The translations under genes and the position numbers were made by a program. A stretch of DNA of 64,000 nucleotides from an uncultured Bacilli bacterium (GTDB lineage Bacteria > Bacillota_I > Bacilli_A > RFN20 > CAG-826): assembly GCA_944327845.1 (NCBI GenBank), contig CALVHN010000001.1, positions 9,149 through 73,148 of the forward strand. The letters run 5' to 3'. Positions 1 through 64,000 of the stretch are shown one piece after another (positions within the stretch are counted from its first letter, which is position 1; every line of letters begins with the position of its first letter). The notes beneath the pieces are model-generated. The model was not told where the DNA came from. It ran no database searches and saw only the letters and a list, made by a program, of their open reading frames with translations.

Positions 1-30
1 AAGATTTATGTAATAAATGGAGGTTAAGTT

Positions 31-381
31 ATGAATACAAATTTAGTTAAAGAAGTAGCTGCCACACAATTAAGAACTGATCTTCCAGAATTCTCTTCTG
101 GTGATACAATTAAAGTTTCAGTAAAAATTACTGAAGGTGGCAAATCAAGAATCCAAGTTTTTGAAGGTGTTGTTATGGCTCGCCGTGGTGGTGGAGTTGG
201 AGAAACCTTCACAGTAAGAAAAATGTCAGCAGGAATTGGAGTCGAAAGAATTTTTGGACTTCATTCACCACTTGTTGCTAATATTGAAGTAGTTAAAAAA
301 GGTAAAGTAAGACGTAATAAAATTAACTATCTTCGCGGAAGAAGTGGTAAAGCTGCTAGAATTAAACAAATTCTTAAATAG
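31..381 (+). CDS. rplS: 50S ribosomal protein L19
   Basis: 116 aa. Conserved L19 core '[12 protein letters not shown]...[17 protein letters not shown]' and a C-terminal basic tail. A GGAGG ribosome-binding site lies upstream. Confidence 0.9.
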
Positions 382-412
382 AATAAGTATTAAATTATTA
401 AAAGGTGACGAT

Positions 413-440
413 AAAGATGGCAAAAAAGCCATCTTTTTAT
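413..440 (+). terminator. rho-independent terminator after rplS
   Basis: Stem AAGATGGC / GCCATCTT around an AAAAAA loop, followed by a T-tract. Confidence 0.5.
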
Positions 441-452
441 TAGACTATTTTT

Positions 453-1334
453 ATGGGTAAATATGTAGAAAAGAAAGAAAATAATAAAAATGTAAATAAC
501 TGGTATCCAGGACATATGAAGAAAGCAACTAATCAAATAATTGAAAAATTAAAATTAGTTGATTTTATTATTTTTATTTTGGATAGTAGAGTTCCTTATA
601 CTTCTTTTAATTCTAATTTAAATGAACTAATTAAAAATAAGAGAAAACTTATTATTTTTAATAAAATTGATTTAGCTGATTTAGATAAATTAAATCTATT
701 TATTGATAAAAATTTAAATAAAGAAAATGATTATTATTTATTATTAAATTTAAGTGATAATAGTTCAAAAGAGAAAATTTTTAAAAAAATAGATGATTTT
801 AGCAAAGAAAAATTAGAAAAACTTAAAAATAAAGGGATTAAACATGCTGTGACAAGAGCATTAGTTTTAGGAATTCCTAATGTTGGAAAATCTACTTTTA
901 TTAATATGATCGCACCTAAAAATATTCAAAAAGTTCAAAACATGCCAGGTATAACAAGAAATATTACTTGGGTAAAAATAAATAAAAATTTTGAGATGAT
1001 TGATAGTCCTGGAATTTTAGAACCTCGTTTTAAAGATGCTAATAGTGGGATTAAATTATCTTTAATTGGAAGTGTCAAAGAAGGAATAATTAATAATGAT
1101 GTTCTTGTTGAATTTGTTTTAAATTTTTTAAAAAATAATTGCTTAGAGCAATTATTAAATTACTTAAATTTAAAGGAACTTCCTAATAATAATGAAGAAA
1201 TTTTAAAAAATATTGCAGTTTTGCGAGGTTTTTTATTAAAAAATAGCGAATATGATATTGAAAAAGCAAAAGTTATATTATTAAAAGACTTTAAAAATGG
1301 AAAAATTTCAAAAGTCTTTTTAGATGAGGTTTAA
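453..1334 (+). CDS. rbgA: ribosome biogenesis GTPase A (YlqF/RbgA)
   Basis: N-terminal 'WYPGHMKKA', circularly permuted GTPase motifs 'NKIDL' and 'GIPNVGKST', and its position after rplS as in Bacillus. Confidence 0.8.
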
Positions 1335-1935
1335 TAAACTTATGTTAGATTATGATTATCAATTTTATACTGAAAAAATTCAAAAAATTGTAGGAATTGA
1401 TGAAGCAGGAAGAGGACCTTTAGCAGGTCCAGTTGTAGCAGCGGCTGTAATTTTACCTAAAGATTATACGAATGAAAAAATAAATGATTCAAAAAAATTA
1501 AGTGAAAAAGTACGTGAAAAATTATTTTTAGAAATTAAAGAAATTGCTCTTGCTGTTGGAGTTGGAATAATTGAAGCTACTGTTATTGATCAAGTTAATA
1601 TTTATGAAGCGACAAAACTTGCGATGCTAGAGGCTTTAAAACAAATAAAAATTAATTACGATTTAGTTTTAACTGATGCTATGCCTTTAAAATTAGAAAA
1701 TAATATCAATGTAATTCCTATTATTAAAGGAGATGCAAAATGTATCTCTATTGCCGCTGCAAGTATTATTGCTAAAGTTACAAGAGATCATATTCTTTAT
1801 GATTTAGATAAAAAATATCCTGAATATGGTTTTAAAAATCATAAGGGTTACGGAACAAAAAAACATATAGAAGCTATTAAAAAATATGGCGAAATAGAAG
1901 GAATTCACCGCAAAAGTTTCAAAATCAAAAAATAA
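1324..1935 (+). CDS. rnhB: ribonuclease HII
   Basis: Motif '[21 protein letters not shown]' and the conserved rbgA-rnhB order. Confidence 0.85.
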
Positions 1936-1989
1936 TTTGGGAAATTTTTATCATTCAATTCATCTTGTTATATAGGAGGTGAACATTGA

Positions 1990-2802
1990 ATGAAAGGACG
2001 TGATTTAATCGCTTATCTATCTTACCTTTACGATGGTAATTGGGAAGAGATTTATGAAGCGATAAAAAGCAAACAAAGAGTTACTGAAAAAGAAATCGAA
2101 GATTTTTTAAGTAAAGAAAATATCGGACCTTATTTAACCTTGGTTGATGCAGAGTACCCTTCTTCTTTAAAAAAAATCTCTCGACCACCATTTGTTTTAT
2201 ACTATAAAGGTGATTTATCTTTAATTAGTGATGATAATTATGACAATTGTTTAGCAATTGTAGGTAGTAGAAATTCTTCAAAATATGGAGAAGATTCTGT
2301 TAAAAACATTGTTGAAAAATTAACAAATAATGTAATTATTGTTTCTGGTTTAGCTATTGGAATTGATAAAATTGCCCATCAAAGTGCATTATTTTCTAAC
2401 AAAAAGACTGTTGCGGTATTAGGATCTGGAATTGGGAATTATTATCCGAAAGAAAACGAATCTTTATTAGATGAAATTGTTAATAAGGGCGGATTAATAA
2501 TTAGTGAATATCCATTTAATGTAGAAGCAAGTAAAGATAATTTCCTATTTAGAAATAGATTAATTGCAGCATTTGGTAAGGCAGTACTAGTTGGTGAAGC
2601 ACATTTAAGAAGTGGAACTAGTAGGACGGTAAATTATGCAATAAATTGTGGAAAAGATGTTGGCTGTATTCCCTACCCTTTAAGCAATGATGGAATAAAA
2701 AGTGGATGTAATCGTTTAATTAAAGATGGTTCATATTTAATTGAAGATGATAACGATATTTATGATCTTCTAGGTATTAATCGAATTGATGATGAAAAAT
2801 AA
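1990..2802 (+). CDS. dprA: DNA processing protein DprA/Smf
   Basis: Rossmann-like DprA core 'VSGLAIGIDKIAHQSAL' and 'LVGEAHLRSGTSRTVNYA'. It precedes topA as in Bacillus. Confidence 0.8.
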   Translation: MKGRDLIAYLSYLYDGNWEEIYEAIKSKQRVTEKEIEDFLSKENIGPYLTLVDAEYPSSLKKISRPPFVLYYKGDLSLISDDNYDNCLAIVGSRNSSKYGEDSVKNIVEKLTNNVIIVSGLAIGIDKIAHQSALFSNKKTVAVLGSGIGNYYPKENESLLDEIVNKGGLIISEYPFNVEASKDNFLFRNRLIAAFGKAVLVGEAHLRSGTSRTVNYAINCGKDVGCIPYPLSNDGIKSGCNRLIKDGSYLIEDDNDIYDLLGINRIDDEK

Positions 2803-3025
2803 GTATTACTATAAAAAAGAATTAAGAGAACAACTTACTAATAAAGTTTTTAAAAATGCAGAATCTATTTCATATGAAGATGATTCATTTGAAATTGTTC
2901 AAGTCTATCAAAAAAATATTGCAAAAAGGAATAAACCAAAAGATTTAGTGACGATTATTAAAATAATTATTGCTCCTGCGACTAATAAAAACTGGGAAAT
3001 TTTCAAAAAATTTTATTTTTTTTAA
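2786..3025 (+). CDS. small hypothetical protein (79 aa), doubtful
   Basis: ORF overlapping the dprA stop. No recognisable motifs and lysine-rich. It may be an AT-rich artefact. Confidence 0.2.
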   Translation: MMMKNKYYYKKELREQLTNKVFKNAESISYEDDSFEIVQVYQKNIAKRNKPKDLVTIIKIIIAPATNKNWEIFKKFYFF

Positions 3026-3116
3026 ATATAATAATATTTAATAAGTTTTAAAAAATTTTTCTACTTTACAAAAATTACTTTTCTTTTTATATTCATAAAG
3101 TTTAAGAGAGGATTTT

Positions 3117-5195
3117 ATGAAATTAGTTATTGTTGAGTCACCAACTAAAAGTCATACGATTAGTCATTATCTAGGAGAAGACTATGTTGTTGAAGCTAGT
3201 ATTGGACATATTAGAGATTTAGCTAAATCTGGTAAAGGTGGGTTTGGAGTTGATATTGAAAATAATTTTAAGCCAACTTATGTAGTATTAGATGATAAAA
3301 AAGATGTTATTAAAAATTTAAAAAAATTAGCCAAAAAATCAGAAGAAATATATCTTGCAACCGACCCTGATAGAGAAGGTGAAGCTATTGCTTGGCATTT
3401 AAGCGATGTTTTAAACTTACCCATTGAAGATACTAAACGTTTGGAGTTTCATGAGATAACTAAAGAAACTATTTTAAAATCAATTGAAAATCCAAGAACA
3501 ATTAATATGAATCTTGTTCATTCCCAAGAAGCAAGGAGAATTATTGATCGTATTATTGGTTTTAAATTATCTGGTTTATTGAATCAAAAGATTAAAAGTA
3601 AATCTGCCGGAAGAGTCCAATCTGTTGTTTTAAAATTAATTTGTGACCATGAAAAAGAAATAAATTCTTTTGTTCCTGAAGAATATTGGACAATTGAATG
3701 TTATATTCAAATTAAAAATAATGAATATCTATTAAATCTTATTTCAGTTGATAAAAAGAAACCTGAATTAAAAAATGAAGAAGATGCTCTTAATTTATTT
3801 AGACAAATTGGTGATAAAGTTAAAGTTTCTAATATTAATTTTACTGAACGACAAACTTCTTCAAAAGAACCTTTTAGAACATCAACTTTACAACAAGAAG
3901 CTTTTTCTAAATACAACTTTAAGACTAAAGACACCTCTTTATTAGCTCAACAACTTTATGAAGGTATTGAAACAAATGAAGGTTTAACTGGTTTAATTAC
4001 CTATATGAGAACCGATTCAACAAGAATTAGCGAAGAATTTGTTGATAAAGCGAAAGCTTACATCACTAATAAATATGGCGCCGATTATTTTAAAGGTGTA
4101 GCAAGTTCTAAAAAAATAAAACTTGCTCAAGATGCACATGAATGTATTAGACCAACATCTTTAGAAAGAACACCTGAATCTATAAAACCATATTTAACTA
4201 CAAATCAGTACAAACTTTATAAATTAATTTTTAATAGAACAGTTGCATCTTTAATGTCTGATAAAATTGATTTAGTAAAGACAGTTACTATGTTTTCAAA
4301 TAATGTTGAATTTAATTTAAAAGGTATTACTAATAAATTTCCTGGATATAATATTTTAAAAATTGAAGAAAAGGATAAAACCGAACAAGAATTACCTGAA
4401 ATCAACGAAGGTGAAGAATTTGATTTAATTAAAAAGGAAAAAAATCAACATTTTACAAAACCACCTGCAAGATACAGCGAAGGAAAAATTGTACGTTTAA
4501 TGGAAGAAAAAGGTATTGGAAGACCATCAACTTATTCTTCAACAATTCAAACATTACTTCAAAGAAAGTACATTTTATCGGAAAAAGGAATTTTATCACC
4601 AACCGAACAAGGAGTTTTAACTTCTAATGTTTTATCAAAGTATTTCCCTGATTTAATGTCTACTGAATACACTGCAAACATGGAACTATCTTTGGATAAA
4701 ATCCAAGATGGAGACCTTAATGAAGTACAGTTATTAAAAGATTTTTATTCAGATTTCATAATGCATTTTGATGAAGTAAAACAAATTATGTATAAAGAAC
4801 CACCAAAATTAACAGGAGAAAAATGTCCAGTTTGTGGAGGAGATATGGTTTATCGTCAAGGAAAATATGGAGAATTCCAAGCTTGTATTAATTATCCAAC
4901 TTGCAAATATATTAAAAAAGAAAAGAAAGAAGTTGAATTTTTAAATAGAACTTGTCCTGAATGTGGTTCTCCTTTAGTTGTTAGAAAAAATAAAAAAGGC
5001 GATGAATTTATTGGATGTTCAAACTTCCCAAAATGTCATTATGTTGAAAGTATGAAAAATGAAGAATTGGAAGAAAGAATTTGCCCTGATTGTGGTGGGA
5101 AACTTGTTTTAAAACATTCAAGACGAGGAAGCTTCTATGGGTGTAGTAATTATCCAAAGTGTACTCATGTTGAACCTTTAAAATCAAAGAAATAG
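3117..5195 (+). CDS. topA: DNA topoisomerase I with three C-terminal zinc ribbons
   Basis: TOPRIM N-terminus 'KLVIVESPTKSHTISHYLG', the active-site Tyr region 'LITYMRTDS', and three CxxC...CxxC zinc-finger repeats at the C-terminus. Confidence 0.9.
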   Translation: MKLVIVESPTKSHTISHYLGEDYVVEASIGHIRDLAKSGKGGFGVDIENNFKPTYVVLDDKKDVIKNLKKLAKKSEEIYLATDPDREGEAIAWHLSDVLNLPIEDTKRLEFHEITKETILKSIENPRTINMNLVHSQEARRIIDRIIGFKLSGLLNQKIKSKSAGRVQSVVLKLICDHEKEINSFVPEEYWTIECYIQIKNNEYLLNLISVDKKKPELKNEEDALNLFRQIGDKVKVSNINFTERQTSSKEPFRTSTLQQEAFSKYNFKTKDTSLLAQQLYEGIETNEGLTGLITYMRTDSTRISEEFVDKAKAYITNKYGADYFKGVASSKKIKLAQDAHECIRPTSLERTPESIKPYLTTNQYKLYKLIFNRTVASLMSDKIDLVKTVTMFSNNVEFNLKGITNKFPGYNILKIEEKDKTEQELPEINEGEEFDLIKKEKNQHFTKPPARYSEGKIVRLMEEKGIGRPSTYSSTIQTLLQRKYILSEKGILSPTEQGVLTSNVLSKYFPDLMSTEYTANMELSLDKIQDGDLNEVQLLKDFYSDFIMHFDEVKQIMYKEPPKLTGEKCPVCGGDMVYRQGKYGEFQACINYPTCKYIKKEKKEVEFLNRTCPECGSPLVVRKNKKGDEFIGCSNFPKCHYVESMKNEELEERICPDCGGKLVLKHSRRGSFYGCSNYPKCTHVEPLKSKK

Positions 5196-5198
5196 AAT

Positions 5199-6482
5199 AT
5201 GGCAGATTTTGTAAATGTTATTGGTGGCGGACTTGCTGGATCTGAAGCAGCTTATTTTTTAGCAAATCATGGTATTAAAGTTAAACTATATGAAAAAAGA
5301 CCACTGGTAAATTCTCCTGCTCATAACACCTCCTTATTTGGGGAACTTGTTTGTTCAAACTCTCTAAAATCACAAGCTTTAACTAATGCATGTGGGCTTT
5401 TAAAGGAAGAAATTAAGCATTTAGATTCATTAATTATTGAAGCTGCGCAAACAAGTAAAATTGAAAGTGGAGATTCACTTGATGTTGATAGAGATATTTT
5501 TGCTAATTACATAACTAGTAAGATAAAAAGCCATAAAAACATTGAAATTATTAATGAAGATGTTTCTGTGCTAAATCTAAACGAAAAAACAATTGTTTGT
5601 ACAGGTCCTTTAACTTCTGAATCTCTTGTTGAATATATTTCAAGTTTAGTTGGAGAAAAGGTTTTCCATTTCTTTGATGCAAGTGCTCCTATTATTAAAA
5701 AAGAATCAATCGATAGTTCAAAAGTTTTCACAAAATCTCGCTACGACCATGGAGAAGGAAAATACATAAACTGTCCAATGAATAAGGAGCAGTATCTAAG
5801 CTTTTATAACGAATTAATAAACGCAAAAAAAGCTCATGTTCATTCTTTTGATACTAATTACTTTGAAGGTTGTTTACCTATTGAAGTTATTGCAAGCAGG
5901 GGAGTCGATACTTTAAGATTTGGTCCTTTAAAACCAGTTGGTTTAGAAAACGAAGGTAAAAGTTATTATGCTGTTGTTCAATTAAGACAAGACGATTTAA
6001 TTGGAAACTTTTATAATTTATTAGGTTTTCAGACAAATTTAACTTACGGTGAACAAAAAAGAGTTTTCTCGATGATTCCTGGACTTGAAAATGCAAAATT
6101 TGTCCGTTATGGAACAATGCATAGAAATACATTTCTATATTCACCAAAAATGCTTGATGATTTTTTAAGATTAAAAAAATTTAAGAATATTTATATTGGT
6201 GGTCAATTAAATGGTGTTGAAGGCTACGTCGAATCTGCTGCAACAGGATTATTAGCAGCTTATTATTGCTTTGCTGACATTAAAAAAATTCCAATAAAAA
6301 AATTATCTTTTTACACAATATTAGGAGCTTTAGTTAATTATATTACACATACTGGGGTGAATAATTTTCAACCAATGAATGCAAATTTTGGTATAATTTA
6401 TAAAGCATCAACTACACCAAAAGAAGAAATTATAAATCGTTCATTAACGTTAATTAATGACTTTAAAAAGCAATTTATTTAA
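5199..6482 (+). CDS. trmFO: methylenetetrahydrofolate--tRNA-(uracil-5-)-methyltransferase TrmFO (Gid)
   Basis: FAD-binding 'VIGGGLAGSEAAYFLANHGIKVKLYE' and the conserved topA-trmFO-xerC order. Confidence 0.85.
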   Translation: MADFVNVIGGGLAGSEAAYFLANHGIKVKLYEKRPLVNSPAHNTSLFGELVCSNSLKSQALTNACGLLKEEIKHLDSLIIEAAQTSKIESGDSLDVDRDIFANYITSKIKSHKNIEIINEDVSVLNLNEKTIVCTGPLTSESLVEYISSLVGEKVFHFFDASAPIIKKESIDSSKVFTKSRYDHGEGKYINCPMNKEQYLSFYNELINAKKAHVHSFDTNYFEGCLPIEVIASRGVDTLRFGPLKPVGLENEGKSYYAVVQLRQDDLIGNFYNLLGFQTNLTYGEQKRVFSMIPGLENAKFVRYGTMHRNTFLYSPKMLDDFLRLKKFKNIYIGGQLNGVEGYVESAATGLLAAYYCFADIKKIPIKKLSFYTILGALVNYITHTGVNNFQPMNANFGIIYKASTTPKEEIINRSLTLINDFKKQFI

Positions 6483-7384
6483 TGAATTTACTAGAAGAAA
6501 AATTTTTAGAACATTTAAAATTAAATCTCAATTTTAGCAATTATACTTTAATTGCTTATAAGCATGATATCGATGTTTTCTATGATTTTGTTAATGAGAA
6601 AGATTTGGATTTTGAAAATTTTTCTCGAACTAACATAAGAGATTTTATTAAATATCGACTAGATAAAAAAGATTCTATTAGAACTGTTAAAAGAAGAATA
6701 TCTGCTTTAAATAAATTTTATGAATATCTAGTAAAAAATAATTATATCCAAACAAATAATTTTGTTGGAATTAGGTTAAAATCGCGCGAAAATACTCTTC
6801 CTAATATATTATTTGAATCCCAAATTAATAGGCTTTTAGATGAAAATAATAAAAGAACCGATTTTTACAAAGAAAGAGATCAAGCAATATTAGAATTGAT
6901 GTTTTCTAGCGGTATAAGGTGCTCTGAAACAATTAATTTAAAACTAACTGACGTTAATTTTAGTTTAAATGTTGCTTTAATTAATGGTAAAAGGAACAAA
7001 CAAAGATATGTTCCATTTTCTCCTAACGCAAAACAGGCATTAATTTCGTATATAGAAAATACAAGAAAAGTTTTAATGAATAAAAGTCCAAATTATGAAG
7101 ATAAAAAATATTTATTTTTAAATAAAAATGGTTCGAAATTATCTGCTCGTGGTCTTGAATATATTTTTAAAACTATTACTTTAAAAACAGGTATTTCTTT
7201 TGATTTTAGCTTTCATCCTCACTCCTTAAGACATACTTTTGCAACACATTTATTAAACAATGGGGCGGATATAAAAACAATTCAAGAATTATTAGGACAC
7301 TCATCCTTAAATACGACACAAATTTATACACATGTTTCACTTGAGAAACTTAAAGAAGATTATAATAAGTATTTTCCTAAGTAG
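6482..7384 (+). CDS. xerC: tyrosine site-specific recombinase XerC/CodV
   Basis: C-terminal catalytic box 'HSLRHTFATHLLNNGADIKTIQELLGHSSLNTTQIYTHV' (R..H..R..Y) and a position equivalent to Bacillus codV. Confidence 0.75.
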   Translation: MNLLEEKFLEHLKLNLNFSNYTLIAYKHDIDVFYDFVNEKDLDFENFSRTNIRDFIKYRLDKKDSIRTVKRRISALNKFYEYLVKNNYIQTNNFVGIRLKSRENTLPNILFESQINRLLDENNKRTDFYKERDQAILELMFSSGIRCSETINLKLTDVNFSLNVALINGKRNKQRYVPFSPNAKQALISYIENTRKVLMNKSPNYEDKKYLFLNKNGSKLSARGLEYIFKTITLKTGISFDFSFHPHSLRHTFATHLLNNGADIKTIQELLGHSSLNTTQIYTHVSLEKLKEDYNKYFPK

Positions 7385-7418
7385 ATTTTTATTATTGTGA
7401 CACTTTGGTAATTTGAGA

Positions 7419-7448
7419 TTGAAAAATTAGAATAATCTCGTGTATAAT
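7419..7448 (+). promoter_or_regulatory. sigma-A-type promoter for the rpsB-tsf operon
   Basis: TTGAAA -35 (7419-7424), an 18-nt spacer ending in TG, and TATAAT -10 (7443-7448). A leader hairpin CTTTTGC/GCAAAAG lies at 7456-7475. Confidence 0.35.
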
Positions 7449-7573
7449 ATTACGACTTTTGCAAGAAGGCAAAAGATTACGCACACTATGAATTCAATGG
7501 CCTAGTCTTTAAATTATTTTAAAGGGAAATTGTTCGAAATAGTGGAGGCTTAACAAATTGGAGGAGAGTCAAA

Positions 7574-8632
7574 ATGACTGAAGAAATTTTAGAAAATGTA
7601 GAAACTTCAAATGAAGAAACTACAAACATTATGGAAAGTGTTGTACACGATCCTAACACACCTGTTGTTACTTTAAAGAAATTATTAGAAAGTGGAGTCC
7701 ATTATGGTCACAATACAAGAAAATGGAATCCAAAGATGCAACAATATATCTATTGTGCAAGAAATGGTATTTATATTATCGATTTAAATAAAGTAAAAGA
7801 AGGTATTGATGTTGCATATGCAAAATTAAAAGAAATCGTTAATGAAGGCGGAAAAGTTCTTTTTGTTGGTACAAAAGATAACGCTAAAGAAGTTGTTCAA
7901 GAAGAAGCAACAAGAAGTGGATCTTTCTATGTTAATAATAGATGGTTAGGTGGTATTTTAACTAATTTTAGAACTATTCAAACCAGAATTAGAAAATTAA
8001 AAGACATGGAAATTGAAGAAGAAGATGGTGCTTGGGATAATCTTCCTAAGAAAGAAGCTTCTAAATTAAAAAAGGAAAAAGAAAAATTATTTAAAAACCT
8101 TGAAGGTATCAAGGAAATGAGAAAAGTTCCTAATGCATTAATTGTTATCGACCCAATGAACGAACATAATGCTATTAGAGAAGCTAATAAATTAAATATT
8201 CCTGTTTTTGCTATTTGTGATACAAATTGTGATCCTGATAATGTTGATTATGTTATTCCAGGTAACGATGATGCTGATAAATCAATTAGACTTATTATTG
8301 GAATTTTAGCTGATGCTATCGTTGAAGCTAAAGGTGGACTTCCAGAAGTTGCATACGCACCTCTTGATGGTGAAGAAGTCACTATGAAAGATGCTTTAAG
8401 ACAAGCAGATAGAGAAAATGCTCTTAGAGTAGCTGCAAGAAGAGAAATGCAAAGAGAAAGACTTGAAAAAGAAAAAGCAAGACGTAATGCATTTGAAAAT
8501 AAAAATAAAGAAGTTGCTTCTAATCCAGTAGAAAATTCTACTGAAGAAGTCAAAGAAGAAACAAAAACTGTAAAAAAACCAAGAAAAACCGTTAAAAAAG
8601 AAGAAAAAGTTGAAGAAACTGAAAATAATTAA
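7574..8632 (+). CDS. rpsB: 30S ribosomal protein S2 with a long K/E-rich C-terminal extension
   Basis: S2 core 'LLESGVHYGHNTRKWNPKM' and 'VFAICDTNCDPD'. The 352 aa include a charged tail of about 100 aa. Confidence 0.9.
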   Translation: MTEEILENVETSNEETTNIMESVVHDPNTPVVTLKKLLESGVHYGHNTRKWNPKMQQYIYCARNGIYIIDLNKVKEGIDVAYAKLKEIVNEGGKVLFVGTKDNAKEVVQEEATRSGSFYVNNRWLGGILTNFRTIQTRIRKLKDMEIEEEDGAWDNLPKKEASKLKKEKEKLFKNLEGIKEMRKVPNALIVIDPMNEHNAIREANKLNIPVFAICDTNCDPDNVDYVIPGNDDADKSIRLIIGILADAIVEAKGGLPEVAYAPLDGEEVTMKDALRQADRENALRVAARREMQRERLEKEKARRNAFENKNKEVASNPVENSTEEVKEETKTVKKPRKTVKKEEKVEETENN

Positions 8633-8646
8633 AAAGGAGTATTTTA

Positions 8647-9510
8647 ATGGCAAACATTGAATTAATTAAGGTTCTTAGAGAAAGAACTGGCGCAGGAATT
8701 ATGGATTGCAAAAAGGCTCTTTCCGAATGCAATGATGATATCGATAAAGCTTGCGACTGGTTAAGAGAAAAAGGAATTGCTAAACAAGCTAAAAAAGCTG
8801 ATAGAATTGCTGCAGAAGGTTTAACTAATATTGCTGTTTCAGCTGAAACTAATTCTGCTAGTGTTGTTGAAGTAAACTGTGAAACTGATTTTGTCGCTAA
8901 AGCTACACCATTTATTGATTTAGTTAATGTTTGTGCAAAAAAAGCTTTAGTAGCTAAAGATATTAATGATTTACAAGAATTAGTAAAAGAAGAATTCACT
9001 GATGCTGCTGTTAAATTAGGGGAAAAATTAAGTATTCGTAGATTTAATGTTGTTAAAGGAACTTCTGAAAACTCCTTTGGAACATACTCACATGGTGGTG
9101 GAAAAATCTCGACAATAGTTCTTCTTAAGAACAAAGATGATGAGCTCGCTAAACAACTTGCAATGCATATTACTGCAAATAATCCAAAATATATTTCAGA
9201 AAATGATATTGCTCCAGAAGAAATTGAAAACGAAACAAAAGTTCAACTTGAAGCAATGAAAAATGATGAAAAATTAAAAGGCAAGAAAGAAGAACAATTA
9301 AAAATCATTGTTAAAGGTAAAGTTCATAAAGTATTTGCTGAATTTATATTACTTGAACAAGACTTCTTAATGGATCCTTCTAAGACAGTTGCTCAAGTCT
9401 TAAAAGAAAAAGGCAATGAAGTTCTTACTTTTGTTAGATATCAAGTTGGTGAAGGATTAGAAAAAAGAAAAGATAACTTTGCTGAAGAGGTAATGGCACA
9501 AGCTAAATAA
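8647..9510 (+). CDS. tsf: elongation factor Ts
   Basis: UBA-like N-terminus 'LRERTGAGIMDCKKAL' and the conserved rpsB-tsf pair. Confidence 0.9.
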   Translation: MANIELIKVLRERTGAGIMDCKKALSECNDDIDKACDWLREKGIAKQAKKADRIAAEGLTNIAVSAETNSASVVEVNCETDFVAKATPFIDLVNVCAKKALVAKDINDLQELVKEEFTDAAVKLGEKLSIRRFNVVKGTSENSFGTYSHGGGKISTIVLLKNKDDELAKQLAMHITANNPKYISENDIAPEEIENETKVQLEAMKNDEKLKGKKEEQLKIIVKGKVHKVFAEFILLEQDFLMDPSKTVAQVLKEKGNEVLTFVRYQVGEGLEKRKDNFAEEVMAQAK

Positions 9511-9515
9511 GAATG

Positions 9516-9537
9516 AGGCGCTTTATTGCGCCTTTTT
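9516..9537 (+). terminator. rho-independent terminator/attenuator between tsf and pyrH
   Basis: Stem AGGCGC / GCGCCT around a TTTATT loop, followed by TTTTT. Confidence 0.5.
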
Positions 9538-9543
9538 AAAAAT

Positions 9544-10266
9544 ATGAGTAAAACAATTATTTTAAAATTAAGTGGCGAATCATTAAGCGACATCGAAGAT
9601 GGTCTTATTTTGAACAACGAAAAAATGGACCAAATAATTTCAATTATTAATACTTTTGTAAATAAAAAGTATAAAGTCGGAATTGTTATCGGAGCAGGTA
9701 ATATTTTTAGAGGTAGAATTGCTAATAAAATAGGAGTTAATCAAGAGTCTGGCGATTATATGGGAATGCTAGGAACTATGATCAACTGTATCGCATTAGG
9801 AGATTTATTGACTAAAAATAATATTAAAAATCAAGTTTTTTCTGCTTTACCTATTTCAATTGAAAGATATGTTTTACCTTACGATGTTAGCTTAGCAAAT
9901 AATTTATTAAATGAAGGTTATGTATTGCTTTTTGGGGCTGGAGTTGGAAAACCAAATTTTACAACTGACACTTGTGCTGCAAAAAGAGCAATTGAAGTAA
10001 ATGCCGACTTGATTTTATGTGGAAAAAATGGAGTCGATGGAGTTTATAGCGACGATCCTAAAATTAATAAAAGTGCTACATTAATTTCGAAAATGTCTTA
10101 TAATGACATTATCTCAAATAACTTAAAAGTTATTGATAAAACGGCTGCAGAACTTTTAAAAGATTCAAAAGTCGTTACAAAAATATTTTCAATGGATGAC
10201 ATTTCCAACTTTATAAAAGTTATAGATGATGAAAATATTGGAACTACGATTAAAGGAGATATTTAA
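9544..10266 (+). CDS. pyrH: UMP kinase
   Basis: 'IILKLSGESL' and 'GIVIGAGNIFRG', matching the UMP-kinase consensus. I placed the start at the ATG at 9544, preceded by a ribosome-binding site, rather than at the ORF-track start 9526. Confidence 0.85.
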   Translation: MSKTIILKLSGESLSDIEDGLILNNEKMDQIISIINTFVNKKYKVGIVIGAGNIFRGRIANKIGVNQESGDYMGMLGTMINCIALGDLLTKNNIKNQVFSALPISIERYVLPYDVSLANNLLNEGYVLLFGAGVGKPNFTTDTCAAKRAIEVNADLILCGKNGVDGVYSDDPKINKSATLISKMSYNDIISNNLKVIDKTAAELLKDSKVVTKIFSMDDISNFIKVIDDENIGTTIKGDI

Positions 10267-10268
10267 AA

Positions 10269-10814
10269 ATGGAAGATATTTTATTAGAAATTGAAGATAA
10301 AATGGAAAAAACCGTTAATTCCTTAAAGAAAAATTTAAATACTTTAAGAACAGGAAGAGCTAGTGCTTCTTTACTTGATAATATTGAATGTGAATATTAT
10401 GGAGATAAAATTTTAATTTCTTCAATTGCTGCTATTAAAGTTCCAGAACCAAGACAATTATTAATTGCTCCATACGATCAAAATGATATTAGAACAATTG
10501 TGACTGCAATCAATGCAAGCAATATTGGAATTAATCCTATAGTTGATGGAAAACAAATTAGACTTATCATTCCTGCATTAACTGAAGATAGAAGAAAAGA
10601 ATTGGTTAAAAAAGCAAAAACTTATTGTGATGAAAGTAAAGTTGCAATTAGAAATATTCGCCGTGATTTTAATGAAAAAGTAAAAAAAGACGATTCCTAC
10701 ACAGAAGATACTCGTAAAAGAGAAGAAGAGAAAATTCAAAAATTAACGGATAGTTTTATCTCTCAAATTGATGCAATCTTAAAAGAAAAAGAAAGCGAAA
10801 TCATGTCAATATAG
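10269..10814 (+). CDS. frr: ribosome recycling factor
   Basis: 181 aa, 'LRTGRASASLLD', following pyrH. Confidence 0.9.
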   Translation: MEDILLEIEDKMEKTVNSLKKNLNTLRTGRASASLLDNIECEYYGDKILISSIAAIKVPEPRQLLIAPYDQNDIRTIVTAINASNIGINPIVDGKQIRLIIPALTEDRRKELVKKAKTYCDESKVAIRNIRRDFNEKVKKDDSYTEDTRKREEEKIQKLTDSFISQIDAILKEKESEIMSI

Positions 10815-10821
10815 TTGGTGA

Positions 10822-11925
10822 TTGTTTATGGTTGGAGGAGATAACAACTTAAATCGTAAAGAATCGCACATTAATCATTTAAACGTCGATACGAAAAAAT
10901 CGATGCTAAGTAGAATTATTATTTCTATTTGTTTAGTGATTATTGTTGTGCCTTGTATATTTTTTGGAGATTACATTTTTTTGTGTCTAATATTTTTAGC
11001 TAGCGTTATTGCTACGCATGAAATTATTAAAACACCCCAATCAATTGAAAGAAAATTTAACAACTTAATATATGTTTTTGCATATATTATGTCTTTTTTG
11101 CTTATTTATTGGATTTTTATTAAAAACAATTTAGCTTCTTATTTTGATAATCCTGACGCTTATAGTTTTTCTTTATACAATAATTTTGAATCACCATTTA
11201 TTTCATTATCGGCTTTTGTAATATCTGTTGCATTCTTATTTATTATGATTTTTATCGATAAAACATTTACCGTTCAGGATGCTTTCTATTTTGTTTCAAT
11301 GTTGTTTATCGTTTCAATTGGGTTCCAATCTATAATGTTCTTAAGATTTTTTCCTTCTACTGAACTTTATAACGAATATTTAGATTTGTTGAATTCAACA
11401 AATGCTTTAGATATTGCTCGAGTTGAAGAAATTAAAGCACAACTAGATAGTTCAACATTTAAATATCTTCATTCAACTGGACTATTATTTTATATGTTAA
11501 TTGGTGTTTGTTTGAATGACGTTGGTGCATACTTTATTGGCGTTTTATTTGGAAAACATAAGCTAATCCCACGTATTTCTCCTAAAAAAACTTGGGAAGG
11601 TTTTGTTGGTGGAATAGTTGTTTCTATTTCTACCAGTATGTTATTTGCGTTTTTAATGGCCTATTTTGGATATCCTATTTTAAATATTCTAGATTTAGAT
11701 CATTGGTATAATATTGTAATTTTATCACTTGTTATGCCTATTGTTGGAACATTTGGAGATTTATTATTCTCATCAATTAAAAGGTATTATAACATTAAAG
11801 ACTTTGGTCAAGCATTAAAGAGTCATGGTGGAGTTTTAGATAGGCTCGATTCCATTCTTATTTCATCAATTGCTTTAGGATTATTTATTCCATTAATGGA
11901 ACATACTTGGTTAATTTATCTATAA
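10822..11925 (+). CDS. cdsA: phosphatidate cytidylyltransferase with an N-terminal membrane extension
   Basis: C-terminal CTP-transferase signature 'PKKTWEGFVGG...SSIKRYYNIKDFGQALKSHGGVLDRLDS' and multiple transmembrane segments. Confidence 0.75.
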   Translation: MFMVGGDNNLNRKESHINHLNVDTKKSMLSRIIISICLVIIVVPCIFFGDYIFLCLIFLASVIATHEIIKTPQSIERKFNNLIYVFAYIMSFLLIYWIFIKNNLASYFDNPDAYSFSLYNNFESPFISLSAFVISVAFLFIMIFIDKTFTVQDAFYFVSMLFIVSIGFQSIMFLRFFPSTELYNEYLDLLNSTNALDIARVEEIKAQLDSSTFKYLHSTGLLFYMLIGVCLNDVGAYFIGVLFGKHKLIPRISPKKTWEGFVGGIVVSISTSMLFAFLMAYFGYPILNILDLDHWYNIVILSLVMPIVGTFGDLLFSSIKRYYNIKDFGQALKSHGGVLDRLDSILISSIALGLFIPLMEHTWLIYL

Positions 11926-13085
11926 TGAATCTAGTAATTTTAGGTGCCAGTGGTTCAATTGGAAAACAAACAATTGAAGTAGTTAAAAAAGAAAAAAAGT
12001 GGGATTTAGTAGGGATTTCAGTTGGAAATAATGTTAAATATGCACTTAATCTTTTAAAAGAATTTCCTTCCATTAAGTATCTTTCAATATTAAATAAAAA
12101 TGATTTAAATTATTTTAATAACTTAAATAGAGAAATTAAAATTTTTACAGGAAGTGAGGGTATACTTGAATTAATTAATACTAGTGGAGCAGAAATTTAT
12201 GTAAATGCATTAGCAGGTTTTAGTGGTGTTTTACCTAGCATCAAAATCATTGAAAAAGAGAAAAAGTTATGCCTTGCAAATAAAGAAACAATTGTTTGTT
12301 TAGGTGAATTATATAGTGAAATATTAGGCAAACATAAAAAAGCTATTGTTGTCCCTATTGATAGCGAGCATGCCGGTTTAAAAAAATGTATTGGTAAATT
12401 TAAAGATTCTGAAATATCCGAATATATCATTACTGCAAGTGGTGGTCCTTTTTTTGATTTAAATAAAGATGATTTTAAAAAAATAGAGTTAAAAGATGCG
12501 TTAAATCATCCAAATTGGAAAATGGGAAATAAAATTACTATTGATTCAAGTTGTATGATTAATAAAGCTTTTGAAATCATTGAAGCACATTATTTATTTA
12601 ATATACCTATTAATAAAATAAAAGTTTTGGTTGATCGAAAATCATATGTCCATGCTTTAGTTAAACTAAAAGATGGAACTTATAGAGTAAATTATGGGCC
12701 TAAAATCCCAACAATGACACGACCAATATCTTTTGCATTAAATTATAAAAAAGATAGAAATTTCTATACTGATGTTAAAAAATATTCCGATTTAGAAAGG
12801 TTTTCTTTTAAAATACTCGATAAAAATAAATTTCCTCTTATTAAATATGGGGAATTTGTTTTAAATAAAAAAGGTAACAGTGGAGTTGTCTTTAATGCAA
12901 TATCTGAAGAATGTGTTAATTCCTTTATACAAGGCAAAATTAAATATGTTGATATAGAGCAAATAGTTGATAAAATAATGAATAGTTTTGATTTTGAATA
13001 TGATTTATCTATCAATAAAATTATTGATAGTGATAAAAAAGCTCGTTTAAGAGCTCAAAAATTAATAAGTAATGAAAGGAGATAG
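11925..13085 (+). CDS. dxr: 1-deoxy-D-xylulose 5-phosphate reductoisomerase
   Basis: NADPH-binding 'ILGASGSIGKQTIEVV', 'LANKE', and the conserved cdsA-dxr-rseP order. The start ATG overlaps the cdsA stop (TAATG). Confidence 0.85.
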   Translation: MNLVILGASGSIGKQTIEVVKKEKKWDLVGISVGNNVKYALNLLKEFPSIKYLSILNKNDLNYFNNLNREIKIFTGSEGILELINTSGAEIYVNALAGFSGVLPSIKIIEKEKKLCLANKETIVCLGELYSEILGKHKKAIVVPIDSEHAGLKKCIGKFKDSEISEYIITASGGPFFDLNKDDFKKIELKDALNHPNWKMGNKITIDSSCMINKAFEIIEAHYLFNIPINKIKVLVDRKSYVHALVKLKDGTYRVNYGPKIPTMTRPISFALNYKKDRNFYTDVKKYSDLERFSFKILDKNKFPLIKYGEFVLNKKGNSGVVFNAISEECVNSFIQGKIKYVDIEQIVDKIMNSFDFEYDLSINKIIDSDKKARLRAQKLISNERR

Positions 13086-13093
13086 AAACTAGA

Positions 13094-14740
13094 ATGCCAA
13101 CTGGATTACGTATATTTGTTTCTATTATTTTATTTATTGTTGCGTTAAGTGTTCTTGTCGCCATTCATGAACTTGGACATTTTATTGCTGCTAAATCTTT
13201 TAAAGTTTATTGTAGTGACTTTTCTATTGGGTTTGGACCTAAAATATTAAAGATAAAAAGAAAAAAAGGTGAAACAACTTTTTCAATTGGAATTATTCCT
13301 TTTGGTGGATATGTTTCAATGTATGGAGAAGAAGGCGAACTAGAAGAGAGTGATGGCTATATTCCAAAAGAAAGATCTTTATCTGGAATTAAAAGATGGA
13401 AAAGAATAATAATCATGCTTGCAGGTATTTTTATGAACTTTGTTTTAGCATATTTATTATTTTTAATTGCTGTTGGATGTTTTGAACAAACTAGTTTGTA
13501 TTTAAATTTTAGTAAAAATTCTGATGTAAGTAATGCTCAATCTACTTTAGTTGTTGACAGAGAGAATTCAAATGAACTTTTAGAAAATGAATTTTTTAAT
13601 TATTCTACTTTAGTTTTTGATAATCATAGTGTAAATAATATTATTCGTCTTAAAGATGATAAACCTATTGAATTAAATGATAAAATTTATGTTTTAGGTA
13701 TTAATACTAATACTCCTGATTTTGGAATATATAATTGTGATATCGCTGATTTTTTAGTTCTTTATGAAGCTGAATATAATGAAAATGTTCAAATAATTGA
13801 TTCATATAACGTAAAGTATAATGAAGATAATACAATAGAAAGTGTTACAGAAGATATAAAGACATATGTACCAGTTGTTGAAAATAATAATTTAAAGATT
13901 TTAGATTTAAATAGTTTAGAAGAGCTAAATATTAATGAAATTGTAGTGAATCCTGAAATTATCTCTGGTGAGAATGAAACTAATAGTTTTAGAACAAAAT
14001 ATGATTCAATTTTAACCTTAAAAATTAATCAAGAAACAGATAAATTTTATTCATTTGGGTATTCGTTTTTAACTGATTCTTACTACAATGGTATCCACTC
14101 TTTTAGCCAAGCTGGTGAATTATGGGTAAGATCATGCAGTTTAATTACTGATACACTTGGTGGTTTATTTGTTGGTCAAGGATGGGATCAAGTTGGCGGA
14201 TTTGTTGCGATGCTAACACAAACAACCTCAACATTAATTAATAATCCTTTTTATATTTATTTAGAACAACGGGGTATGATTTCCGTTAATCTTGCCTTAT
14301 TTAATTTATTACCTTTTCCAGGTTTGGATGGATGGCAAGTTTTAGTTGAACTAGTTGAAGGATTTTGGAATGGTGTATTAAAAATTAAAAAGAAAATTGT
14401 TAAAAAGAAAGAAGATAAAAAACTTGTACCTTCTCTTTCATATAATGAATCAAACGCAGATCATAATGGGATTATCTCTAATGATAATATTGAAAATGTA
14501 TTTGAAGAAAGCGAAAGTGATAGTAGTAAAGATAATTCTGAAGTAATAAAAGATAATTTTGATGTAGTTAGCTCGATGAATAATACTGAAATTGTTATTG
14601 GCTATGAAAACGATAAATTAAAAGATGAAGAATGGCATTTACCTGCAAAATTTAAAACAGTTATGTCTTATCTTGGCTTAGGATTGTTATTTTTATTAAT
14701 GATCATTATTTTAATTAAAGATATTATAGGACTATTTTAG
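13094..14740 (+). CDS. rseP: site-2 zinc metalloprotease RseP/RasP family
   Basis: HExxH 'AIHELGHFIAAK' in the first transmembrane segment and an 'LDG' motif in the C-terminal segment ('FNLLPFPGLDGWQ'). At 548 aa it is longer than typical and has a large central insertion. Confidence 0.7.
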   Translation: MPTGLRIFVSIILFIVALSVLVAIHELGHFIAAKSFKVYCSDFSIGFGPKILKIKRKKGETTFSIGIIPFGGYVSMYGEEGELEESDGYIPKERSLSGIKRWKRIIIMLAGIFMNFVLAYLLFLIAVGCFEQTSLYLNFSKNSDVSNAQSTLVVDRENSNELLENEFFNYSTLVFDNHSVNNIIRLKDDKPIELNDKIYVLGINTNTPDFGIYNCDIADFLVLYEAEYNENVQIIDSYNVKYNEDNTIESVTEDIKTYVPVVENNNLKILDLNSLEELNINEIVVNPEIISGENETNSFRTKYDSILTLKINQETDKFYSFGYSFLTDSYYNGIHSFSQAGELWVRSCSLITDTLGGLFVGQGWDQVGGFVAMLTQTTSTLINNPFYIYLEQRGMISVNLALFNLLPFPGLDGWQVLVELVEGFWNGVLKIKKKIVKKKEDKKLVPSLSYNESNADHNGIISNDNIENVFEESESDSSKDNSEVIKDNFDVVSSMNNTEIVIGYENDKLKDEEWHLPAKFKTVMSYLGLGLLFLLMIIILIKDIIGLF

Positions 14741-14742
14741 TT

Positions 14743-17700
14743 ATGAATAATCGAGTTGAAAGATTTTTAAAATCGTTAAATATCGAGAATATTGAAGATT
14801 TTGATTTAGATTTTGATAAAATTTTAAAACCTTATTCTGATAGAAATTATTTTATTTATTATCTAAAAAAAGATTCTTTATGGGATTATCATTTATTTGA
14901 AGAATTTTTAAATGGTATAAATTCGATTACATCTTATACTTGCGATATTTATTTTGAATATACTTGTGATTTTAACTTTGATAGTGTAATTAATTTTGTT
15001 AAAGAATGGTTATTTTCGCGTACATCTAAAGATATAAATTTTGAATGGAATAATGTTGAAAATAAGATTTTATTTTCTTTTAAAAATGAATTAGATAAAC
15101 AAGAATTTAACAAAAATATTGAGGATTTGCGCAGTTTATTTCAATATTTAAACTATAATTATATTTTAGAGATCCAAGATGTTTTTATTAAAGAGAATAA
15201 AAATGAAGAAGAAAATCATCAATCAAATTTAGAACTTTTACTTGGGAAAGAGGATGATGCAAACGATATAAAATTAGAAGATGTTAGTAATAAATTAAAT
15301 AGTGAATTTAATAAAATTAAAGAAGACTCTGAAGAAGAATTACATAAAGCATTAGAAGATAATTACATGAGAATGCTTGAAGAAAGATTACAAAAAACTA
15401 GATTTAAAAAAGGTGGCTATGTTCCAATAGATAAACTAATAAATATTGACGGAAATAATTTATCGGTAGATGTAAATGGAAAAACTTTTGATGTTGATGA
15501 AAAATTAAATACAACTCAAACTGGTAAAAAGAAGATAAGATTTGGTATATCAGATGGCACAAGTGCAATTTACTGTAATGCTTTTGAAGGTGGTAGCTTA
15601 TCATTAGATACAATAAAACAAATAAAAAACAAAATTAATGTAAGAATACTTGGAAGATTAGTTTTAGATTCTTATAACAAAGAATATCAAATCAATGTTC
15701 ATGAAATAGATTTATTACCTGATGATAAATTAAGAGAAGATCATGCAGAAACTAAAAGAGTTGAACTTCATTTACATACAAATATGTCTGAAATGGATGG
15801 AATTACTTCAATTACTGATTATGTAAAGCTTGCTAAAAATATGGGACACAAGGCAATTGGATTAACAGACCACGCTGTAGTTCAATCATTTCCTGAAGCA
15901 GCAAGTGCTTCAAAAAAATATGGTGTTAAAATTTTATATGGTTGTGAAGTTTATATGATTAACGATTATTTAAAGGGTTGCTTTAATCCTAATAATCAAT
16001 CAATAAAAGATTCTACATATGTTGTATTCGATCTTGAATCAACTGGTTTAAGTGTAAAATATGATAAAATAACCGAGTTTGGCGCGGTTAAATATAAAAA
16101 TGGTATAGAAATTGATAGATTAAATATCTTAATTAATCCTGGAGTTCATATTTCAGACTTTATTGCAAAAAAGACTCATATTGATGATGAATTAGTAAAA
16201 AATGAAAAGAAGATTGATGAAGTTTTACCAACAATTAAAGAGTTCATTAAAGATTCAGTTTTAATTTCACATAATCTTGAATTTGACTACTATTTATTAA
16301 ATCAAGCTTTTGTTGATAATGGATATGAAAAACTTTCTCAACCAGGTATAGATACATTAGCTTTATCTAGATTTTTATTTCCACGAAAAAGAGGACACTC
16401 TTTAAAAGAATTATCAAGAGAATTAGAAGTTGAATATGATGAAGAAAGTGCACATAGAGCAACATATGATGCTAGTGTTTTAGGTTCTTGTTGGCATGCT
16501 ATTTATGAAATGTTAATTAAGGATAAAAAGATATTAACTTTAAAAGAATTAGAGAATCTAGAAATACCTAATGAGTATTTAAATCATATACGTAGAGGAG
16601 CATTTCATACCACTATTTTTGTAAAAAACCGTGCAGGTCTCAAAGATTTATATAATTTAGTTAGAATGTCACATGTTGAAACATTGGGCTATTATCCTTT
16701 TGTAAAAAGAAGTGAAATTGAAAAAAGGAGAGATAATTTCCTTATTGGAAGTGCTTGTTTTAATGGCGAAGTTTTTTATAACAGTTATCGTCGAAACAAA
16801 GATAAACTTATTGAAGCTATTAAATTTTATGATTTTATCGAGATTCAACCTTTAGGTAATTATTCTCATTTAGTATTTAATGGCGAAATACCAAATGAAG
16901 AAATGTTAAAAAAATATATTCTTGATATTATAGAAGCTTCTAAATCATTAAATAAAATAATTGTTGCAACAGGAGATGTACATTATGCAGAAAAAAGCGA
17001 TAAAAAATATCGTGATGTTTTAATTGAAACTCCTGGTGTTGGAAAAAAATGGCACCCTCTTGCTCATAGTCCTTTTAGTAAAAAAGAAGATGATGAGGGA
17101 GATTCTAATTCAAGAAGTTATTTTCCAAACCCTGATCAACATTTTAGATCAACAGAAGATATGCTTGATTGCTTTAAATGGTTAGGAGATGACGGCTATC
17201 AATATGTTGTTACTAATACTAATTTAATTGCCGATATGATTGAAGAAATTCAACCTATTCCACCTGGATTATATCCTCCAAAAATTAAAGATAGTGAGAA
17301 AATTTTAAAAGATTTATGCTATAAAAGAGCTCATGAATTATATGGTGAAAATTTACCTGAATTAATTAAAGATCGTCTTGATAAAGAATTAGAAGGTATC
17401 ATCTCAAATGGTTATTCTGTTATTTATTATATTTCGCATCTTTTAGTTAAAGAGTCGAATGATAGAGGCTATATTGTTGGAAGCAGAGGTTCTGTTGGTT
17501 CTTCTTTTGCTGCTACTATGGCATCAATTACTGAAGTTAATCCTTTAGCACCACATTACTGCTGTCCAAAATGTAAACATTTTGAATTTGCTAATATTCC
17601 TGGAATTACAAGTGGATTTGACCTTCCTGAAAAAAGATGTCCTAATTGTGGAGAAATAATGATTAGTGATGGACAATCTATTCCTTTCCAAACGTTCTTA

Positions 17701-19191
17701 GGGTTTAATGCTGAAAAAACTCCTGATATAGATTTAAATTTTCCAACAGATTTCCAATCAAAAGCTCATTTGATCTTAAAAGATTTATTAGGAGAAAAGA
17801 ATGTTTTTAGAGCTGGAACAATTTCTACTATTAAATTAAAAACTGCAATTGGTAATATAACAAAAAATTATTTACCTCGTACAGGACAAAGCCAATCTTC
17901 TTATAAAGCTGCAGAAATTAAAGAACTAGCTTTTGGGACGACTGGTGTAAAAAGAACTACAGGTCAACATCCTGGAGGAATTGTTGCTGTTCCTAATGAA
18001 TATGATGTTACTGATTTTACTCCTACTCAATTTCCAGCTGATGATTCAGAAGCAACATGGCAAACAACTCATTTTGATTACAATGCTTTACATGATACTT
18101 TACTTAAATTTGATATGTTAGGTCATGTCGATCCACAAGCAGTGAAAATGATGTCAGATTTAACAGGAGTAGATGGAAGAAATGTTCCAATGAACGATAA
18201 AAAAGTTCTTTCTATTTTTTCTAGCGATAAAGAATTAAATTTAATGCATAAATATTTAAAAGAAGATAATGGGGCTCTTGGTCTTCCTGAATTTGGTACT
18301 GAATTTGTTAGACAAATGTTAAGAGAAACTAATCCACAAACTTTTTCTGATTTATTAATTATTTCAGGTTTATCACATGGAACCGATGTTTGGGCTTTTA
18401 ATGCACAAACTTTAATTAAAGATGGAATTACTAATCTTAAAGGTGTTATCGGATGTCGTGACGATATTATGGAATATTTAATTTCTATGGGTATGGATCA
18501 ATCGGAATCCTTTAAAATAATGGAAATTGTTCGTAAAAATAAAAAATTAAGTGATGAGCAGATTCAACATATGAAGGAACATGGAGTACCTGATTATTAT
18601 ATTGAATCTTGTAGAAAAATTGCTTATCTTTTCCCTAAAGGTCACGCTTGTGCTTATGTTATGATGGCAGTGAGAGTCGCTTATTATAAGGTTTATTATC
18701 CTTTAGAATATTATGCAACCTTCTTTACTTTAAGGTGCGATGCATATGATATTAAAACTATGATTGGTGGTATCGATACTATATATGAAAAATTAAAATC
18801 TTTGGAGCAAAGAAGAAATATCCGAGCCGGAGAAGGTGCTTTAAGTAACAAAGAAAAATCATTAATTATTACTTTAAGTTCAGCTTTAGAAATGCATGAA
18901 AGAGGATATAAATTCTTAAATGTTGATATTAATAAATCAGATAGTTCTAATTTTATTGTTGATAAAGAAAATAAAGCCCTTATTTTACCTTTAAAAGTAC
19001 TTGATGGATTAGGTGAAAATAGTGGAGATGAATTTATTAAAGCTAGAAATGAAAAACCATTTTCAAGTATTGAAGACTTTAAGAAAAGAAGTGGATTAAC
19101 AAGTACAGTTATTGGTAACTTAATTGATTTACATTGTTTAGATCATTTAAAAGAAGATGATAATATTTCGTTATTTGATTTTTCTTTCTAA
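14743..19191 (+). CDS. polC: DNA polymerase III alpha subunit, PolC type
   Basis: 1482 aa. PHP domain 'HLHTNMSEMDG', a 3'-5' exonuclease domain 'VVFDLESTGLS', and a zinc-finger 'CPKCKH...CPNCG' within the polymerase core. Confidence 0.9.
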   Translation: MNNRVERFLKSLNIENIEDFDLDFDKILKPYSDRNYFIYYLKKDSLWDYHLFEEFLNGINSITSYTCDIYFEYTCDFNFDSVINFVKEWLFSRTSKDINFEWNNVENKILFSFKNELDKQEFNKNIEDLRSLFQYLNYNYILEIQDVFIKENKNEEENHQSNLELLLGKEDDANDIKLEDVSNKLNSEFNKIKEDSEEELHKALEDNYMRMLEERLQKTRFKKGGYVPIDKLINIDGNNLSVDVNGKTFDVDEKLNTTQTGKKKIRFGISDGTSAIYCNAFEGGSLSLDTIKQIKNKINVRILGRLVLDSYNKEYQINVHEIDLLPDDKLREDHAETKRVELHLHTNMSEMDGITSITDYVKLAKNMGHKAIGLTDHAVVQSFPEAASASKKYGVKILYGCEVYMINDYLKGCFNPNNQSIKDSTYVVFDLESTGLSVKYDKITEFGAVKYKNGIEIDRLNILINPGVHISDFIAKKTHIDDELVKNEKKIDEVLPTIKEFIKDSVLISHNLEFDYYLLNQAFVDNGYEKLSQPGIDTLALSRFLFPRKRGHSLKELSRELEVEYDEESAHRATYDASVLGSCWHAIYEMLIKDKKILTLKELENLEIPNEYLNHIRRGAFHTTIFVKNRAGLKDLYNLVRMSHVETLGYYPFVKRSEIEKRRDNFLIGSACFNGEVFYNSYRRNKDKLIEAIKFYDFIEIQPLGNYSHLVFNGEIPNEEMLKKYILDIIEASKSLNKIIVATGDVHYAEKSDKKYRDVLIETPGVGKKWHPLAHSPFSKKEDDEGDSNSRSYFPNPDQHFRSTEDMLDCFKWLGDDGYQYVVTNTNLIADMIEEIQPIPPGLYPPKIKDSEKILKDLCYKRAHELYGENLPELIKDRLDKELEGIISNGYSVIYYISHLLVKESNDRGYIVGSRGSVGSSFAATMASITEVNPLAPHYCCPKCKHFEFANIPGITSGFDLPEKRCPNCGEIMISDGQSIPFQTFLGFNAEKTPDIDLNFPTDFQSKAHLILKDLLGEKNVFRAGTISTIKLKTAIGNITKNYLPRTGQSQSSYKAAEIKELAFGTTGVKRTTGQHPGGIVAVPNEYDVTDFTPTQFPADDSEATWQTTHFDYNALHDTLLKFDMLGHVDPQAVKMMSDLTGVDGRNVPMNDKKVLSIFSSDKELNLMHKYLKEDNGALGLPEFGTEFVRQMLRETNPQTFSDLLIISGLSHGTDVWAFNAQTLIKDGITNLKGVIGCRDDIMEYLISMGMDQSESFKIMEIVRKNKKLSDEQIQHMKEHGVPDYYIESCRKIAYLFPKGHACAYVMMAVRVAYYKVYYPLEYYATFFTLRCDAYDIKTMIGGIDTIYEKLKSLEQRRNIRAGEGALSNKEKSLIITLSSALEMHERGYKFLNVDINKSDSSNFIVDKENKALILPLKVLDGLGENSGDEFIKARNEKPFSSIEDFKKRSGLTSTVIGNLIDLHCLDHLKEDDNISLFDFSF

Positions 19192-19323
19192 AATTTTGAA
19201 ATTTATTTTTTACTTTCACTATTAATTTATAAAAGTATTGAAAACTTTAATGGTTTAATACAGCATTTATATGTTATTTAGGATTACTTTTTAAGAAAAA
19301 TTTTCCACCCAAAACATAAAAAA

Positions 19324-19348
19324 AGCCGATAAAATCGGCATTTTTATT
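19324..19348. terminator. bidirectional rho-independent terminator
   Basis: Hairpin GCCGAT-AAA-ATCGGC flanked by an A-tract upstream and TTTTTATT downstream. It sits between convergent polC and tRNA-Cys. Confidence 0.5.
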
Positions 19349-19351
19349 CAA

Positions 19352-19425
19352 TTGGAGCCCCCTAGCGGATTTGAACCACTGATCACTGAGTTGCAGTCAG
19401 TTGCCTTACCACTTGGCTAAGAGGG
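19352..19425 (-). tRNA. tRNA-Cys (GCA)
   Basis: The reverse complement folds as a cloverleaf. Acceptor stem GCCCTCT/AGGGGGC, anticodon stem ACTGA/TCAGT with loop CTGCAAC, T-arm GGTTCAAATCC, and an encoded CCA. Confidence 0.8.
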
Positions 19426-19544
19426 CAGCTATTCAATTATAAAGATATTGCTATCTTTAATCAAGGGCAAAGATATATTCAAGAGCAAAACAAAGCATGT
19501 TTTGCTCTTGAGATGTTTTTAATATGTTTTGCTTATAATTAAAA

Positions 19545-19928
19545 TTAAAGTTCTTTAACCCATAAGCCATGAAGGTTACAGTATTCATAAACTTTTAATA
19601 CTTTTTCGTTATTTAAAACAAAACTTGCTTTTGGCTCATCTAAATGTGTTAAATCCTTACGATAAATATTCTTATCTGTTACAACAACTATAAAGGAAAT
19701 TAAATGTTCTTTTGTCATTGGGTGAATTGTTGAACCTACTTGGACATTAACTACATTATCCTTTATTTCAACAACAGGAACGTGTTTTTCTAAAGCAGCA
19801 TCAACTGTATTTGCTTTTAATTCGACCATTGGTTGACCACAACAAATTGTAGGAATATTATTCTCTTTTGTGATTAATTCAATAATTTTTCCACAAGTAT
19901 TACATTTAAAAAATCTTACATCATTCAT
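19545..19928 (-). CDS. dfx: desulfoferrodoxin (superoxide reductase, 2Fe-SOR)
   Basis: N-terminal desulforedoxin-like 'CNTCGK...CCGQPM' Cys cluster plus a C-terminal SOR domain with 'HPMTKEHLISFI'. Confidence 0.75.
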   Translation of the reverse strand: MNDVRFFKCNTCGKIIELITKENNIPTICCGQPMVELKANTVDAALEKHVPVVEIKDNVVNVQVGSTIHPMTKEHLISFIVVVTDKNIYRKDLTHLDEPKASFVLNNEKVLKVYEYCNLHGLWVKEL

Positions 19929-20072
19929 ATTTTTTTACCTCACTACTTTAATTTTATACTTTATTAAAGAAAATATAAATTAAATGCTTAAAATTTTTAT
20001 TTTAAAAAGTTTATTATTAATCAACTTTAAGATGGCATTATATTTAGATATAATTTTTATCGAGGTGATTTT

Positions 20073-21896
20073 ATGAGCAAATTACAATTAGTAAATAACG
20101 ATACATATTATATTGGAGCAAGCGATAGACGATTAGCTCTTTTTGAAAACATTTATCCACTTAAAAATGGAGTTAGTTATAATTCTTATTTAATTTTAGA
20201 TAATAAAACTTGTGTTCTTGATTCAGTAGATAAATCTGTGGAAGAAACATTTTTAAATTTATTAAAGCAAGGGTTAGATGATAGAGAATTAGATTATTTA
20301 ATTATTAATCATATGGAACCTGACCATTCATATTCTTTAATGAAAGTTATTGAAAAATATCCTAATGTAACAGTAGTTACAAATGAAAAGGCTTTAAAAA
20401 TGTTTAAAAACTTTAATAATGATTTTGTTCCTAAAAATTTATTACTTGTTAAAGAAGGAGATACATTATCATTAGGCAAACATACTTTAACTTTTGTTAA
20501 TGCACCAATGGTTCATTGGCCTGAAGTAATGGTTACATATGATCTTTATACTAAAACTTTATTTTCTGCTGATGCATTTGGAACTTTTAACGCTTTAAAT
20601 GGAAATATTTTTGCTGATGAATGTGACTTTATAAATGAACATTTAGAAGAAGCAAGAAGGTATTATACAAATATTGTTGGTAAATATGGTCCTCAAGTTC
20701 AAGCTTTGCTTAAAAAAGCAAGCAATATTGATATTCAAATGATTTGTCCTTTACATGGACCAATTCGGAGACAAGATTTAACTTATTTTATCGATAAATA
20801 TGATAAATGGAGTTCATATACTCCTGAAAAGAAAGGTGTTTTAATTGTTTATGGAAGCATTTATGGAAATACAGAAAAAGTAGCCAATATTTTTGCTTCT
20901 AAATTAAGTGATTTAGGAATATCTGATATTAAAATGTATGATGCTTCTAAAACTGATAAATCATATATTTTAAGTGAAGCATTTAAATATTCGCATTTAA
21001 TTATTTTATCTTCTACATATAATATGGGTATATTTACTCCAGTTGAAGAATTTTTATTAGATTTAAAATATCATAATTTACAAAATAGAAAATATATTCT
21101 TGTTGAAAATGGCTCATGGGCACCAAATAGTGGAAAATTGATGAATGAAATCTTATCATCAATGAAAAATATGGTTCAAATTGGTAAAACTTTAACTATT
21201 AATAGTGCTTTAAAAGATTCTCAATACAATGATATAGATTTATTAGTTAATGAATTAGCTAAAGATTTTCCAAGTAAAACTGTAATTGATGATATGCTTT
21301 ATAACATTTCTTATGGATTATATGTTTTAACAACTTTTGATGGAAAGAAAAATAATGGTTGCATTTTAAATAGCGTTAATCAAGTTAGTTCTAATCCAGA
21401 TCGATTAATGATTTCTATTAATAAAAAGAACTACACTGCAAATACTTTAAAAGAAACAAAAGTATGTAACTTATGTGTTTTAAATAAACATACTCCATTT
21501 ACTTTAATAAAAAGATTTGGTTTTAGTAGTGGGAAAGATGTAGATAAGTTTGAAGATTTTAAAGATTATCAAATTGCAAAAAATAATTTAACTTACTTAA
21601 CTAAATATACAAATTGTTATATCTCTTTAAAAGTAATTGAAACAATCGATTTAGGAAGTCATTTTGGTTTTATTTTAGAAATAGAAGAAATGAAACAAAT
21701 TTCTAACGAAGACAGTTTAACTTATAAATTTTATTTAGATAATATAAAACCAAAACCTTCAAGAGAAGAAAAACATATTAAAGGGTGGAGATGTAAGATT
21801 TGTGGATATATTTATGAGGGAGAAAATATTCCTGAAGATTTTATATGTCCTTTATGTAAACATGGAGTAAAAGATTTTGAAAAAATAGGGGATTAG
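20073..21896 (+). CDS. multidomain flavodiiron protein: metallo-beta-lactamase, flavodoxin and flavin-reductase-like domains with a C-terminal rubredoxin
   Basis: Di-iron site 'HMEPDHS', flavodoxin-like 'VLIVYGSIYGNTEKVA', and terminal rubredoxin 'WRCKICGYIYEG...FICPLCKHG'. Divergently arranged with dfx. Confidence 0.75.
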   Translation: MSKLQLVNNDTYYIGASDRRLALFENIYPLKNGVSYNSYLILDNKTCVLDSVDKSVEETFLNLLKQGLDDRELDYLIINHMEPDHSYSLMKVIEKYPNVTVVTNEKALKMFKNFNNDFVPKNLLLVKEGDTLSLGKHTLTFVNAPMVHWPEVMVTYDLYTKTLFSADAFGTFNALNGNIFADECDFINEHLEEARRYYTNIVGKYGPQVQALLKKASNIDIQMICPLHGPIRRQDLTYFIDKYDKWSSYTPEKKGVLIVYGSIYGNTEKVANIFASKLSDLGISDIKMYDASKTDKSYILSEAFKYSHLIILSSTYNMGIFTPVEEFLLDLKYHNLQNRKYILVENGSWAPNSGKLMNEILSSMKNMVQIGKTLTINSALKDSQYNDIDLLVNELAKDFPSKTVIDDMLYNISYGLYVLTTFDGKKNNGCILNSVNQVSSNPDRLMISINKKNYTANTLKETKVCNLCVLNKHTPFTLIKRFGFSSGKDVDKFEDFKDYQIAKNNLTYLTKYTNCYISLKVIETIDLGSHFGFILEIEEMKQISNEDSLTYKFYLDNIKPKPSREEKHIKGWRCKICGYIYEGENIPEDFICPLCKHGVKDFEKIGD

Positions 21897-21903
21897 CAAG
21901 GTT

Positions 21904-22242
21904 ATGGAAAAAATTAGCTTTAATGAATATCAAAAAGAAGCCTATAAATTAATTTCTGAAGAAGGCAAAAAAGACATGGTAACTAATGGTGTTTTAGGGT
22001 TAGCTGGAGAAAGCGGAGAATGCTGTGATATCGTTAAAAAATATAAGTATCAAGGACATGAATTAGATAAAGATCATTTAAAAGATGAACTTGGTGATGT
22101 TTTATGGTATATTGCTGAAACAGCAAGTGGATTAAATATCACCTTAGAAGAAATTGCTTTATATAATTTAAATAAATTACATAAAAGATATCACGGAGAT
22201 AAGTTTTCAAAGGAAGATTCAATTAACCGCAAAGAAGATTAG
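21904..22242 (+). CDS. MazG-like nucleoside triphosphate pyrophosphohydrolase
   Basis: 112 aa all-alpha NTP-PPase signature 'LAGESGEC...KDELGDVLWYI'. Confidence 0.6.
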   Translation: MEKISFNEYQKEAYKLISEEGKKDMVTNGVLGLAGESGECCDIVKKYKYQGHELDKDHLKDELGDVLWYIAETASGLNITLEEIALYNLNKLHKRYHGDKFSKEDSINRKED

Positions 22243-22261
22243 ATAATTTTTATTATTTGTT

Positions 22262-23731
22262 ATGAAATATATTTTATCTATTGATCAAGGAACTACATCA
22301 TCAAGAGCCATATTGTTTGATAATGAAAGCAATGTAATTTTTAAAGCGCAAATGGAAGTAAAATGTTATTTTCCTAATGATGGATGGGTTGAACAAAATC
22401 CAAATGATATTTATATTTCAGTGTTAAATGTAATTAATGAATGTTTAGTTAATGCAAATATTACTTATTCAGATATAGATTCAATTGGCATTACTAATCA
22501 AAGAGAAACAACAATTATTTGGAACAAAAAAACTGGTGTTCCTATTTATAATGCAATTGTTTGGCAATCTCGCCAATCTCTTGATTTATGTAATAAATGG
22601 GAAAAATATAAAGATTCAGTTCATGAAAAAACTGGATTATTAATTAATCCTTATTTTAGTGCGTCAAAAATTCGATTTATTCTTGATAATGTTAAAGATG
22701 CACAAAAAATGGCTGAAAATGGTGAATTATGTTTTGGAACTGTTGATACTTGGTTAATGTATAAATTATCAGAAGGTAAAATTTTTAAAACTGATGTGAC
22801 CAACGCTTCAAGAACAATGTTATTTAACATTAAAACTTTAACTTGGGATGAAGAGTTATTAGAATTTTTTAATATTCCAAAAGGTATCTTACCTACTGTT
22901 CATCCTTCATCTTACTATTTTGGGAATGCAACTATATTAAATAAAGATTTAAAAATAATGGCTGTTGCTGGAGATCAACAAGCTTCTTTATTTGGACAAA
23001 ATTGCTTTAGTATCGGAGAAAGTAAAAATACGTATGGCACAGGTTGCTTCATGTTAATGAATATTGGGAAAGAAATCAAATATTCAAAAAATGGACTATT
23101 AACAACAATTGCACGGCAAATAAATGATGAAGTTTATTATGCTTTAGAAGGCAGTGTTTTTATTGGTGGAGCAGCAGTTCAATGGTTAAGAGATGAATTA
23201 AATATAATAAATAATGCTAAAGAAAGTGAAGAACATGCTTATCAATCAAAAGAAGATAATGTTTATTTTGTTCCTGCTTTTGTTGGACTTGGAGCACCTT
23301 ATTGGGATAATGAATGTCGTGGATCTTTTTTTGGATTAACTCGTTCAACAAACAAAAATGATATTATTCGTGCAGTTTTAAATTCGATTGATTTACAAGT
23401 AAAAGATATTATAAAAACTATGGAAAAAGATACTTCTTTAAAACTTAAAATTTTAAAAGTTGATGGAGGTGCAACTGATAATAATTACTTAATGCAATAT
23501 CAAGCAGACATTTTAAATGTTAAATTGATGTTACCAAATTGTTTAGAAACAACTGCATTAGGTGTAGCTTATTTATCAGGACTAGCAAGTGGTTATTATA
23601 AAAGCATTGAAGAAATTAAAAATATCCATAAATATAAAAAAGTTTTTTATCCTAATATGAATGCTCAAAAAAGAAAAGAAATTGATCAGAAATGGAAAAA
23701 AGCTATTAAAATAACAAGGGAATTTAAATAA
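22262..23731 (+). CDS. glpK: glycerol kinase
   Basis: FGGY kinase N-terminus 'ILSIDQGTTSSRAILFD' and 'GTVDTWL'. Confidence 0.9.
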   Translation: MKYILSIDQGTTSSRAILFDNESNVIFKAQMEVKCYFPNDGWVEQNPNDIYISVLNVINECLVNANITYSDIDSIGITNQRETTIIWNKKTGVPIYNAIVWQSRQSLDLCNKWEKYKDSVHEKTGLLINPYFSASKIRFILDNVKDAQKMAENGELCFGTVDTWLMYKLSEGKIFKTDVTNASRTMLFNIKTLTWDEELLEFFNIPKGILPTVHPSSYYFGNATILNKDLKIMAVAGDQQASLFGQNCFSIGESKNTYGTGCFMLMNIGKEIKYSKNGLLTTIARQINDEVYYALEGSVFIGGAAVQWLRDELNIINNAKESEEHAYQSKEDNVYFVPAFVGLGAPYWDNECRGSFFGLTRSTNKNDIIRAVLNSIDLQVKDIIKTMEKDTSLKLKILKVDGGATDNNYLMQYQADILNVKLMLPNCLETTALGVAYLSGLASGYYKSIEEIKNIHKYKKVFYPNMNAQKRKEIDQKWKKAIKITREFK

Positions 23732-23733
23732 CT

Positions 23734-26139
23734 ATGTTAGAGTTAAGCAATTATGATTTTATTGTTGGACCATATAATATAAAAAGGTACTTTTTGAATA
23801 AAAAGTCTTCTAATTATACATATAATTTTAAATTTTTAACAAAAGAAGAGTTAGAAGGATTACTTTTTGGGAAGGTAGAAAAAGAAGCAATTTTATATTT
23901 AATTAAAAAATATAATTATACTTTTTTAGTTGCTTCAAAAATTATTTCTTATATTAATAAAGGTGGAGAAATCGAATTAAGAGAAGAACTTATAAAAAAT
24001 AATTTAATTAAAATTGATAAATACAATAAAAAATTATTTTTAAATAAAAAAATCTTGTTTGTTAGTTATGGTAAGAATAATGAAGAAATTAAACACATTA
24101 TCCAAGAATTAAATTTTAATAATTCACCTTTAGTTAAATATCAAGATTTTAACGAAATAATTGAACATGATAATTCTTTAAAGAGTGAAGAAAATAACAA
24201 AAAAACATATAAGTTTAATAATATTGAAGAAGAAGTTAAATATTTATTAGATGATTTATCTTTTGAATTAGATAAAAATAAAGATAAAAATAAAAATGAA
24301 GATAAAGATAATAAAAATTATATAGAGCCAAAAAATGCTAAAATATTTTGCTTAGATATCGAAAAATATAAGTATTATCTAATAAATTTAGGAAATTTAG
24401 CTGGATTAAAATTTAATTTCCCAAACTCAAAAACATTATTTGACACCGAATTATCTAAAGTATTATTTAAAAAACTAAGTAATGATGAACAATTCAATTT
24501 AAAAGATTATTTAGAATCTAATTGTATTTATTTATCTCAAGTTTATCCAAATTATGAAGAAATAAAAAAGGTAATATTTGAATATGATATCGATAATTTA
24601 AATAATAAAATTTTAAATTTTAAAGAGGTTTTGCAAGGTTTTTCATTAAATAATATAAGATTTTTAGAAGGAATTGATGTTATAAATTCTTGTGAATTTG
24701 ATGAAAATTGTATTTATTATTTTTTAGGATTAAATGATAATGGGTTCCCTAATATTTCAGTTAATAATGATTTTTATGATGATGAATATAAAGAAAAAAT
24801 AAAGATTGAAACTTCACTAAATAAAAATACTGTAAGTAGAGATTTAGCATTAGCATTTTTAAAATTTAATCAATTAAAAATGAGTTTATTTCATAGTATA
24901 GATATTTCTGGAAAATATGAATTTAATTTCTTGGCTGAAAATTTAGGATATAAACCAATTGAACCTGAAATAGCAAAAACAAAAATTGAATATTCGCCAA
25001 GTTTAACTTCTATCTATTATCAAAATTTTGAATATATTTACCAACATTATCATCAAAAGAATAAACTATATTTAGCTTATAAAAAGAATGAAGCTTTAAA
25101 ATTAGAAAAAATATATTCTTCTGAATTTAAGAAGATGACTAATTTTAATCTTGATCCAAATTTTATTTATAGTTTTTCAAATATGTCTTCTTACTATTCA
25201 TGTCCTTTTTATTTTTATTGTGCTTATATTTTAAAATTAGGAGAGTTTGAAGAAAACTTTAGTTTAAAGTATGGTACAATGGCACATAGTATTTTTGAAA
25301 AAGTTTATCAAGATACACCTTTTGATGAACTTGCAGAAGAATATTTAATATTGAATGATAATTTATTTTCAAAAAAAGAAAAACTATTTATTAAAAGTTT
25401 ATTACCTAGGTTAAAAATATTATTTGACGAAGTACGTAGTAGAAAAAACATAGAAAAATTTGATAAAAAACCATTATCTGAATATAAAATTACTATTAAT
25501 TTACCTGATAATCATAAATTTGAAGGGACTATTGATAGTATTGTTTTTCTTCAATCAATTAATACAAATAATAAATTTTTATATTTAGTTGATTATAAAA
25601 CTGGAAATGTAAATTTTGAGCCTAAATATATAAAAGAAGGATACAAAAATTCAATTCAACTACCTGCCTATCTATATTTAATTAGAAATTATCAAAAATT
25701 TAATGAATATACTCCTATTGGTTTATACATTCAACCATTATTGATTAAGCAAAAAGATTTAAAAGAAGAACTTGATTTATCTTTAAAGGGAATAACCTTA
25801 TATAATGAAGATGCAATAAAATCAATCGATAATACATTAAATGATCCTTCGCAAGCTACTACCTCAAGAATTTTAGAATATGATGAAAAAAGTAAAGATC
25901 TTTATTATTTTCAATATAAAAATTTATTTACCGAAGATGGTTTAAATAATATTTATAATGATTTTGAACAATTATTAAATGATTTTAGCAACAATTTAAA
26001 ACAAGGTAACTTTAAGATAATGGTATTAAAAGGACCAAAAAGTACTGATTCTATTCAATGTGAATATTGTAATTTTTATGATATTTGTTATTTAAAAAAT
26101 CAAAGAGTTAAACAACTTTCTAGTGGAGATAAAAAATGA
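23734..26139 (+). CDS. addB: AddB/RexB-like helicase-nuclease subunit (compact, 801 aa)
   Basis: C-terminal RecB-family nuclease motif 'LVDYKTG' and a Cys cluster ('CPFYFYC', 'CEYCNFYDIC') consistent with the AddB Fe-S domain. Its start overlaps the glpK stop and it immediately precedes the AddA-like gene. Confidence 0.55.
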   Translation: MLELSNYDFIVGPYNIKRYFLNKKSSNYTYNFKFLTKEELEGLLFGKVEKEAILYLIKKYNYTFLVASKIISYINKGGEIELREELIKNNLIKIDKYNKKLFLNKKILFVSYGKNNEEIKHIIQELNFNNSPLVKYQDFNEIIEHDNSLKSEENNKKTYKFNNIEEEVKYLLDDLSFELDKNKDKNKNEDKDNKNYIEPKNAKIFCLDIEKYKYYLINLGNLAGLKFNFPNSKTLFDTELSKVLFKKLSNDEQFNLKDYLESNCIYLSQVYPNYEEIKKVIFEYDIDNLNNKILNFKEVLQGFSLNNIRFLEGIDVINSCEFDENCIYYFLGLNDNGFPNISVNNDFYDDEYKEKIKIETSLNKNTVSRDLALAFLKFNQLKMSLFHSIDISGKYEFNFLAENLGYKPIEPEIAKTKIEYSPSLTSIYYQNFEYIYQHYHQKNKLYLAYKKNEALKLEKIYSSEFKKMTNFNLDPNFIYSFSNMSSYYSCPFYFYCAYILKLGEFEENFSLKYGTMAHSIFEKVYQDTPFDELAEEYLILNDNLFSKKEKLFIKSLLPRLKILFDEVRSRKNIEKFDKKPLSEYKITINLPDNHKFEGTIDSIVFLQSINTNNKFLYLVDYKTGNVNFEPKYIKEGYKNSIQLPAYLYLIRNYQKFNEYTPIGLYIQPLLIKQKDLKEELDLSLKGITLYNEDAIKSIDNTLNDPSQATTSRILEYDEKSKDLYYFQYKNLFTEDGLNNIYNDFEQLLNDFSNNLKQGNFKIMVLKGPKSTDSIQCEYCNFYDICYLKNQRVKQLSSGDKK

Positions 26140-29100
26140 AGGATCTGAAAAAATATTTAAAAGATAAAAAACTAACAGGCAAACAAATTGATGCTGTTAC
26201 TGCTCCAATTGGACAAAACACTTTAATTAGTGCTGGTGCAGGAAGTGGTAAAACCAAGGTTTTATCTATTAGAGTCCCTCATTTACTTGAAGATGAAAAC
26301 GTAGATATATCTCAACTTTTGATTTTAACTTTTACAAAAGATGCAGCTGCTGAAATGAAACGTAGAATTAAAGATGAGATAATTAAAGAACATAAAAATA
26401 TTATAGATATTTTACCTTTAGTTGATTCATCTCATATTGAGACTTATGATGCTTTTAGACTCTTTATTGTCAAAAAATATTCACATTTAGTAGGGATTAG
26501 CAAGGATATTGAAATAATTGATAAGGATGTTCTTGATTGTAAATATTACGAAATTATTAATGAAGTGTTAAATGAAGAATATGAAAAATGCGAAGGAAAA
26601 GATGATGAACCTTTATTTTTTATAGTAAAAAATTATTTAGATAAAGATGATAACAATCTTGTTGGTTTTTTATTAAAAATATGTAAAGAAATATATTATG
26701 AAGATGAAGATAAAATTATTGATGGATATCAAAAGAAATTTTTAACTGATGAATTTTTTGATAATTTTACTTTAGATTTATTTAATAAGATAAAAAAGCT
26801 TCAAAAAGAAGCAAAAAAATTATCTTTATCTGGAGATCAAAAAATTGAAAATTATTATAATTTTTATTTTTCTCCAATTGAAATGGCTAAATCTTTGGAT
26901 GAAATACTTGAACTTGGTGAATTATTTAAGGAAACTAAAACAGTTACGTGCAAAGATGAAGGCTTAAAAGAAATATATCAATCAATTAAAAAGATAAAAA
27001 GTCAATTACAAATAGATTACATTAATAAAATTAACTTAGATAAACTAAAAGAAATTGATATTCCAAATCATAAAAAAATAATTCCGTATCTTTTAAATTT
27101 AGCAATCAAAATTAATCAAAAAATAAAAACTTTTAAGAAAAATAATGGTTCATTTACTTTTGATGATGTATCTTATTTTGCATATAAAATTTTAAAGGAA
27201 CACGATGATATAAGAGAAAATATTAAAAATAATTTTAAAGAAATAATAATCGATGAATATCAAGATACCTCAGATAAAGATGAAGAATTCATTAATTTAA
27301 TTGAAAATCATAATGTTTTTGCAGTTGGTGATATTAAACAATCAATTTATTTATTTAGAGGAGCTAACCCTGAAAACTTTAAAAGAAAATCTGATTTATA
27401 TTCAAAAGATCCTTCTAAAGGTCAATTAATTCGAATGAACGATAATTTTAGAAGTAGAAAAGAAATTATTAAGGGAATAAACGACTTATTTGGTAAAGAA
27501 ATGACACTTGAAGTTGGTGGAGTCAATTATTTAAATCAAGAAGAATTAAATCCAGGAAATGGAACATATGACACATTAAAACCTGAAAATCAAGAGTTTG
27601 GTTTTTTAAAATTAAAATTTAATGAATCTTTAAATGCAGAAAATTCTTATTATCGAGAAGCAGAATTAGTTGCTAAAGATATTTTAAATAGAATAAATAA
27701 TAAAGAAAAAGTAGTTCAAAGTAATAATAAGGGCGAATCTTATTTAAGAGATTTAAAATTTAGTGATTTTGCAATCTTATGCTCTACTAAACAAAAGACA
27801 GATTATTTTGAAGAAATTTTTGGAAAATATGGAATCCCACTTAATATATATTCTGATGAAGAATTAATGGAAAATAATGTCATATTAACTCTTATTTCTA
27901 TTTTAAAATTTGTTAATTTTTATAATTTAGGTTATGAGGAAAACCTTAATTTATTAAAGAAATGTTTTATTTCTATTGTTAGAAGTTTTCTATTTGAATA
28001 TAGTGATGAAAAAATTTATGAGTTAATTAAAGATAATCAATATTTAAATGATGATACATATAATAAGTTAATTCAATTTTCTCAAAAACATATGAATATA
28101 TCAATAAATGAGTTATTTAATGATATATTAAAAGAGTTTGATTTTGTTAAAAACCTTGCTAAATTTCCAAATCCTTTTAAAGAATTAAATACTTTATCTT
28201 TATTAAATAATAAATCAAAACAAATGGATAAATTAAGTTTTAATATTGAAGAATTTGTGAGTTACTTAGAAAATATTAATAAATTTGAAATAAAGATTGA
28301 TGTTTCTAAACAAGCAGAAAGCGATAATGCTGTTACTTTATGTTCAATTCATAAATCGAAAGGCCTTCAATATAAAATTGTTTATTTTCCTCAACTAAAA
28401 GGAAAAGGAAAAAATGAAACTGATACTTTTGTTGGAAATTTAAAAACTGGATTTTATCTTCCATTTAAATCAAATAAAACTGGGGAGATTTCTTATATTT
28501 ATAAATTTTATGATGATTCAAAAGAAAAGTTAAACTCTGAAGATTTAAGAAAATTATATGTTGCATTAACAAGAGCTGAAGAAGTTGGAATTTTTGTTAT
28601 TTCTCCTGAAACTAAGGGTGGAACTTATAATACAGGTTTAGCTAGATTTTTAAATAATTTTATTTTCACTACCCCAGATTCAAAATATTTTGATCAAGAT
28701 GTCGTATATAACGAAAATTCTGATGATGCAAAAAGCGATGAATCAAAAATTCCTGATATCACTATTGGAAAACCAATTAATTTAGGCGATGAAATCGATG
28801 ATTCAAGAAAAAGAGCATCAAAAGCTTTAAATGAAGATAGTAATGAAGATATTTTAACTTATGGAACACATATGCACTTATTGATGGAATTAATTGATTT
28901 TAAAAATATTGATTTATCTTTTATTGAAGATTCAAAAGAAAGAGAAATTGTTGAAAAATTATTTAAATTAGATATTTTTTCTAATTTAAATAAAGCAATA
29001 AATATTTATAAAGAATATCAATTTTATGATTCTAAAAATAATATAAATGGTGTTATTGATTTAATGATTGAATATCAAGATAGGATTGATTTAATCGATT

Positions 29101-29243
29101 ATAAGTTAAAAGATATTGAAGATAAGGAATATATAACTCAATTAAAAATATATAAAGAATATATTAAAGAAAGAACGAAGAAAAATGTTTCTTGCTATTT
29201 GCTTTCTTTATTAGATAATAATTATAAGAAACTTGATGTATGA
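26136..29243 (+). CDS. addA: AddA/RexA-like UvrD-family helicase-nuclease subunit
   Basis: Walker A 'SAGAGSGKTKVLS', helicase motif II 'IIIDEYQDTS', and C-terminal nuclease motif 'IDLIDYKLKD'. Overlaps addB by 4 nt (ATGA). Confidence 0.7.
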   Translation: MKDLKKYLKDKKLTGKQIDAVTAPIGQNTLISAGAGSGKTKVLSIRVPHLLEDENVDISQLLILTFTKDAAAEMKRRIKDEIIKEHKNIIDILPLVDSSHIETYDAFRLFIVKKYSHLVGISKDIEIIDKDVLDCKYYEIINEVLNEEYEKCEGKDDEPLFFIVKNYLDKDDNNLVGFLLKICKEIYYEDEDKIIDGYQKKFLTDEFFDNFTLDLFNKIKKLQKEAKKLSLSGDQKIENYYNFYFSPIEMAKSLDEILELGELFKETKTVTCKDEGLKEIYQSIKKIKSQLQIDYINKINLDKLKEIDIPNHKKIIPYLLNLAIKINQKIKTFKKNNGSFTFDDVSYFAYKILKEHDDIRENIKNNFKEIIIDEYQDTSDKDEEFINLIENHNVFAVGDIKQSIYLFRGANPENFKRKSDLYSKDPSKGQLIRMNDNFRSRKEIIKGINDLFGKEMTLEVGGVNYLNQEELNPGNGTYDTLKPENQEFGFLKLKFNESLNAENSYYREAELVAKDILNRINNKEKVVQSNNKGESYLRDLKFSDFAILCSTKQKTDYFEEIFGKYGIPLNIYSDEELMENNVILTLISILKFVNFYNLGYEENLNLLKKCFISIVRSFLFEYSDEKIYELIKDNQYLNDDTYNKLIQFSQKHMNISINELFNDILKEFDFVKNLAKFPNPFKELNTLSLLNNKSKQMDKLSFNIEEFVSYLENINKFEIKIDVSKQAESDNAVTLCSIHKSKGLQYKIVYFPQLKGKGKNETDTFVGNLKTGFYLPFKSNKTGEISYIYKFYDDSKEKLNSEDLRKLYVALTRAEEVGIFVISPETKGGTYNTGLARFLNNFIFTTPDSKYFDQDVVYNENSDDAKSDESKIPDITIGKPINLGDEIDDSRKRASKALNEDSNEDILTYGTHMHLLMELIDFKNIDLSFIEDSKEREIVEKLFKLDIFSNLNKAINIYKEYQFYDSKNNINGVIDLMIEYQDRIDLIDYKLKDIEDKEYITQLKIYKEYIKERTKKNVSCYLLSLLDNNYKKLDV

Positions 29244-30355
29244 AATTAGAAGTATTAAATAAAGAAAGATTTTTTAAAGTATGTGAAACTTTAAAAGTTC
29301 CACCAATTGTTAATTTAGAATATATTTATGAACTTTATGAAACAGTAATGGCTGCATTAGATCAAGTATTTTTTCAATCTGATTTTGCTAAATTTACCCC
29401 AATAAATAATGTCATTGTTATCCTTTATTTAATTAATGAATACTTATATACAATTAAGAATAAAACAGGTGAAGAAATAAATAATTTATTAGATGATGAT
29501 AATGTTTTTAATCAAATTGCTAGTTTATGTGCGGATAAATATTTAACCAATGAACAATTAAACTATCGATCTCAAGCTTTTTTATCTCGATTTAATCCTC
29601 AAATTTCAACACTTGAATTGTATTTGAATTTTTGTTTAAGAACACTTGAATCATTTAAACCAAGTAATAAAGGCGAAGAACTTATTTTTGATATGTTAAC
29701 TAATGCCTTTAAATTATCTAAATGTATTATTACTTTACTTTTAAATGGATTTGAAACTGAAGCATTTTCTACCTGGAGAACTTTACATGAAAATGAATCT
29801 ATATTAATTGTTAATTTAAAATATGGAAATGAAGTTTTAAAAGAATATATTAAACATATTACTTATGCTTTAGCGTATCGTGGCCAAATTAAATCAAAAG
29901 AAGAAACAGATTTAATTTTTCAAGATATTAAAAAAGAAATGAAAGAACATGACTTAAAAAGTAAGGACATGAAAAAATTTATTGAATATGGATATTTATT
30001 TAAAATACCAAATATTGAATTAAATAAAGACTTTAAATTAAATTTTAGAGATGGAGTTCAAAAATTAGCGAATTTATCGATGTATTCTAAAATTTATGAA
30101 ACTGCAAGTGAAATTGCTCATTCTTCCCCTTTATTATTATTTTCAAGAAGAGATTATTTTTTTAATTTAACTATTATTAATTTATATGAAACTTTCTTTA
30201 GATTAGAAATTATTTTTGAACAAGTTTATCGTAACAAAAAACAAGATAATAATTATTTAGCGATTAGGAAAATTTATTTAACTCAATTAAAAAATATAAA
30301 AGAAGAACTAAATAATAACTTCCTTAAATTCTTAAAACCAAGAAAAAAAGAGTAG
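29240..30355 (+). CDS. hypothetical protein co-transcribed with addAB (371 aa)
   Basis: Its start overlaps the addA stop by 4 nt. No recognisable motifs. Confidence 0.4.
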   Translation: MKLEVLNKERFFKVCETLKVPPIVNLEYIYELYETVMAALDQVFFQSDFAKFTPINNVIVILYLINEYLYTIKNKTGEEINNLLDDDNVFNQIASLCADKYLTNEQLNYRSQAFLSRFNPQISTLELYLNFCLRTLESFKPSNKGEELIFDMLTNAFKLSKCIITLLLNGFETEAFSTWRTLHENESILIVNLKYGNEVLKEYIKHITYALAYRGQIKSKEETDLIFQDIKKEMKEHDLKSKDMKKFIEYGYLFKIPNIELNKDFKLNFRDGVQKLANLSMYSKIYETASEIAHSSPLLLFSRRDYFFNLTIINLYETFFRLEIIFEQVYRNKKQDNNYLAIRKIYLTQLKNIKEELNNNFLKFLKPRKKE

Positions 30356-30379
30356 TTCTGCAAGGCTTTTATAAAAAAA

Positions 30380-30406
30380 AGAAACTAATTTGCTTAGTTT
30401 CTTTTT
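30380..30406. terminator. bidirectional terminator between convergent genes
   Basis: Stem AGAAACTAA / TTAGTTTCT around a TTTGC loop, flanked by A8 upstream and T-tracts downstream. Confidence 0.55.
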
Positions 30407-30428
30407 AATAATTTAATTATTATTTTAA

Positions 30429-32111
30429 TTAAGAATCTCGATAACAACTTCCACCAATAAATTCTTTTAAGATTGAATTACATGGAATCCAAGTAGTATC
30501 AATATTTTTAAAATATTTTAATAATTTAATTAATCTTTCAGCATCAGATCCATATTCTGAATCACGATCAATTTTTTGAAGAAGAGGTAAAGCAAATTGC
30601 TTCATGACACATAATTCATAATTTAAAAATGAGTCAAAGACATAATCAGCTTCTTCTTGAGTTTGATATATCCATTTAAATTCTCCACGTCTAACACTTG
30701 GCCACATTGAAATAGTTTCTTCAGCTGAAGAATTACGATATTTAAAATCACGAACAATTCTTCTAATTAAACGAATATCAGTTAAAGAAATAGGATTTTC
30801 ATTATCAATATTTATTTGAGCTTGAGGAGAAATAAATATTTTATATTTTAAGAACTTAGGAATTGAACTGGTCATTTTTTCATTTAAAGCATGAATTCCT
30901 TCAATAATAATTGGATTTAATTGAGAAATTTTAACAGTTTTACCTTTTTTACGTTTATTTTCTTTAAATGAAAATATAGGAAGATCAACTGATTTTCCAT
31001 CTAATAAACCATGAAGATTTTGATTAAATAAATCTATATCTAAAGCATCAAGAGATTCAAAATCTAAATTACCATATTCATCTTTTGGAACATCTTCCCT
31101 TCTTTTATAGTAATCATCTATTGAAATTCTTATTGGATTTATTCCACGAGACATAAGTTCAACCGTTAAACGATCAGCAAAAGTAGTTTTTCCACTGCTT
31201 GAAGGTCCAGCGATACAAATTAAGCGAATATCTTTAATATGGTTTTCAATTTCTTCTCCAAGTTGAGAAAGCATTCGATTATGACGATTTTCACACATAT
31301 TAATTAAAGTTACTGCTCCAGTATTATTTATATAACTATTAATTCCAGCAACAGTACTTAAATTAACTAAATTTCCCCATTCTTGAGAATGAATTAAAGT
31401 ATCTCTAAATGTAGGTTCATCTAAAAATGGTGGAATTAATCCATTAAATTCGCTTCTTGGATATTGAATTAATAGGCCATTAACATATTGAATTAACTTA
31501 AAATCTTTTAAATATCCAGTTGAAGGAACCATCTTTCCATACATGTAATTAACATACCCATCGACTTCATAGAAGTGGACTGTCTTTTCTGGACGATATT
31601 TTAAAATTGCGGCTTTATCAAGTAATGAAAACTTTTTATATAAAGTTAAAGCTTCTTCATTACTAGCAATTTTTCTAATGAAAGGAAAATCTTCATTAAC
31701 GATTCTTTTCATTTCAGCTTCTAATTTACGAGTCATATCTAATGTGACCATTTTTGTTTTACCACTAATTATTTGAGCAAAGATTGCTCTTGATACAAAG
31801 TAAGTTAATTTAAATCTAATATTTGGATATAAATTATGGGCGGCCATTGTAAATAAAAATCTTAACCCTCTTTCATAAATTCCCATTGCATCATGATCTT
31901 TAAGTGTTAAAAATTCAACCTCAGCATCATAATAAACATCGTAATCTAATTCACGAATTCTTTTATTTACTTGAGCACAAATAATATTTTTATCGTTATT
32001 AGTTAAATCAAGAAGTTTTACTTTTTTCTCAAAAGAGCGTGTTTCCCCATTATAAGTTAATGTGAACATATTATTATTTCTCCTTTTCGTATATTGATAA
32101 GATTTTAGCAA
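30429..32111 (-). CDS. uridine-kinase-family P-loop kinase with a ~270-aa N-terminal extension
   Basis: P-loop 'IAGPSSSGKTTFADRL' followed by 'ISIDDYYKRRED', a Udk/PRK-family signature. 560 aa. Confidence 0.5.
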   Translation of the reverse strand: MLKSYQYTKRRNNNMFTLTYNGETRSFEKKVKLLDLTNNDKNIICAQVNKRIRELDYDVYYDAEVEFLTLKDHDAMGIYERGLRFLFTMAAHNLYPNIRFKLTYFVSRAIFAQIISGKTKMVTLDMTRKLEAEMKRIVNEDFPFIRKIASNEEALTLYKKFSLLDKAAILKYRPEKTVHFYEVDGYVNYMYGKMVPSTGYLKDFKLIQYVNGLLIQYPRSEFNGLIPPFLDEPTFRDTLIHSQEWGNLVNLSTVAGINSYINNTGAVTLINMCENRHNRMLSQLGEEIENHIKDIRLICIAGPSSSGKTTFADRLTVELMSRGINPIRISIDDYYKRREDVPKDEYGNLDFESLDALDIDLFNQNLHGLLDGKSVDLPIFSFKENKRKKGKTVKISQLNPIIIEGIHALNEKMTSSIPKFLKYKIFISPQAQINIDNENPISLTDIRLIRRIVRDFKYRNSSAEETISMWPSVRRGEFKWIYQTQEEADYVFDSFLNYELCVMKQFALPLLQKIDRDSEYGSDAERLIKLLKYFKNIDTTWIPCNSILKEFIGGSCYRDS

Positions 32112-32192
32112 TAAAAGGATAGTTTATCAATATAGATAGACCTTTATCTAAAATTAATTGATAGATTTTTTAAGATTATTAAAATATAAGTT

Positions 32193-33173
32193 GTGAGCAA
32201 TCTTTTATATCTAAATAACTTCTATTTAGCTAGACGAAAAAACAATAAAAGAATTATTGAAATTGATTTTTTAAGAGGTTTTTGCATTGTTTTAATGATA
32301 ATTGACCATTTTTTCTATGATTTTGCTTTTTTAATAGAAGAACTTTATGATTTAAGTAATATTACAAATTCTTTTATTATAAATTTACAAAATTTTGCTA
32401 CTTTTTATTGGGATTGGGATGTAAGGATAAATGTAAGATATTTTATTATAGCTTTATTCTTCTTTTTATCAGGATTATCTTCTTATTTTTCAAGAGATAA
32501 TTTAAAAAGAGGATTATTAATTTCTATTGTTGGGTTATTAATTAATATTATAACTTTTAGTATAAGCTTTATTATTCCAGGATTTAATTCTTCTAGAATT
32601 CTTTTTGGAACAATAAATGCTTTTGGTTTATCAATTTTAATATATGGAATAATTGAAGCGATTTTAAATAAATTTAATAAAAACAATATGTTTTCCAATA
32701 TATTTTTAATTATAGTTGGTTTAATAATAGTATTTGTTGGTTATTTTGGGACTAATTTTTTCAATAAAACATCAATTTATTTATATGAAGTAGACTTTAA
32801 AAATTATTTAAATTTAGTTATTGGAAATATGATTTTAACTCCAAGTGCAGATTCTATGCCTATTGTTCCATACTTAGGATATTTATTAATTGGTGCAGGT
32901 TTAGCAAGCTTTTTATATAAAAATAAGGTTTCTATATTTACTAAATTATCAAAATTTAAATTAAAAGAGATGAATAGAAATAGCTTTTCTAACATTTATC
33001 ATCTATATCTATATAAATTTTATTCCTATGGATATAAAACAATATCAGTAGTTTCTAAAATAATAAATTTTATTGGAAGATACTCTTTTTACTTTTATAT
33101 CTTTCATCAAATAGGAATACTATTAATCGTTATAATTATTATGTATATCAATGGATTTAGGATGAATATATAA
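32193..33173 (+). CDS. polytopic membrane protein (DUF1624 / heparan-alpha-glucosaminide acetyltransferase-like); start uncertain
   Basis: About 9 predicted transmembrane helices and an N-terminal 'IIEIDFLRGFCIVLMIIDHF' motif typical of this acyltransferase-like family. Non-ATG start (GTG/TTG) in the ORF track. Confidence 0.45.
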   Translation: MSNLLYLNNFYLARRKNNKRIIEIDFLRGFCIVLMIIDHFFYDFAFLIEELYDLSNITNSFIINLQNFATFYWDWDVRINVRYFIIALFFFLSGLSSYFSRDNLKRGLLISIVGLLINIITFSISFIIPGFNSSRILFGTINAFGLSILIYGIIEAILNKFNKNNMFSNIFLIIVGLIIVFVGYFGTNFFNKTSIYLYEVDFKNYLNLVIGNMILTPSADSMPIVPYLGYLLIGAGLASFLYKNKVSIFTKLSKFKLKEMNRNSFSNIYHLYLYKFYSYGYKTISVVSKIINFIGRYSFYFYIFHQIGILLIVIIIMYINGFRMNI

Positions 33174-33181
33174 TTTTAATT

Positions 33182-34786
33182 ATGGAACAAATTAATAATC
33201 AAACCTTATATCAAGCTATTCTTAAAGCAAGAGAAAATTTTCCTAAAAGAAAAGCTTTATATTATAAAAATAAATATATTTATTACTCGACATTAATTAA
33301 AAATATTAATTTAATGTCTTCTTTTTTAAAAACACTTGGAATAATTAAGGATGATGTAGTTTCAATAGCTTTACCCAATACTTTTGTTACTGTTTATTTG
33401 ATTTATGCAGTAAATCAAATAGGAGCAATTAATAATTTAATTCATCCATTAATTAAAAGTAATAACTTAAAGAAAATTATTAATAAAGTAAATTCTAAAA
33501 TTTTATTTTGTTTAGATACATCATATAGTGAATATTTTAAAGAATTAGATGAAGATATTTTAATAGTTCCAGTAAATCCAACATTTGGTTTAAATAAATT
33601 TGTTCAACTTGCTTACCATTTATTAAATAAAAAGAATCTTCAATTTAAAAATAAGATAAAAATAAATTTAAATAAATATCAAGAATATAAAGAATTTGAT
33701 AAAGATTATTTAAAAGATTCATTTTACTTACAAAGTGGTGGAACAAGTGGAGATAGTAAAACAATCGCTTTATCTAATTTTGCAATTAACGCATTAGTTA
33801 ATGAATTTCCTAAAATGATTGGATTTAATGATGCAAAAGATATGTATATGCTTGCAACTTTACCTACTTTTCATGGTTTTGGACTAGCAGTTGGGATCCA
33901 TACTTTATTAAGCTATGGTGGATGTGACATGCTTTTACCAAAGTTTTCTACTAAAGAAACAATAAAATTAATAAATAAAGATAAATTAACTTTTATTATT
34001 GGAATTCCTCGATTATATCAAGCTTTATTGAATAATAAAAAATTTGATACACCCCATTTAAAATCATTAAAATATACTTTTGTTGGAGGAGATAGTGTAA
34101 GTAAAACTTTAAAAAGTAACTTTGATAATTTAATGATTAAAAATAATTCTATTGCTAGACTTTATGAAGGATATGGCTTAACAGAAGTAGTGACTGTTTG
34201 TTCTTTAAATATAAATAATTTTTATAAAGAAGGAAGCGTTGGAAAATTATTAAATAATGTTAAATGCAAAATAATTGATGAAAACTTAAATGATGTTACT
34301 TATTTAAAAGATGGAGAGATCTATTTAAGTGGAGAAACATTAATGAATGGATATCGTTTTAATAATGAAGAATCATTTATTTATGATGAAAATAATGTTA
34401 AATGGATAAAAACAGGAGATTATGGATTTTTAGATAAAGATAACTTTCTTTATTTTAAACAAAGAATTAAACAGATCATTAAAATTAAAGGAATAAACCT
34501 TTATCCTAAAGAAATTGAATCAGTTGTTAAGGAATTAGATTTTATTTTTGATTGTTCAGTATTAGGAATTAAAGAAGAAAATTTAATTGAAGAAAAGATC
34601 TATTTATTTATAGTAATTAATAAATTATATGAAAACAAAAACTATGATTTTGAAATAAAAGCTAAGATTAGCAAGGATATTGGAGAAATTGCTTTACCTT
34701 ATAAAATAATTTATTTAGATAAAATTGATAAAACAGATATAGGTAAAACTGATTATAAAAAATTAATTAGTAGAATTAATAACTGA
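33182..34786 (+). CDS. AMP-binding (adenylate-forming) enzyme, acyl-CoA synthetase-like
   Basis: AMP-binding motif 'YLQSGGTSGDSKTIALS', 'YEGYGLTE', 'GDYGFLD', and a C-terminal 'K' motif region. Confidence 0.65.
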   Translation: MEQINNQTLYQAILKARENFPKRKALYYKNKYIYYSTLIKNINLMSSFLKTLGIIKDDVVSIALPNTFVTVYLIYAVNQIGAINNLIHPLIKSNNLKKIINKVNSKILFCLDTSYSEYFKELDEDILIVPVNPTFGLNKFVQLAYHLLNKKNLQFKNKIKINLNKYQEYKEFDKDYLKDSFYLQSGGTSGDSKTIALSNFAINALVNEFPKMIGFNDAKDMYMLATLPTFHGFGLAVGIHTLLSYGGCDMLLPKFSTKETIKLINKDKLTFIIGIPRLYQALLNNKKFDTPHLKSLKYTFVGGDSVSKTLKSNFDNLMIKNNSIARLYEGYGLTEVVTVCSLNINNFYKEGSVGKLLNNVKCKIIDENLNDVTYLKDGEIYLSGETLMNGYRFNNEESFIYDENNVKWIKTGDYGFLDKDNFLYFKQRIKQIIKIKGINLYPKEIESVVKELDFIFDCSVLGIKEENLIEEKIYLFIVINKLYENKNYDFEIKAKISKDIGEIALPYKIIYLDKIDKTDIGKTDYKKLISRINN

Positions 34787-34859
34787 TTATTAAAAAAATT
34801 TAATTCTTACTATGTCAAATTTATAGATATTTTAAGAATGTTAAATGAGCTATAACAAT

Positions 34860-35600
34860 TAAGTGAGGGAAATTATACTTAATTTAATAGTAGAGCTTGA
34901 TAACTATATGATTGAAGATTATATGTTTATTATTTAGCTTGGAATTTTTATTATTTGCGTTTTAACTAAATTCTTTACTAATAAATTAGTAAGCATTTGG
35001 TTTATTAGAGGAATATTAATTACAAACTTTACTTCGTTCATTGATAAATCTCCTTTTTGATGAGAGATATTAATTTTTAGTGGATTAAGTGCTTTTTTAT
35101 TAATTATTTTTCAACCAATTATTAAAAATTTTTATCTCATAATAAAGAAAATACTAATATTAACGAATTTATTGGTAAAAAATGTATTGTTTTAAAATAT
35201 ATTACTTTTTTTGAAAAAGGAGAAGTTAAAGTTAATAGACATATCTAGCTTGTAGTTTCAAGTTAAAGATCCTAAATTCTATTTGTATGGCGCTGAAGAT
35301 TCAATCAGGGTAATCAGAGATTAATAAGTACAACATCAAGAAATATAATTGTCGAATTAGATTTAGACCAAACTTTAACTAGTAGGAATCTCATTAATAC
35401 TAAATAATAAAAGAAGCAGAGGGTGAAGCTGCAACAAAAGGTCGAGAAGCACTTAAAAAAGCTGGTGTAGATGACAAAGATTTAATCTTAAATCATATGA
35501 AGCTTTAAATAAAGTTGCTGATGGAAAATCAACAAAATTCATCATCCCAAGTTTACTTTAAAATATAAGTTCAATCACTTTAACTATCAAAGAAATTATC
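34860..35600 (+). pseudogene. decayed remnants of an NfeD/YuaF-like membrane protein and an SPFH (stomatin/flotillin-like) C-terminus
   Basis: Short frames: 'LGIFIICVLTKFFTNKLVSIWFIRGILITNFTSFIDKSPF' then TGA TGA, then 'EILIFSGLSAFLLIIFQPII...' and 'ITFFEKGEVKVNRHI'; later 'EAEGEAATKGREALKKAGVDDKDLI' and 'NKVADGKSTKFIIPSLL'. Many stops and frameshifts, and no ORF of 60 aa or more. Confidence 0.3.
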
Positions 35601-35736
35601 AAAAATTAGTCTTATTTTTTAAATTTCCTTTTAGATTCTATATTTTTTTAAAATAATAATAAAAATTATTTTGTGGCAAAATTATTTTTGTTATAATTAA
35701 TGTACAATTAGAATTTACTCAGGAGGAGATAATAAT

Positions 35737-36459
35737 ATGAGAAAATTTTTAAAATTAGGAATTTGTTTAGTCGTTGGTGCAAGTTTTTTATTAACTAGTT
35801 GTGGAGAAACTGCTATTACCCAAGCAGAAGCTACTACTAAATTTAAAGCAATGGATGCTAAAAAGGCATTTGATGAATTAAATGGTTTAGAAGTCACTGC
35901 AACTATTGAAGCTAAGGGTGAAACTGTTGAGGAAACAGGCAAAGCTGAAGTTAAGTTCCAAGTTGATTTTACAGAAACTAGCGTTTATTTATATATGGAA
36001 GTATCAATGACACAAGGTGATAAAACCGAAGAAATGAAAGGTTTAATGTATATTGATGGGACAACTGCTTATAGTGGCGAATCTGTTAATGGTGAGGTAA
36101 ATGAAGCTACTATTACTGTAGAACAAGTTAAAACTCAATTTACGGAAGCTAAGGATTCAACTATTTATCCCATGGCTAATAATGAAGAACTTAGTGCAAT
36201 GGTATTTGGTGCAGCTGAAACAACATTTGACTATTTTGAATTAAGTGATGGTGGATTAAAAGTAAGTGGAGAAAGTTCAGCTACTGTTGGTGGTGATGGT
36301 GTTGTCCAAAAAATAAACATTGAATATACTAGTGCTGGATTATTAAGATTAGTTGATGCTGAAATTAATACAACTGTTAATGGTGTTACAACAGGAATGA
36401 TCATCAATTATGAGATTGATTACAACGCTAACTTTACTAAATTAACTTCTTTAAAATAA
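35737..36459 (+). CDS. lipoprotein (240 aa)
   Basis: Signal peptide with lipobox 'LLTSC' ('MRKFLKLGICLVVGASFLLTSCGE'). A GGAGG ribosome-binding site lies upstream. Confidence 0.6.
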   Translation: MRKFLKLGICLVVGASFLLTSCGETAITQAEATTKFKAMDAKKAFDELNGLEVTATIEAKGETVEETGKAEVKFQVDFTETSVYLYMEVSMTQGDKTEEMKGLMYIDGTTAYSGESVNGEVNEATITVEQVKTQFTEAKDSTIYPMANNEELSAMVFGAAETTFDYFELSDGGLKVSGESSATVGGDGVVQKINIEYTSAGLLRLVDAEINTTVNGVTTGMIINYEIDYNANFTKLTSLK

Positions 36460-36515
36460 TAAAAATTTTTATCAATTACACTTAGTAAGATTTTTAAAAT
36501 TAAAGCAAAAAACAA

Positions 36516-36551
36516 AATCTGTGAGGGTAAGCTCGCAGATTTTTCTTTTTA
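36516..36551 (+). terminator. rho-independent terminator after the lipoprotein gene
   Basis: 10-bp stem AATCTGTGAG / CTCGCAGATT with one G-U pair, loop GGTAAG, then TTTTTCTTTTT. Confidence 0.55.
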
Positions 36552-36953
36552 AACTAATCATTTTTTAATTAAAAAATAGATGATGTTTTAACTTCTGTAA
36601 CTATGAAATATGATATTGATTATAATGTTTCTTTTTTTGATAAACATCGTTAGAGAAATCGATCAATAATTAAAAAACCTATGTATTTATTAACCTTTTT
36701 GACCATATTTCTTAAAAAAATTGTTTTTTCTAGACTATTTTTTATTTTAAATATGAAAAAAATAGATAAAAAATTTGCAATTTTTTTTGACAATGTCAAA
36801 TTTATTAATTTATTGAAATTATTCAAGAAATAAATTTTGAACAAAAATATATTATTTCCCACATAATTTTAAAAAATACATAGGTTTTAAATGTTTTATA
36901 GTATTTATTTTATAAAAATAATTATCAACACTTTTAAGCTAAAACCCAAAAAT

Positions 36954-37098
36954 AAAAAAAAAAAAAAATTTATTAAAATTAAATAAAAAAAAAAAAAAAA
37001 AAAGTAAAAAAAAAAAAAAAAAAATTAATAGAACAAATATAATAAAAAAAAATAACAAAATAAATGACCTAAAATAAAAAAAAAAAAAAAAAAAAAAA
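36954..37098. repeat. cluster of five homopolymeric poly(A) tracts (15, 19, 19, 9 and 23 nt) upstream of the surface-protein operon
   Basis: Direct reading: A15 at 36954-36968, A19 at 36985-37003, A19 at 37006-37024, A9 at 37044-37052, A23 at 37076-37098. A TTGACA -35-like hexamer follows at 37164. Confidence 0.9.
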
Positions 37099-37241
37099 CG
37101 ACCATTAAAATTAAATAGAAATAATGGATACAAAAGTAAGAAAAAAATAAAAAAAATTAAGGTTTGACACTATAAACCTTGACTATTTATCATTTGGCAC
37201 CATGCATAAATGGAAATAGATTTTTAAAAGGGGGATATATT

Positions 37242-37874
37242 ATGCATAAGAAATTTTTTACATTTGCTGTCCCATTATTAGGAGCAGCTGTATTAGTTGG
37301 TGCTGGTTTTTCTGCTTGGGTTTTCCAAGGTGAAGGATCTGCAAAAATTACTGGAACTATTAGTGTTACACCAGCTATTGATACCTTAAATGTTCAACTT
37401 TATAAAGATGCTAGCACTAAAGCAGATGAAGTTAGTGCTGTAACACTTACCTTAGATCAAGGTGGTGTAATGAATAATGATGTAACTAAAGGTGCAACCA
37501 CTGATGTTTCTTCGTATGATATTCTTGTTACTTTTACTGAAACAGATGGTGCTTTAGCTGCTTTATTTGATGATTTTCAGTTAACTTTAGATGCAGAAAT
37601 TAGTGTTACTGCTGCAACAAAAGGTGATGCATCTAGCGATATTTTAACAACTTTTATAAATTATGTTGATTTAACTGATGATTCTAAAACAGCAACTGGT
37701 AATTTTACCGTTTATGATGAAAATAGTTTTGTTATCGAAGACGTAGATTTATTATGGACTTATGCTCAAAAACCTACAAGTTATGGTGAATATAATGCAA
37801 TGAATACAGCATTAAGTGGTGCTAATTTTACCATTACTGTAAGAGTTACTGCAGATTGGACTCCTAGAATTTAA
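37242..37874 (+). CDS. secreted protein with a 'GAGFSAWVF' signal-peptide motif
   Basis: The ATG at 37242 is preceded by a GGGGGA ribosome-binding site. N-terminus 'MHKKFFTFAVPLLGAAVLVGAGFSAWVFQGEG'. The ORF track starts earlier, at 37179. Confidence 0.6.
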   Translation: MHKKFFTFAVPLLGAAVLVGAGFSAWVFQGEGSAKITGTISVTPAIDTLNVQLYKDASTKADEVSAVTLTLDQGGVMNNDVTKGATTDVSSYDILVTFTETDGALAALFDDFQLTLDAEISVTAATKGDASSDILTTFINYVDLTDDSKTATGNFTVYDENSFVIEDVDLLWTYAQKPTSYGEYNAMNTALSGANFTITVRVTADWTPRI

Positions 37875-37914
37875 TTAGATTTAAATAATAATTAATCACT
37901 AAATAAAAAGGAAA

Positions 37915-38595
37915 ATGTACTTACTTAATAAGATAAAAAATATTGCTATTCCACTTTTAGGATTTACTACATTAGTTTCAACAGGGTTTGGAGCATGGGT
38001 CTTTCTTGGATCCATGTCCAGCTCTTATGAAATTAGATCAACTCAAGTAAATGTTACAAGAGTTAATGATTCTATAGGTAAGCTTGAAATCAATGATAGA
38101 ATCCATCTTTATGAAACTCCATATATTTTAACTTTTGAAGTTGGAAGTGGAGAGGATTTTACAAGTAGTGAAGTTGGTGTTGAGCTTTCAAATAATATTG
38201 AATATAAATTCTATGAGTTTTATCAACCAGAAGAGAATTATGGATATTATTTAAGCTATAGAGTTATTTATAGTGCAAATAGTATTTATGATCAATATGT
38301 TGTAATAAAGGATTTAGCAAATTCTGGAACTAATGAAGCAGATGGAAGATTATATCAAGAATCTCATCAAATTTTATTAGATTCAAGGTTATTTAATGAA
38401 TCATCTACTTTAGATAAAGCAAATAATCCTTATTATGAACTTAATGATGATTTATACATTGACTTTAATTGGAAAGAACATACAAAACCAATTACCGCAA
38501 GTGCATATAATGCATTTTTATCTTCAGTACATGATTCAAGTATCAATTTACCAATCGAAATTGAATTAAAAATTACGTATCAACGAATAAATTAA
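37915..38595 (+). CDS. secreted protein with a 'TGFGAWVF' signal-peptide motif
   Basis: N-terminus 'MYLLNKIKNIAIPLLGFTTLVSTGFGAWVFLGS'. Second of three same-strand genes sharing the motif. Confidence 0.6.
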   Translation: MYLLNKIKNIAIPLLGFTTLVSTGFGAWVFLGSMSSSYEIRSTQVNVTRVNDSIGKLEINDRIHLYETPYILTFEVGSGEDFTSSEVGVELSNNIEYKFYEFYQPEENYGYYLSYRVIYSANSIYDQYVVIKDLANSGTNEADGRLYQESHQILLDSRLFNESSTLDKANNPYYELNDDLYIDFNWKEHTKPITASAYNAFLSSVHDSSINLPIEIELKITYQRIN

Positions 38596-38643
38596 TAATT
38601 AATAAATTTATTTACTCTATATGGAAAGGAGCAAAGCTTTAAA

Positions 38644-41022
38644 ATGAATAAAGTACTTTTGTTTTTTAAATCAAAACCGCTTGCTATTTTATTAATAGTA
38701 TTCTTTATTGTTTTTGGAAGCTTTGCTTCGATTGGTTTTTCTAATTGGATCTTTGAAAGTGAAACAACAGATACAAAAGACAATATTGGATTAGATTCAG
38801 ATCCAATTAGAGAAAATGCAACATTTAATGATGGCTTCGATGTTGTTGATCGAGGCATTCAAACATATGATGTTTATTTTATGGCTCAATCTGTGCCTTA
38901 TACTACTTTATTTGGTAATGATGGATTTAATCAAAATGAAAATAATCAAATTGTTCAACCTTACTATACCTGTATGAATTATGGATCAGCATATGGTTAC
39001 AATGTAAATTATGGTCATTTTGATCAATACGATAATGTTACTGATTGGGAATCAAATAACTTCAACAAATATTTTCTTAAATTCGAAAATAGAGCTGAAA
39101 TATCTATGAGTGATTTGGGTAATATTCCTAACCCAAAAAATAAATTAGTTGATGGAAATAATTGGCCAAAAGATGGCTCTGGTTTAAGATTTGCTGGATG
39201 GATGATTTATCCTTATGATATTTATTTTAAAGAAAGTGGTTCTCATTCTTTAAACCAAGTTTATGGTTGGTATCCTTCGGATATTCTTTCTTCGGACTCG
39301 TCAATTCCTGCTTTTGAATTATTTAATAGTAACGCTTTATTATCTACTTACGATAATATAGCAATTAATGTTAATGGAAAAAAATCATTATTTTTATTTC
39401 CTCTATTTACTACTAATAAAAATTATTACGAACAAAGAAATCAACGTCCACAAAATGTAAGAGATTCTATCTCTATACAGAAAAAAGAATCGAATGGTAA
39501 AAATTTAGGTGAAAACTATTTTATTTATAGTTCTAATTTATCTCAAGGTTTAAGAACTGAATTAGGTTTAAAGACTTCTGATACAAGCGTTAATGTTTTT
39601 CAAATTAATAATTATACGATTGATTCAAAAGATTATAACGATGCAAATATAAGAATAGATATCATAAATGATATGGATAGAAACGATGGATCGTGGGAAG
39701 GAAATCAAAATTTTTATCAGTATGGCGGTAAACATTATGTTCAAAACAGTGATACTTTTAGTGATACTTTTGAAGATAATTTTGATTTAAAAAAGAGCAG
39801 TGGAAGATTTAATATTTATCTAATTGTTAAAGAGGCTTATGATTCAAACAGTGGTGGTTTTAGTAGTCATGATTATAATTTTAATTTTGGAAATAACACT
39901 TTCTTAAAGACTGATATTCAGACTATAGATAGTTTTTTCTCTAATAATAATATTGGTAAATATATTTCATTTAATCTAGGTACTTATGTATCACGACATG
40001 AGAGTGGCGGTTGGCTTAGTTGGCATACATATGGTGATACAAGAGATTATTACATTTACTATGAAAGACTATATGAACCTCGTTTAATTGGTGGAGAAAC
40101 AAATGAATTAAATTATGATTCTGAACGTTCAATTTCCGATCACTTCGTCCGCCAAGGAACCAAAGAATATTTAAAAGATAGATATGAACTTGCTGGTGTT
40201 AATCTTGATGGTAGTCAAACTATTGAATTACCAATTTCTAATGGAAGAAGAACTATGCTAATTCCTAATTATTATTTTGGTATTCAATTAACTCCAGAAA
40301 ATTTCTTTACAACTTATACCTTTGCTTTTAAAGATGAGAGTCAAAACCAAACACCTGAATGGCCTAAATTAAAATTAGAAAATGATGATGAAGTTATTGA
40401 GCAACCATTTTCATCTTCATCAATGTTTAGAATTTATGATCCTGATAGAGACCATGATATCTATATTCGCGAAAGTAATGGTGAAGTGAAAACTCTTCAA
40501 GAAGCAAATTATGATTTTGATGCAAACCCTATAGAATTAATTAAACCTATTAATAAAGGAAACGATGCAATTGGTATTTATACAATCACAGTAGATGTTG
40601 AATATGGCGAAGATGGTTCAGGAAGAACTGTCCCAAAAACAATTTATATTTATGGATATCGACTTTTAAATATTTTTGTTAACATCTGCGATGATAAAAC
40701 ATTTAAAACTGGTTTAAGTCTTGGTGGAGATAGAAATAATAATTTTGTTGATACGAGCAGTTATTCTTATCGAAAAGATAATTATTACCAACTTCAAACT
40801 CTTACTTTAGAAGATAGATTTACAGATACAAATGATTCAAATGAAATAACTTTAGGAGAAATTTTAACTAATTTAAGTTCTCAAAATAAGTGTTTACAAG
40901 AATTAGTTACTCATAGATATATAACTTATGAATCATTAGATCCTAATAATAGTGAATATGTTCCTTTTGTTATACGTAAAAATTATGTATTTATGATTGT
41001 TGATAAACCAACAGCAAATTAA
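38644..41022 (+). CDS. large secreted protein (792 aa) with an 'IGFSNWIF' signal-peptide motif
   Basis: N-terminus 'MNKVLLFFKSKPLAILLIVFFIVFGSFASIGFSNWIFESE'. N/D/Y/G-rich extracellular composition. Confidence 0.6.
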   Translation: MNKVLLFFKSKPLAILLIVFFIVFGSFASIGFSNWIFESETTDTKDNIGLDSDPIRENATFNDGFDVVDRGIQTYDVYFMAQSVPYTTLFGNDGFNQNENNQIVQPYYTCMNYGSAYGYNVNYGHFDQYDNVTDWESNNFNKYFLKFENRAEISMSDLGNIPNPKNKLVDGNNWPKDGSGLRFAGWMIYPYDIYFKESGSHSLNQVYGWYPSDILSSDSSIPAFELFNSNALLSTYDNIAINVNGKKSLFLFPLFTTNKNYYEQRNQRPQNVRDSISIQKKESNGKNLGENYFIYSSNLSQGLRTELGLKTSDTSVNVFQINNYTIDSKDYNDANIRIDIINDMDRNDGSWEGNQNFYQYGGKHYVQNSDTFSDTFEDNFDLKKSSGRFNIYLIVKEAYDSNSGGFSSHDYNFNFGNNTFLKTDIQTIDSFFSNNNIGKYISFNLGTYVSRHESGGWLSWHTYGDTRDYYIYYERLYEPRLIGGETNELNYDSERSISDHFVRQGTKEYLKDRYELAGVNLDGSQTIELPISNGRRTMLIPNYYFGIQLTPENFFTTYTFAFKDESQNQTPEWPKLKLENDDEVIEQPFSSSSMFRIYDPDRDHDIYIRESNGEVKTLQEANYDFDANPIELIKPINKGNDAIGIYTITVDVEYGEDGSGRTVPKTIYIYGYRLLNIFVNICDDKTFKTGLSLGGDRNNNFVDTSSYSYRKDNYYQLQTLTLEDRFTDTNDSNEITLGEILTNLSSQNKCLQELVTHRYITYESLDPNNSEYVPFVIRKNYVFMIVDKPTAN

Positions 41023-41037
41023 GTTAAAGGAGAGAGT

Positions 41038-43392
41038 ATGGGACATTTAATTACTTTAGTAAATGCATCAAAGATTGAAGCAATCTCACTTGCAATATCA
41101 ATCACAGTCATCGTTCTTTTATTTATTACACTTGCAGTATCTTTATATTTATATTATCGATACTATAAAAAATGTATCGATAATAAGATTGAAGATTCAT
41201 ACATTAAAAATGAAATAAAAGGTGAAAATAAAAAGTTTTTTAAACGTTTTGAAAGCTTAAAAAATAATCAAGAATTAACTAAAGATCAAAAGATTGATAA
41301 ATATAATGAAGAATTATTAGTTGAATATGTTGATAATAAAATTGGTAATAATAATTTTATTAAAGTAATTGCTAATTTATTCTTAATTATTTTCTATGTT
41401 TGCTTAATTGCTATTATGGGTTTTGCTATTTATACTCGAAGCCAAGGAGATACTATTCCTCTTGGAAATAGCTATTATGTTGTTATCCAAACTGGATCAA
41501 TGGAAGAAAAAAATAGTGCAAATACTTACTTAGAAGAAAATAATTTAAATGATCAAATCGAGACATTTTCTTTAATTGGATTAGATTATGTTGATAGTCC
41601 AGATGAATTAGAACAATATGATATTGTTGCTTATTATGATGATGATAACAATTTAATTGTTCATAGAATTATTAATATTACTTATGATGAAAATAATAAT
41701 CCTATCTATACTTTAAGAGGTGATAGCAATACTTTCTCAAATAGTGATGAAAGAAGTTTAACTTTTGATGATATCGAAGGAAAATATAATGGATTTCAAA
41801 ATTTTGGCTTAGGTTTAACTATCAATTATATGAAATCTAATATTGGCATAATTGCTATATCTTTAGGCTTAATTTTAATTATGATCTATGACTACTTTGA
41901 TATCTTACTAGGTAAAAGAATTAAATTAAGAAAAGAAGAAATTTATCCTTTAATTGATGAAGAAAATATTAATACTTTAAAAGGTTTGACTTATGTTCCT
42001 GTTATTGAAGAAGAAGTTAAAGAAGAAACGATAGAAGAAATAAATGAAACACCTTTAGAAGAAGTTATTGAAAATAAAGAGGAAGTTTTAACTACAAATA
42101 GCGAAGAAAATAAAGATGAAATCTTAGTTAATCAAGAAATAAATAATGAAAATAATCTTCAAGATATAAATATTGAAACACAAGAAGAAAATAAACCTGA
42201 TATAGATGTAGTTGTTGTTCCTATTGTTCAAAAAACTAAAAAAGCTCGTAAAAAGATGATTCCATTTAACGATAAACTTTTAAGAGCAAGTGATGACTTA
42301 AAATTAAAATATGAATACTTAAGAGATTATATTTTAAGCTTTGGATTAAAACATCGTATTTCAAGACAATTTGATAATTATTCATTACATAGAGTGAGAT
42401 ATTTCTGTTTTGTTTTAAGAGGAAAAGCTTTATTTATTCACTTTAAACTTGATATTAATGATTATGCAGATTCAACAATTCCAGTTAAATTAGATGATAA
42501 AGTTAAATATCAGGATGTTCCAGTAATCTTTAAAGTTAAATCTAATCTTTCATTAAAACGTGCTAAATCTTTAATTGATGATGTTATGAGCAATGAAGGA
42601 TTTGAACAAAAATATGAATTTATCTCTCATTTTAATTTAAATGATATCGATGAAACTGAAGAAATTGAAGATGATTTTGAAGATGAATTTGATGATAATG
42701 ATTACGAAATTGAAGAAGTAGAAACTACTAATGAAAATAATGAAGAAGAAAAAGTAGTTGAAACTGATAATTTAAATGATAATGAAGCTTCTAATGAATC
42801 TATTGAAGATGATAATTCTAATGTCGAAATTAATAAAGAAGAATCTGATGAAGAAGAATTAAAAGACAATAATGAAGACACTGAAGATGAAAAAGATGTT
42901 GAAGTAGAAGAAGACTCTAACGACATCGAAGAAGAACAAAATATTTCTTTTGATTCACAAAATGAAGAAAATAATGATCAAGTTATTAAGGTTAAAAGAA
43001 AGAGAAATCCTGTTGTTAAACTTTCAACTAAACTTAATTTAATTCCTCAAGATTTAAAAGAAAAATATGATGAAATTATAAAATATGCTTCTAATTATGG
43101 ATTAAAAGGTAGAATTTCTAATACTCAATATACTTTTAGACTTCATAGAGTTACATATATTGTTGTTCAAATTAGAAATAATGCTTTAAGATTACATTTT
43201 AAACTTGAAGAATCTGATTTTGATGAAAATAATAAGATTCCATTTAAAAATGATTCAAAGAAAGCCAAGTTTATTGATACTCCAATCTTCTTTAAAGTTA
43301 AATCTAAATTATCTTTAAAAAGATGTAAAATGATGATTGATGTTTTAGCTAAAAAGTATAATTTTGAAAAGAAAGATGAATCTATAAATTAG
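41038..43392 (+). CDS. membrane protein carrying a SipW-type (S26B) signal-peptidase domain, an acidic linker and two tandem ~125-aa C-terminal domains
   Basis: Peptidase boxes 'VVIQTGSMEE' (Ser box), 'YDIVAYY...LIVHRII' (His box) and 'YTLRGDSN' (compare SipW 'SGSMEP', 'THRV', 'KGDNN'), flanked by transmembrane segments. Residues ~403-525 and ~645-775 are clearly paralogous ('...LHRVRYFCFVLRGKALFIHFKLD...FKVKSNLSLKRAKSL' against '...LHRVTYIVVQIRNNALRLHFKLE...FKVKSKLSLKRCKMM'). Confidence 0.5.
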   Translation: MGHLITLVNASKIEAISLAISITVIVLLFITLAVSLYLYYRYYKKCIDNKIEDSYIKNEIKGENKKFFKRFESLKNNQELTKDQKIDKYNEELLVEYVDNKIGNNNFIKVIANLFLIIFYVCLIAIMGFAIYTRSQGDTIPLGNSYYVVIQTGSMEEKNSANTYLEENNLNDQIETFSLIGLDYVDSPDELEQYDIVAYYDDDNNLIVHRIINITYDENNNPIYTLRGDSNTFSNSDERSLTFDDIEGKYNGFQNFGLGLTINYMKSNIGIIAISLGLILIMIYDYFDILLGKRIKLRKEEIYPLIDEENINTLKGLTYVPVIEEEVKEETIEEINETPLEEVIENKEEVLTTNSEENKDEILVNQEINNENNLQDINIETQEENKPDIDVVVVPIVQKTKKARKKMIPFNDKLLRASDDLKLKYEYLRDYILSFGLKHRISRQFDNYSLHRVRYFCFVLRGKALFIHFKLDINDYADSTIPVKLDDKVKYQDVPVIFKVKSNLSLKRAKSLIDDVMSNEGFEQKYEFISHFNLNDIDETEEIEDDFEDEFDDNDYEIEEVETTNENNEEEKVVETDNLNDNEASNESIEDDNSNVEINKEESDEEELKDNNEDTEDEKDVEVEEDSNDIEEEQNISFDSQNEENNDQVIKVKRKRNPVVKLSTKLNLIPQDLKEKYDEIIKYASNYGLKGRISNTQYTFRLHRVTYIVVQIRNNALRLHFKLEESDFDENNKIPFKNDSKKAKFIDTPIFFKVKSKLSLKRCKMMIDVLAKKYNFEKKDESIN

Positions 43393-43422
43393 GTTAATTC
43401 TCAATCATTCTTATTATTTATT

Positions 43423-43478
43423 ATCTATTCGATTTAAGTGAAAGATTATATCTTATTTAAATCGAATAGATTTTTATT
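43423..43478 (+). terminator. long-stem terminator after the surface-protein operon
   Basis: Perfect 15-bp inverted repeat ATCTATTCGATTTAA / TTAAATCGAATAGAT with a 19-nt loop, followed by TTTTATT. Confidence 0.5.
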
Positions 43479-43753
43479 ATTAAGAAAATTAAATCTATTT
43501 AATAATAGCATTATTAAATATAAGATTAATTATGGTTAATTATTTTTTGTCTTAACTCTATCTAATTATTTATTTTATCTTTAATTATTGAAAGTATTGG
43601 ATGTTTATTAATTAATAATATTATTAGTTTTAATTTAATTTATATTAGTACTTTATTAATGCTAGTACTTTTAATTATCTATTCTTTATTAATATTAAAA
43701 TCATTAAGATATATTAAAGAATAAGTTAATTTAAAGTAAAAAGCTTGCAAAAC

Positions 43754-44422
43754 TTAATTATTTTCTTTATTTTCTTTTTTCTCTTTAATTTTATTTTTAA
43801 TTAAATTATAAAGTGTAGGAGTATATTTAACTAAATAATAACCTAATATTCCGATAACTATTCCTAAACCCATTCCAGCAATAACATCGCTCATATAATG
43901 ATGAGATAAAAGAACACGAGTTAATCCCATAATAACAGCAAAGACAATAAAGAAAATCATAAATGGAAGATAAAATTTTCTTTCTTTTTTATTAAAGATA
44001 TATTCTATTGTAATTAAAGAAGCTACTGAAAAACATTCAAAGGTATGACCACTTGGAAAAGAAGCAGAAGAAGGAGCGATCCCATAAACTATTCCATCAT
44101 GATTAGTAATTGAAACTAATTGTGGTAGAAGTTCAGGATCTTCAAAAGGACGAGCGCGATCAAAGATATTTTTAAATATTAAATCATTAAAGATTAAAGC
44201 TAAGATAATTCCAACAAAACAGTAGATTCCTAATTTTCTAGTTTTCTTGAAGAATAAGAATAAAATCCCTGCTAAAATGAAGAATATTCCATAATCCCCT
44301 AAACTTGAAAAAGCGATAATTATATCTTGAAGGAAATGTGGCATCTTATCAAATAAATTAGAAAACCATATTGCAATTGAGTTATCAAACCCGTTTGACC
44401 AAATATTACTTAATATAAACAT
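43754..44422 (-). CDS. PAP2-family membrane phosphatase
   Basis: PAP2 motifs 'FPSGH' and 'SHHYMSD' ('SRxxxxxHxxxD'), and multiple transmembrane segments. Confidence 0.6.
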   Translation of the reverse strand: MFILSNIWSNGFDNSIAIWFSNLFDKMPHFLQDIIIAFSSLGDYGIFFILAGILFLFFKKTRKLGIYCFVGIILALIFNDLIFKNIFDRARPFEDPELLPQLVSITNHDGIVYGIAPSSASFPSGHTFECFSVASLITIEYIFNKKERKFYLPFMIFFIVFAVIMGLTRVLLSHHYMSDVIAGMGLGIVIGILGYYLVKYTPTLYNLIKNKIKEKKENKENN

Positions 44423-44426
44423 ATTT

Positions 44427-44852
44427 TTATAACCTCTCTTTCTTTTTTATATATTCGTATGCTAATGATAAAGTTTCTTTATCACTTTGATGAGTTAATA
44501 ATTGATAAGCTTCATTAAATGGATGGAATTCGATTTTGATAACTTCATTATCATGATTATCATAAGCTTTTTGATTATTATCAACAACTTTAGCAACATA
44601 AAATATCACATCTTTAATTATTCCTTCAAATGGAGAATATGTAATTGTATGAGAAAAATTTGTATCTAATAAGACATCAAGATTAGTTTCTTCTTTTATC
44701 TCTCTTAATGCTGTTTCACTTAATGTTTCATTTTTCTCTTGATGGCCTTTTACAAGTGAAATATGTCCTAAACTCATATATTCAATAAGAAAATATAATT
44801 TATTATTAATAAGTTTATATATAACAGCGCCTGAAGAAATTTCTTTTTTCAT
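44427..44852 (-). CDS. NUDIX hydrolase
   Basis: Nudix box 'GHQEKNETLSETALREIKEETNL' (GX5EX7REUXEEXGU pattern). Confidence 0.55.
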   Translation of the reverse strand: MKKEISSGAVIYKLINNKLYFLIEYMSLGHISLVKGHQEKNETLSETALREIKEETNLDVLLDTNFSHTITYSPFEGIIKDVIFYVAKVVDNNQKAYDNHDNEVIKIEFHPFNEAYQLLTHQSDKETLSLAYEYIKKKERL

Positions 44853-44918
44853 AGGTTAAATATTAATATATTTTCTTCTTGCTCGCAAGGCTATAAATGA
44901 GTATAATATTAAAGTATT

Positions 44919-44994
44919 GGGTGTTTAGCTCAGCTGGGAGAGCATCTGTTTGACGTACAGAAGGTCACAGGTTCGAGCCCTGTAGCACCCACCA
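44919..44994 (+). tRNA. tRNA-Val (GAC)
   Basis: Cloverleaf: acceptor GGGTGTT/AGCACCC, D-arm GCTCAGCTGGGAGAGC, anticodon stem TCTGT/ACAGA with loop TTGACGT, T-arm GGTTCGAGCC, and an encoded CCA. Confidence 0.8.
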
Positions 44995-45046
44995 GTTTGT
45001 TATTTATAAGGAGAGGATTTATTAAAATCCTTTTTTATTAGAAAAA

Positions 45047-45119
45047 GCACCAATAGTTCAGTGGTAGAACACTAGCTTCCCAAGCTAGTTATGCGGGTTC
45101 GATTCCCGTTTGGTGCTCC
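45047..45119 (+). tRNA. tRNA-Gly (anticodon loop TTCCCAA, read as CCC)
   Basis: Acceptor GCACCAA/TTGGTGC, D-arm TAGTTCAGTGGTAGAAC typical of tRNA-Gly, anticodon stem CTAGC/GCTAG, and T-arm GGGTTCGATTCCC. Confidence 0.7.
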
Positions 45120-45166
45120 GACTTATATTGAAATTAAGACTTAGGGTATATATGACTTAAGTCTTT

Positions 45167-45859
45167 TTATTTGCTATTTTCATCCTTTGAAATAAGTTCT
45201 TCTAAAAGAAGACCAACATTAGAACCAAGGTTATTTTTTAACATTTTTAAATCTTCACAGAAAAATTTCTCGTTTTTTATTGCTGTCTGGATTTTGTCTT
45301 TAAACTTTTCAAAATTTAAATTTGATTTTGTACAATTAAAAAAATCAGATAATTTAATTTCTAAAAATCTTTTTCCTCCTTTTCTAGTTTTTCGATTCTC
45401 TAACATCGCTTTAGGATCTAATGTAAAAATCTTATCATCATGCATTAATAAAAATAGTTCAAATGTTGGGTTAGAAAGACAAATATTATAGTTCTCATTT
45501 TCACATTTATTAAAGAATTCATCTAATTGTTCTTCTTTAAAGTTTTGTGGATCTCTATCTATTATAAAGAAAACTTTATCAATCTTTGGATCATAAGTAA
45601 TTTTATTGTCCTTAATTGATTTTTTAAAATTTTTAAGTTTAAGTAATGGATGGCTTTGTCCATTTTCATCAATCTCATTTTTTATTAACCTTATATCAAT
45701 TAAATAATTTATGTTTAAATAATCAGTATTTGCTTTTATACCTTGAAAATATTTAATTTCAGTAACATCTCCTTCAGTAACAATGAAGTATTTAGACTTT
45801 GGTTCGATATTACCTCTTTTTCTTGTTAAATTAAGATTATTTTCATTTAATTCTCTCAT
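45167..45859 (-). CDS. RloB-like protein (AbiLii-like partner of the AAA ATPase)
   Basis: N-terminal 'KYFIVTEGDVTEIKYF' and C-terminal 'FFIIDRDPQ...CLSNPTFELFLLMH' match the RloB-family pattern (IVCEGEKTE...SNPcFElWlLLH). Translationally coupled to the upstream ATPase. Confidence 0.6.
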   Translation of the reverse strand: MRELNENNLNLTRKRGNIEPKSKYFIVTEGDVTEIKYFQGIKANTDYLNINYLIDIRLIKNEIDENGQSHPLLKLKNFKKSIKDNKITYDPKIDKVFFIIDRDPQNFKEEQLDEFFNKCENENYNICLSNPTFELFLLMHDDKIFTLDPKAMLENRKTRKGGKRFLEIKLSDFFNCTKSNLNFEKFKDKIQTAIKNEKFFCEDLKMLKNNLGSNVGLLLEELISKDENSK

Positions 45860-47277
45860 TAATAATTATCTCCAATTGAAGACGTGACTTCAAAAGTTGG
45901 TATGCCTCCATATCGACCTTCTAAATACGCTTTATCAATTTTTTTATCAAATCTTTCGTTATATTTTTCTAATGAATAAAGGGTAGTTGGACCATTTTTG
46001 TCTCTATCTGTAAACCATATTTCATCTCTTCTTAATAAATTGAAATCTAACAATCTCGATTCATGAGTAGTAACGACTAATTGGCTATTTTCTGTTGCTT
46101 CAAGAAAATATTTAACAAATTCATAAGTTAATTCTGGATGAAAACATCTATCTAATTCATCGATAAAGTATACTTTTTCTCCTTTTGTATTTAAAAGTAC
46201 ACCAATTAAATCAAATAATCTTTGTGTTCCATCTGATTCTTCGATAAATAAATAATCACCATCATTGTTTTTATGGTTTAAAACTACTTTCTTAACATTA
46301 TATTGATTATTGTCTCGATTAATAAAAAACATTTCTCGGTTGATGCGTAAAGAAACTAATGGTTTTTCAGTAATGTTATTTTTAACTCGGTTAATATAAG
46401 CGGTATCTAAATTATTTAACATATTTTTTAAAAATTCTGGTGGAAGATTTAAACTTAATAATTCATCTAAAGAACTATCAACTAAATTACATTGACTTAT
46501 ACCTGTTCCAAATTTTGAAATTAATTCATTAATTTTATTAAGACTTTCTTCAGATAAAAATAGTGGAGAAGAGTCTAAACTTAATTGTGGGAATATTATA
46601 ACTAATGAGTTTAAAAACCAATTATAAATATCTTTAAAAATAGTTACATTGTTGTCGTTATATTCTCGATATAAGGTATCTTTATTTTTATTCATAATTG
46701 TTAAAAACAAAATAGTATCTTGATCTTTCATATCTGAATAATAAACATCTAACCTTTTTAAGATTTCTTTGTTGTTATTGAAATAATTGTTATCTAGATT
46801 AATGTTTTCGTGTAATTTACGATTAAAAATTAATTCTTCTTTATTTGATTTTTTATTAAGTTTATATAGCCATTCAGCTTTAATGCTATTTTTGGATAAC
46901 AAAATGTCAAAGCCGTAGGCATATAAATTATTATTAATTTCAATTTCAAAATCAAAAGAGCTCATTTTATCTTTATTTTCGGTATTTATTCGACAATATA
47001 AATTAGAACAATTTCCTCTAATACCACTTAATATTATATTTTTAGCAAAGGAAACGGCTTTTATTAAATTTGATTTTCCTGAAGAATTAGCTCCATAAAT
47101 TGCAGAAAATTTTAATAGTTTTAAATCATTATTTTTTTTAATGATGTGATTCTCTTTTTTTTTTGTACTTCCTGCAATCATCGAAAGTTCTTGTTCTTCT
47201 TGAAAAGATAAATAGTTTGATACTTTGAAATTGATTAACATTTTTTCTCCTTTAAAATGTGAAATTTTCACATTCAT
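45859..47277 (-). CDS. AAA-family (ABC-like/RloA-AbiLi-like) ATPase
   Basis: Walker A 'SAIYGANSSGKSNLIKA', a Q-loop region, Walker B 'VYFIDELDRCFHPE', and a D-loop/H-motif 'VVTTHESRLLD'. Its stop overlaps the start of the RloB-like gene. Confidence 0.7.
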   Translation of the reverse strand: MNVKISHFKGEKMLINFKVSNYLSFQEEQELSMIAGSTKKKENHIIKKNNDLKLLKFSAIYGANSSGKSNLIKAVSFAKNIILSGIRGNCSNLYCRINTENKDKMSSFDFEIEINNNLYAYGFDILLSKNSIKAEWLYKLNKKSNKEELIFNRKLHENINLDNNYFNNNKEILKRLDVYYSDMKDQDTILFLTIMNKNKDTLYREYNDNNVTIFKDIYNWFLNSLVIIFPQLSLDSSPLFLSEESLNKINELISKFGTGISQCNLVDSSLDELLSLNLPPEFLKNMLNNLDTAYINRVKNNITEKPLVSLRINREMFFINRDNNQYNVKKVVLNHKNNDGDYLFIEESDGTQRLFDLIGVLLNTKGEKVYFIDELDRCFHPELTYEFVKYFLEATENSQLVVTTHESRLLDFNLLRRDEIWFTDRDKNGPTTLYSLEKYNERFDKKIDKAYLEGRYGGIPTFEVTSSIGDNY

Positions 47278-47857
47278 ATATATTAATATATTATTTTTTA
47301 ATTTTTTTCAATATTTAACTATATTTTTATGTGAAAAAATCACATTTATGATATTTTTTAATAAATATCTTTTATTTAATCAAAATTATATTAATAAAGA
47401 TATTTTATAAATGTATCTTGTTGAGATGAATATAAAAAATCTTTTGTAATATTTTTAATAAAAAAACTTGATATCATTTGTTAGATTTTAGATAACAAGT
47501 TTCTAAAATTAGAGATTAATTTATGTCAAATAAAACATCTAGATTAATTATAGGTGTTTAAAGTATTAATTTTTTAATATCAATTAATCTAAAAACTACA
47601 CTAACAATGCAGTTAATAAAATTAATTTGAAGTATTTTTAAATTAAAAAAATAATATAGAAAAAAGGAATCATAAAAAAGTTAATTAATGTTAGTAATTC
47701 AACTTTATTTACTAATTCTTAAAACCTTTTAGAATTTAAGATTCAATAATTATTTTCTTTTTAAATTCAATCTTCTTATTTAAAAAAGTATTTTAAGTTT
47801 AGCGATTTATAACATTTTTAATTAAGCGATTTAAAAATATAAAGTTAAAGAATTGTT

Positions 47858-48695
47858 TTAATTAATTTCCTTTATTTCATCAATAATAGATTTATTTTTC
47901 TTTTTATATATAACATAAAAAGATTGAGTTGCTTCTTTATCTAAAATTGGTAAACAAATACGATTTTTATTTTCTCTCATATATAAAGTAATATTAGTGG
48001 CAAAAGCTGGAATAGAAGAAGCATCAATTATATCTTGAAGTTCATTTTTATTTTGATAGAAAAATCGAGAATTAGGTAATTTTTCTTTAATAATATTTTT
48101 CCAAATTCCAATATCATTTAATACTAAAAAAGATTGTCCATCTAAATCATTAAAAGTTATTCCATCTTTTTTAAAAGAAAGAAAATGATTTAATGGTAAA
48201 GAAGCAAATAATTTTTCTTCCATTATTTTTTCACAAATTATTTTATCATTTATAAAAGGATGATTAATAAAAGCAATATCTTTTGTACCATTTATAATGT
48301 CATTTATGCATTCATTTTCTTCTTCTATACATAAATTAAAGTGGTGTTTAGCTTTATTAAAAATAAAACAATTTGGAAATTTAAAGGTTGGACCGGGAGC
48401 AGTTAATGCAACTTGATAGGTAAGTTCTTTAAGTTTTAATTCTTTTGCTTTTTCTTTTAATCTTTCTTCTAAAGAAATGATGTTTTTAACATATTCAGCA
48501 ATTATTTTTCCATTTTCATTAATAATAATTTTATTAGGAAAACGATCAAATAATTTAAGATCTAATTCATCTTCTAACTTTTGAATTGCTTTAGTAATAG
48601 AAGGTTGAGAAATAGAAAGCTTTTCACTAGCTTTAAGAATAGTACCTTCTTCATAAACTGCTAAAAAAATATTCTAATAAATATGATTCAATCAT
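47858..48695 (-). pseudogene. LysR-family transcriptional regulator, frameshifted in an A7/T7 run 11 codons from the start
   Basis: Minus-strand ATG at 48695 gives 'MIESYLLEYF' and then shifts frame inside the T7 run (plus A7 at 48663-48669). The +1 frame continues as the LysR helix-turn-helix 'LAVYEEGTILKASEKLSISQPSITKAIQKLEDELDLKLFDR' with no stops through to 47858. The ORF track reports only the distal 121 aa. Confidence 0.55.
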
Positions 48696-48801
48696 TTTTA
48701 AGTTCTAGTATTCTTTATAATTATACTATTATGCATAATCAATATAAACATCTTTTCATAAATACTAATACAATTAAGTTATAAGGAGTTTAAAAAAGAA
48801 G

Positions 48802-49269
48802 ATGAAAAATTTAATTGTATACTTTACTTGGTCTAATAATACTAAAAAATTAGTATTAGATATAAATAAAGAATTTAATTTTGATATATTAAGAATAGAT
48901 CGTAAAAAACCATATTCAGAAAACTATAATACTTGTGCTTATGTTGAAGCAAAAGAAGAAGTTTCAAAACATATTTTTCCTGAAATAAGTGATTTTAGCG
49001 TTGATTTTAATGAATATAACAATATTTTACTATTCTTTCCAATATGGTGGTATACATTTCCAATGGTAATTGGAACTTTTATTAAAAAGATAAAAGGTTT
49101 TAAAGGAAATGTATATTATTTTGCAAATAGCTATACCAATGATTACCAATATATGATTAATGTAAGAAGAGATTTGTTAAAAATTGATTCAAGTATCAAT
49201 TTTAAAGAAGGGTTATTTAATAAAAATTTAAAAGATCATATTGATTTTATTAGAAGGGAGGTTAAATAA
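48802..49269 (+). CDS. flavodoxin-family protein (cytoplasmic paralog)
   Basis: 'LIVYFTWSNNTKKL' and 'FFPIWW' parallel the flavodoxin motifs of the downstream lipoprotein ('VVYFSATGNTE', 'GAPVWW'). Confidence 0.45.
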   Translation: MKNLIVYFTWSNNTKKLVLDINKEFNFDILRIDRKKPYSENYNTCAYVEAKEEVSKHIFPEISDFSVDFNEYNNILLFFPIWWYTFPMVIGTFIKKIKGFKGNVYYFANSYTNDYQYMINVRRDLLKIDSSINFKEGLFNKNLKDHIDFIRREVK

Positions 49270-49270
49270 T

Positions 49271-50131
49271 ATGAATACTTTTGAACTTAGTAATGGTGTT
49301 AAAATTCCAGAAAATGGATTTGGCGTTTATCAAGTTAGTAAAGAAGATTGTATAAAAAGTGTTTTATCAGCTTTAAAGGTTGGATATCGACATATCGATA
49401 CTGCTCAATCATATTTTAATGAAAGTGAAGTTGGAGAAGGTATTAAAGAAAGTGGTATTGATAGAAAAGATATCTTTTTAACTACTAAAGTATGGATTGA
49501 TAATTATGGAGAAAATAAAACTTATCAATCGGTTATTGAATCAATGAAAAAGTTAAAAACCGATTACTTAGATTTAATTCTTCTTCATCAACCAGTTAAT
49601 GATTATTATGGAGCGTATCGAGATTTAGAAAAACTTTATAAAGAAGGTAAAGTTAGAGCAATCGGTGTTTCTAATTTTTATAGTGATAGATTAGTTGATT
49701 TATGTTTATTTAGTGAAATTAAACCAATGGTTAATCAAATAGAAGTTAATCCATTCAACCAAAGAGAAGAAGATAAAAAATGGGCAGATAAATATGGAGT
49801 GTTACTTGAAGGATGGGCTCCTTTTGGAGAAGGAAGAAACAATATGTTTACTAATCCTACCCTTTTATCTATTGCTTCTAAACATCGTAAATCAGTTGCT
49901 CAAGTTATTTTACGTTGGCTTTATCAAAGAGGAATCGTATCTTTAGCTAAATCAATTCATGAAGAAAGAATCAAAGAAAATAATGATATTTATGATTTTT
50001 CATTAGATGAAGCTGATTTAGAAAGAATTAGATTATTGAATACAAATCAATCATTATTTTTCTCTCATCAAGATCCAAATATGATTGAATGGTTTGGTAA
50101 TTTAATTATTGAAAGAAGAAACAAAAAATAA
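49271..50131 (+). CDS. aldo/keto reductase
   Basis: AKR signatures 'GYRHIDTAQSYFNE', 'LDLILLHQP', 'IGVSNF'. The ATG at 49271 follows a GGAGG ribosome-binding site. Confidence 0.8.
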   Translation: MNTFELSNGVKIPENGFGVYQVSKEDCIKSVLSALKVGYRHIDTAQSYFNESEVGEGIKESGIDRKDIFLTTKVWIDNYGENKTYQSVIESMKKLKTDYLDLILLHQPVNDYYGAYRDLEKLYKEGKVRAIGVSNFYSDRLVDLCLFSEIKPMVNQIEVNPFNQREEDKKWADKYGVLLEGWAPFGEGRNNMFTNPTLLSIASKHRKSVAQVILRWLYQRGIVSLAKSIHEERIKENNDIYDFSLDEADLERIRLLNTNQSLFFSHQDPNMIEWFGNLIIERRNKK

Positions 50132-50134
50132 TAA

Positions 50135-50758
50135 GTGGAGAAAAATATGAAAAAATTTACATCAATTTTAACATTATGTAGTTTATTTATTTTAGTAGGT
50201 TGTTCTTCAAATATACAAAATAATGATGAAGCTGGGGGAGAACAAGAAACCCCAATATATCAAGATGGTAATGCAATTGTTGTTTATTTTTCAGCTACAG
50301 GTAATACTGAAAATGTTGCTAATTATATTAGTGAACATATTGAAGCTCCATTATATGAACTAGAACCTGTTGATCCATATACATCAGAAGATTTAAATTA
50401 TTCAAATCAAAGTAGTCGAGTTGTTCTTGAACATAATGATCCTAATAGACATGTTGAACTTGAAACTGTTACATTCGAAGGATTTGATGAAGCTAGTTAT
50501 ATCTTTTTAGGAGCACCAGTATGGTGGCAAGAACTTAGTTGGGTTGTTGATGATTTTGTTGAACTAAATGATTTTACAAATAAGACAATTATTCCTTTTG
50601 CAACCTCTTCTTCATCTAGTTATTCAATTGATAATTTAAAGGAATTAGCTCCTGAAGCAACCTGGTTTGATGAAACAAGATTTTCTTCTAGAGTTAGTGA
50701 ATCTCAAGTTATTGAATGGGTTGATAGCTTAGGAATTGATTTTAGAAGTGAAAATTAA
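50135..50758 (+). CDS. flavodoxin-family lipoprotein
   Basis: Lipobox 'FILVGCSS', then flavodoxin motifs 'IVVYFSATGNTENVANYI' and 'GAPVWW'. Confidence 0.6.
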   Translation: MEKNMKKFTSILTLCSLFILVGCSSNIQNNDEAGGEQETPIYQDGNAIVVYFSATGNTENVANYISEHIEAPLYELEPVDPYTSEDLNYSNQSSRVVLEHNDPNRHVELETVTFEGFDEASYIFLGAPVWWQELSWVVDDFVELNDFTNKTIIPFATSSSSSYSIDNLKELAPEATWFDETRFSSRVSESQVIEWVDSLGIDFRSEN

Positions 50759-50769
50759 GAAAGAGATAA

Positions 50770-51700
50770 ATTGAAGTTGTTTCTTTTTAGAAATTCAAAT
50801 ATTACTTCAATTGTTTACCTAATAGTATAAGAGAAATTGGAAATAATGCTTTTTATAATTGTTTTAATTTAAAAAAGTATTAATGCGTTTTCGGGGTATA
50901 ATACTTTAGAAAATATTAATATCCCTGCTAAAGTTAACTTAATTTTAGAAAATTCCTTTAATAATTGTTCTTTAATTAATTTTGATGTTGATAATGATAA
51001 TAGGAATTATTATTCATTAAATGGTTATCTTATTAAAAGAAGTAGTAACACTTTAATTAGAACTAGACAAATGGTGTTATTCCTGAATGAGTTTTAATTA
51101 TTGGGTATAAAGCTTTTATAAATTCAACATTACCTTCAATATCTTTTCTAGTCTAGTTAATGAAATTGCTTCTAATGCCTTTTATTTTAATGATAATTTA
51201 AAAGGTATAAATGTTGATTAAAATAATGAATTAATATAATGTTCCTTTAGGAATTGAAGGATATATTGAATTATTAAATATAAATATAATTTCAAGTTTT
51301 TCTATTTGAGGATGTAGATTAACTTTTATTATCAAGGTATTTTAGAAGAATGGAATTTAATTAAAAAACATTCTACATAGAATATAAATATAAATATTGA
51401 TGTTGAATATTTATATTAAATAAAGGGAGAAGATATAATGAAATTAAATATATTTATCAATTAGATAAAATGATGAATATTATGGAAGTGAAACTTTAAT
51501 AAATGGTTATAATAAGATAGTTAATATATATCTTAATAAAGGTTTAAATATTAAAACAGTAAATCAATTAGTAACATTAGATGTTAAATCTCATTCATAT
51601 TTTTAGATAATGGAGTTACTTATGAACATGGTGTAACTAATCTGTATGCTCACGATGAAAAGATAATGGGATAGTTGTTTGATTGATAAAAATTTACAAA
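50770..51700 (+). pseudogene. decayed BspA-type leucine-rich-repeat surface-protein pseudogene
   Basis: Frame fragments 'LPNSIREIGNNAFYNCFNLKK', 'INIPAKVNLILENSFNNCSLINFDV', and 'YYSLNGYLIKRSSNTLIRT' are typical BspA-like LRR units. Frequent stops in all frames. Confidence 0.4.
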
Positions 51701-51826
51701 AATAGATTATTTTTACAAGGTTTTTAATGAAAATATCGATTCTGTATTTTTATAAATTATTATTTATTTTTTAAATATTTTTTGGTTTATAAATGGTATA
51801 ATATTATAAATTGTTAATTAATTAAT

Positions 51827-51891
51827 AAAAAAGTCCTGAAGCCAGGACATATGTGATGACATAAGTTTTATTTGAACTTGTTATGTTATCT
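51827..51891 (-). ncRNA. tracrRNA of the type II-A system (predicted)
   Basis: Minus-strand RNA 'AGAUAACAUAACAAGUUCAAAUAAAACUUAUGUCAUCACAUAUGUCCUGGCUUCAGGACUUUUUU'. Its 5' part pairs with the CRISPR repeat as a 12-bp upper stem (GUUAUGUUAUCU), a bulge, and a 5-bp lower stem (UUUGA), the same architecture as the S. pyogenes repeat:anti-repeat duplex. A terminal hairpin GTCCTG-AAGC-CAGGAC plus U6 lies at 51827-51848. -35 TTGACT is at 51921-51926 and -10 TATTAT at 51898-51903, with a 17-nt spacer, both on the minus strand. Confidence 0.6.
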
Positions 51892-51931
51892 ATAAAAATA
51901 ATAATTCTTAAAAATAAAGGAGTCAAGTTTT

Positions 51932-54900
51932 ATGGCAGAAAAGTTGTTATTAGGTTTAGATATTGGAACTAATAGTGTTGGTTGGTGTTTAACAGATGAG
52001 AATTCGAAAATAATAAAAAAGAATGGAAAATATTTATGGGGAATTAGATTATTTGATGAATCTAAATCATGTAAAGATAGAAGAATTTATCGATCAACAA
52101 GAAGGAGATGTGCTAGAAGAAAACAAAGGTTAGCATTACTCCAAGATTTATTTGAAAAACCGATGTCTAAAATTGACCCATATTTTTTTAGAAGGCTTAA
52201 GGTTTCTCAAATTAAAAACGAAGATAGAAATGATGAATTTAATTTGAGTGAATATAAAAATAAATATTTATTCTCTGACCATCAAGAAGAAATAGAATTT
52301 TATAACAAATATCCAACAATCTATCATCTAAGATTAGCTTTAATTAATTCTAACGAAAAAATCGATTTAAAATATTTATATTTAGTCTGCGCACATTATA
52401 TTAAATATCGTGGGCATTTTTTATTCGAAGGACAAGATTTTAATGTTGAAAACGGTGCAAGCATTGCACAAAGTTTAAATTGTTTATTAAATGAAGATAA
52501 TGAAAATAATGTTTTGTTTGAAACTAAGGATCTCGATGAAATATATGATATTTATTCAAATAAAAAATTAGATAAAAAAGATAAAGTTAATAAAATTAGA
52601 GATTATTTATTTAATAAAGTTTATGAAGTAAATAATGATGAAAATGAAAAAATATATTTAGGATATATTGCTCAATTATTTTTAGATTCTAAAGTTGATG
52701 CTAAAAAAATTTATAAAGATAAGGACTTAGATTTAGATAATACAACAATAAGTTATGATTCTGATGATTTTGATTCGATTATTGATGAATTAATAAACGT
52801 CTCTTCTGATTATGATATAGATTCATCTTTTTTTGAAAATATAAAGGAATTAAAGAAAGTATATGATTACTTAAAGTTAAAAAATATTTTAGGAGATTCG
52901 ATTTATATATCAGAAGCAATTGTTAAAAGATTTGATAAACATAAGGAAGATTTAATAAAGTTAAAGAATTTTGTAAAAACAAATTTTGATAGAGAAACAT
53001 ATAAGAAGGTATTTATAAATGTTGATGATAAAGTTTGTAATTACCCTCATTTTGTCGGTTCTTCTTTAGTTAAAGGGAAAAAGAAAACAATTTCAAAATG
53101 TAAAAAAGATGATTTTTATAAATTTTTAGAAACTACATTAAATATTAAAAGAAATGAAATAGTTAAAGAAGAAAATGAATTAAGTGATAAAGAATATATT
53201 GAAAAAAGAATGTATGATGGAACTTTTTTAGAATTATTACGTTCAAGTCAAAATAGATTTATACCTTATCAATTAAATAAAAAAGAATTAGAAATTATTT
53301 TAAATAATCAATCTAAATATTATGAATTTTTAAATGAAAGTGATGATTATGGAACAGTTAAAGATAAAATAATAAGTTTATTAACATTTAAAATCCCATA
53401 TTATGTTGGTCCATTAAACGAATCTAGTAAATTTGCTTGGATTAAGAAAAAACAAAATCAAAAAATTACTCCTTGGAATTTTAATGATATTGTTGATAAA
53501 GATGCATCTGAAAATGAGTTTATTAAACGAATGGCAAATCATTGTTCTTATTTGTTCAAAGAAGAAACCTTGCCTAAAGAATCACTTCTTTATCAAGAAT
53601 ATGAACTTTTATCTACATTAAATAAACTTTATATAAATAATCAGCCAATAACTAATGAGATAAAAACTTTCTTAATTGATGTATATAAAAATAGAGGTAC
53701 TAAAATTAGTTTAAAAGATTTAAAAAGAATAATTAGTGATAGATTTGGTGATGGAAATGAAATAATTTTAACGACATCCAATGATAAAGAATTAGATGAA
53801 AATTATTTATCCGATTCTTTAAGTTCTTTTAAAAAGTTTTCTAATATTTTTGGAAAAAATTATGTTGAAAGTAATGTTGAAAAAATTGATCAAATAATTT
53901 CAATATGTACAATTATATCTGATAAAAATAGATTAAAAGATTATTTAATAAAAGAATTTAAATTGAATGAAGAGGATGCAATTAAAGTATCTAAATTAAA
54001 GTTTTCTAAATTTGGTAGACTTTCAAATAAACTTCTCTGTAAGTTAAAAGGAATCGATTCAAAAACTGGTGAAGTTATATGTGATAAGAGTATTATCCAA
54101 TTAATGAGAGAAACTAATCAAAACCTTATTGAAATTATAAATAATAAAAAATATGGCTTTCCTGCAGCAATTAATTTAGAAAATAGCGAATTTTTAAAAG
54201 AAAAATATGGAAATAAAGAATTATCTGATGAACAAAAGATTTTAGATTTCATTGATAAACTTTATATTTCTCCAAAATTAAAAAGACCATTAATTCAAGC
54301 AATGAAGATTATTAATGAACTTGAAAATATAATGGGTTCAAAAGAAAAAGGTAAAAGGTCAATCGATGAATATTATATTGAAGCAACTAGAGGACCAGAT
54401 ATAAAAGCAAAAGGTAAAGCAACAAAAAGTAGAAGGCAAAAGATGCTCGAAATTTATAAAGATGCAAAAGATTTTGTCGATGAATATGATAGCAGCAAAG
54501 CAATTTTATCTAATTTAAATGGAGTTGAGGATTCCAGATTAAATAGTAAAAAAGTTTTCTTGTATTTTAGACAATTAGGAAAGGATCTTTATACTGGTAA
54601 TCCAATTGATTTTGATAGATTAGAAACTGATTACGATATTGATCATGTATTTCCTCAATCTAAAATTAAAGATGATAGTTTTGATAATTTAGTTTTAACT
54701 TTAAAGGAAAATAATTCAGATAAAGGTGATATATATCCAATTCCTTATGATAGTTTTCGTGAAAAGCATAATTGGTCTAGTAAAATAAGAAATAGATTTT
54801 TTGAAAAACTGCATAAAAATAAATTTATAAGTGAAACTTTATATCATAGATTAACAAGACTAACTCCATTAACTGAAAATGAATTATTTAATTTTGTTAG

Positions 54901-56260
54901 TTCTCAAATAACAACTACATCTCAAGCAGTTAAAGCAATTAAAGATACAATATTGCAGTTTAAAACTAATAACGAAAATAAAGAGCCTGCTGTAATTTTA
55001 TCGAAGGCTCAAGTTATATCAGATTTTAGAAAGAATCATGATTTATTAAAATGTAGAAAAGCTAATGATTTTCATCATGCTCATGATGCTTATTTAAATT
55101 TGATTGTTGGAAGAGCCGTCAATGAGTATTTTACTAAATATATTGCTAGAAAATCTTATTTAAAGAATTTTGATATTTCTAAAAAATTAACAACAAATAT
55201 TAATAAATTTTTAGATAGTAAAGATTCTAAAGGCAGTGATTTAAATAGACCTAATATATATGATGGAGATTATCTAGTATGGGATTATAAAGATGAGAAA
55301 ACTTTGAATGAAATAAAATATAATATTTATCATAATTTTAATATTTTACATACAGTTAGAACTTATGAAAAAGCTGGTATATTTTCTCAAGTAACAATAT
55401 CTCCAAGCAATCCAAAAGGTTATGCATTATCAATTAAAAATTCAATAGGAAACCCATTATCTAATTCAATTAAATATGGCGGATATTCACAATTATCTTT
55501 TGCATATATGATGCTAATCAAAAACTTAGATAAAAATGATAAATATTTATTAATTATGGTTCCGAGTATTTATAAGGATAAATTGGAAACAAAGGAATTT
55601 AACGATTATGTTTTTGAAGAATATAATGTTAAAAATTTTGATATTATTTTACCCAAACTAAAAATAAACACACTGATTAAAGAAAACGAATCTGAGTTTA
55701 GGATAACAGGCAAAGCAGATGTAAGACTTGCATTAAAAAATAATAAATATGTGTTTTATAACGAGGATTATATTAAAACAATCAAAAATCTTTTTAAAAT
55801 AACAAATAAAATTTCTGAAATTGTTATCAATAAAAAATATAAAAATATTGATGCTTATATTAACGATAATTACAAACAAACATCTTTCGGAATTTATTTT
55901 GATGAAGAATTTATAAAATTAAACGGCGAAACTCTTATTACTAAAAGACAAATTGTAGATTTAAGTAATTTTTTGAAAAAAATTATAAAAAATAAGATAT
56001 ACGATTATGCTAGAAGTAGTTATGATACTATGGATAATTATTTGTCTTATGATAATGATTTATCTTTAATCAAAAATATGCTTATTTTAAAAGAGTGTAT
56101 TAATCGTTTACGAGATTCTTCTTTGACATTTAATCTCAAAGCGTTTGGAAAAGGAGTTATTTCAAGAGAAAGAATGCAATCGAATATTTCAAAGAAAATT
56201 TCAATAATTTATGAATCAACTACAGGATATTATCGAAAAGTTGTCTGGAGCAATGAGTAA
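51932..56260 (+). CDS. cas9: Cas9 (type II-A), 1442 aa
   Basis: RuvC-I 'GLDIGTNSVGW', arginine-rich bridge helix 'RRRCARRKQR', HNH 'DIDHVFPQSKIKDDSFDNLVLTLKENNSDKGD', and RuvC-III 'HHAHDAYL'. Followed by cas1-cas2-csn2 and the array. Confidence 0.95.
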   Translation: MAEKLLLGLDIGTNSVGWCLTDENSKIIKKNGKYLWGIRLFDESKSCKDRRIYRSTRRRCARRKQRLALLQDLFEKPMSKIDPYFFRRLKVSQIKNEDRNDEFNLSEYKNKYLFSDHQEEIEFYNKYPTIYHLRLALINSNEKIDLKYLYLVCAHYIKYRGHFLFEGQDFNVENGASIAQSLNCLLNEDNENNVLFETKDLDEIYDIYSNKKLDKKDKVNKIRDYLFNKVYEVNNDENEKIYLGYIAQLFLDSKVDAKKIYKDKDLDLDNTTISYDSDDFDSIIDELINVSSDYDIDSSFFENIKELKKVYDYLKLKNILGDSIYISEAIVKRFDKHKEDLIKLKNFVKTNFDRETYKKVFINVDDKVCNYPHFVGSSLVKGKKKTISKCKKDDFYKFLETTLNIKRNEIVKEENELSDKEYIEKRMYDGTFLELLRSSQNRFIPYQLNKKELEIILNNQSKYYEFLNESDDYGTVKDKIISLLTFKIPYYVGPLNESSKFAWIKKKQNQKITPWNFNDIVDKDASENEFIKRMANHCSYLFKEETLPKESLLYQEYELLSTLNKLYINNQPITNEIKTFLIDVYKNRGTKISLKDLKRIISDRFGDGNEIILTTSNDKELDENYLSDSLSSFKKFSNIFGKNYVESNVEKIDQIISICTIISDKNRLKDYLIKEFKLNEEDAIKVSKLKFSKFGRLSNKLLCKLKGIDSKTGEVICDKSIIQLMRETNQNLIEIINNKKYGFPAAINLENSEFLKEKYGNKELSDEQKILDFIDKLYISPKLKRPLIQAMKIINELENIMGSKEKGKRSIDEYYIEATRGPDIKAKGKATKSRRQKMLEIYKDAKDFVDEYDSSKAILSNLNGVEDSRLNSKKVFLYFRQLGKDLYTGNPIDFDRLETDYDIDHVFPQSKIKDDSFDNLVLTLKENNSDKGDIYPIPYDSFREKHNWSSKIRNRFFEKLHKNKFISETLYHRLTRLTPLTENELFNFVSSQITTTSQAVKAIKDTILQFKTNNENKEPAVILSKAQVISDFRKNHDLLKCRKANDFHHAHDAYLNLIVGRAVNEYFTKYIARKSYLKNFDISKKLTTNINKFLDSKDSKGSDLNRPNIYDGDYLVWDYKDEKTLNEIKYNIYHNFNILHTVRTYEKAGIFSQVTISPSNPKGYALSIKNSIGNPLSNSIKYGGYSQLSFAYMMLIKNLDKNDKYLLIMVPSIYKDKLETKEFNDYVFEEYNVKNFDIILPKLKINTLIKENESEFRITGKADVRLALKNNKYVFYNEDYIKTIKNLFKITNKISEIVINKKYKNIDAYINDNYKQTSFGIYFDEEFIKLNGETLITKRQIVDLSNFLKKIIKNKIYDYARSSYDTMDNYLSYDNDLSLIKNMLILKECINRLRDSSLTFNLKAFGKGVISRERMQSNISKKISIIYESTTGYYRKVVWSNE

Positions 56261-57132
56261 TGGGTTTTAGAACAGTAGTGGTTAAAAATAGATCTAAATT
56301 AGAAGTTTCATTAAACTATTTAGTTTGCAGAACTGTTGATGGAGAAAAAAGAATTTTACTCGATGAAATTGCTACTGTTTTAATTGAATCAACACAAGTT
56401 GCAGTTACTAGTTCTTTACTTTCAGCTTTGGCTGAAAAAAATATTAATTTAATTATTTGTGATTCTAAACATAATCCAGTTTCACAAATGTTAAGTTTAT
56501 ACGGAAGTTATGATGCTTATCATAAACTATTAAAACAATTATCTTTTAGCGAGGAAAGAAAAGGTAATATTTGGGCTGCAATTATTAATAGAAAAATATT
56601 AAATCAATCTCGTGTATTAGAGATTTCTAATAAAGAAGATAGTTATAAAAAACTACTTGAATATGCTTCAGAAATTGAACGAGGTGATATAACAAATAGA
56701 GAAGGACATGCAGCCAAAGTTTACTTTAATAGTTTATTTGGAAATGAATTTTCGAGAAATCAAGAAAGAAAAGAAAATAAATATCTAGATTACGGTTATT
56801 CAATAATTTTAAGTTCTGTTTCTAGAGCAATAAAGTGTATAGGTTATTATACTGAATTAGGTGTTCATCATATTGGTAAAACGAATCCATTTAATTTATC
56901 TTGCGATTTTGTTGAACCTTTAAGACCTTTGATTGATTATCAAGTTGTTTCAAATAAAGTTAATGATGAAAATTATAAAAATACATTTGTCGATATATTA
57001 AGTTTAAATGTTGACTGTGATAATAAAAATATGCTTTTGGATAATGCTATAAAAACGTATGTTCAGTCATTATTTAATGCTTTAGATAATAATGATATAA
57101 GCAAAATAAAGTGGATTAATTATGAGCTCTAG
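56260..57132 (+). CDS. cas1: Cas1 (type II)
   Basis: 'GFRTVVVKNRSKLEVSLNYLV' N-terminus typical of type-II Cas1. 290 aa. Overlaps the cas9 stop. Confidence 0.9.
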   Translation: MGFRTVVVKNRSKLEVSLNYLVCRTVDGEKRILLDEIATVLIESTQVAVTSSLLSALAEKNINLIICDSKHNPVSQMLSLYGSYDAYHKLLKQLSFSEERKGNIWAAIINRKILNQSRVLEISNKEDSYKKLLEYASEIERGDITNREGHAAKVYFNSLFGNEFSRNQERKENKYLDYGYSIILSSVSRAIKCIGYYTELGVHHIGKTNPFNLSCDFVEPLRPLIDYQVVSNKVNDENYKNTFVDILSLNVDCDNKNMLLDNAIKTYVQSLFNALDNNDISKIKWINYEL

Positions 57133-57442
57133 ATTTATGAGATTAGTATTATTTTTTGATTTACCTGTTATTAAAACTTCTCAAAGAAAAGCTTATACAA
57201 AGTTTGTTAAAGATATAAAGAAAATTGGATTTTATATGTTACAAGAATCTGTATATATTAAGATGTGTTTAGATTCACAAGCTTCAAATTCAACTATAAA
57301 CAAAGTGAAGGACTTAGCGCCAAGCGAAGGTAGTATAATGATTTTAATGGTTACTGAAAAAGAATTTTCAGAAATGAAAGTCGTATGTGGAGAAAGTATA
57401 TCAGATGTTATTACTACTTCAGATAGGGTTGTAGTATTATGA
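57122..57442 (+). CDS. cas2: Cas2
   Basis: 106 aa, 'MRLVLFFDLPVIKTSQRKAYTKFVKDIKKIGFYMLQESVY'. Overlaps cas1. Confidence 0.9.
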   Translation: MSSRFMRLVLFFDLPVIKTSQRKAYTKFVKDIKKIGFYMLQESVYIKMCLDSQASNSTINKVKDLAPSEGSIMILMVTEKEFSEMKVVCGESISDVITTSDRVVVL

Positions 57443-58095
57443 TTTTAAAGTTTAGAGGAATTAATTATTCTTTTGAATATTGTGGTGGAGATATTTCTTT
57501 TTTAGTCATTGAAAGTAGAGAATTTTACTGGAAGCTTTTAAATTCTTTAAATGAATTAAATGAAGATAATATATTTTTAATAGATGATAAAAAGATTGAT
57601 TTAAAAAATGCGATTTTATTTTTTGATAGATTATTCGATTTGGATCCAAATAGTAAAAAAATACTATCCTTAACTTATCAAGATATAAATAAAATGTATT
57701 TAAATGATTCAATCAAAGTTAAAATAAGTGTAGCTAATGAAATACTTTTAGGAATTTTAGATAAGTTAGCTCTTGATGTTGATTTTAAGGCTAGATATGA
57801 AAGTGATTTAACATTGAATGATGTTTTAAATTTATATAAATTTAGATATGAAATTGAATCTAAATCTTTTATTGAAATGTTTCTTCAATATATAAAATCG
57901 TTGATGGTTGTTATGAAATATAAGTATGTTGTGACATTAAATTTATTAGACTTTATTGATAAAAATAATCTAGATTTGCTAAGTAATGAGTTAAAAATAC
58001 TAGGTTTAGACTTAATTGATATTTCAAGACACTCTTATAAATTAGAAAAATATAAAGAAATTCTTATTGATAATGATTTATGCGAAATATCGTAG
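57439..58095 (+). CDS. csn2: Csn2 (type II-A signature protein, short form)
   Basis: 218 aa, placed between cas2 and the array and overlapping cas2 by 4 nt. Confidence 0.8.
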   Translation: MILKFRGINYSFEYCGGDISFLVIESREFYWKLLNSLNELNEDNIFLIDDKKIDLKNAILFFDRLFDLDPNSKKILSLTYQDINKMYLNDSIKVKISVANEILLGILDKLALDVDFKARYESDLTLNDVLNLYKFRYEIESKSFIEMFLQYIKSLMVVMKYKYVVTLNLLDFIDKNNLDLLSNELKILGLDLIDISRHSYKLEKYKEILIDNDLCEIS

Positions 58096-58098
58096 TAA

Positions 58099-58225
58099 AA
58101 TTATATTGATAAAATAAATTTTATCAAAAAATAAAGACGAATTATGTCTTTATTAAAGTTATTGTTTCAAGCCTAAAACAGGTAATTAATTCTAAAATCT
58201 CTGTTATTTGTTTATATAATTTGAG
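58099..58225 (+). promoter_or_regulatory. CRISPR leader
   Basis: AT-rich 127-bp region between the csn2 stop and the first repeat. Confidence 0.5.
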
Positions 58226-59571
58226 GTTTGAGAGTTATGTTATCTACGGTCGGTCTTGAACAACTAGAAGAAGATGTTTTAATGACTTATAGTTTGAGAG
58301 TTATGTTATCTACGGTCGGTCTTGAACTCAAGTTACGGATACACCGTTCCTTCAGTGTTTGAGAGTTATGTTATCTACGGTCGGTCTTGAACTTGAGATT
58401 GAGGTGCTTTTGCAAAATGATTGTTTGAGAGTTATGTTATCTACGGTCGGTCTTGAACATTTATTCTTTTCCGTTCTAGTAATTTTTTGTTTGAGAGTTA
58501 TGTTATCTACGGTCGGTCTTGAACATTATTTGGAAGTTCTGTTGCATCAATATAGTTTGAGAGTTATGTTATCTACGGTCGGTCTTGAACTACTTTAATA
58601 TGTAAAATGTTGTTCATCCGTTTGAGAGTTATGTTATCTACGGTCGGTCTTGAACATAACATCTTTACAAGGATCTTGCACACAGTTTGAGAGTTATGTT
58701 ATCTACGGTCGGTCTTGAACATATCTTGTTCATAGACTTGTCCATCTTCAGTTTGAGAGTTATGTTATCTACGGTCGGTCTTGAACTGTCTTTGATTTTT
58801 AAATCTGTCATAATTGTTTGAGAGTTATGTTATCTACGGTCGGTCTTGAACTAAAACTGGCATCATTTCCTTGATTATATTGTTTGAGAGTTATGTTATC
58901 TACGGTCGGTCTTGAACACTAATTCCTTTGCATTTGGTCCTATTGTGTTTGAGAGTTATGTTATCTACGGTCGGTCTTGAACCCTAGAAAGTATAATAAT
59001 TTTATGGATTAGTTTGAGAGTTATGTTATCTACGGTCGGTCTTGAACTTTTGTTCATTCTTTAGTCCTCCTATTGATGTTTGAGAGTTATGTTATCTACG
59101 GTCGGTCTTGAACTTAAACTGGCGTTTTACCTTGATTATATAGTTTGAGAGTTATGTTATCTACGGTCGGTCTTGAACAGTCTGTTCTTCTAAAATACTT
59201 GCCTGTGTGTTTGAGAGTTATGTTATCTACGGTCGGTCTTGAACAAGAACGATTTGAGGTGCTCACGGTATCTGTTTGAGAGTTATGTTATCTACGGTCG
59301 GTCTTGAACGCATCGTTTGTATCTTGGCTTGTGCTTTTGTTTGAGAGTTATGTTATCTACGGTCGGTCTTGAACATATTTCTACAAGCACATTTACTACA
59401 ATTGGTTTGAGAGTTATGTTATCTACGGTCGGTCTTGAACTTACTTTCTTTGATATAATAATTCTAGGCCGTTTGAGAGTTATGTTATCTACGGTCGGTC
59501 TTGAACCATTATCTAGATTAATCCATTCGCTACCGGTTTGAGAGTTATGTTATCTACGGTCGGTCTTGAAC
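58226..59571 (+). CRISPR. CRISPR array of 21 x 36-bp repeats (GTTTGAGAGTTATGTTATCTACGGTCGGTCTTGAAC) with 20 spacers of 29-30 bp
   Basis: Repeats counted directly at 58226, 58292, 58357, 58423, 58489, 58555, 58620, 58685, 58751, 58816, 58882, 58947, 59012, 59078, 59143, 59209, 59274, 59339, 59405, 59471, and 59536. All repeats are identical, including the last. Confidence 0.97.
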
Positions 59572-59602
59572 TCTTATATATTGTTAATCACGGATATAAA
59601 AT

Positions 59603-61190
59603 GTACATAAGGGGGATGCGGATATTTTTTTAGACTAATATTGATTATAATTTAACATAAATTCTTTTGGGGATAAATATCCTAATCGTCTCTTAATTCG
59701 TTTATTTTTAAACCAGATTAAATATTTTTCTAATTCTGTAATAAAATCATCACATGTTGTATATTTCCAATCATTTGGATAAAAGAACTCATTTTTAATT
59801 GTTCCAAAGAATCCTTCACACATTGAATTGTCTGGAGAACATCCCTTTCTAGACATAGATCTTTTATAACCATATTGTTCCATTAGCTTTATCCAAGAAT
59901 CTATTCTATAATGGAAACCTCTATCGCTATGAATTAGTATCCCGCAATCACCAATAATTTCATGAGCTTCCTTTAACATTTTATTAGTTAATTCAGAATT
60001 AGGAGATTTACCAATTCTCCAAGTAATAGGAGAACCATCGAAGCAATCAATAAGAGGGGACAAATAAACTTTACCATCTTTTAATGCGAATTCAGTTATA
60101 TCTGTAAGAGCTTGTTTATATGGTTTATTCACAATAAATTTTCTATTAACTAAGTTTTCAACTTGTGGACTTATTTCACCTTTATAAGAAGAGTACTTGA
60201 GTTTTGATTTTGGCATATAAACAAATAATTTTTCTTCTTTCATTAACCTAATAATCACTTTTTCAGAAATAACAACTCCATACGATTTTGACAACTCTTG
60301 TTTTACTCTTCTATATCCATAACATTCATAATTATTAAAAAATATTTCTTTAATGATTTTCCTTATAATTAAGTATTTATCAAAGTTTAGTCTTTTTATT
60401 TCATAAAAATATGTTGAACGTTTTAAATGAATTATTTTAAGCAACTCATTGATTTTATATTCTTCTTTTAAGGCGTTGATTATTTGAGTTTTTTCTTTAT
60501 TGCTTAATAGAGAATAATCAACGCCTATTTCTTTTTTTAATATTTCGTTTGCTTTTTTTAGAACTTTATTTTCAAGTTCGAGTTTTAAATGTTCTTTTCG
60601 AAGAGCTATTATTTCTCTTTCAAGTTCTTGTTTTGATTTATCTTTCTTTTTCATAATTGGTTCACCAGTTAGTTCTTTTTGCCACTCATATAAAGTAACT
60701 CTAGTAACATTATACTTATTAGCAACAGTAATTGCTGACGAATCTCTTAAAACTAAATCAACAATTGCTTTTTTCATATTTTCATCGTCCAATATCGTTG
60801 GCTTTTTATGAATTTTATGTTTTCTGGTCCATCTTTTATCTTTTTTTACCCATGATTTTAATGATGAAGGGGATGGATAACCAAATTTTCGGCATGCTTT
60901 AGTTATGTTTTCACCATGACTAAAGTAGTATTCTATTACAGACTCTTGTTCCTCTTTACTCCATTTTGATGATTTATTCCTCTTTCTTGAAATTAAGGGT
61001 TCTCCCTTTTTTCTTTTATCTCTCCAAGATCTTAATGTATAGCGATTAATCCCTAATGCTTTTGCGGTTTTAGATAATTGTCCATCATAGGTATCTAACA
61101 AATTTAATGCTTTTTCAATTTCTTCTATTTTGTGCATACTTGTCCTTTCTATTTAGTCCAAGTTTTTGTCTGCACTCCCTTTTGGTTAAA
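59603..61190 (-). mobile_element. IS3-family insertion sequence (about 1.6 kb) with imperfect terminal inverted repeats
   Basis: A single 500-aa transposase gene. Imperfect ~35-bp inverted termini: left '...AAGGGGGATGCGGATATTTTTTTAGACTAATAT' against right reverse complement '...AAGGGAGTGCAGACAAAAACTTGGACTAAATA'. Boundaries are approximate. Confidence 0.55.
59635..61137 (-). CDS. IS3-family transposase, fused OrfAB form
   Basis: Three N-terminal helix-turn-helix units, a leucine zipper ('LELENKVLKKANEILKKE'), then an rve DDE integrase core ('HSDRGFHY', '...CSPDNSMCEGFFGTIKNEFFY'). Confidence 0.75.
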   Translation of the reverse strand: MHKIEEIEKALNLLDTYDGQLSKTAKALGINRYTLRSWRDKRKKGEPLISRKRNKSSKWSKEEQESVIEYYFSHGENITKACRKFGYPSPSSLKSWVKKDKRWTRKHKIHKKPTILDDENMKKAIVDLVLRDSSAITVANKYNVTRVTLYEWQKELTGEPIMKKKDKSKQELEREIIALRKEHLKLELENKVLKKANEILKKEIGVDYSLLSNKEKTQIINALKEEYKINELLKIIHLKRSTYFYEIKRLNFDKYLIIRKIIKEIFFNNYECYGYRRVKQELSKSYGVVISEKVIIRLMKEEKLFVYMPKSKLKYSSYKGEISPQVENLVNRKFIVNKPYKQALTDITEFALKDGKVYLSPLIDCFDGSPITWRIGKSPNSELTNKMLKEAHEIIGDCGILIHSDRGFHYRIDSWIKLMEQYGYKRSMSRKGCSPDNSMCEGFFGTIKNEFFYPNDWKYTTCDDFITELEKYLIWFKNKRIKRRLGYLSPKEFMLNYNQY

Positions 61191-61370
61191 TATAGAATAC
61201 CTCTATCATTCGTTAAGGATAGAAACTATTAATGAAATATATCAAAGAAATTTTGATGAATAGTAGTTTAAATTTAAAAAATATAGAGAAAAAAATAAAA
61301 TAGCTAAACGAAATGGGGTGATATCATAGATTTTAATAAGTTATTAAAGGATTTTTTTGAAAAAGCTAAG

Positions 61371-61880
61371 GTGAATAATATCGACATATATAATGAAATT
61401 TCATTGCAATTGGAATTAGGAATATTTTTGAGAAGTCAAATTAAAGATTATAAAATCCAATTTGAAAGAAATATCTCTTTCTTTGGCATCACAGGCACTA
61501 CAAAACATGAAATTGACATTGTGATTTTTAATAAGGATAAAAAAGAGAAATATGCTATTGAACTGAAATTTCCTAAAAATGGCCAATATCCTGAAGAAAT
61601 GTATTCTTTCATTGAAGATATTGTTTTTATGGAAGAACTTAAACGCGAAGGTTTTACTAAGACATATACTTTAGTGGTTGTGTCTGATCCGTTGTTTTAT
61701 GAAGGCGGAAGGGTAAAAACAGGAATTTATGCATATTTCAGAGATAGTAAATCAATTACTGGGGAAATATCTAAACCTACTGGTAAGGATAAAGGCATTT
61801 CTCTTTTAAAAGTTAAAAACTCATATACTATCAATTGGAAAGATTGCTATTTAGGCAAGTATTACTTTCTTGAAATTTAA
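61371..61880 (+). CDS. hypothetical protein, possibly PD-(D/E)XK-like
   Basis: 169 aa from a GTG start. 'HEIDIVIFNK...YAIELKFPK' resembles a D...(D/E)xK nuclease core. Weak. Confidence 0.3.
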   Translation: MNNIDIYNEISLQLELGIFLRSQIKDYKIQFERNISFFGITGTTKHEIDIVIFNKDKKEKYAIELKFPKNGQYPEEMYSFIEDIVFMEELKREGFTKTYTLVVVSDPLFYEGGRVKTGIYAYFRDSKSITGEISKPTGKDKGISLLKVKNSYTINWKDCYLGKYYFLEI

Positions 61881-61904
61881 TAATTTAATACGAACTTGTT
61901 TCAT

Positions 61905-62210
61905 TTAAAAGTTGCCGTTGTAAGGGTGTGCAATGTATCAAAAGCCGTAGTATGTAGGCATCTTTATACAACATGTCTGATACAAACTTAGTCGATGACT
62001 AGGGGTGTGCAGACTTTTTTCATTTTTAGACATAAATAGCCACTTTTTAAAATTATGCCGTTGTTATAGTGGAAGTCAAATTCACTAAAATTCATCGAAA
62101 AATCATCATTTTTAAGTTTCACTTTTAAACGGCAGGTGTGCACTATTACACGGCAACCCCTTTTTGTACACCCTTGTACACCCCTAAACACGGCAACTGC
62201 ACACCCTATC
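61905..62210. repeat. GC-richer cluster of iteron-like motifs (GGGTGTGCA/GGGTGTAC and GTTGCCGTG) in both orientations
   Basis: Direct copies at 61924, 62003, and 62135. Inverted copies at 62166, 62175, and 62198. GTTGCCGT at 61911 and 62056, and its inverse CACGGCAAC at 62149 and 62189. Confidence 0.5.
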
Positions 62211-62409
62211 TTTATTAATAATATTGATTGACCATCTGGTTCTAATTGAGCTGGGTGGTCTTTTTTATACCTAAAAATATTTTTTGCTTTTTTTAATTTA
62301 TGCGCCCATCAAAATGTTCCTTAAAGCCTATAACGAGATGATTAGGAGTAAAGACCTTCTTATTACTAATCTTATATAAACAGTAAGCAAAGCTCTTGAT
62401 GTATCATCT

Positions 62410-62781
62410 TTGGATAAGCAAATAGAAGCATTATCTAATGAACTCAATGATATGTATAAAGAGTTTGAACTACTCGTTAAGATGAACGCGACCACGCAGC
62501 AAGATCAAACGATTTGGCGAAAAAAGTATGCAGAACTTGAGAATATTTATAAAAACAAAGAAGCAGAACTTAATTCACTTATTACTAAAAAGAACAAAAT
62601 CAAACTAAAAATTAATAAGTTTAATATCTTCATAAAAACACTTAAAAAAGGTGAACTCATCACTGATTTTGATGAAGAGATATTCAATTTCAATCTAGAG
62701 AAAGCAATAGTTCATAAAGATAAATCAATAACATTTAAGTTCTATTCTGGTTATGAAGTAACAATTAAGTCTGAAGGGTAA
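62410..62781 (+). CDS. hypothetical coiled-coil protein (TTG start); possibly the remnant of a longer gene
   Basis: 123 aa. The same frame upstream is open ('FLLFLIYAPIKMFLKAYNEMIRSKDLLITNLI') but interrupted by TAA at 62377. Confidence 0.3.
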   Translation: MDKQIEALSNELNDMYKEFELLVKMNATTQQDQTIWRKKYAELENIYKNKEAELNSLITKKNKIKLKINKFNIFIKTLKKGELITDFDEEIFNFNLEKAIVHKDKSITFKFYSGYEVTIKSEG

Positions 62782-62930
62782 AGCAAAACCATCATATTTT
62801 GTCAAGACTTAATTTCTAAAATTATTGAAATTTAATTTTTTCGTATGTAGAATAAAGTTGCTAGTTAATAATACCTTGCCTCTCTCGAAAGGCTCGGTGG
62901 GGGTAATATTGAATCATATTATATCCTTCT

Positions 62931-62963
62931 AGGATCTAGGTGAAAGAAACTAGATCCGTTTTT
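62931..62963 (+). terminator. rho-independent terminator
   Basis: Stem GGATCTAG / CTAGATCC around a 10-nt loop, followed by GTTTTTT. Confidence 0.5.
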
Positions 62964-62979
62964 TGTTAGGGGGATAAAA

Positions 62980-64000
62980 ATGATTAGAAAGATTGTGTAT
63001 CTATTTGCTTCCGTTTTTTTAACATTTGGTTTTGCATTGACCAGTTGTGATTCTTTAGGTGAAAATAATTCAACTTCTAACAGTGAATCGACTAGTGAAA
63101 CCAATGATGGCAATTCTGCAACTACTCATGAACATACATATAGTAGTTCATATGAATATGATGATACATATCACTGGCATCCATCAACATGTGGCCATAA
63201 TGTTGTAAGTGATAAAGAAAAACATACGTTTAAAGAAGAAGTGACTGACCCAACCTATGAAAATGGCGGTTACACAACTTATACTTGTTCAACATGTGGA
63301 TATTCATACACTGATGATGAAGTAGACGCCTTACCGATTACCATCACTTGGAAAAATTATGATGGGACAGTATTAGAAGTGGATAATAATGTTCCTTATG
63401 GCACGATGCCTAGTTATGATGGTGAAACACCTACTAAAGAAAGTGATAGCAATTATGATTACATTTTTGCTGGTTGGACTCCTAGTGTTGTTATAGCAAC
63501 ACAACCTACAACATACATTGCTACATTTTCTAATCAAGAAATTACTTATACTGTTGATTTTGATTTAAATGGTGGTACTTCAAATTCATATAAAGGTCCA
63601 ATTGAAGTAAAAACACTTAGTAAAGATATGTTTTTCTTTGATTGCGTTAAAGAAGATTGGTCTTTTAGAGGTTGGGAATATAAAGGAGAAAAAATCTTTG
63701 ATGAAAATGGTAATCAACTAAAAAATGTTACTTTAGTTGACAATATGGTTTTTAAAGCTATTTATTCTCAAACTGTAAAATTATCAATTGTTAGTAATAT
63801 TCCTAGAGCAGGGACTATTACTGGTGAAGGAGAGTATCCATATAATACTTATGTCGATGTATCAGTTAAGCCTAATCAAGGTTATGTATTTATAGGTTGG
63901 TATTATCAAAATACTTTGCTTTCAAATACTGAAGATTATAAATATATGATGTGGGATCAAGATGTTACATTAGAAGCAAGATTCCAATTAGATTCATTTA
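62980..64000 (+). CDS. surface lipoprotein with Listeria-Bacteroides (Flg_new-type) repeat units; truncated at the window end
   Basis: The ATG at 62980 follows a GGGGGA ribosome-binding site. Lipobox 'ALTSC'. Repeated modules such as 'YTVDFDLNGGTSNSYKGP...FRGWEYKGEKIFDENGN' and 'IFAGWTPS' are typical of this beta-repeat. The ORF is open to the end of the window. Confidence 0.55.
   Translation, partial: MIRKIVYLFASVFLTFGFALTSCDSLGENNSTSNSESTSETNDGNSATTHEHTYSSSYEYDDTYHWHPSTCGHNVVSDKEKHTFKEEVTDPTYENGGYTTYTCSTCGYSYTDDEVDALPITITWKNYDGTVLEVDNNVPYGTMPSYDGETPTKESDSNYDYIFAGWTPSVVIATQPTTYIATFSNQEITYTVDFDLNGGTSNSYKGPIEVKTLSKDMFFFDCVKEDWSFRGWEYKGEKIFDENGNQLKNVTLVDNMVFKAIYSQTVKLSIVSNIPRAGTITGEGEYPYNTYVDVSVKPNQGYVFIGWYYQNTLLSNTEDYKYMMWDQDVTLEARFQLDSF

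Follow-up and report, generated by a model that had tools for sequence, protein, structure and literature searches.

Why should a series of long poly(A) tracts stand directly upstream of an operon for secreted proteins, and could the tracts influence its expression? The window (the whole stretch of DNA analysed, 64 kb in length) holds five such tracts on the + strand, all within 145 bp (36954-37098). Tract 1 is an A15 (36954-36968; 36948-36968 with the preceding A5-T), tracts 2 and 3 are both A19 (36985-37003 and 37006-37024), tract 4 is an A9 inside AT-rich filler (37044-37052) and tract 5 is an A23 (37076-37098), with a conserved CGACC immediately 3' of it. The A content across 36948-37098 (151 bp) is 81%, and the start-to-start distances of the tracts are irregular (31, 21, 38 and 32 nt). 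Tract 5 ends 65 bp before a TTGACA hexamer and 143 bp before the ATG at 37242; across the array, the gaps between tract and -35 range from 65 to 195 bp.

Outside the array, no A/T run in the 64 kb exceeds 10 nt. The numbers expected in 64 kb by chance are 0.025-0.13 for A15 or more, 6e-4 to 5e-3 for A19 or more and 1e-5 to 2e-4 for A23 or more, and given the local A content of the 782-bp spacer the chance expectation for such long A runs is at most 1e-3. The rest of the window contains no A run of at least 9 nt (and one T10), versus 7.5-19 such A runs expected. Thus, long homopolymers are avoided outside the array. An independent Logan k=31 contig (ERR14964788; L004/L058) has all five tracts at equal lengths. 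We conclude that this is a strongly non-random, strain-variable homopolymer array adjoining the promoter of a surface/secreted-protein operon.

The array lies inside a non-coding spacer of 700 bp that begins at the intrinsic terminator of the upstream lipoprotein gene (36514-36543, + strand; a 12-bp stem, then a T run). The only Rfam matches in the window at gathering thresholds are three tRNAs; the spacer has neither a riboswitch nor an sRNA match. The best sigma-70-type promoter (37164-37193, + strand) consists of TTGACA (37164-37169), 18 nt and TATCAT (37188-37193), matching 11 of the 12 consensus positions, and the spacer between its hexamers (37170-37187, ctataaaccttgactatt) is free of repeats. 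A GGGGGA ribosome-binding site and then the ATG at 37242 follow 3' of this promoter, with a promoter-to-ATG geometry that equals that of the sister-species promoter TTGACA-G(n)-TAGAAT (see below). Adjoining the -35 is an A7-T-A8 stretch (37141-37156) that is UP-like by sequence only. From 5' to 3', the order is a conserved upstream block, the tract(s), a conserved 65-bp segment with A7-T-A8, and the -35. The upstream block (36660-36900) is 94% identical between lineages and holds the palindrome TTGACAATGTCAA (36789-36801); no regulator site was identified upstream.

Several other roles for the region were considered and rejected. The tracts are not terminators (the sole terminator-like site is that at 36514-36543, and there are no GC-rich hairpins before the tracts), and the array is not coding, as the open reading frames over it are artefacts of poly-Phe and poly-Lys (e.g., minus strand, 36939-37133). 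A replication origin or DNA-unwinding element is not supported, given that cumulative GC skew climbs monotonically across the region. The spacer also contains a 20-nt inverted repeat with 95% complementarity (36674-36693 / 36869-36888) around a block of 175 bp. Between lineages this block is 94% conserved, and as RNA it has a fold z of -4.6. An invertible promoter was rejected, since every covering contig has the one orientation and the changes in the arms between lineages are not compensatory.

Downstream of the promoter, four genes are encoded on the + strand. Genes 1 (37242-37874, 210 aa), 2 (37915-38595, 226 aa) and 3 (38644-41022, 792 aa) are predicted to encode secreted beta-sandwich proteins with a common N-terminal hydrophobic segment ending G-F-S/G-A/N-W-V/I-F. 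The N-terminus of gene 1 reads MHKKF..LVGAGFSAWVF; gene 2 has the motif GFGAWVF, as in gene 1, and gene 3 has the related GFSNWIF. We take this motif to resemble the SipW-cognate signal peptide (TIGR04088); the TIGR04088 HMM gave no match to the operon proteins, even at E up to 10. The product of gene 4 (41038-43392, 784 aa) resembles SipW/archaeal-type signal peptidase I over residues 109-290 and continues in a long C-terminal extension. It matches NF046067 (E 4.9e-15; 55.6 bits, below the curated cut-off of 190) and TIGR02228 (E 1.3e-7; 31.6 bits, below the curated cut-off of 51.85).

The tapA-sipW-tasA operon of B. subtilis encodes SipW-dependent secreted fibre proteins. The operon in the window resembles it in that a putative SipW/archaeal-type signal peptidase is encoded together with several predicted secreted proteins, which have a common N-terminal signal motif and a predicted beta-sandwich fold. 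A "SipW/TasA-like secretion operon" is to be read as a functional analogy, not as demonstrated membership. Pfam and NCBIfam contain no family for genes 1-3, for the upstream lipoprotein or for the C-terminal region of gene 4. The latter (~490 aa) contains two similar domains of ~100 aa (…YILSFGLKHRISRQ… / …YASNYGLKGRISNT…), with long acidic low-complexity linkers between them. The upstream neighbours of the operon are an acyl-CoA ligase-like gene and the gene for the 240-aa lipoprotein (35737-36459). Between strains, gene 1 has diverged more than any other gene of the locus: its nucleotide identity is 90-93%, versus 96-99% for the lipoprotein, gene 2 and ligase genes. The pattern suggests that the first secreted protein is under diversifying selection, as would suit an exposed product. 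The preliminary description had reported A15, A19, A19, A9 and A23 tracts within 145 bp, ahead of an operon for secreted proteins and a putative peptidase. Its coordinates and distances are correct, and the strong promoter-like site, the three secreted proteins and the SipW-like peptidase bear out the rest of that claim.

The window has a GC content of ~25%, and we infer the standard code because long open reading frames are read with table 11. Its host is an uncultured gut Bacilli MAG lineage and not a classical Mollicute, one of the groups on which the preliminary description had drawn for comparison. The gene-1 family is small (36 clusters). All its carriers are MAGs of gut-type metagenomes that are labelled uncultured Bacilli, Firmicutes or Mollicutes; Candidatus Caccosoma faecigallinarum is among them. 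The window's species is absent from the GTDB representatives, where the best match has 44% identity. A scan of JGI metagenomes for the conserved flank gave no match, and a protein-based scan added eight distant loci, all of which lack repeats. Searches of the literature and by accession found no paper on these MAGs or samples.

Contigs for comparison were collected by exact-protein look-ups. They include six sister lineages in which gene 1 has 80-85% amino-acid identity. The flanks of P0008 and P0003 (two lineages compared) have 92-99% nucleotide identity, except for a 143-bp promoter-proximal piece (88% in L017). All six sister lineages have one tract, in the same place and of the form aaaaccc-A5-T-A(n)-cgacc, where n in the clean contigs is 12, 12, 13, 14, 14, 14, 15, 15, 15 and 15; length variation in these close lineages with A12-15 is modest. 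The tract is kept at the same position in seven lineages, and the ancestral state is a single A5-T-A12..15 tract.

In the lineage to which the window belongs, 6.6 kb of flanking sequence contains 0-1 SNP, yet the array takes several forms. These are A5-T-A18 (L085), A22 (L001, L002), A17 + 16 nt + A26 (L003) and the five-tract form, which is limited to the window and the Logan contig of ERR14964788. Elsewhere, the tract that corresponds to tract 5 has 22, 23 or 26 nt, or the contig breaks there. In L001, L002, L013, L016 and L072 the total length is unchanged and C-to-A or T-to-A changes are present at the 5' edge of the tract. Because assemblies identical over 6.6 kb differ only at the array, we conclude that the region is hypermutable. 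This polymorphism was established between assemblies, and differences at long homopolymers between low-coverage short-read metagenome assemblies may be partly technical. In ERR14964788 the assembly runs through the whole array, so that strong heterogeneity within that sample is less likely.

Short-read contigs of several samples stop exactly at the tract, on either side (L005-L009, L014, L016, L057). Those that end within the tract do so with A22-A33. The locus systematically fragments assemblies of the species. For run ERR4096493, both the left-hand and the right-hand contig terminate at the array.

The five-tract form can be parsed into segments, all on the + strand. The first, A5-T-A15 (36948-36968), matches the A5-T-A12..15 tract of all close lineages. 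It is followed by R' (36969-37030), composed of ATTAAAATTAAAT, A19, GT, A19 and TTAA, then by the AT-rich filler with tract 4 (37031-37075), tract 5 and the conserved promoter-proximal segment R (37099-37163), in which ATTAAAATTAAAT recurs at 37104-37116, ahead of the A7-T-A8. Segment R is 88-100% identical across lineages. An ungapped alignment of 36972-37030 with 37104-37162 gives 48 identities in 59 positions, such that ATTAAAATTAAAT-A19-GT-A19-TTAA in R' matches ATTAAAATTAAAT-agaaataatggatacaaaa-GT-aagaaaaaaataaaaaaaa-TTAA in R. Ten of the 11 mismatches are a non-A in the downstream copy that is A in R' (five G, four T and one C); the eleventh is G to T, at the extreme end of the alignment. 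As the two segments align without gaps and nearly all mismatches are to A, tracts 2 and 3 are a degenerate, A-converted copy of the UP-like segment that is conserved next to the promoter. For the filler (37025-37075), an origin from 36895-36947 was rejected, as the ~70% similarity is the same in direct and inverted orientation and is indistinguishable from low-complexity chance.

A length-preserving conversion to A was seen a second time, independently, in a sister lineage. L017 and L018 have an identical gene-1 protein, and their gap-free alignment of 115 nt shows 13 differences, of which 12 are to A. The result in L017 is A21 ... A11-T-A19, in which the A7-T-A8 has been expanded or converted and the A19 abuts the -35 (6 bp away). 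This A-conversion could be either a real misalignment-driven spread (by dislocation or template switching) or read degradation toward A that was fixed by assemblers. If real, it is a local mutational process that deserves description; if not, it is a systematic artefact by which assemblers create false tandem structures. Either would be useful to recognise. The idea that the tracts are variable holds, in that their number and length differ between assemblies that are otherwise identical. The further idea of five separate tracts giving combinatorial states is not supported: close lineages have one tract, the five belong to this genome, and tracts 2 and 3 are a degenerate copy. In this lineage alone, one ancestral tract has been elaborated into the five, over a region that has grown to 151 bp.

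In other species, the repeats at homologous operons are of a different kind. The sister species, whose gene 1 has 44% identity, carries the operon promoter TTGACA-agagact-G(n)-TAGAAT; different assemblies have n = 7, 8, 9, 10, 10 and at least 10, and one variant is TTGACA-cgtgac-G10-a-TAGAAT. The -35/-10 spacers are therefore 14-17 nt, and the poly(G) (L019-L023, L078, L079) is ~55 bp upstream of the gene-1 homologue. By its arrangement, this poly(G) is a textbook spacer-length switch. For G/C runs of at least 7 nt, we surveyed the representative loci of 32 species (247 kb, GC 24-61%). Fourteen of the 15 runs are within 350 bp upstream of the gene-1 homologue (binomial p = 2e-18), and such runs closely precede the homologous operon in 14 of the 32 species. 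In L032, L038, L040 and L054 the runs are between -35-like and -10-like hexamers; some lineages (e.g., Caccosoma-like) have no repeat. Given the runs in 14 of 32 species and the G7-G10 polymorphism in the sister species, the operon family is repeatedly coupled to hypermutable promoter repeats and to repeat-based switching. The poly(G) result is independent of the poly(A) question and makes a directly testable prediction for metagenomic reads.

We propose, with a probability of roughly 0.5, that the hypermutable poly(A) region 65-195 bp upstream of the -35 is a contingency locus that grades the output of the operon. The tracts would change via slipped-strand mispairing, together with substitutions that arise from misalignment (dislocation or template switching). 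Such changes could alter the distance, helical phase and DNA stiffness between upstream sequences and the UP-like element plus core promoter, and the promoter would then behave as a rheostat instead of switching fully ON or OFF. The outcome would be diversified expression of an exposed, fast-evolving surface structure in the gut population. Graded tuning is more plausible than ON/OFF control in the window because the tracts are outside the core promoter. The poly(A) ON/OFF switching of Mollicute promoters, invoked in the preliminary description, does not apply to a promoter whose -35/-10 spacer has no repeat and whose nearest long tract is 65 bp from the -35.

Among known systems, sabA and nadA provide the closest mechanisms because their repeats, upstream of the -35, shift UP-like elements or operators relative to the core promoter; the window likewise has a hypermutable repeat upstream of the -35. 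In H. pylori sabA, a promoter T-tract adjacent to the -35 acts as a rheostat that tunes the promoter, and A/T tracts of a similar kind adjoin other -35 elements (PMC4081817). The likeness comprises an A/T homopolymer upstream of the -35 of a surface-protein gene, A-rich UP-like boxes nearby, length variation by slippage and graded output (both proposed for the window) and an organism with few regulators (assumed for the window's host). The sabA tract abuts the -35, whereas that in the window is 65 bp away, although the A19 of L017 does abut it. The window also differs in having up to five tracts with A runs of up to 23, in a Gram-positive-type gut Bacilli host.

In N. meningitidis nadA, a distal TAAA repeat alters the spacing of distal promoter elements or operators, resulting in graded expression (PMC2791445). 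There too the repeat is upstream of the core promoter, but it is a tetranucleotide repeat that depends on NadR and IHF sites on either side of it, and no such sites were identified in the window. In M. hyorhinis vlp, poly(A) in the promoter itself brings about ON/OFF switching (summarised in PMC10502178). Promoter-associated poly(A), variable surface proteins and a low-GC, small-genome Firmicute relative are points of likeness. The vlp, porA and hif type of switch involves a repeat in the -35/-10 spacer, which the window lacks; the spacer-type switch is found instead in the sister species, with poly(G) (TTGACA-7nt-G(7-10)-TAGAAT). The length polymorphism typical of these systems is present between assemblies.

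If the tracts do tune transcription, this would be the first repeat-based contingency control in uncultured, genome-reduced gut Bacilli (RF39/RFN20-like MAG lineages), and the SipW-dependent secreted proteins would be a variable surface structure, probably exposed to host or phage. To our knowledge, no genetics exist for these uncultured gut Bacilli (RF39/RFN20-like).

As the main alternative, the array might be a neutral mutational by-product that has no effect on the operon, formed by runaway slippage and A-biased misalignment in a weakly constrained spacer of a 25% GC genome. The position of the tracts outside both the core promoter and the UP-like element is what this would predict, as are the confinement of the five-tract form to one genome and the filler, which has no recognisable function; the A-conversion, moreover, resembles a mutational process and not a designed element. 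We nevertheless consider neutrality somewhat unlikely. The site is unique in a 64-kb window that, one T10 apart, has no other A/T homopolymer of at least 9 nt despite many AT-rich spacers, the tract is kept in the same place in all seven close lineages, and the same operon has promoter repeats in 14 of 32 other species.

A broader version of the contingency proposal extends it to the clade. Here, uncultured gut Bacilli would place a SipW-dependent surface structure under stochastic control by repeats, with the type of repeat turning over (poly(G) inside the spacer in many species, a distal poly(A) array in the window). The array itself would grow by an undescribed "poly(A) spreading", in which promoter-upstream DNA is duplicated and every non-A then becomes A at constant length, with the new tracts retuning the promoter. 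We put this forward tentatively and consider it unlikely.

The five-tract structure could also be partly an artefact. The real locus would then be one poly(A) of ~20-30 nt or more, the differences between assemblies would be technical, and the extra tracts would have been assembled from reads that degrade toward A past the homopolymer. Both conversions (R' versus R, and L017 versus L018) are length-preserving and A-biased, as a mixed-phase signal past a homopolymer could yield. Several low-coverage contigs (L001, L002, L005, L013, L016, L072) have C-to-A and T-to-A changes where the tract begins or ends, and contigs break at the tract. We favour a real structure because the 151 bp are identical in the products of two pipelines (the window and the Logan k=31 contig), and because a k=31 de Bruijn path needs true 31-mers over all junctions, including that from R' to the filler. 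In addition, a blurred signal would have lost the exact register in which GT, TTAA and the 13-mer ATTAAAATTAAAT are kept, and the tracts of 12-15 nt vary between clean contigs too. An artefact is thus improbable.

A static structural role, in which the array would be bent or rigid A-tract DNA serving as a fixed activator, distal UP element or insulator with incidental length variation, is very improbable. An A-rich UP-like stretch does adjoin the -35, and A-tract DNA is favoured by nucleoid proteins and by the alpha-CTD of RNA polymerase (compare PMC4081817). However, a single tract suffices in most strains, and tracts of 9-23 nt, spaced irregularly at 31, 21, 38 and 32 nt and at least 65 bp from the -35, are not the A4-6 tracts phased at 10-11 bp next to the -35 of a bent-DNA activator, which was rejected on these grounds.

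Elsewhere in the window, we identified a CRISPR-like array (58226-59572) with ~20 copies of the 36-nt repeat GTTTGAGAGTTATGTTATCTACGGTCGGTCTTGAAC and spacers of ~30 nt (TRF periods 131, 262 and 327). A defence-type pair of genes, for an AAA_21 ATPase and an RloB-like protein, is encoded on the - strand (45167-47277), beside tRNA-Val and tRNA-Gly. The first ~40 codons of the AAA_21 ATPase gene contain, on the coding strand, an A10 and an A8 (T10 at 47155-47164 and T8 at 47132-47139). This A10 is the only homopolymer of at least 10 nt in the window other than those of the array, and it could act as a frameshift switch.

Follow-up and report, generated by a model that had tools for sequence, protein, structure and literature searches.

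A SipW/Sec11-type signal peptidase with a long cytoplasmic tail, encoded next to three secreted proteins with a common, private signal-peptide motif

Four genes on the forward strand of the analyzed window (the whole stretch of 64 kb), here called P1 to P4, span positions 37242-43392 and are, taken as a whole, probably best explained as a dedicated export and processing system in which P4 cuts P1, P2, and P3 at a private site. An ORF check of the window agreed with the genes described in an earlier sequence-only reading, except that P1 has 210 instead of 211 residues and that the end coordinate given there (43478) lies 86 bp beyond the P4 stop codon.

P1 (37242-37874, +; 210 aa) is the putative major secreted subunit, P2 (37915-38595, +; 226 aa) is a distant paralogue of P1, and P3 (38644-41022, +; 792 aa) is a large secreted protein with a conserved DPIREN box, while P4 (41038-43392, +; 784 aa) is a predicted SipW/Sec11-type signal peptidase that has three TM helices and a cytoplasmic tail. 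A longer ORF for P1, starting with TTG at 37179, was rejected in favor of ATG 37242, because a GGGGG ribosome-binding site stands in front of the latter and orthologues conserve the resulting MHKKF. The best sigma-70-like promoter of the region, a consensus match only (TTGACA-18-TATCAT, 11/12 matches), was located at 37164-37193 (+), and the P1 ATG follows 49 bp further on. The poly(A) tracts previously seen in front of the operon are five in number (A15, A19, A19, A9, and A23; 36954-37098, +) and precede the putative -35 hexamer by 66-210 bp. In a sister strain (L042) they read A14, A16, A10, A14, and A34; a single A18-A22 tract is found in three other assemblies, and two contigs end within the tract.

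The N-terminal hydrophobic segments of P1-P3 end in G-F-[SG]-x-W-[VI]-F, and the likeness among the three proteins is confined to this segment according to BLASTP. The versions named by the sequence-only reading, GAGFSAWVF, TGFGAWVF, and IGFSNWIF, were located at nt 37305, 37984, and 38734, respectively, with the putative cleavage site as GFS↓AWVF (37305-37325), GFG↓AWVF (37984-38004), and GFS↓NWIF (38734-38754). When the six reading frames of the window were scanned with a regex, the motif turned up at these N-termini and nowhere else, and neither the upstream lipoprotein nor the other secreted proteins of the window carry it. Across 35 loci of other genomes, 46 of the 269 same-strand ORFs within 6.5 kb of peptidase genes have the strict motif, compared with 0 of the 337 other ORFs. 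Against the concern that it might be a generic anchor found on many unrelated proteins, the motif occurs in the window only at P1-P3 and in the 35 loci only beside a peptidase gene. Furthermore, the four-gene cassette recurs (L007, L008, L011-L023, and other loci) between unrelated flanking genes, its synteny is kept from Bacilli-like lineages to Clostridia, and the MAG UBA6879 contains two cassettes, each with a different version of the motif. Comparative genomics therefore supports the proposal of a dedicated peptidase with private substrates.

P4 could also be the housekeeping signal peptidase of a reduced genome, with P1-P3 as ordinary substrates and the motif as a lineage-specific signal-peptide composition. 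Small Mollicutes-like genomes commonly encode few peptidases, our view of the peptidase set spans only the 64 kb window and 20 kb flanks, and P4 scores below the equivalog cut-offs of the SipW and archaeal models (given below), all of which would suit a housekeeping enzyme. We nevertheless regard this explanation as improbable, since it would have to accommodate secreted proteins of the window that lack the motif, the absence of the motif from all non-neighbor ORFs of the 35 loci, two separate peptidase and substrate cassettes in one MAG, and a synteny that holds from Bacilli-like lineages to Clostridia.

The private motif can be read as a signal-peptidase site, [GA]-[FY]-[SAG]↓x-[WF]-x-F, whose P2' residue is aromatic like that of TasA. 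All 49 cases have G, A, or V at -3, though the regex left this position free, and position +1 is variable; with a small -3 and a variable +1, the pattern fits the -3/-1 rule. In distant Clostridia cassettes the motif grades into GGVYA↓TFNY and GGTYA↓TWRY. The pattern beside the sipW-type gene can be written as small, aromatic, small ↓ any residue, aromatic, and its register relative to TasA comes from hhalign, which placed GFS↓AWVF of the P1 family on TWA↓AFND and ITGTISV on FASGTLDL, with E=0.0042 but a probability of only 8% and over the N-terminal 53 columns only. The mature form of TasA begins at A28, as in 8AUR. The sequence-only reading had pointed to TIGR04088, the model for SipW-cognate signal peptides (cut-off of 19 bits), but neither full-length P1-P3 nor their N-terminal fragments matched it at E<=10, whereas TasA as a positive control scored 38 bits. 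If the motif is indeed cleaved by P4, it would define a further SipW-dependent signal-peptide class that is missed by current models.

Taking the motif as prepilin-like was rejected. In that case P1-P3 would be pilins whose class III (type IV prepilin-like) signals are cut by a prepilin peptidase, and P4 would have nothing to do with their maturation. G-F-x-x resembles the G↓F-T-L-I-E box of prepilins, but the prepilin motif precedes the hydrophobic core, whereas the motif of P1-P3 comes after it. Secretion of BsaC in Clostridium perfringens depends on type IV pilus proteins (PMC11580942), yet neither PilD nor PilB-like genes were found in the cassette or its flanks, which leaves the prepilin explanation with hardly any probability.

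The enzyme that would act on the private site, P4, is judged by its sequence an ER/archaeal-type (S26B) signal peptidase with predicted activity. The boxes TGSMEE, VHRII, and RGDSN that had been recognized in the fourth gene are present, and residues 109-290 match the NCBIfam SipW model NF046067 (E=4.9e-15, 55.6 bits, model positions 2-166 of 189) as well as the archaeal signal peptidase I model TIGR02228 (E=1.3e-7). Because both scores are below the equivalog cut-offs (190 bits for NF046067 and 51.85 bits for TIGR02228), P4 is a divergent relative and not an equivalog. Pfam gave no match on P4 at E<=1. A PDB sequence search with P4 alone returned nothing significant, and the N-terminal module profile gave weak SEC11 matches. 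The homologue search was also repeated with this profile, the whole-protein search having been dominated by low complexity and limited to 15 matches. Across 7 homologues, S154 (GSME), H209 (VHR), and D229 (RGDxN) do not vary; the family profile brings the His and Asp boxes into line with human SEC11A/C, and SGSMEP is the counterpart of the GSME box. The catalytic residues of Bacillus subtilis SipW are S47/H87/D106 (PMC8767453), so that the His-to-Asp spacing is 20 residues in P4 versus 19 in SipW, and the Ser-to-His spacing of 55 versus 40 indicates an insertion in P4.

Hydrophobic segments of P4 comprise residues 10-42, 105-135, and 264-292. In silico, hydropathy and a positive-inside charge pattern place the catalytic domain outside the membrane between the canonical TM pair, with an extra helix before it. 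This extra N-terminal TM helix (residues 10-42) and a conserved K/R-rich cytoplasmic loop (residues 39-106; YYRYYKKCIDNKIEDSYIKNEIKGENKKFF) are encoded at 41065-41355 (+) and are also present in homologues of ~330 aa that have no tail. The extracytoplasmic catalytic domain (residues 132-262; 41431-41823, +) contains Ser154 (41497-41499), His209 (41662-41664), and Asp229 (41722-41724). It is followed by the third TM helix (residues 264-292; 41827-41913, +), which was assigned from hydropathy and charge distribution and precedes KRIKLRK. K/R clusters lie in the loop and just after the third helix, and the catalytic domain has a net charge of -18.

The predicted substrates belong to two undescribed families without annotation. 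P1 and P2 fall into one superfamily in an iterated HMM search, and P3 has only the N-terminal 38 columns, that is the signal region, in common with the P1 family (hhalign). Pfam and NCBIfam scans of P1-P3, 10 family relatives, and 12 P3 orthologues gave nothing usable. The TasA, camelysin, and BsaA models (PF12389, NF046066, and TIGR04090) matched neither P1-P3 nor the 10 relatives; a sub-threshold TIGR04090 match (E=0.027) was seen at the N-terminus of one Clostridia P1 relative (L032 locus). PDB sequence searches with the P1 and P3 profiles found nothing significant, and structure searches gave no link of the substrates to TasA or camelysin. The expectation that the secreted proteins are fibre or matrix proteins thus found no backing from HMMs or structure searches. 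One sequence, P0032, in which an 850-bp contig fuses the N-terminus of P1 to part of a sortase, is probably an assembly chimera and was left aside. As for a donor strand at the N-terminus, conservation of residues 29-45 (G38, V42, and T43) together with their pLDDT below 50 in the monomer model is suggestive only.

The center of P1 is hypervariable and full of insertions and deletions, and a comparison of two strains gives identities of 99.4% for the peptidase module, 82.6% for P1, and 90-91% for the flanking genes. Together with the variation of the upstream poly(A) tracts between assemblies, the missing fold link to TasA, and the lack of a C-terminal anchor or LPXTG motif in P1-P3, this faster divergence of P1 would also be expected if the three proteins kept their signals as uncleaved anchors. 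They would then be membrane-tethered variable antigens or adhesins that are switched by poly(A), as in Vlp-type systems of Mycoplasma, and not fibre subunits, while the motif would be a membrane-interface or oligomerization element. This is an unlikely reading but one that deserves to be kept in mind. A small -3/-1, a variable +1, and an aromatic +2 are the pattern of a peptidase site and not of a helix end, the motif always adjoins a catalytically intact peptidase with a strongly conserved module, and the poly(A) tracts are found before the -35 hexamer and not within the promoter spacer.

In the preferred reading of a dedicated processing system, P1, P2, and P3 would be exported via Sec by their N-terminal signal peptides, and P4, as the Ser-His-Asp peptidase of the same operon, would cut them at the private site. 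An aromatic P2' is indicated by PMC10269814 to block LepB and to make SipW necessary; the P1-P3 precursors are likewise probably poor substrates for LepB-type enzymes and would thus depend on P4. Cleavage would expose the conserved N-terminal segment x-T-G-T-I-x-V-T of P1 and P2, which is disordered in the monomer model, and the secreted proteins would probably assemble into a surface structure, in which the variable P1 would form the major subunit, P2 would serve as a minor or anchoring one, and P3 would be a large accessory protein or adhesin. Should this be correct, the pairing of a dedicated SipW with substrates of its own, the principle behind the biofilm fibres of Bacillus and Clostridium, would extend to low-GC MAG lineages that are labelled Bacilli or Mollicutes, are uncultured, and are mostly associated with the gut.

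The architecture that the sequence-only reading had singled out as unusual is present in P4: beyond the extra TM helix, the protein has acidic linkers (residues 301-396, net charge -24; residues 527-651, net -52) that alternate with two basic domains of 42% mutual identity. The first copy (residues 397-526, net +12; 42226-42615, +) has a YdhG/YjbR/MotA-CTD-like fold, and the second comprises residues 652-784 (net +16; 42991-43389, +). The assignment of the tail domain to a YdhG/YjbR-like (DUF1801/DUF419) fold was made by structural similarity; 14 aligned tail-domain sequences had no Pfam or NCBIfam match, a PDB sequence search with their profile gave nothing significant, and one distant family protein (P0067) matched DUF1801 at E=6e-5, below the cut-off. 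The family comprises ~3,300 clusters at 50% identity, and its domain occurs in membrane proteins as 1-7 tandem copies with acidic linkers between them, always cytoplasmic to a TM helix; a uL15-like (PF00828) domain often comes next. Signal peptidases and giant surface proteins are thereby revealed to carry, in their cytoplasmic tails, a large domain family that has no match in Pfam or NCBIfam.

As the extra domains of P4 are cytoplasmic by the predicted topology, they can have no part in extracellular assembly. The tail probably adds a second, non-proteolytic function, either regulatory or nucleic-acid binding, for which there is a precedent in the cytoplasmic C-terminus of B. subtilis SipW that controls the expression of matrix genes (PMC8767453). 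A far more speculative idea, to which we give a rather low probability, is that this unrecognized and widespread module of SipW-like peptidases and giant surface proteins tethers nucleic acid (DNA, rRNA, or ribosomes) or the transcription machinery to export sites at the membrane. The peptidase would then be a membrane-bound regulator or organizer and a much-enlarged version of the bifunctional SipW C-terminus. The joint occurrence of the tail domain with a ribosomal uL15-like domain raises the question of whether export sites are coupled to cytoplasmic nucleic acid.

Several known systems can be compared with this operon. The catalytic boxes of P4 align to eukaryotic SEC11A/C, but Sec11 acts within a multi-subunit complex, whereas P4 is a single polypeptide with additional TM and cytoplasmic modules. 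In its fold, the tail resembles YdhG-like proteins (DUF1801), YjbR/MmcQ (DUF419), and the C-terminal domain of phage T4 MotA, while the 14 tail sequences themselves match no Pfam or NCBIfam model.

Donor-strand filaments of the TasA-like kind, together with a larger partner resembling TapA, are found across the domains of life, but the archaeal loci for the bundling pili AbpA/AbpB have no dedicated peptidase gene (PMC9245690). The C. perfringens operon sipW-bsaA-bsaB-bsaC likewise consists of four genes, encoding SipW, two small, paralogous TasA-like matrix proteins, and one large secreted protein, and the Bsa family shows a highly divergent sequence with a disordered N-terminal donor segment (PMC11580942). 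P3, however, has neither a von Willebrand A domain nor another Pfam domain; the N-E-K isopeptide triad was not found, P1 and P2 fall short of TIGR04090, and the architecture of the C. perfringens peptidase differs from that of P4.

With tapA-sipW-tasA of B. subtilis, the operon shares an ER-type Ser-His-Asp peptidase encoded together with its own substrates, aromatic residues at -2 and P2' (TWA↓AF in TasA and GFS↓AW here), a conserved x-G-T-[LI]-x-[LV] segment after the cleavage site, and a cytoplasmic C-terminus of the peptidase, which has a second function in B. subtilis (PMC8767453). It differs in that the substrates match no TasA, camelysin, or TIGR04088 model, in the gene order with the peptidase last, in the third TM helix, the conserved cytoplasmic loop, and the 490-aa tail of P4 (compared with a 20-residue tail in SipW), and in its hosts, which are uncultured low-GC lineages represented by MAGs only. 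The logic of tapA-sipW-tasA that the sequence-only reading had proposed, a peptidase in one operon with substrates carrying a private motif, is thus upheld by a layout that also matches sipW-bsaABC. What is known here is the layout of the biofilm-fibre operons, and what is new are the undescribed substrate families and the unusual cytoplasmic tail of the peptidase.

The operon at 37242-43392 is a new variant of the operon type that encodes a SipW alongside its own substrates; the observation and the main interpretation of the sequence-only reading hold. Four genes follow each other on the same strand, namely those of the secreted proteins P1 (37242-37874, 210 aa), P2 (37915-38595, 226 aa), and P3 (38644-41022, 792 aa) and of the peptidase P4 (41038-43392, 784 aa), with intergenic gaps of 40, 48, and 15 bp. 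Given this layout together with the BLASTP and six-frame regex results, the earlier description of the four genes was accurate as to arrangement and motif; in its details, P1 has 210 instead of 211 residues and the region ends at 43392 instead of 43478. The window belongs to a metagenome contig, has a G+C content of ~25%, and its open reading frames are intact under translation table 11. An identical P4 protein was found on 19 contigs from several samples. The nearest species-representative genomes are MAGs labelled as uncultured Bacillales, Bacilli, Firmicutes, or Mollicutes bacterium, and remoter relatives are MAGs of Clostridia and Oscillospiraceae; many of the relatives' MAGs are of gut or rumen origin.

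The similarity between P1, P2, and P3 is confined to their N-terminal 10-31 residues (BLASTP), and G-[FYW]-[SGTA]-x-W-[VILM]-[FYW] was retrieved solely at these three N-termini when all six frames of the window were scanned by regex. The cassette of two small proteins, a large protein, and a peptidase recurs in loci L007, L008, L011-L013, and others from different genomes, where the flanking genes are unrelated. In some loci the gene order or the number of small paralogues varies, and L014 and L015 carry four extra downstream copies. Across 35 loci with mechanically called ORFs, a strict form of the motif ([GA][FY][SAGC]x[WF]x[FY] inside the first 50 residues) was present in 46 of the 269 same-strand ORFs lying within 6.5 kb of the peptidase gene and in none of the 337 other ORFs, while only a single case occurred past residue 50. 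The proposal of a private signal motif beside a dedicated peptidase is thereby supported.

Sites of type I signal peptidases are recognized by small residues at both -3 and -1, with +1 unconstrained. Among 49 distinct motif instances, position -3 (left free in the regex) is G (40), A (6), or V (3), and position +1 varies between A, T, L, S, E, M, K, and D. Because this pattern matches the type I signature, cleavage would be expected at G-F-S↓A-W-V-F. Independently, hhalign placed this register on T-W-A↓A-F-N-D of TasA and the P1 segment I-T-G-T-I-S-V over F-A-S-G-T-L-D-L (E=0.0042, probability 8%), which is suggestive only; the TasA query was verified against PDB 8AUR, whose chain begins at A28. 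The Clostridia cassettes carry motifs such as GGVYA|TWNY, GGTYA|TWRY, GGVYA|TFNY, and GGIFA|AFQY, forms that bridge to the canonical SipW-type signal. In TasA, it is an aromatic P2' residue that hampers processing by LepB and creates the dependence on SipW (PMC10269814). One could also regard the P4-type enzyme as a housekeeping signal peptidase. The MAG UBA6879, however, holds two separate cassettes (L017 and L036) with differing motif versions: one combines a three-TM, tail-bearing peptidase with GFGLWQF-type motifs, the other a 244-aa peptidase with YAAFV-type motifs. This argues for dedicated pairs of peptidase and substrates rather than a housekeeping enzyme.

The assignment of the fourth gene to the S26 family is supported by matches of P4 residues 109-290 to the NCBIfam SipW model NF046067 (E=4.9e-15) and the archaeal signal peptidase I model TIGR02228 (E=1.3e-7), both scoring under the curated equivalog cut-offs; Pfam gave no match to P4. 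A profile built from P4 and six homologues brings VHR and RGDxN into register with human SEC11C and SEC11A (E=0.013-0.078) and, in a weak additional stretch, GSMEE with SGSMEP. Residues S154, H209, and D229 are invariant among the aligned homologues, and the His-to-Asp distance is 20 residues vs 19 in the B. subtilis SipW, whose S47, H87, and D106 are essential (PMC8767453). Hydropathy analysis places three membrane segments at residues 10-42, 105-135, and 264-292. In the loop 39-106, 15 positions are Lys or Arg, the net charge of the catalytic domain is -18, and KRIKLRK follows the third segment; according to the positive-inside rule, the catalytic domain would thus face the outside and the 490-residue C-terminal region the cytoplasm. 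The most conserved part of the P4 family is the N-terminal helix together with the loop YYRYYRKCIDNxLEDxYIxNEIKGENKKFF, which is also found in tail-less homologues of ~330 aa and is recognizable in the Clostridia enzymes.

The tail consists of acidic linkers and two basic YdhG/YjbR-like domains; P4 orthologues contain 0, 1, 2, or 3 copies of the domain. No match to the tail domain was found among Pfam, NCBIfam, and PDB sequence models. A search with the domain's profile through 1.84 billion representative proteins recovered 3,346 clusters at E<=1e-3, with up to seven copies per protein; examples are found among P0052-P0199 (e.g., P0071, P0153, and P0074), with 1-7 copies after a transmembrane segment. 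Within the best 150 tail-domain proteins, a hydrophobic segment precedes the first copy in 100 and follows the last copy in only 1; in 42 the C-terminal domain is uL15-like (PF00828). Some of the family's proteins are giants of 1,900-4,700 aa, whose Flg_new and beta-helix surface repeats precede the transmembrane segment. These data make the tail a modular cytoplasmic appendage on membrane proteins of surface display. SipW-like peptidases of other lineages carry the uL15-like C-terminal domain alone (P0257) or after two YdhG-like copies (P0139), so that the fusion of signal peptidases to such cytoplasmic modules is recurrent. Based on fold, charge, and the regulatory precedent of the SipW C-terminus (PMC8767453), it is hypothesized that the tail may act in nucleic-acid binding or regulation.

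The most promoter-like sequence in this region (TTGACA-18-TATCAT, 37164-37193) lies shortly 5' of P1. A terminator at 36514-36543 ends the preceding gene (35737-36459). The product of that gene, 240 aa long, bears a signal of the lipoprotein type (LLTSCGE), is positionally conserved in the sister strain (91% identity), does not contain the private motif, and matched no family. Five poly(A) tracts (A15, A19, A19, A9, and A23; 36954-37098) are located 5' of the -35 hexamer and the operon promoter. Tract lengths and number differ between assemblies: the sister strain has A14, A16, A10, A14, and A34, a single tract of 18-22 A is present in three assemblies of the window's own strain, and two contigs end inside the tract. 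The length differences are real, yet inseparable from short-read assembly collapse. Because the tracts sit outside the -35/-10 spacer, there is no support for a phase switch of the classical spacer-length kind; they might act through an UP element or through the curvature of the DNA.

Compared with the sister strain L042, identity amounts to 82.6% for P1, 96.9% for P2, 90.4% for P3, and 97.1% for P4 (99.4% in its peptidase module), with flanking genes at 90-91%. P1 is therewith the fastest-evolving gene of the neighborhood (its counterpart lies at 1684-2307 of L042), and at least 12 variants with 73-86% identity were found in public metagenomes. This pattern fits an exposed, diversifying major subunit (P1) next to a strongly constrained enzyme. 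P0032, a predicted protein of 217 aa encoded on an 850-bp contig, combines residues 1-46 of P1 with part of a sortase and is probably a chimera created during assembly.

Further downstream, genes for tRNA-Val(GAC) and tRNA-Gly(CCC), within 44919-47277, precede a minus-strand pair of an RloB-domain protein (45167-45859) and an AAA_21 ATPase (45859-47277), a pairing typical of a defence or abortive-infection-type module. The window also contains a type II CRISPR-Cas locus (51932-59571), in which cas9 (51932-56260, 1442 aa) is followed by three small ORFs (to 58095) and an array (~58226-59571) with at least 21 copies of the 36-nt repeat GTTTGAGAGTTATGTTATCTACGGTCGGTCTTGAAC and spacers of 29-30 nt.

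Iterated HMM searches of the fetched loci group P1 and P2 into one superfamily of ~60 proteins, Clostridia neighbors included, and P3 into a separate family of 17 members whose genes always adjoin a peptidase gene. Neither P1-P3 nor ten of their relatives were matched by any Pfam or NCBIfam model. TIGR04088 did not recognize P1-P3, even with the N-termini in isolation, while the TasA positive control scored 38 bits. In the P1 family, the N-terminal block ITGTISVTP is conserved and both LDQGG and KP are invariant; the center is hypervariable, with many insertions and deletions. The AlphaFold2 model of P1 (pLDDT 68 overall, 75-84 at residues 46-210, and <50 at residues 1-45) predicts a beta-sandwich of a broadly adhesin- or pilin-like type; membership in the TasA/BsaA family is not established. 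The operon adds a signal-motif class overlooked by existing models, substrate families without annotation, and a peptidase with three TM segments whose appended cytoplasmic domain is widespread and fits none of the current family models. The literature searched held no report of SipW-type systems in Mollicutes-like lineages. TasA and AbpA form donor-strand filaments (PMC9245690), and the Bsa proteins of C. perfringens possess a disordered N-terminal donor loop (PMC11580942). The C. perfringens sipW-bsaA-bsaB-bsaC operon, which encodes two small TasA-like proteins and a large one and whose family is highly divergent in sequence (PMC11580942), resembles P1-P4 in its combination of a SipW with two small and one large protein. 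A functional analogy to TasA/Bsa is drawn from this precedent, the operon logic, and the N-terminal segment.

Follow-up and report, generated by a model that had tools for sequence, protein, structure and literature searches.

A defence-rich region downstream of a tRNA-Val/tRNA-Gly pair in an uncultured Bacilli bacterium: a likely mosaic of accessory modules

We examined a window of 64,000 nucleotides (the whole stretch of DNA that was analyzed) and favour, with moderate confidence, the reading that in its interval from 45.1 to 62.9 kb distinct accessory modules form a mosaic 3' of two native tRNA genes, and that the interval is not one element integrated there. From left to right the modules are an AbiLi/AbiLii abortive-infection pair, a decaying flavodoxin/aldo-keto-reductase cassette under LysR control, dead LRR surface-protein fragments, a complete type II-A CRISPR-Cas system that is apparently still acquiring spacers, an IS3-family element inserted just beyond the trailer end of the array and a 1.6-kb stump of a temperate phage of the large-serine-recombinase type (Table 1). 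We infer that these modules were acquired independently of each other and that the defence systems, AbiL and CRISPR-Cas, are active. The first-pass annotation had described the 18 kb after the tRNAs as a single tRNA-anchored island. Every component that it listed was recovered at or near its assigned position, and its picture of a stretch rich in accessory, defence and decayed elements (AbiL, CRISPR-Cas, IS3, pseudogenes, prophage stump) with a mobile remnant at the far end holds; integration of one island at these tRNAs is not supported.

Table 1. Features of the region and its edges (window coordinates).
Feature	Position	Strand	Basis or remark
tRNA-Val(GAC)	44919–44994	+	ARAGORN; Rfam 65 bits
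tRNA-Gly(CCC)	45047–45119	+	ARAGORN; Rfam
AbiLii (RloB-like), second gene of AbiL pair	45167–45859	-	Pfam RloB 1.4e-25; PADLOC AbiLii 2.3e-18
AbiLi (AAA_21 ATPase)	45859–47277	-	Pfam AAA_21 2.6e-28; PADLOC AbiLi 3.3e-79
LysR-family regulator gene, broken	47858–48695	-	alignment to intact 278-aa allele of L108
Flavodoxin_4 - aldo/keto reductase - Flavodoxin_4 operon	48802–50758	+	Pfam
First Flavodoxin_4	48802–49269	+	Pfam
Aldo/keto reductase	49241–50131	+	Pfam
Second Flavodoxin_4	50135–50758	+	Pfam; N-terminal lipoprotein-type signal by eye
Frameshifted BspA-type LRR_5 surface-protein gene remnants	50794–51218	+	six-frame translation
Putative tracrRNA	~51825–51895	-	13-nt same-sense repeat match at 51880–51892; ends approximate
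cas9-cas1-cas2-csn2, type II-A operon	51932–58095	+	Pfam; PADLOC Csn2 3.6e-31
CRISPR array	58226–59571	+	21 identical 36-nt repeats, 20 spacers of 29–30 nt
IS3-family insertion sequence	~59612–61181	-	Pfam; NCBIfam IS3 3e-100
169-aa ORF (nuc169)	61371–61880	+	large uncharacterised family
P arm of prophage attachment region, ending ...GTAGTATGTAGGCAT	61900–61964	+	same arm in L141, L130, L122–L129
P' (P-prime) module, ~350-bp non-coding	61965–62313	+	conserved copies 3' of tRNAs
Large serine recombinase remnant (coiled-coil ORF)	62314–62781	+	last 155 codons of 526-aa protein
Orphan terminator-like hairpin GGATCTAG...CTAGATCC + T-run, before lipoprotein gene	62929–62965	+	sequence only, weak
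998-aa lipoprotein gene start, LRR_5 + Flg_new domains	62980–64000	+	host-like codon usage

The tRNA side of the region bears no mark of integration. Specifically, the direct repeat of the tRNA-Gly 3' end that had been proposed for the far boundary was searched for with up to three mismatches and is found nowhere in the window, nor is any other tRNA-derived repeat, the longest shared words being AT-rich 12-13-mers. No integrase is present on this side of the region, and no copy of the P or P' attachment arms, or any att-like sequence, occurs at tRNA-Gly or tRNA-Val. The supposed switch from core genes at the tRNAs is likewise contradicted by the 9 kb to their left (35.7–43.4 kb), which already hold five ORFs without Pfam matches; these are absent from related species and form the most divergent stretch between the two conspecific lineages compared. 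The divergence step between these lineages falls inside PAP2, at about 44.02 kb, instead of at the tRNA boundary that had been drawn. The 45.1–62.9-kb region itself is roughly ten-fold less divergent than this left flank, which could reflect recent transfer of the whole block and is a point against the mosaic.

The compositional deviation to be expected of an island is present in one part of the region and missing from another. From RloB through Csn2 (45.1–58.1 kb), every gene has codon usage and GC3 within the host range (|z|<=2.4), and codon usage of the lipoprotein gene at 62980 is host-like too. Deviation is seen only in the 169-aa ORF (GC3 z=4.3, with atypical codon usage) and the recombinase fragment (GC3 z=5.9), with IS3 borderline (z=2.0); only 61.2–62.8 kb is foreign by composition. 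Host-like codon usage is also compatible with exchange among equally AT-rich relatives, which counts against the mosaic explanation. Nor does the island behave as variable: an unchanging gene content and order among related genomes had been named as part of what would speak against it, and in all conspecific metagenome contigs, from several samples, gene set and gene order are unchanged, at 97–100% identity. Two defence systems share these 18 kb with pseudogenes, a prophage stump and an IS element, and the stretch starts 47 nt past a tRNA; in this the region resembles the defence islands and variable regions found 3' of tRNA genes. Unlike them, it lacks an integrase at the tRNA and flanking repeats derived from the tRNA, most of its length gives no compositional signal, and the sampled strains show no polymorphism for its presence or absence.

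Among the individual modules, the AbiL pair, with genes overlapping by 1 nt, is similar to AbiL of Lactococcus plasmid pND861: an AAA_21 ATPase gene and then an RloB-like gene make up one operon, and the two proteins match PADLOC models. It differs in being chromosomal, in an uncultured gut Bacilli, and putative. The LysR gene, divergent from the redox operon, carries one T too many in the T-run of 48663–48669, which breaks it at about codon 9, and is otherwise identical to the 278-aa allele of a sister lineage (L108). The LRR_5 pieces lie in three frames (the stitched peptide matches Pfam LRR_5 at 8e-15) and are 99.8–100% conserved across all conspecific contigs. The CRISPR-Cas system is complete and appears to be still acquiring spacers. 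Its leader is on the csn2 side, spacers 1–4, 8 and 9 are missing from sister strains that share the trailer end, and spacer differences are confined toward the leader end. The putative tracrRNA would consist of an anti-repeat TAGATAACATAAC, a nexus-like CAAGTTCAAATAA and a hairpin GTCCTGGCTTCAGGAC followed by a T-run. As in Streptococcus-type II-A systems, it lies upstream of and antisense to cas9, followed by cas9-cas1-cas2-csn2, a leader, 36-nt repeats and 29–30-nt spacers; the differences are a long Cas9 (1442 aa, 51932–56260) and an IS3 element abutting the trailer end.

The far end of the region does carry a genuine mobile-element remnant, a serine-recombinase prophage stump. The iteron-like repeats and the coiled-coil gene fragment that had been listed separately are both present, as two parts of this one degraded prophage. 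The cluster is GC-rich (61900–62314) with motifs absent elsewhere in the window. Its reading as iterons was rejected, as it represents the conserved P and P' arms that flank attachment sites, homologous to related prophage ends. In related contigs the P arm lies at the ends of prophages or remnants and is followed by the tRNA terminator. The P' module carries GGGTGTGCA and ACGGCAAC motifs and a terminator-like hairpin at 62230–62260, and has a fold z of -4.27 on the + strand vs -1.26 on the - strand. Copies with 85–90% identity lie directly 3' of tRNA-Leu, Glu, His, Ala and Phe genes, another lies 55 nt from tRNA-Arg, and at least five different tRNA genes in related contigs have a member of the prophage family precisely at their 3' CCA end. 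The recombinase remnant, 83–89% identical in protein to the C-terminus of its relatives, has lost the catalytic, recombinase and zinc-ribbon parts and has an in-frame TAA at 62377–62379; an internal deletion would have begun at the end of P' and reached into codon ~372 of the recombinase gene. The stump, which is homologous to intact prophage ends, joins the P and P' arms as in attP, and this junction may have entered the chromosome through a tandem lysogen followed by deletions, or as a captured excised circle. The 169-aa ORF, with invariant D49/E64/K66 and probably a PD-(D/E)XK fold, adjoins the P arm in the slot where intact relatives carry cargo genes and is likely cargo of the remnant.

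An intact relative, a 51.6-kb UViG prophage, shows the order tRNA-Glu, P' module, replication genes (L133), two serine recombinases (431 and 526 aa), cargo, P arm and tRNA terminator (L141), with a 13-nt core CATATTAGAACGA common to both junctions. Temperate phages with large serine integrases, of the phiC31, Bxb1, A118 and SPbeta type, insert inside one protein-coding gene, and their simple att sites need no long arms. Like them, the present family encodes, near one prophage end, a protein of 526 aa that combines Resolvase, Recombinase and Zn_ribbon_recom domains with a coiled-coil C-terminus. It differs in having two tandem recombinases, in inserting 3' of many different tRNA genes and in its long conserved arms (about 65 and 350 bp), which carry repeats. 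A relative (L130–L132) has the order tRNA-Leu, P', the same recombinase stump, LysR-Fld-AKR-Fld, P arm and host. Here the same four-gene cassette (52–78% amino acid identity) lies inside a tRNA-Leu-anchored prophage stump of 3.9 kb as cargo of such an element, a point against the mosaic.

Because of this relative, one old accretion island anchored at tRNA-Gly is possible, if rather doubtful. Serine-recombinase elements would have integrated repeatedly directly 3' of the tRNA, each depositing cargo, namely the LysR-redox cassette, the 169-aa ORF and perhaps CRISPR-Cas. The P arm at 61.9 kb would then mark the far end of an older element, with the stump of a second one in tandem after it, and the proximal junction would have been overwritten later, for example when AbiL arrived. 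The family's precise insertion at tRNA CCA ends agrees with this, as does the position of the window's redox cassette, which like that of L130 (between recombinase fragment and P arm) has a tRNA to one side and a P arm to the other, and a chromosomal P/P' junction is the expected leftover of tandem insertions. An accretion model for tRNA-proximal islands has been published for tycheposons (Hackl et al., bioRxiv 10.1101/2020.12.28.424599), marine cyanobacterial elements mostly with tyrosine recombinases, a minority with large serine recombinases, that leave partial tRNA copies as repeats. As there, several tRNA genes serve as integration points for elements that carry replication modules and cargo, and degraded integrases and remnants pile up beside the tRNA. 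Here the hosts are gut Bacilli, and because insertion falls directly behind the CCA end, it creates no partial tRNA copy. Against accretion stand the lack of a P' module or att-like sequence at either tRNA, and a tRNA-Gly that, by eye, lacks a fully encoded CCA and is followed by a terminator-like hairpin of its own. In addition, Cas9 and AbiLi relatives were not found among IMG/VR viral contigs, and the block is a fixed feature of every strain sampled. Furthermore, the cassettes of the window and L130 share only 52–78% protein identity vs 88% DNA identity for the stumps, indicating that cassette and stump have different histories.

The opposite reading, an ordinary vertically inherited neighbourhood in which the accessory look of the genes is misleading and nothing but the IS and phage stump is foreign, is improbable. 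It would account for the host-like composition and the gene order fixed within the species, and a NUDIX gene adjoins tRNA-Gly(CCC) in L027 and L028. However, in about 80 more distant relatives the region's genes are absent within 10 kb of this conserved NUDIX gene, except for weak AKR/flavodoxin matches in L057, which also favour vertical inheritance, and one flavodoxin match in L024. The nearest relatives have wholly different genes on that side of NUDIX, and AbiL and CRISPR-Cas are typically mobile defence modules. The sampled related genomes include none between 99% and 70% NUDIX identity and so show no empty site, a point against the mosaic. A further reading concerns the IS3 element, which has a single fused transposase ORF (500 aa, 59635–61137, - strand) and imperfect terminal inverted repeats and lies ~40 nt beyond the last CRISPR repeat. 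Linkage across it is uncertain, and the 61.2–64-kb segment might not be physically beside the array, the join through a multi-copy IS3 being an assembly artefact or limited to some strains; we regard this as unlikely. Contigs of other assemblies do break within the element or the adjoining array: same-lineage short-read contigs L002/L003 end inside the array at about window position 59398 (computed from match ranges), L118 begins inside the IS at 60452, and L012 exits it into other DNA coding for PRiA4_ORF3, NmrA and a radical SAM protein. The IS copy of L012 is 1.8% divergent vs only 1 difference in the adjoining 11 kb, and no clear target-site duplication was found. On the other hand, the IS-nuc169 junction recurs at 100% identity in independent assemblies (L001, L118), the CRISPR-IS junction is common to L012 and L013, and nothing directly contradicts the window's join.

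At the right boundary of the mosaic, CGTATGTAGAAT at ~62842–62853 is a weak candidate for a degenerate P-arm end, and the 998-aa lipoprotein gene is the first gene outside the region. At the left, a terminator-like hairpin with a T-run is visible by eye 3' of tRNA-Val(GAC), and the hairpin at 45130–45165 seems, also by eye, able to terminate both tRNA-Gly and the convergent AbiL operon.

The stretch to the right of tRNA-Val and tRNA-Gly is a defence-rich accessory mosaic that sits beside native tRNAs, is fixed in the species and carries a mobile-element stump at its far end. The first-pass annotation read it as a single ~18-kb island anchored at the two tRNAs, an interpretation that is partly supported by our analysis. 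All of the components that it named are present in the window, and only 47 nt separate tRNA-Gly from the AbiLii stop codon, so the region does begin at the 3' side of a tRNA. What did not hold up are other expected marks of such an island, namely an intact integrase, a distal repeat and a deviating composition. Specifically, no intact integrase or recombinase gene is found within the region or near the tRNAs, and neither the tRNA-Gly nor the tRNA-Val 3' end has a copy elsewhere in the window. A direct repeat of the tRNA-Gly 3' end at the far boundary gave no match at up to 3 mismatches, and the longest words shared with this end are AT-rich 12-13-mers in a window that is itself very AT-rich (GC ~25%). 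The arms P and P', which flank the attachment site of a prophage family and lie near the far end of the region, likewise have no second copy in the window, with nothing near the tRNAs beyond AT-rich noise.

Codon usage and GC3, compared with a background of just the 32 genes in the first 45 kb of the window, place AbiLii through csn2 within the host spread (absolute z<=2.4). The same holds for the lipoprotein gene outside the region, and the compositional deviation is limited to 61.4-62.8 kb, where the 169-aa ORF has a GC3 z of 4.3 and the coiled-coil ORF a z of 5.9. Strain comparison covered conspecific contigs and species at <=70% NUDIX identity, with no relatives in between. The same-species contigs, from several cohorts, show identical gene order at 97-100% identity with no presence/absence polymorphism, and the region's genes are not in the NUDIX neighbourhood of the more distant species. 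The nearest species representative found, Candidatus Onthovivens merdipullorum, has 70% identity for the NUDIX protein beside the tRNAs. Relatives at 63-70% NUDIX identity keep the NUDIX-PAP2 pair, the genes past it are unrelated, and the tRNA beside NUDIX is tRNA-His, tRNA-Val alone or none. Since only NUDIX-PAP2 is kept while its neighbours differ, the locus is a synteny breakpoint on both sides. A search near the relatives' NUDIX genes for the chorismate mutase, symporter and U32 peptidase of L118, a contig of the same lineage, was uninformative with regard to right-flank synteny.

Divergence from a sister lineage is 2-10% over the ORFs without a Pfam match and part of PAP2, and drops to 0.0-0.4% through NUDIX, the tRNAs and AbiL into cas9. 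This change falls within PAP2, 0.9 kb to the left of tRNA-Val, indicating that the hypervariable part is the supposed 'core' flank. This flank is either a hypervariable surface-gene cluster or adjoins a tRNA-containing block that was lately shared between the lineages. The left 19 kb of the window does hold core genes (topA, trmFO/gid, cdsA, dxr, rseP and polC among them), followed by redox genes, glycerol kinase and addAB, then by five ORFs without a Pfam match, and finally by PAP2 and NUDIX on the minus strand before the tRNAs. Two adjacent paralogue-sized ORFs in the same interval are not present in related species, and the second of them has a weak SipW-type signal-peptidase stretch at residues 109-290.

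Positions of features in and around the region
Feature	Position in the window	Remark
DUF5677 protein and uridine-kinase-like protein	29240-32111	opposite strands
Sister-lineage divergence, high	34.3-44.02 kb	
Five ORFs	35.7-43.4 kb	no Pfam match
Paralogue-sized ORF pair	38644-43392	792 and 784 aa; no Pfam match
Sister-lineage divergence, low	44.02 kb to 54850	
AbiLii to csn2	45.1-58.1 kb	
T-run in LysR	48663-48669	codon ~9
Start codon of first flavodoxin gene	48802-48804	ATA in the sister lineage
CRISPR spacer 10	58852-58881	
CRISPR spacer 14	59114-59142	
IS3 terminal repeats	~59612 and ~61181	imperfect
IS3 transposase	59635-61137	500 aa
169-aa ORF	61371-61880	
P arm	61900-61964	
P' arm	61965-62313	
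ORF across P'	61988-62191	minus strand
Coiled-coil ORF	62314-62781	

The modules next to the tRNAs proved to be well-defined genes or their remnants. The AbiL-like module of the first pass resolves into a convincing AbiLi/AbiLii pair (PADLOC 3.3e-79 and 2.3e-18, respectively), also matched by Pfam AAA_21 and RloB, with the two genes adjacent and overlapping by 1 nt; by its gene content the pair would be an abortive-infection system with a putative role in protection against phage. The redox operon that follows has the order flavodoxin, aldo/keto reductase, flavodoxin. Relative to the intact 278-aa allele of the sister lineage the LysR gene has one added T in a homopolymer run, and in that lineage it is the first flavodoxin gene that has lost its ATG start codon. 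Decay is thus reciprocal, this strain having an intact flavodoxin gene with a frameshifted LysR; alternatively, the extra T could be a sequencing error. The LRR remnant gives a BspA-type LRR_5 match on a peptide stitched from three frames. A copy of the intact lipoprotein gene as its origin was ruled out by a protein identity of just 35-45%.

The type II-A CRISPR-Cas system is complete, with cas9-cas1-cas2-csn2 identified by Pfam and PADLOC and an array of 21 repeats. A putative tracrRNA, judged from sequence alone, lies antisense upstream of cas9 and consists of an anti-repeat, a nexus-like motif and a terminator. Spacers 1-4, 8 and 9 are missing in conspecific strains and the trailer-side spacers are common to all, a pattern that would be expected from ongoing leader-side acquisition. 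Neither exact protospacers for spacers 2 and 16 nor relatives of Cas9 and AbiLi were found in IMG/VR. Spacers 10 and 14 are ~85% identical to one another, as if each had been acquired from a different variant of one target.

An IS3-family element sits ~40 nt beyond the last CRISPR repeat. Its DDE (rve) transposase matches NF033516 with an E-value of 2.8e-100 and 336 bits (cut-off 160) and, unlike the typical family member with two overlapping ORFs and a programmed -1 frameshift, is a single fused ORF with extra N-terminal HTH domains and no frameshift. No convincing 3-5 bp target duplication was seen at its ends, and an exact look-up of the transposase returned no record. Contigs from short reads end in the CRISPR array or within IS3, and one assembly (L012, strain BRZ_KT) exits IS3 into different DNA; its IS3 copy has 1.8% divergence and a 1-nt indel near codon 9, with the adjoining 11 kb virtually identical. 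The element is probably multi-copy, and the join between array and stump in the window is therefore only provisional. Past IS3, L012 encodes a radical SAM protein at 15294-16196, and the codon usage of this gene is far from typical (GC3 0.44, z=12).

The stump beyond IS3 is what remains of a serine-recombinase prophage. The fragmentary coiled-coil gene described earlier is indeed a fragment, and its identity is now the 3' end of a large serine recombinase gene. Database proteins match its product at their C-termini with 83-89% identity, and some reach upstream into the recombinase zinc ribbon; a viral contig encodes a homologue of full length (526 aa) in which the Resolvase, Recombinase and Zn_ribbon_recom domains are present. 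The window copy starts at about residue 372 of this homologue, retains only the last 155 codons and thus lacks the Resolvase catalytic domain, the Recombinase domain and the zinc ribbon; it also has an in-frame stop (GAA to TAA). Database relatives number >100, all of them short C-terminal fragments of 78-232 aa. Searching plasmid and phage databases by blastn with 61181-64000 matched nothing. In two of the database proteins (P0141 and P0147) the recombinase C-terminus is preceded by an unrelated N-terminus that, by eye, looks like a phage HTH or small terminase; the fusion lies at the motif NLIEAV, close to the stop codon of the window copy, and may be a recurrent breakpoint.

The 169-aa ORF occupies the cargo position of intact elements and belongs to a family of >870 members of ~180 aa that has no Pfam model. 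Nothing above threshold was obtained in Pfam, NCBIfam or PADLOC, the sub-threshold Pfam match being DUF234 (E 0.0088). D49, E64 and K66 do not vary among 26 homologues, and the predicted structure (pLDDT 93) has NucS, Cas4 SSO0001, AF1548 and RecU as its top PDB matches, all weak (E>=8e-3, TM~0.3). The model thus weakly resembles PD-(D/E)XK nucleases.

Comparison of P and P' with other contigs places this prophage family exactly past the tRNA CCA end, at no fewer than five different genes (Leu, Glu, His, Ala and Phe). Specifically, copies of P' that are 85-90% identical occur in viral and metagenome contigs directly after the CCA end of tRNA-Leu(CAA), tRNA-Glu(TTC) (two contigs), tRNA-His, tRNA-Ala(GGC) and tRNA-Phe, with a variant copy at a distance of 55 nt from tRNA-Arg(CCT). 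On the tRNA-Glu, tRNA-His and tRNA-Phe contigs P' is followed by a phage replication block coding for a DUF2800/PD-(D/E)XK exonuclease, an AAA_24 protein, a helicase and a primase. The P arm recurs at the opposite end of the element, downstream of the recombinase and cargo, and is followed by the tRNA's own terminator. Both ends are visible in a 51.6-kb UViG, where they have a common 13-nt core, CATATTAGAACGA. In the window the P arm runs directly into P', the arrangement of attP, and P' continues into recombinase codon ~372; an internal deletion would have left this stump, the original possibly having been a tandem lysogen. Members of the family represented by L130-L142 have two tandem large serine recombinases and conserved arms of ~65 bp and ~350 bp. 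In the intact prophage of UViG 3300044556_000194 the two recombinases are 431 and 526 aa long.

The first-pass annotation had described P and P' as an iteron-like cluster. A conserved, repeat-bearing non-coding unit is present, in which the motifs occur in both orientations with irregular spacing on either side of the recombination point. In intact relatives the module comes before replication genes, and the window has no initiator gene. The plus strand of P' folds far better than shuffled controls (z=-4.27, versus -1.26 for the minus strand) and the module is closed by a terminator-like hairpin (62230-62260). In a covariation test over six sequences every predicted pair was invariant, and in Rfam nothing reached gathering score, with permissive matches over 61850-62420 at chance level (E>=1). 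P' may encode a phage small RNA transcribed from the tRNA promoter; alternatively, it may act as a replication origin or provide accessory recombination sites. The minus-strand ORF across P' was rejected as a gene on the basis of 1-nt indels among homologues within it.

A further question is whether serine-recombinase elements built the whole 18 kb beside the tRNA as an accretion island, a type of model that has been proposed for tycheposons (bioRxiv 10.1101/2020.12.28.424599). Loci L130-L132 in related contigs lend it some substance since they read tRNA-Leu, P', the same 155-codon stump, LysR-flavodoxin-AKR-flavodoxin, P arm and host gene, indicating that the redox cassette can travel as cargo of the element family; the window cassette likewise has a tRNA on one side and a P arm on the other. 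However, the window cassette has just 52-78% protein identity to those of L130-L132, whereas the stump has 88% DNA identity, and no trace of P' was found beside tRNA-Gly. We therefore regard accretion as an unlikely origin of the region.

A broader reading joins four parts, namely an undescribed prophage family of gut Bacilli that inserts at CCA ends, a foldable P' module, stumps moved by helpers and an accretion island, and that all four hold jointly is doubtful. In such a scheme a tRNA promoter would read into the ~350-nt P' module, which might serve as an origin or encode a phage small RNA, and a helper phage might mobilise in trans the stumps of 0.8-4 kb, which retain both att arms. Helper mobilisation, if true, would explain why the recombinase relatives are all short C-terminal fragments.

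As an island, the region is a routine accessory, defence-rich stretch beside tRNAs in an uncultured gut bacterium, and it carries a caution that gene content alone suggested a tRNA-anchored island for which the repeat, integrase, composition and strain-polymorphism tests mostly fail. The tRNA-end-targeting prophage family is of more interest than the island itself. If confirmed, it would offer a mechanism for tRNA-proximal island building in AT-rich Bacilli, and targeting of tRNA 3' ends by serine-recombinase prophages would have practical interest for integrase engineering.

Finally, outside the reported region a DUF5677 protein adjoins addAB, and the opposite strand beside it encodes a uridine-kinase-like protein of 560 aa whose N-terminus weakly matches STAND-NTPase. 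These neighbours may be another defence-type pair.

Follow-up and report, generated by a model that had tools for sequence, protein, structure and literature searches.

A predicted AbiL/RloAB-type anti-phage cassette in an uncultured Bacilli bacterium carries a conserved operator pair that may serve its own repression

We analysed a 64-kb window of chromosomal DNA from an uncultured Bacilli bacterium of about 25% GC and identified in it what is probably a self-contained two-gene anti-phage cassette of the AbiL/RloAB type, belonging to the OLD-like group. In this reading the ATPase would restrain a nuclease, and the cassette would repress itself through a pair of operators. The operators are two copies of a palindrome with the core GTGA-N5-TCAC, placed around the promoter of the cassette, and they are found with it across much of its family. 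The features of the locus are collected in Table 1.

Table 1. Positions in the window of the cassette, its control elements and the neighbouring tRNA genes
Feature	Position	Strand	Remarks
ATPase, long ORF	45859..47277	-	472 aa, longest ORF
AbiLi-like ABC ATPase (Rad50/SMC-type, AAA_21)	45859..47241	-	460 aa from probable true start
RloB/AbiLii TOPRIM-like putative nuclease	45167..45859	-	230 aa
Falsely extended 5' part of longest ORF	47242..47277	-	12 codons; contains proximal operator and ribosome-binding site
Ribosome-binding site of ATPase gene	47247..47250	-	GGAG
tRNA-Val(gac)	44919-44994	+	convergent with module
tRNA-Gly(ccc)	45047-45119	+	convergent with module
ATPase Walker A	47071-47094	-	GANSSGKS
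ATPase signature	46219-46236	-	SDGTQR
ATPase Walker B	46150-46173	-	VYFIDELD
ATPase H-loop	46060-46071	-	TTHE
ATPase invariant C-terminal tail	45889-45954	-	
RloB catalytic-type residue E29	within 45758-45781	-	
RloB catalytic-type D101-x-D103	within 45548-45565	-	D101-R-D103
RloB E134	within 45440-45475	-	NPTFE134
Proximal operator O1	47257..47273	.	ATGTGAAATTTTCACAT; core GTGA-N5-TCAC; 15-nt palindrome 47258-47272
Distal operator O2	47329..47345	.	ATGTGAAAAAATCACAT; TGTGA-N5-TCACA at 47330-47344, palindrome seen earlier
Inferred sigma-70-type promoter	47283..47311	-	-35 TTGAAA 47306-47311, 17-nt spacer, -10 TATTAA 47283-47288

Both proteins could be assigned by profile searches. The small protein matches the Pfam RloB model (PF13707) with 91.1 bits against a cut-off of 31.5, its residues 24–222 spanning profile positions 1–195 of 195, and its sole PADLOC match is AbiLii (PDLC02337; E 2.3e-18). 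For the ATPase, the best of 46 PADLOC matches is AbiLi (PDLC02335; E 3.3e-79, 264 bits), which far outscores every other defence or housekeeping ABC model; Pfam AAA_21 (PF13304) is matched with 100.4 bits against a cut-off of 27 (E 2.6e-28). The earlier note had called the pair AbiL-like, to be abandoned if the small protein failed RloB models and the ATPase grouped with housekeeping ABC proteins; the profile searches gave the opposite picture on both counts. Judged by its sequence, the ATPase has the complete motif set of the Rad50/SMC type, that is, Walker A, ABC signature, Walker B and H-loop, and GANSSGKS, SDGTQR, IDELD and TTHE are invariant across 29 homologues. Its AF2 model (pLDDT 81) has Rad50, PtuA, JetC and OLD as the closest folds, at E values of about 1e-8 to 1e-9. 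Within the RloB alignment E29, D101-R-D103 and E134 are invariant. The predicted RloB model has a four-strand alpha/beta core behind a disordered, basic stretch of 20 N-terminal residues, and comes closest to the TOPRIM regions of Thermus scotoductus OLD, class 2 OLD and GajA; a Foldseek search against the PDB returned no significant match. Alignment and model suggest a putative nuclease with an OLD-like fold and TOPRIM acidic residues, a conserved Glu after strand 1 and a DxD motif being set on the alpha/beta core. Sequence and profile searches of the PDB, PARIS structures included, found no relative of either protein.

Related systems were considered in turn. The MADS MAD3 model (NCBIfam NF047739) scores 20 bits against a cut-off of 420. 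For Septu, the PtuB HNH partner is absent, its place being taken by RloB, and PtuA matches reach E 2.5e-10 at best. PARIS would call for an AriB/DUF4435 effector, and Pfam and PADLOC identify the small protein as RloB/AbiLii only. There is no fused GajA as in Gabija, and the sole UvrD-like gene in the window is AddA (26136-29243), which is paired with AddB. In 86 homologous loci the ATPase gene is followed directly by RloB in the same orientation, and the nearest non-identical homologue is 69% identical, which is also the identity of a homologue in an uncultured Clostridia MAG. We conclude that the module is, by its sequence relationships, an unexceptional representative of AbiL/RloAB, a known anti-phage family, with an ATPase and a TOPRIM-like nuclease whose activity is predicted.

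The order of ATPase then RloB is that of AbiLi/AbiLii on pND861 of Lactococcus lactis, where both genes are required, and of RloA/RloB in Campylobacter. AbiL, whose mechanism is not yet worked out, has been grouped with ABC-ATPase/TOPRIM systems (PMC11464382, PMC13064643), and it stands on the same tree of systems as PARIS (PMC11464382). PARIS, in which the ABC ATPase AriA is joined by the DUF4435 TOPRIM nuclease AriB, shares the logic of a Rad50-like AAA_15/21 ATPase with a separate TOPRIM-type effector, and AriA is a secondary PADLOC match of the module ATPase (3e-27); the effector of the module, however, is RloB (PF13707) and not DUF4435. Both proteins also point to OLD nucleases, the ATPase by its fold and RloB by its model, which is likewise near Gabija GajA; whereas OLD and GajA fuse ATPase and TOPRIM in one polypeptide, the module keeps them as two proteins, and the UvrD-like GajB that Gabija also needs has no counterpart in an adjacent helicase.

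As the earlier note had described, the two genes are translationally coupled. The RloB-like ORF adjoins the ATPase gene through a 1-nt overlap, TAATG, and a GGAG lies 11 nt 5' of the RloB ATG. The ATPase ORF and its ABC-like motifs were likewise confirmed, but not its length of 472 aa: the true start is probably the second ATG, at 47241 (M13 of the long ORF), giving 460 aa. The sequence AAAGGAGAAAAA directly precedes this ATG, with AGGAG 6 nt before it. A start equivalent to M13 (MLI..) is present in 28/28 aligned homologues, and in nine of the 10 listed contigs the gene is called at 460 aa or is truncated at its 5' end, and not called at 472 aa. Hidden within the falsely extended ORF, the second operator copy had been overlooked.

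The inverted repeat reported earlier as a possible operator, our O2, is present, but the distance of about 55 bp given for it is valid only for the long ORF; the palindrome precedes that ATG by 53 nt and the probable start at 47241 by 89 nt, and its twin O1 had been missed. O1 follows the inferred -10 box and precedes the ribosome-binding site, 72 bp from O2 centre to centre. We assign the -35 and -10 boxes by analogy with the clear TTGACA/TATAAT boxes of homologues; the hexamers here are weak, and a consensus promoter and terminator scan of the window called neither the module promoter nor any terminator. An Rfam scan returned tRNAs only. Both operator copies are kept in 12/12 same-species contigs.

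Palindromes with such short arms, in a region of 17–23% GC, might have arisen by chance in intergenic DNA so rich in AT, or might form RNA hairpins. Yet the 15-nt pattern occurs exactly twice in the window, where 0.05 would be expected, and none of 100 shuffles gave two or more copies. We then compared the upstream 150 nt of 90 unique homologous loci with 617 kb of flanks. In those stretches before the ATPase genes the exact core reaches 3.72 per kb, against 0.021 per kb elsewhere (a 176-fold enrichment), the 13 flank matches being close to background. All 50 exact upstream matches have N5, with none at N3, N4, N6 or N7, and matches with one mismatch number 83, as against 2.2 ± 1.5 in shuffled upstream regions. 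At least one site is found in 59 of the 90 loci and at least two in 28; the pairs are spaced 61–64 bp apart in 21 loci and 71–73 bp in six. In most homologues the proximal site fills the 17-nt spacer between the -35 and -10 boxes (TTGACA-aaaGTGAAAAAATCACa-TATAAT), so that the palindrome overlaps the core promoter, and in most loci the distal site stands farther out, before the promoter. The proximal position seen in the window is found also in plasmid p77 of Bacillus mycoides and in loci L086, L108, L109 and L114. In most loci, then, one site occupies an untranscribed spacer and the other precedes the promoter, which also argues against RNA hairpins. With the shuffles, the upstream enrichment and the site positions taken together, chance or hairpin formation is effectively refuted and has hardly any credibility left.

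The operator idea of the earlier note is therefore strengthened, since its palindrome turns out to belong to a conserved pair, embedded in the promoter, that occurs across the family. Sites are carried by plasmids of B. mycoides and Fusobacterium varium and by viral contigs, and they persist in loci with flanks of up to about 56% GC. An operator is present in 82% of loci at an ATPase identity of at least 40%, and in one of five below 30%. The clearly positive hosts seem all to be Bacillota, Fusobacteriota or unknown AT-rich organisms. No site was found in the Treponema and Geminocystis plasmid homologues, and the Agrobacterium homologue has a one-mismatch site only. The paired GTGA-N5-TCAC sets the present clade, here in the chromosome of an uncultured AT-rich host, apart from an experimentally studied relative of lactococcal type, the AbiL-like pair of the prophage proPhi7, which lacks it. 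A comparison of operator-bearing with operator-lacking loci yielded no clean separating feature in either protein: an internal RloB insertion of about 90 aa, present in many homologues, does not correlate with the operator, and the discriminating ATPase columns are scattered. Clustering of flanks revealed no third partner gene, and no flanking family was common to more than four of 83 loci. The sequence comparisons indicate that cassette and operator pair are conserved together in different phyla, in varied genomic contexts and over a range of host GC contents. Most close relatives in Bacillota and Fusobacteriota have the pair, which is apparently undescribed: literature searches on the motif sequence and on RloA/RloB regulation found nothing relevant.

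Which protein might read these sites is a separate question. TGTGA/TCACA half-sites resemble CRP/FNR and Rex boxes, and the operators of these regulators have the spacing TGTGA-N6-TCACA. The palindromes could thus be sites of a conserved host transcription factor, CRP/FNR-like, Rex-like or another dimeric HTH-type protein, that ties expression to host physiology, in which case the cassette proteins would not bind DNA. This would accord with the half-sites, with the restriction of clearly positive named hosts to Bacillota and Fusobacteriota, and with profile searches and predicted models, which reveal no recognisable DNA-binding domain in either protein. The spacing does not fit, however, since the exact upstream matches have N5 throughout and never N6. 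It also counts against a host factor that the motif is near background elsewhere and does not recur in the remainder of the window, that its presence follows ATPase phylogeny and not host GC, and that it accompanies the cassette when this moves to plasmids, viral contigs and unrelated surroundings. We regard a host factor as unlikely.

These observations suggest instead that the cassette represses its own transcription. A dimeric DNA-binding activity would occupy both sites, presumably on the same helix face because the spacing differs by one helical turn, and would repress by blocking RNA polymerase. The binder would most economically be a product of the cassette, and more likely one involving the ATPase because the solo ATPase genes at L086 and L088 retain sites. 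If the pair works like PARIS and like the AAA/TOPRIM_OLD toxin–antitoxin pairs that the NetFlax study validated, the ATPase would keep the RloB nuclease inactive and sense infection; a trigger would release the nuclease, host or phage nucleic acid would be cut and the infection aborted, while lost repression would replenish the system. Going further, we tentatively propose, as an idea rather less likely to be right than wrong, that in this clade AbiL-type cassettes act as their own repressors, that an ATPase/TOPRIM complex with no canonical DNA-binding domain reads the phased operator pair, and that release of the nuclease also derepresses the operon.

Such an arrangement recalls type II toxin–antitoxin operons, which like the module are bicistronic and translationally coupled, with one palindromic operator at the core promoter and a further, auxiliary site upstream; operators overlapping the promoter are typical of these loci. 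An ABC ATPase of 460 aa, in which no HTH, RHH or AbrB DNA-binding domain is recognisable, would here be the presumed antitoxin, and binding of the operator by the cassette's own proteins is our inference. The pair might be mainly a selfish addiction module, or a restriction–modification accessory as in the original 'R-linked ORF' context, rather than a phage sensor. Close homologues at L022 and L152 lie directly behind type I hsd genes, and TOPRIM_OLD toxins neutralised by AAA proteins act as toxin–antitoxin pairs (PMC10440598). However, no restriction–modification genes lie near the module in the window and most homologues are not linked to them, and the phenotype that defined lactococcal AbiL was phage resistance (Deng et al. 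1999, as cited in PMC13064643). Toxin–antitoxin behaviour and abortive infection can moreover coexist. We consider a mainly selfish or accessory role improbable.

The earlier note had the module starting 48 bp after a tRNA gene, at a classic island insertion point. Because the operon converges with the tRNA genes, the end adjoining tRNA-Gly is in fact the 3' one, with the RloB stop codon 47 nt away. The cassette might nevertheless be cargo of an integrative island inserted at tRNA-Gly or tRNA-Val, its mobility genes since lost: homology with relative L145 (92% nucleotide identity) ends at 44994, exactly the tRNA-Val 3' end, and that with relative L148 at 45119, the tRNA-Gly 3' end, where L148 has other defence-like genes (TIR-like, caspase-like and HNH). 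Within 15 kb there are also a CRISPR-Cas system and an IS3-family transposase. Against this, no ORF between 45120 and 51900 encodes an integrase, and neither an att-like repeat nor a direct repeat of the tRNA 3' end was found; GC does not shift either, that of the module matching its surroundings. Nor did a comparison of related strains, as suggested earlier, reveal any absence: the module is in every sampled strain of the source organism, and an exact look-up of the NUDIX neighbour for empty-site strains found none. Homologous cassettes usually stand alone among housekeeping or restriction–modification genes, and only three of 124 homologous loci have a tRNA in their flanks. A further apparent junction at tRNA-Gly, in L009, was rejected as an assembly chimera, being 99.98% identical as far as the tRNA 5' end and then carrying a different acceptor stem. 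We think an island origin unlikely and, because synteny with two relatives breaks exactly at tRNA 3' ends, read the tRNA flank from these alignments as a hotspot of variation, an island not being demonstrable there.

By itself the module is one more routine member of a large defence family. The operator pair offers a cheap and concrete experimental handle on AbiL/RloAB systems, by which one can ask which component binds, whether the locus is autorepressed like a toxin–antitoxin locus, and whether repression is relieved upon infection; cultured hosts of the same sites exist, with plasmid p77 of B. mycoides and the F. varium plasmid. The operator also helps to mend start-codon calls, since the 472-aa annotation swallows it, and the motif is a possible genomic marker for the clade. 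If the proposal of self-repression is true, a Rad50-like defence sensor would be a sequence-specific DNA binder, and the cassette would carry a portable, host-independent control circuit, which would explain how two genes can spread alone.

The two proteins of the module match models of the AbiL/RloAB family, as the earlier note had proposed. The ATPase scored 100 bits against Pfam AAA_21 (cut-off 27) and 3.3e-79 against PADLOC AbiLi, well ahead of AriA, HEC-01A, PtuA and mad3, and it stayed far below the cut-off of the NCBIfam MAD3 model (20 bits, cut-off 420). The assignment stands because the small protein matches both Pfam RloB (91 bits, cut-off 31.5, whole domain covered) and PADLOC AbiLii (2.3e-18). 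Walker A, the SDGTQR signature, Walker B and the H-loop of the ATPase are invariant in homologues, and its AF2 model (pLDDT 81) resembles the heads of Rad50, Septu PtuA, retron-associated PtuA, JetC and OLD (E ∼1e-8 to 1e-9); a PDB sequence search returned no relative for either protein. Of 8,000 candidates scored, more than 5,600 proteins matched at E ≤ 1e-10, the closest non-identical relative having 69% identity. In 86 fetched loci the ATPase gene is followed, in the same orientation, by that of RloB; a Treponema ATPase is partnered by a NUDIX-like gene. AbiL has been grouped among ABC-ATPase/TOPRIM systems with PARIS, Gabija, OLD and MADS3-4, its mechanism being open (PMC11464382, PMC13064643). 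Gene content, catalytic motifs, fold class and coupling are established. The cassette is an ordinary new member of this family, correctly identified, at a variable tRNA flank.

Two further features of the proteins were observed. The C-terminal ATPase tail RFDKKIDKAYLEGRYGGIPTFE is nearly invariant in homologues, although its prediction has pLDDT < 50; RloB or another subunit may dock on it. RloB homologues of the 40–46% identity group (many of loci L023–L084) are ∼310 aa long, the extra length being a ∼90-aa internal insertion relative to the protein in the window.

At ∼25% GC, the module region does not differ from the window as a whole. Translational coupling of the genes is borne out by their junction (...TAT TAATG AGA...), where one base is common to the ATPase stop and RloB start codons, and by a GGAG that precedes the RloB ATG by 11 nt. 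The tRNAs lie on the plus strand and the operon on the minus strand, so that the two are convergent; it is the RloB stop codon that lies 47 nt from tRNA-Gly, and not the start of the module, as had been thought. The 472-aa ATPase reading frame exists as described, but translation most likely begins at its second in-frame ATG, which AAAGGAGAAAAA precedes, giving 460 aa, because a regulatory palindrome lies in the 36 nt separating the two ATGs. An equivalent MLI(R/N)FKVSN start is found in 28/28 aligned homologues, and among the 10 contigs listed the ATPase is called as 460 aa in eight, 5′-truncated in one and 472 aa in one. The gap from tRNA-Gly to the RloB stop codon contains an 8-bp inverted repeat, AAGACTTA ... 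TAAGTCTT, with a 14-nt loop and a following T-run. This repeat is possibly a weak, shared terminator and fell under the G+C threshold of the terminator scan.

Features of the window discussed in the text
Feature	Position	Strand	Remarks
AddB-like (PD-(D/E)XK) and AddA-like (UvrD) genes	23734-29243		18-22% GC, most AT-rich part of window
Two adjacent large proteins	38644-43392	+	792 and 784 aa, acidic repeat-rich middles
tRNA-Val(gac)	44919-44994	+	
tRNA-Gly(ccc)	45047-45119	+	
Inverted repeat	45136-45165		
RloB ORF	45167-45859	-	230 aa, 3′ of ATPase ORF
ATPase longest ORF	45859-47277	-	472 aa
ATPase tail	45889-45954		residues 430-451
Second in-frame ATPase ATG	47241	-	
TGTGA-N5-TCACA, proximal	47258-47272		
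TGTGA-N5-TCACA, distal	47330-47344		
LysR-type regulator gene	47858-48694	-	+1 frameshift in T-run near 48650
Flavodoxin gene			
Aldo-keto reductase genes			
Type II-A CRISPR-Cas locus	51932-59572		complete; starts 4.6 kb from module
cas9	51932-56260		
cas1	56260-57132		
cas2	57122-57442		
csn2	57439-58095		
CRISPR array	58226-59572		∼20 copies of 36-nt repeat GTTTGAGAGTTATGTTATCTACGGTCGGTCTTGAAC
IS3-family transposase	59635-61137	-	HTH and rve domains

We then considered whether the tRNA pair is an island insertion point. Identical RloB and neighbouring NUDIX proteins occur on at least 19–23 metagenome contigs, and the module is in the same context on every one reaching far enough; the apparent exception, L009, was rejected as a chimera at the tRNA. 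Homology with relatives does break at the tRNA 3′ ends. Relative L145, 92% identical in DNA over 37079–44994, diverges exactly at the tRNA-Val 3′ end, beyond which it has a hydrolase gene and neither tRNA-Gly nor AbiL. In relative L148 (GCA_964548325.1, ∼72% identity) the tRNA-Gly(ccc) match stops exactly at 45119, and the equivalent position carries different, defence-like cargo, ThsB-TIR-like, Peptidase_C14 (caspase-like) and HNH_5 genes (10192–14597). Because homology with both relatives ends at tRNA 3′ ends with other cargo beyond, and because the frameshifted LysR gene, flavodoxin and aldo-keto reductase genes, the CRISPR-Cas locus and the IS3-family transposase follow further along the window, the tRNA flank is a variable, defence-rich hotspot. 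No integrase, tRNA 3′-end repeat or GC shift was found at the module, and a classical integrative island could not be demonstrated. A flanking tRNA is found at only 3/124 homologous loci. Close homologues occupy unrelated positions, immediately after type I hsd genes (L022, L152) or with pseudouridine synthase, ABC transporter or sporulation genes around them (L153–L155).

In the LysR gene immediately 5′ of the module, the T-run is T7 (broken) in the window and five contigs, and T6 (intact, 278 aa) in five other same-species contigs, a difference that either marks a lineage or acts as a slipped-strand on/off switch. The variable region may have its far end at the IS3-family transposase directly after the CRISPR array. 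On the other side, the 792- and 784-aa proteins, without Pfam or PADLOC match, are conserved in L145 as 801 and 797 aa. A Gabija system at the AddAB genes was rejected, the PADLOC GajB matches to AddA reflecting helicase homology.

The inverted repeat TGTGA-N5-TCACA, earlier noted as a possible operator, is present and proved to be half of a clade-wide, promoter-associated palindrome pair. A second copy makes these the only two in 64 kb (0.05 expected; two copies in 0/100 shuffles). Both share the extended form ATGTGA-N5-TCACAT, are 72 bp apart centre to centre, and are kept in 12/12 same-species contigs spanning the region. In L022, the 69% homologue, in an unrelated context beside type I R-M, metallophosphoesterase and Mrr-like nuclease genes, AGTGAAAAAATCACA occurs twice, ∼73 bp apart, and the proximal copy exactly occupies the 17-nt spacer from TTGACA to TATAAT.

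Loci with an ATPase alignment (80 metagenome, 36 viral-contig and 3 genome) extended this pattern. Over 90 unique loci, exact GTGA-N5-TCAC is 176-fold enriched over the 150 nt preceding the ATPase start (3.72/kb versus 0.021/kb elsewhere), with no exact upstream match having a 3-, 4-, 6- or 7-nt spacer; one-mismatch upstream matches numbered 83, compared with 2.2 ± 1.5 once these regions were shuffled. With one mismatch allowed, one site or more is present in 59/90 loci and two or more in 28/90, spaced 61–64 bp (21 cases) or 71–73 bp (six), approximately six and seven helical turns. Anchored alignments place the proximal site within the -35/-10 spacer in most loci, including a Fusobacterium varium plasmid; in a minority (the window, Bacillus mycoides plasmid p77, L086, L108, L109 and L114) it lies just 3′ of the -10 box and just 5′ of the ribosome-binding site. 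On p77 the two sites are both exact matches, 72 bp from each other. The left half of the distal site is often degenerate (ACGA or GAGA), and no site was found at the Treponema or Geminocystis homologues or the lactococcal prophage proPhi7 pair. The pair is thus conserved, spacing-specific and helically phased, with one site occupying the core promoter. Our literature search found no paper with the motif or on RloAB/AbiL operon regulation; the original 1999 AbiL paper lay outside its scope, and an earlier mention is possible.

The palindromes are predicted operators, at which a dimeric repressor would bind cooperatively and block RNA polymerase. The cassette itself is the probable source of this repressor, because nothing besides the gene pair and its sites travels together between phyla, on plasmids and on viral contigs; flanking gene families are common to 4/83 loci at most. 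Sites are also kept where flanks reach ∼56% GC, the cassette itself being 33–38%. The main alternative, less likely but still plausible, is that a host factor binds the palindromes; in its favour, no DNA-binding domain is visible in ATPase or RloB. Against it speak the strict N5 spacing, unlike CRP/FNR and Rex, whose sites have N6 spacing, the absence of the motif elsewhere in the sampled DNA, and a presence that tracks ATPase phylogeny, falling from 82% of loci at ≥ 40% ATPase identity to 52% at 36–40%, 40% at 30–36% and 1/5 below 30%.

If the cassette makes its own repressor, the ATPase may be the DNA-binding component, as is weakly suggested by two independent solo ATPase loci without RloB that keep the sites. 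At one solo locus (L088, 730–900) three operator-like sites are spaced exactly 62 bp apart, and the last lies in the spacer of a TTGAAA/TATACT promoter. In the NetFlax study (PMC10440598), TOPRIM_OLD toxins are neutralised by AAA proteins. If the module works like PARIS and the NetFlax pairs, the ATPase would restrain and sense, and the RloB TOPRIM nuclease would carry out abortive infection. That the possible operator noted earlier is half of a clade-wide regulatory element goes beyond the routine, and this element opens the regulation of an otherwise uncharacterised defence family to direct test.
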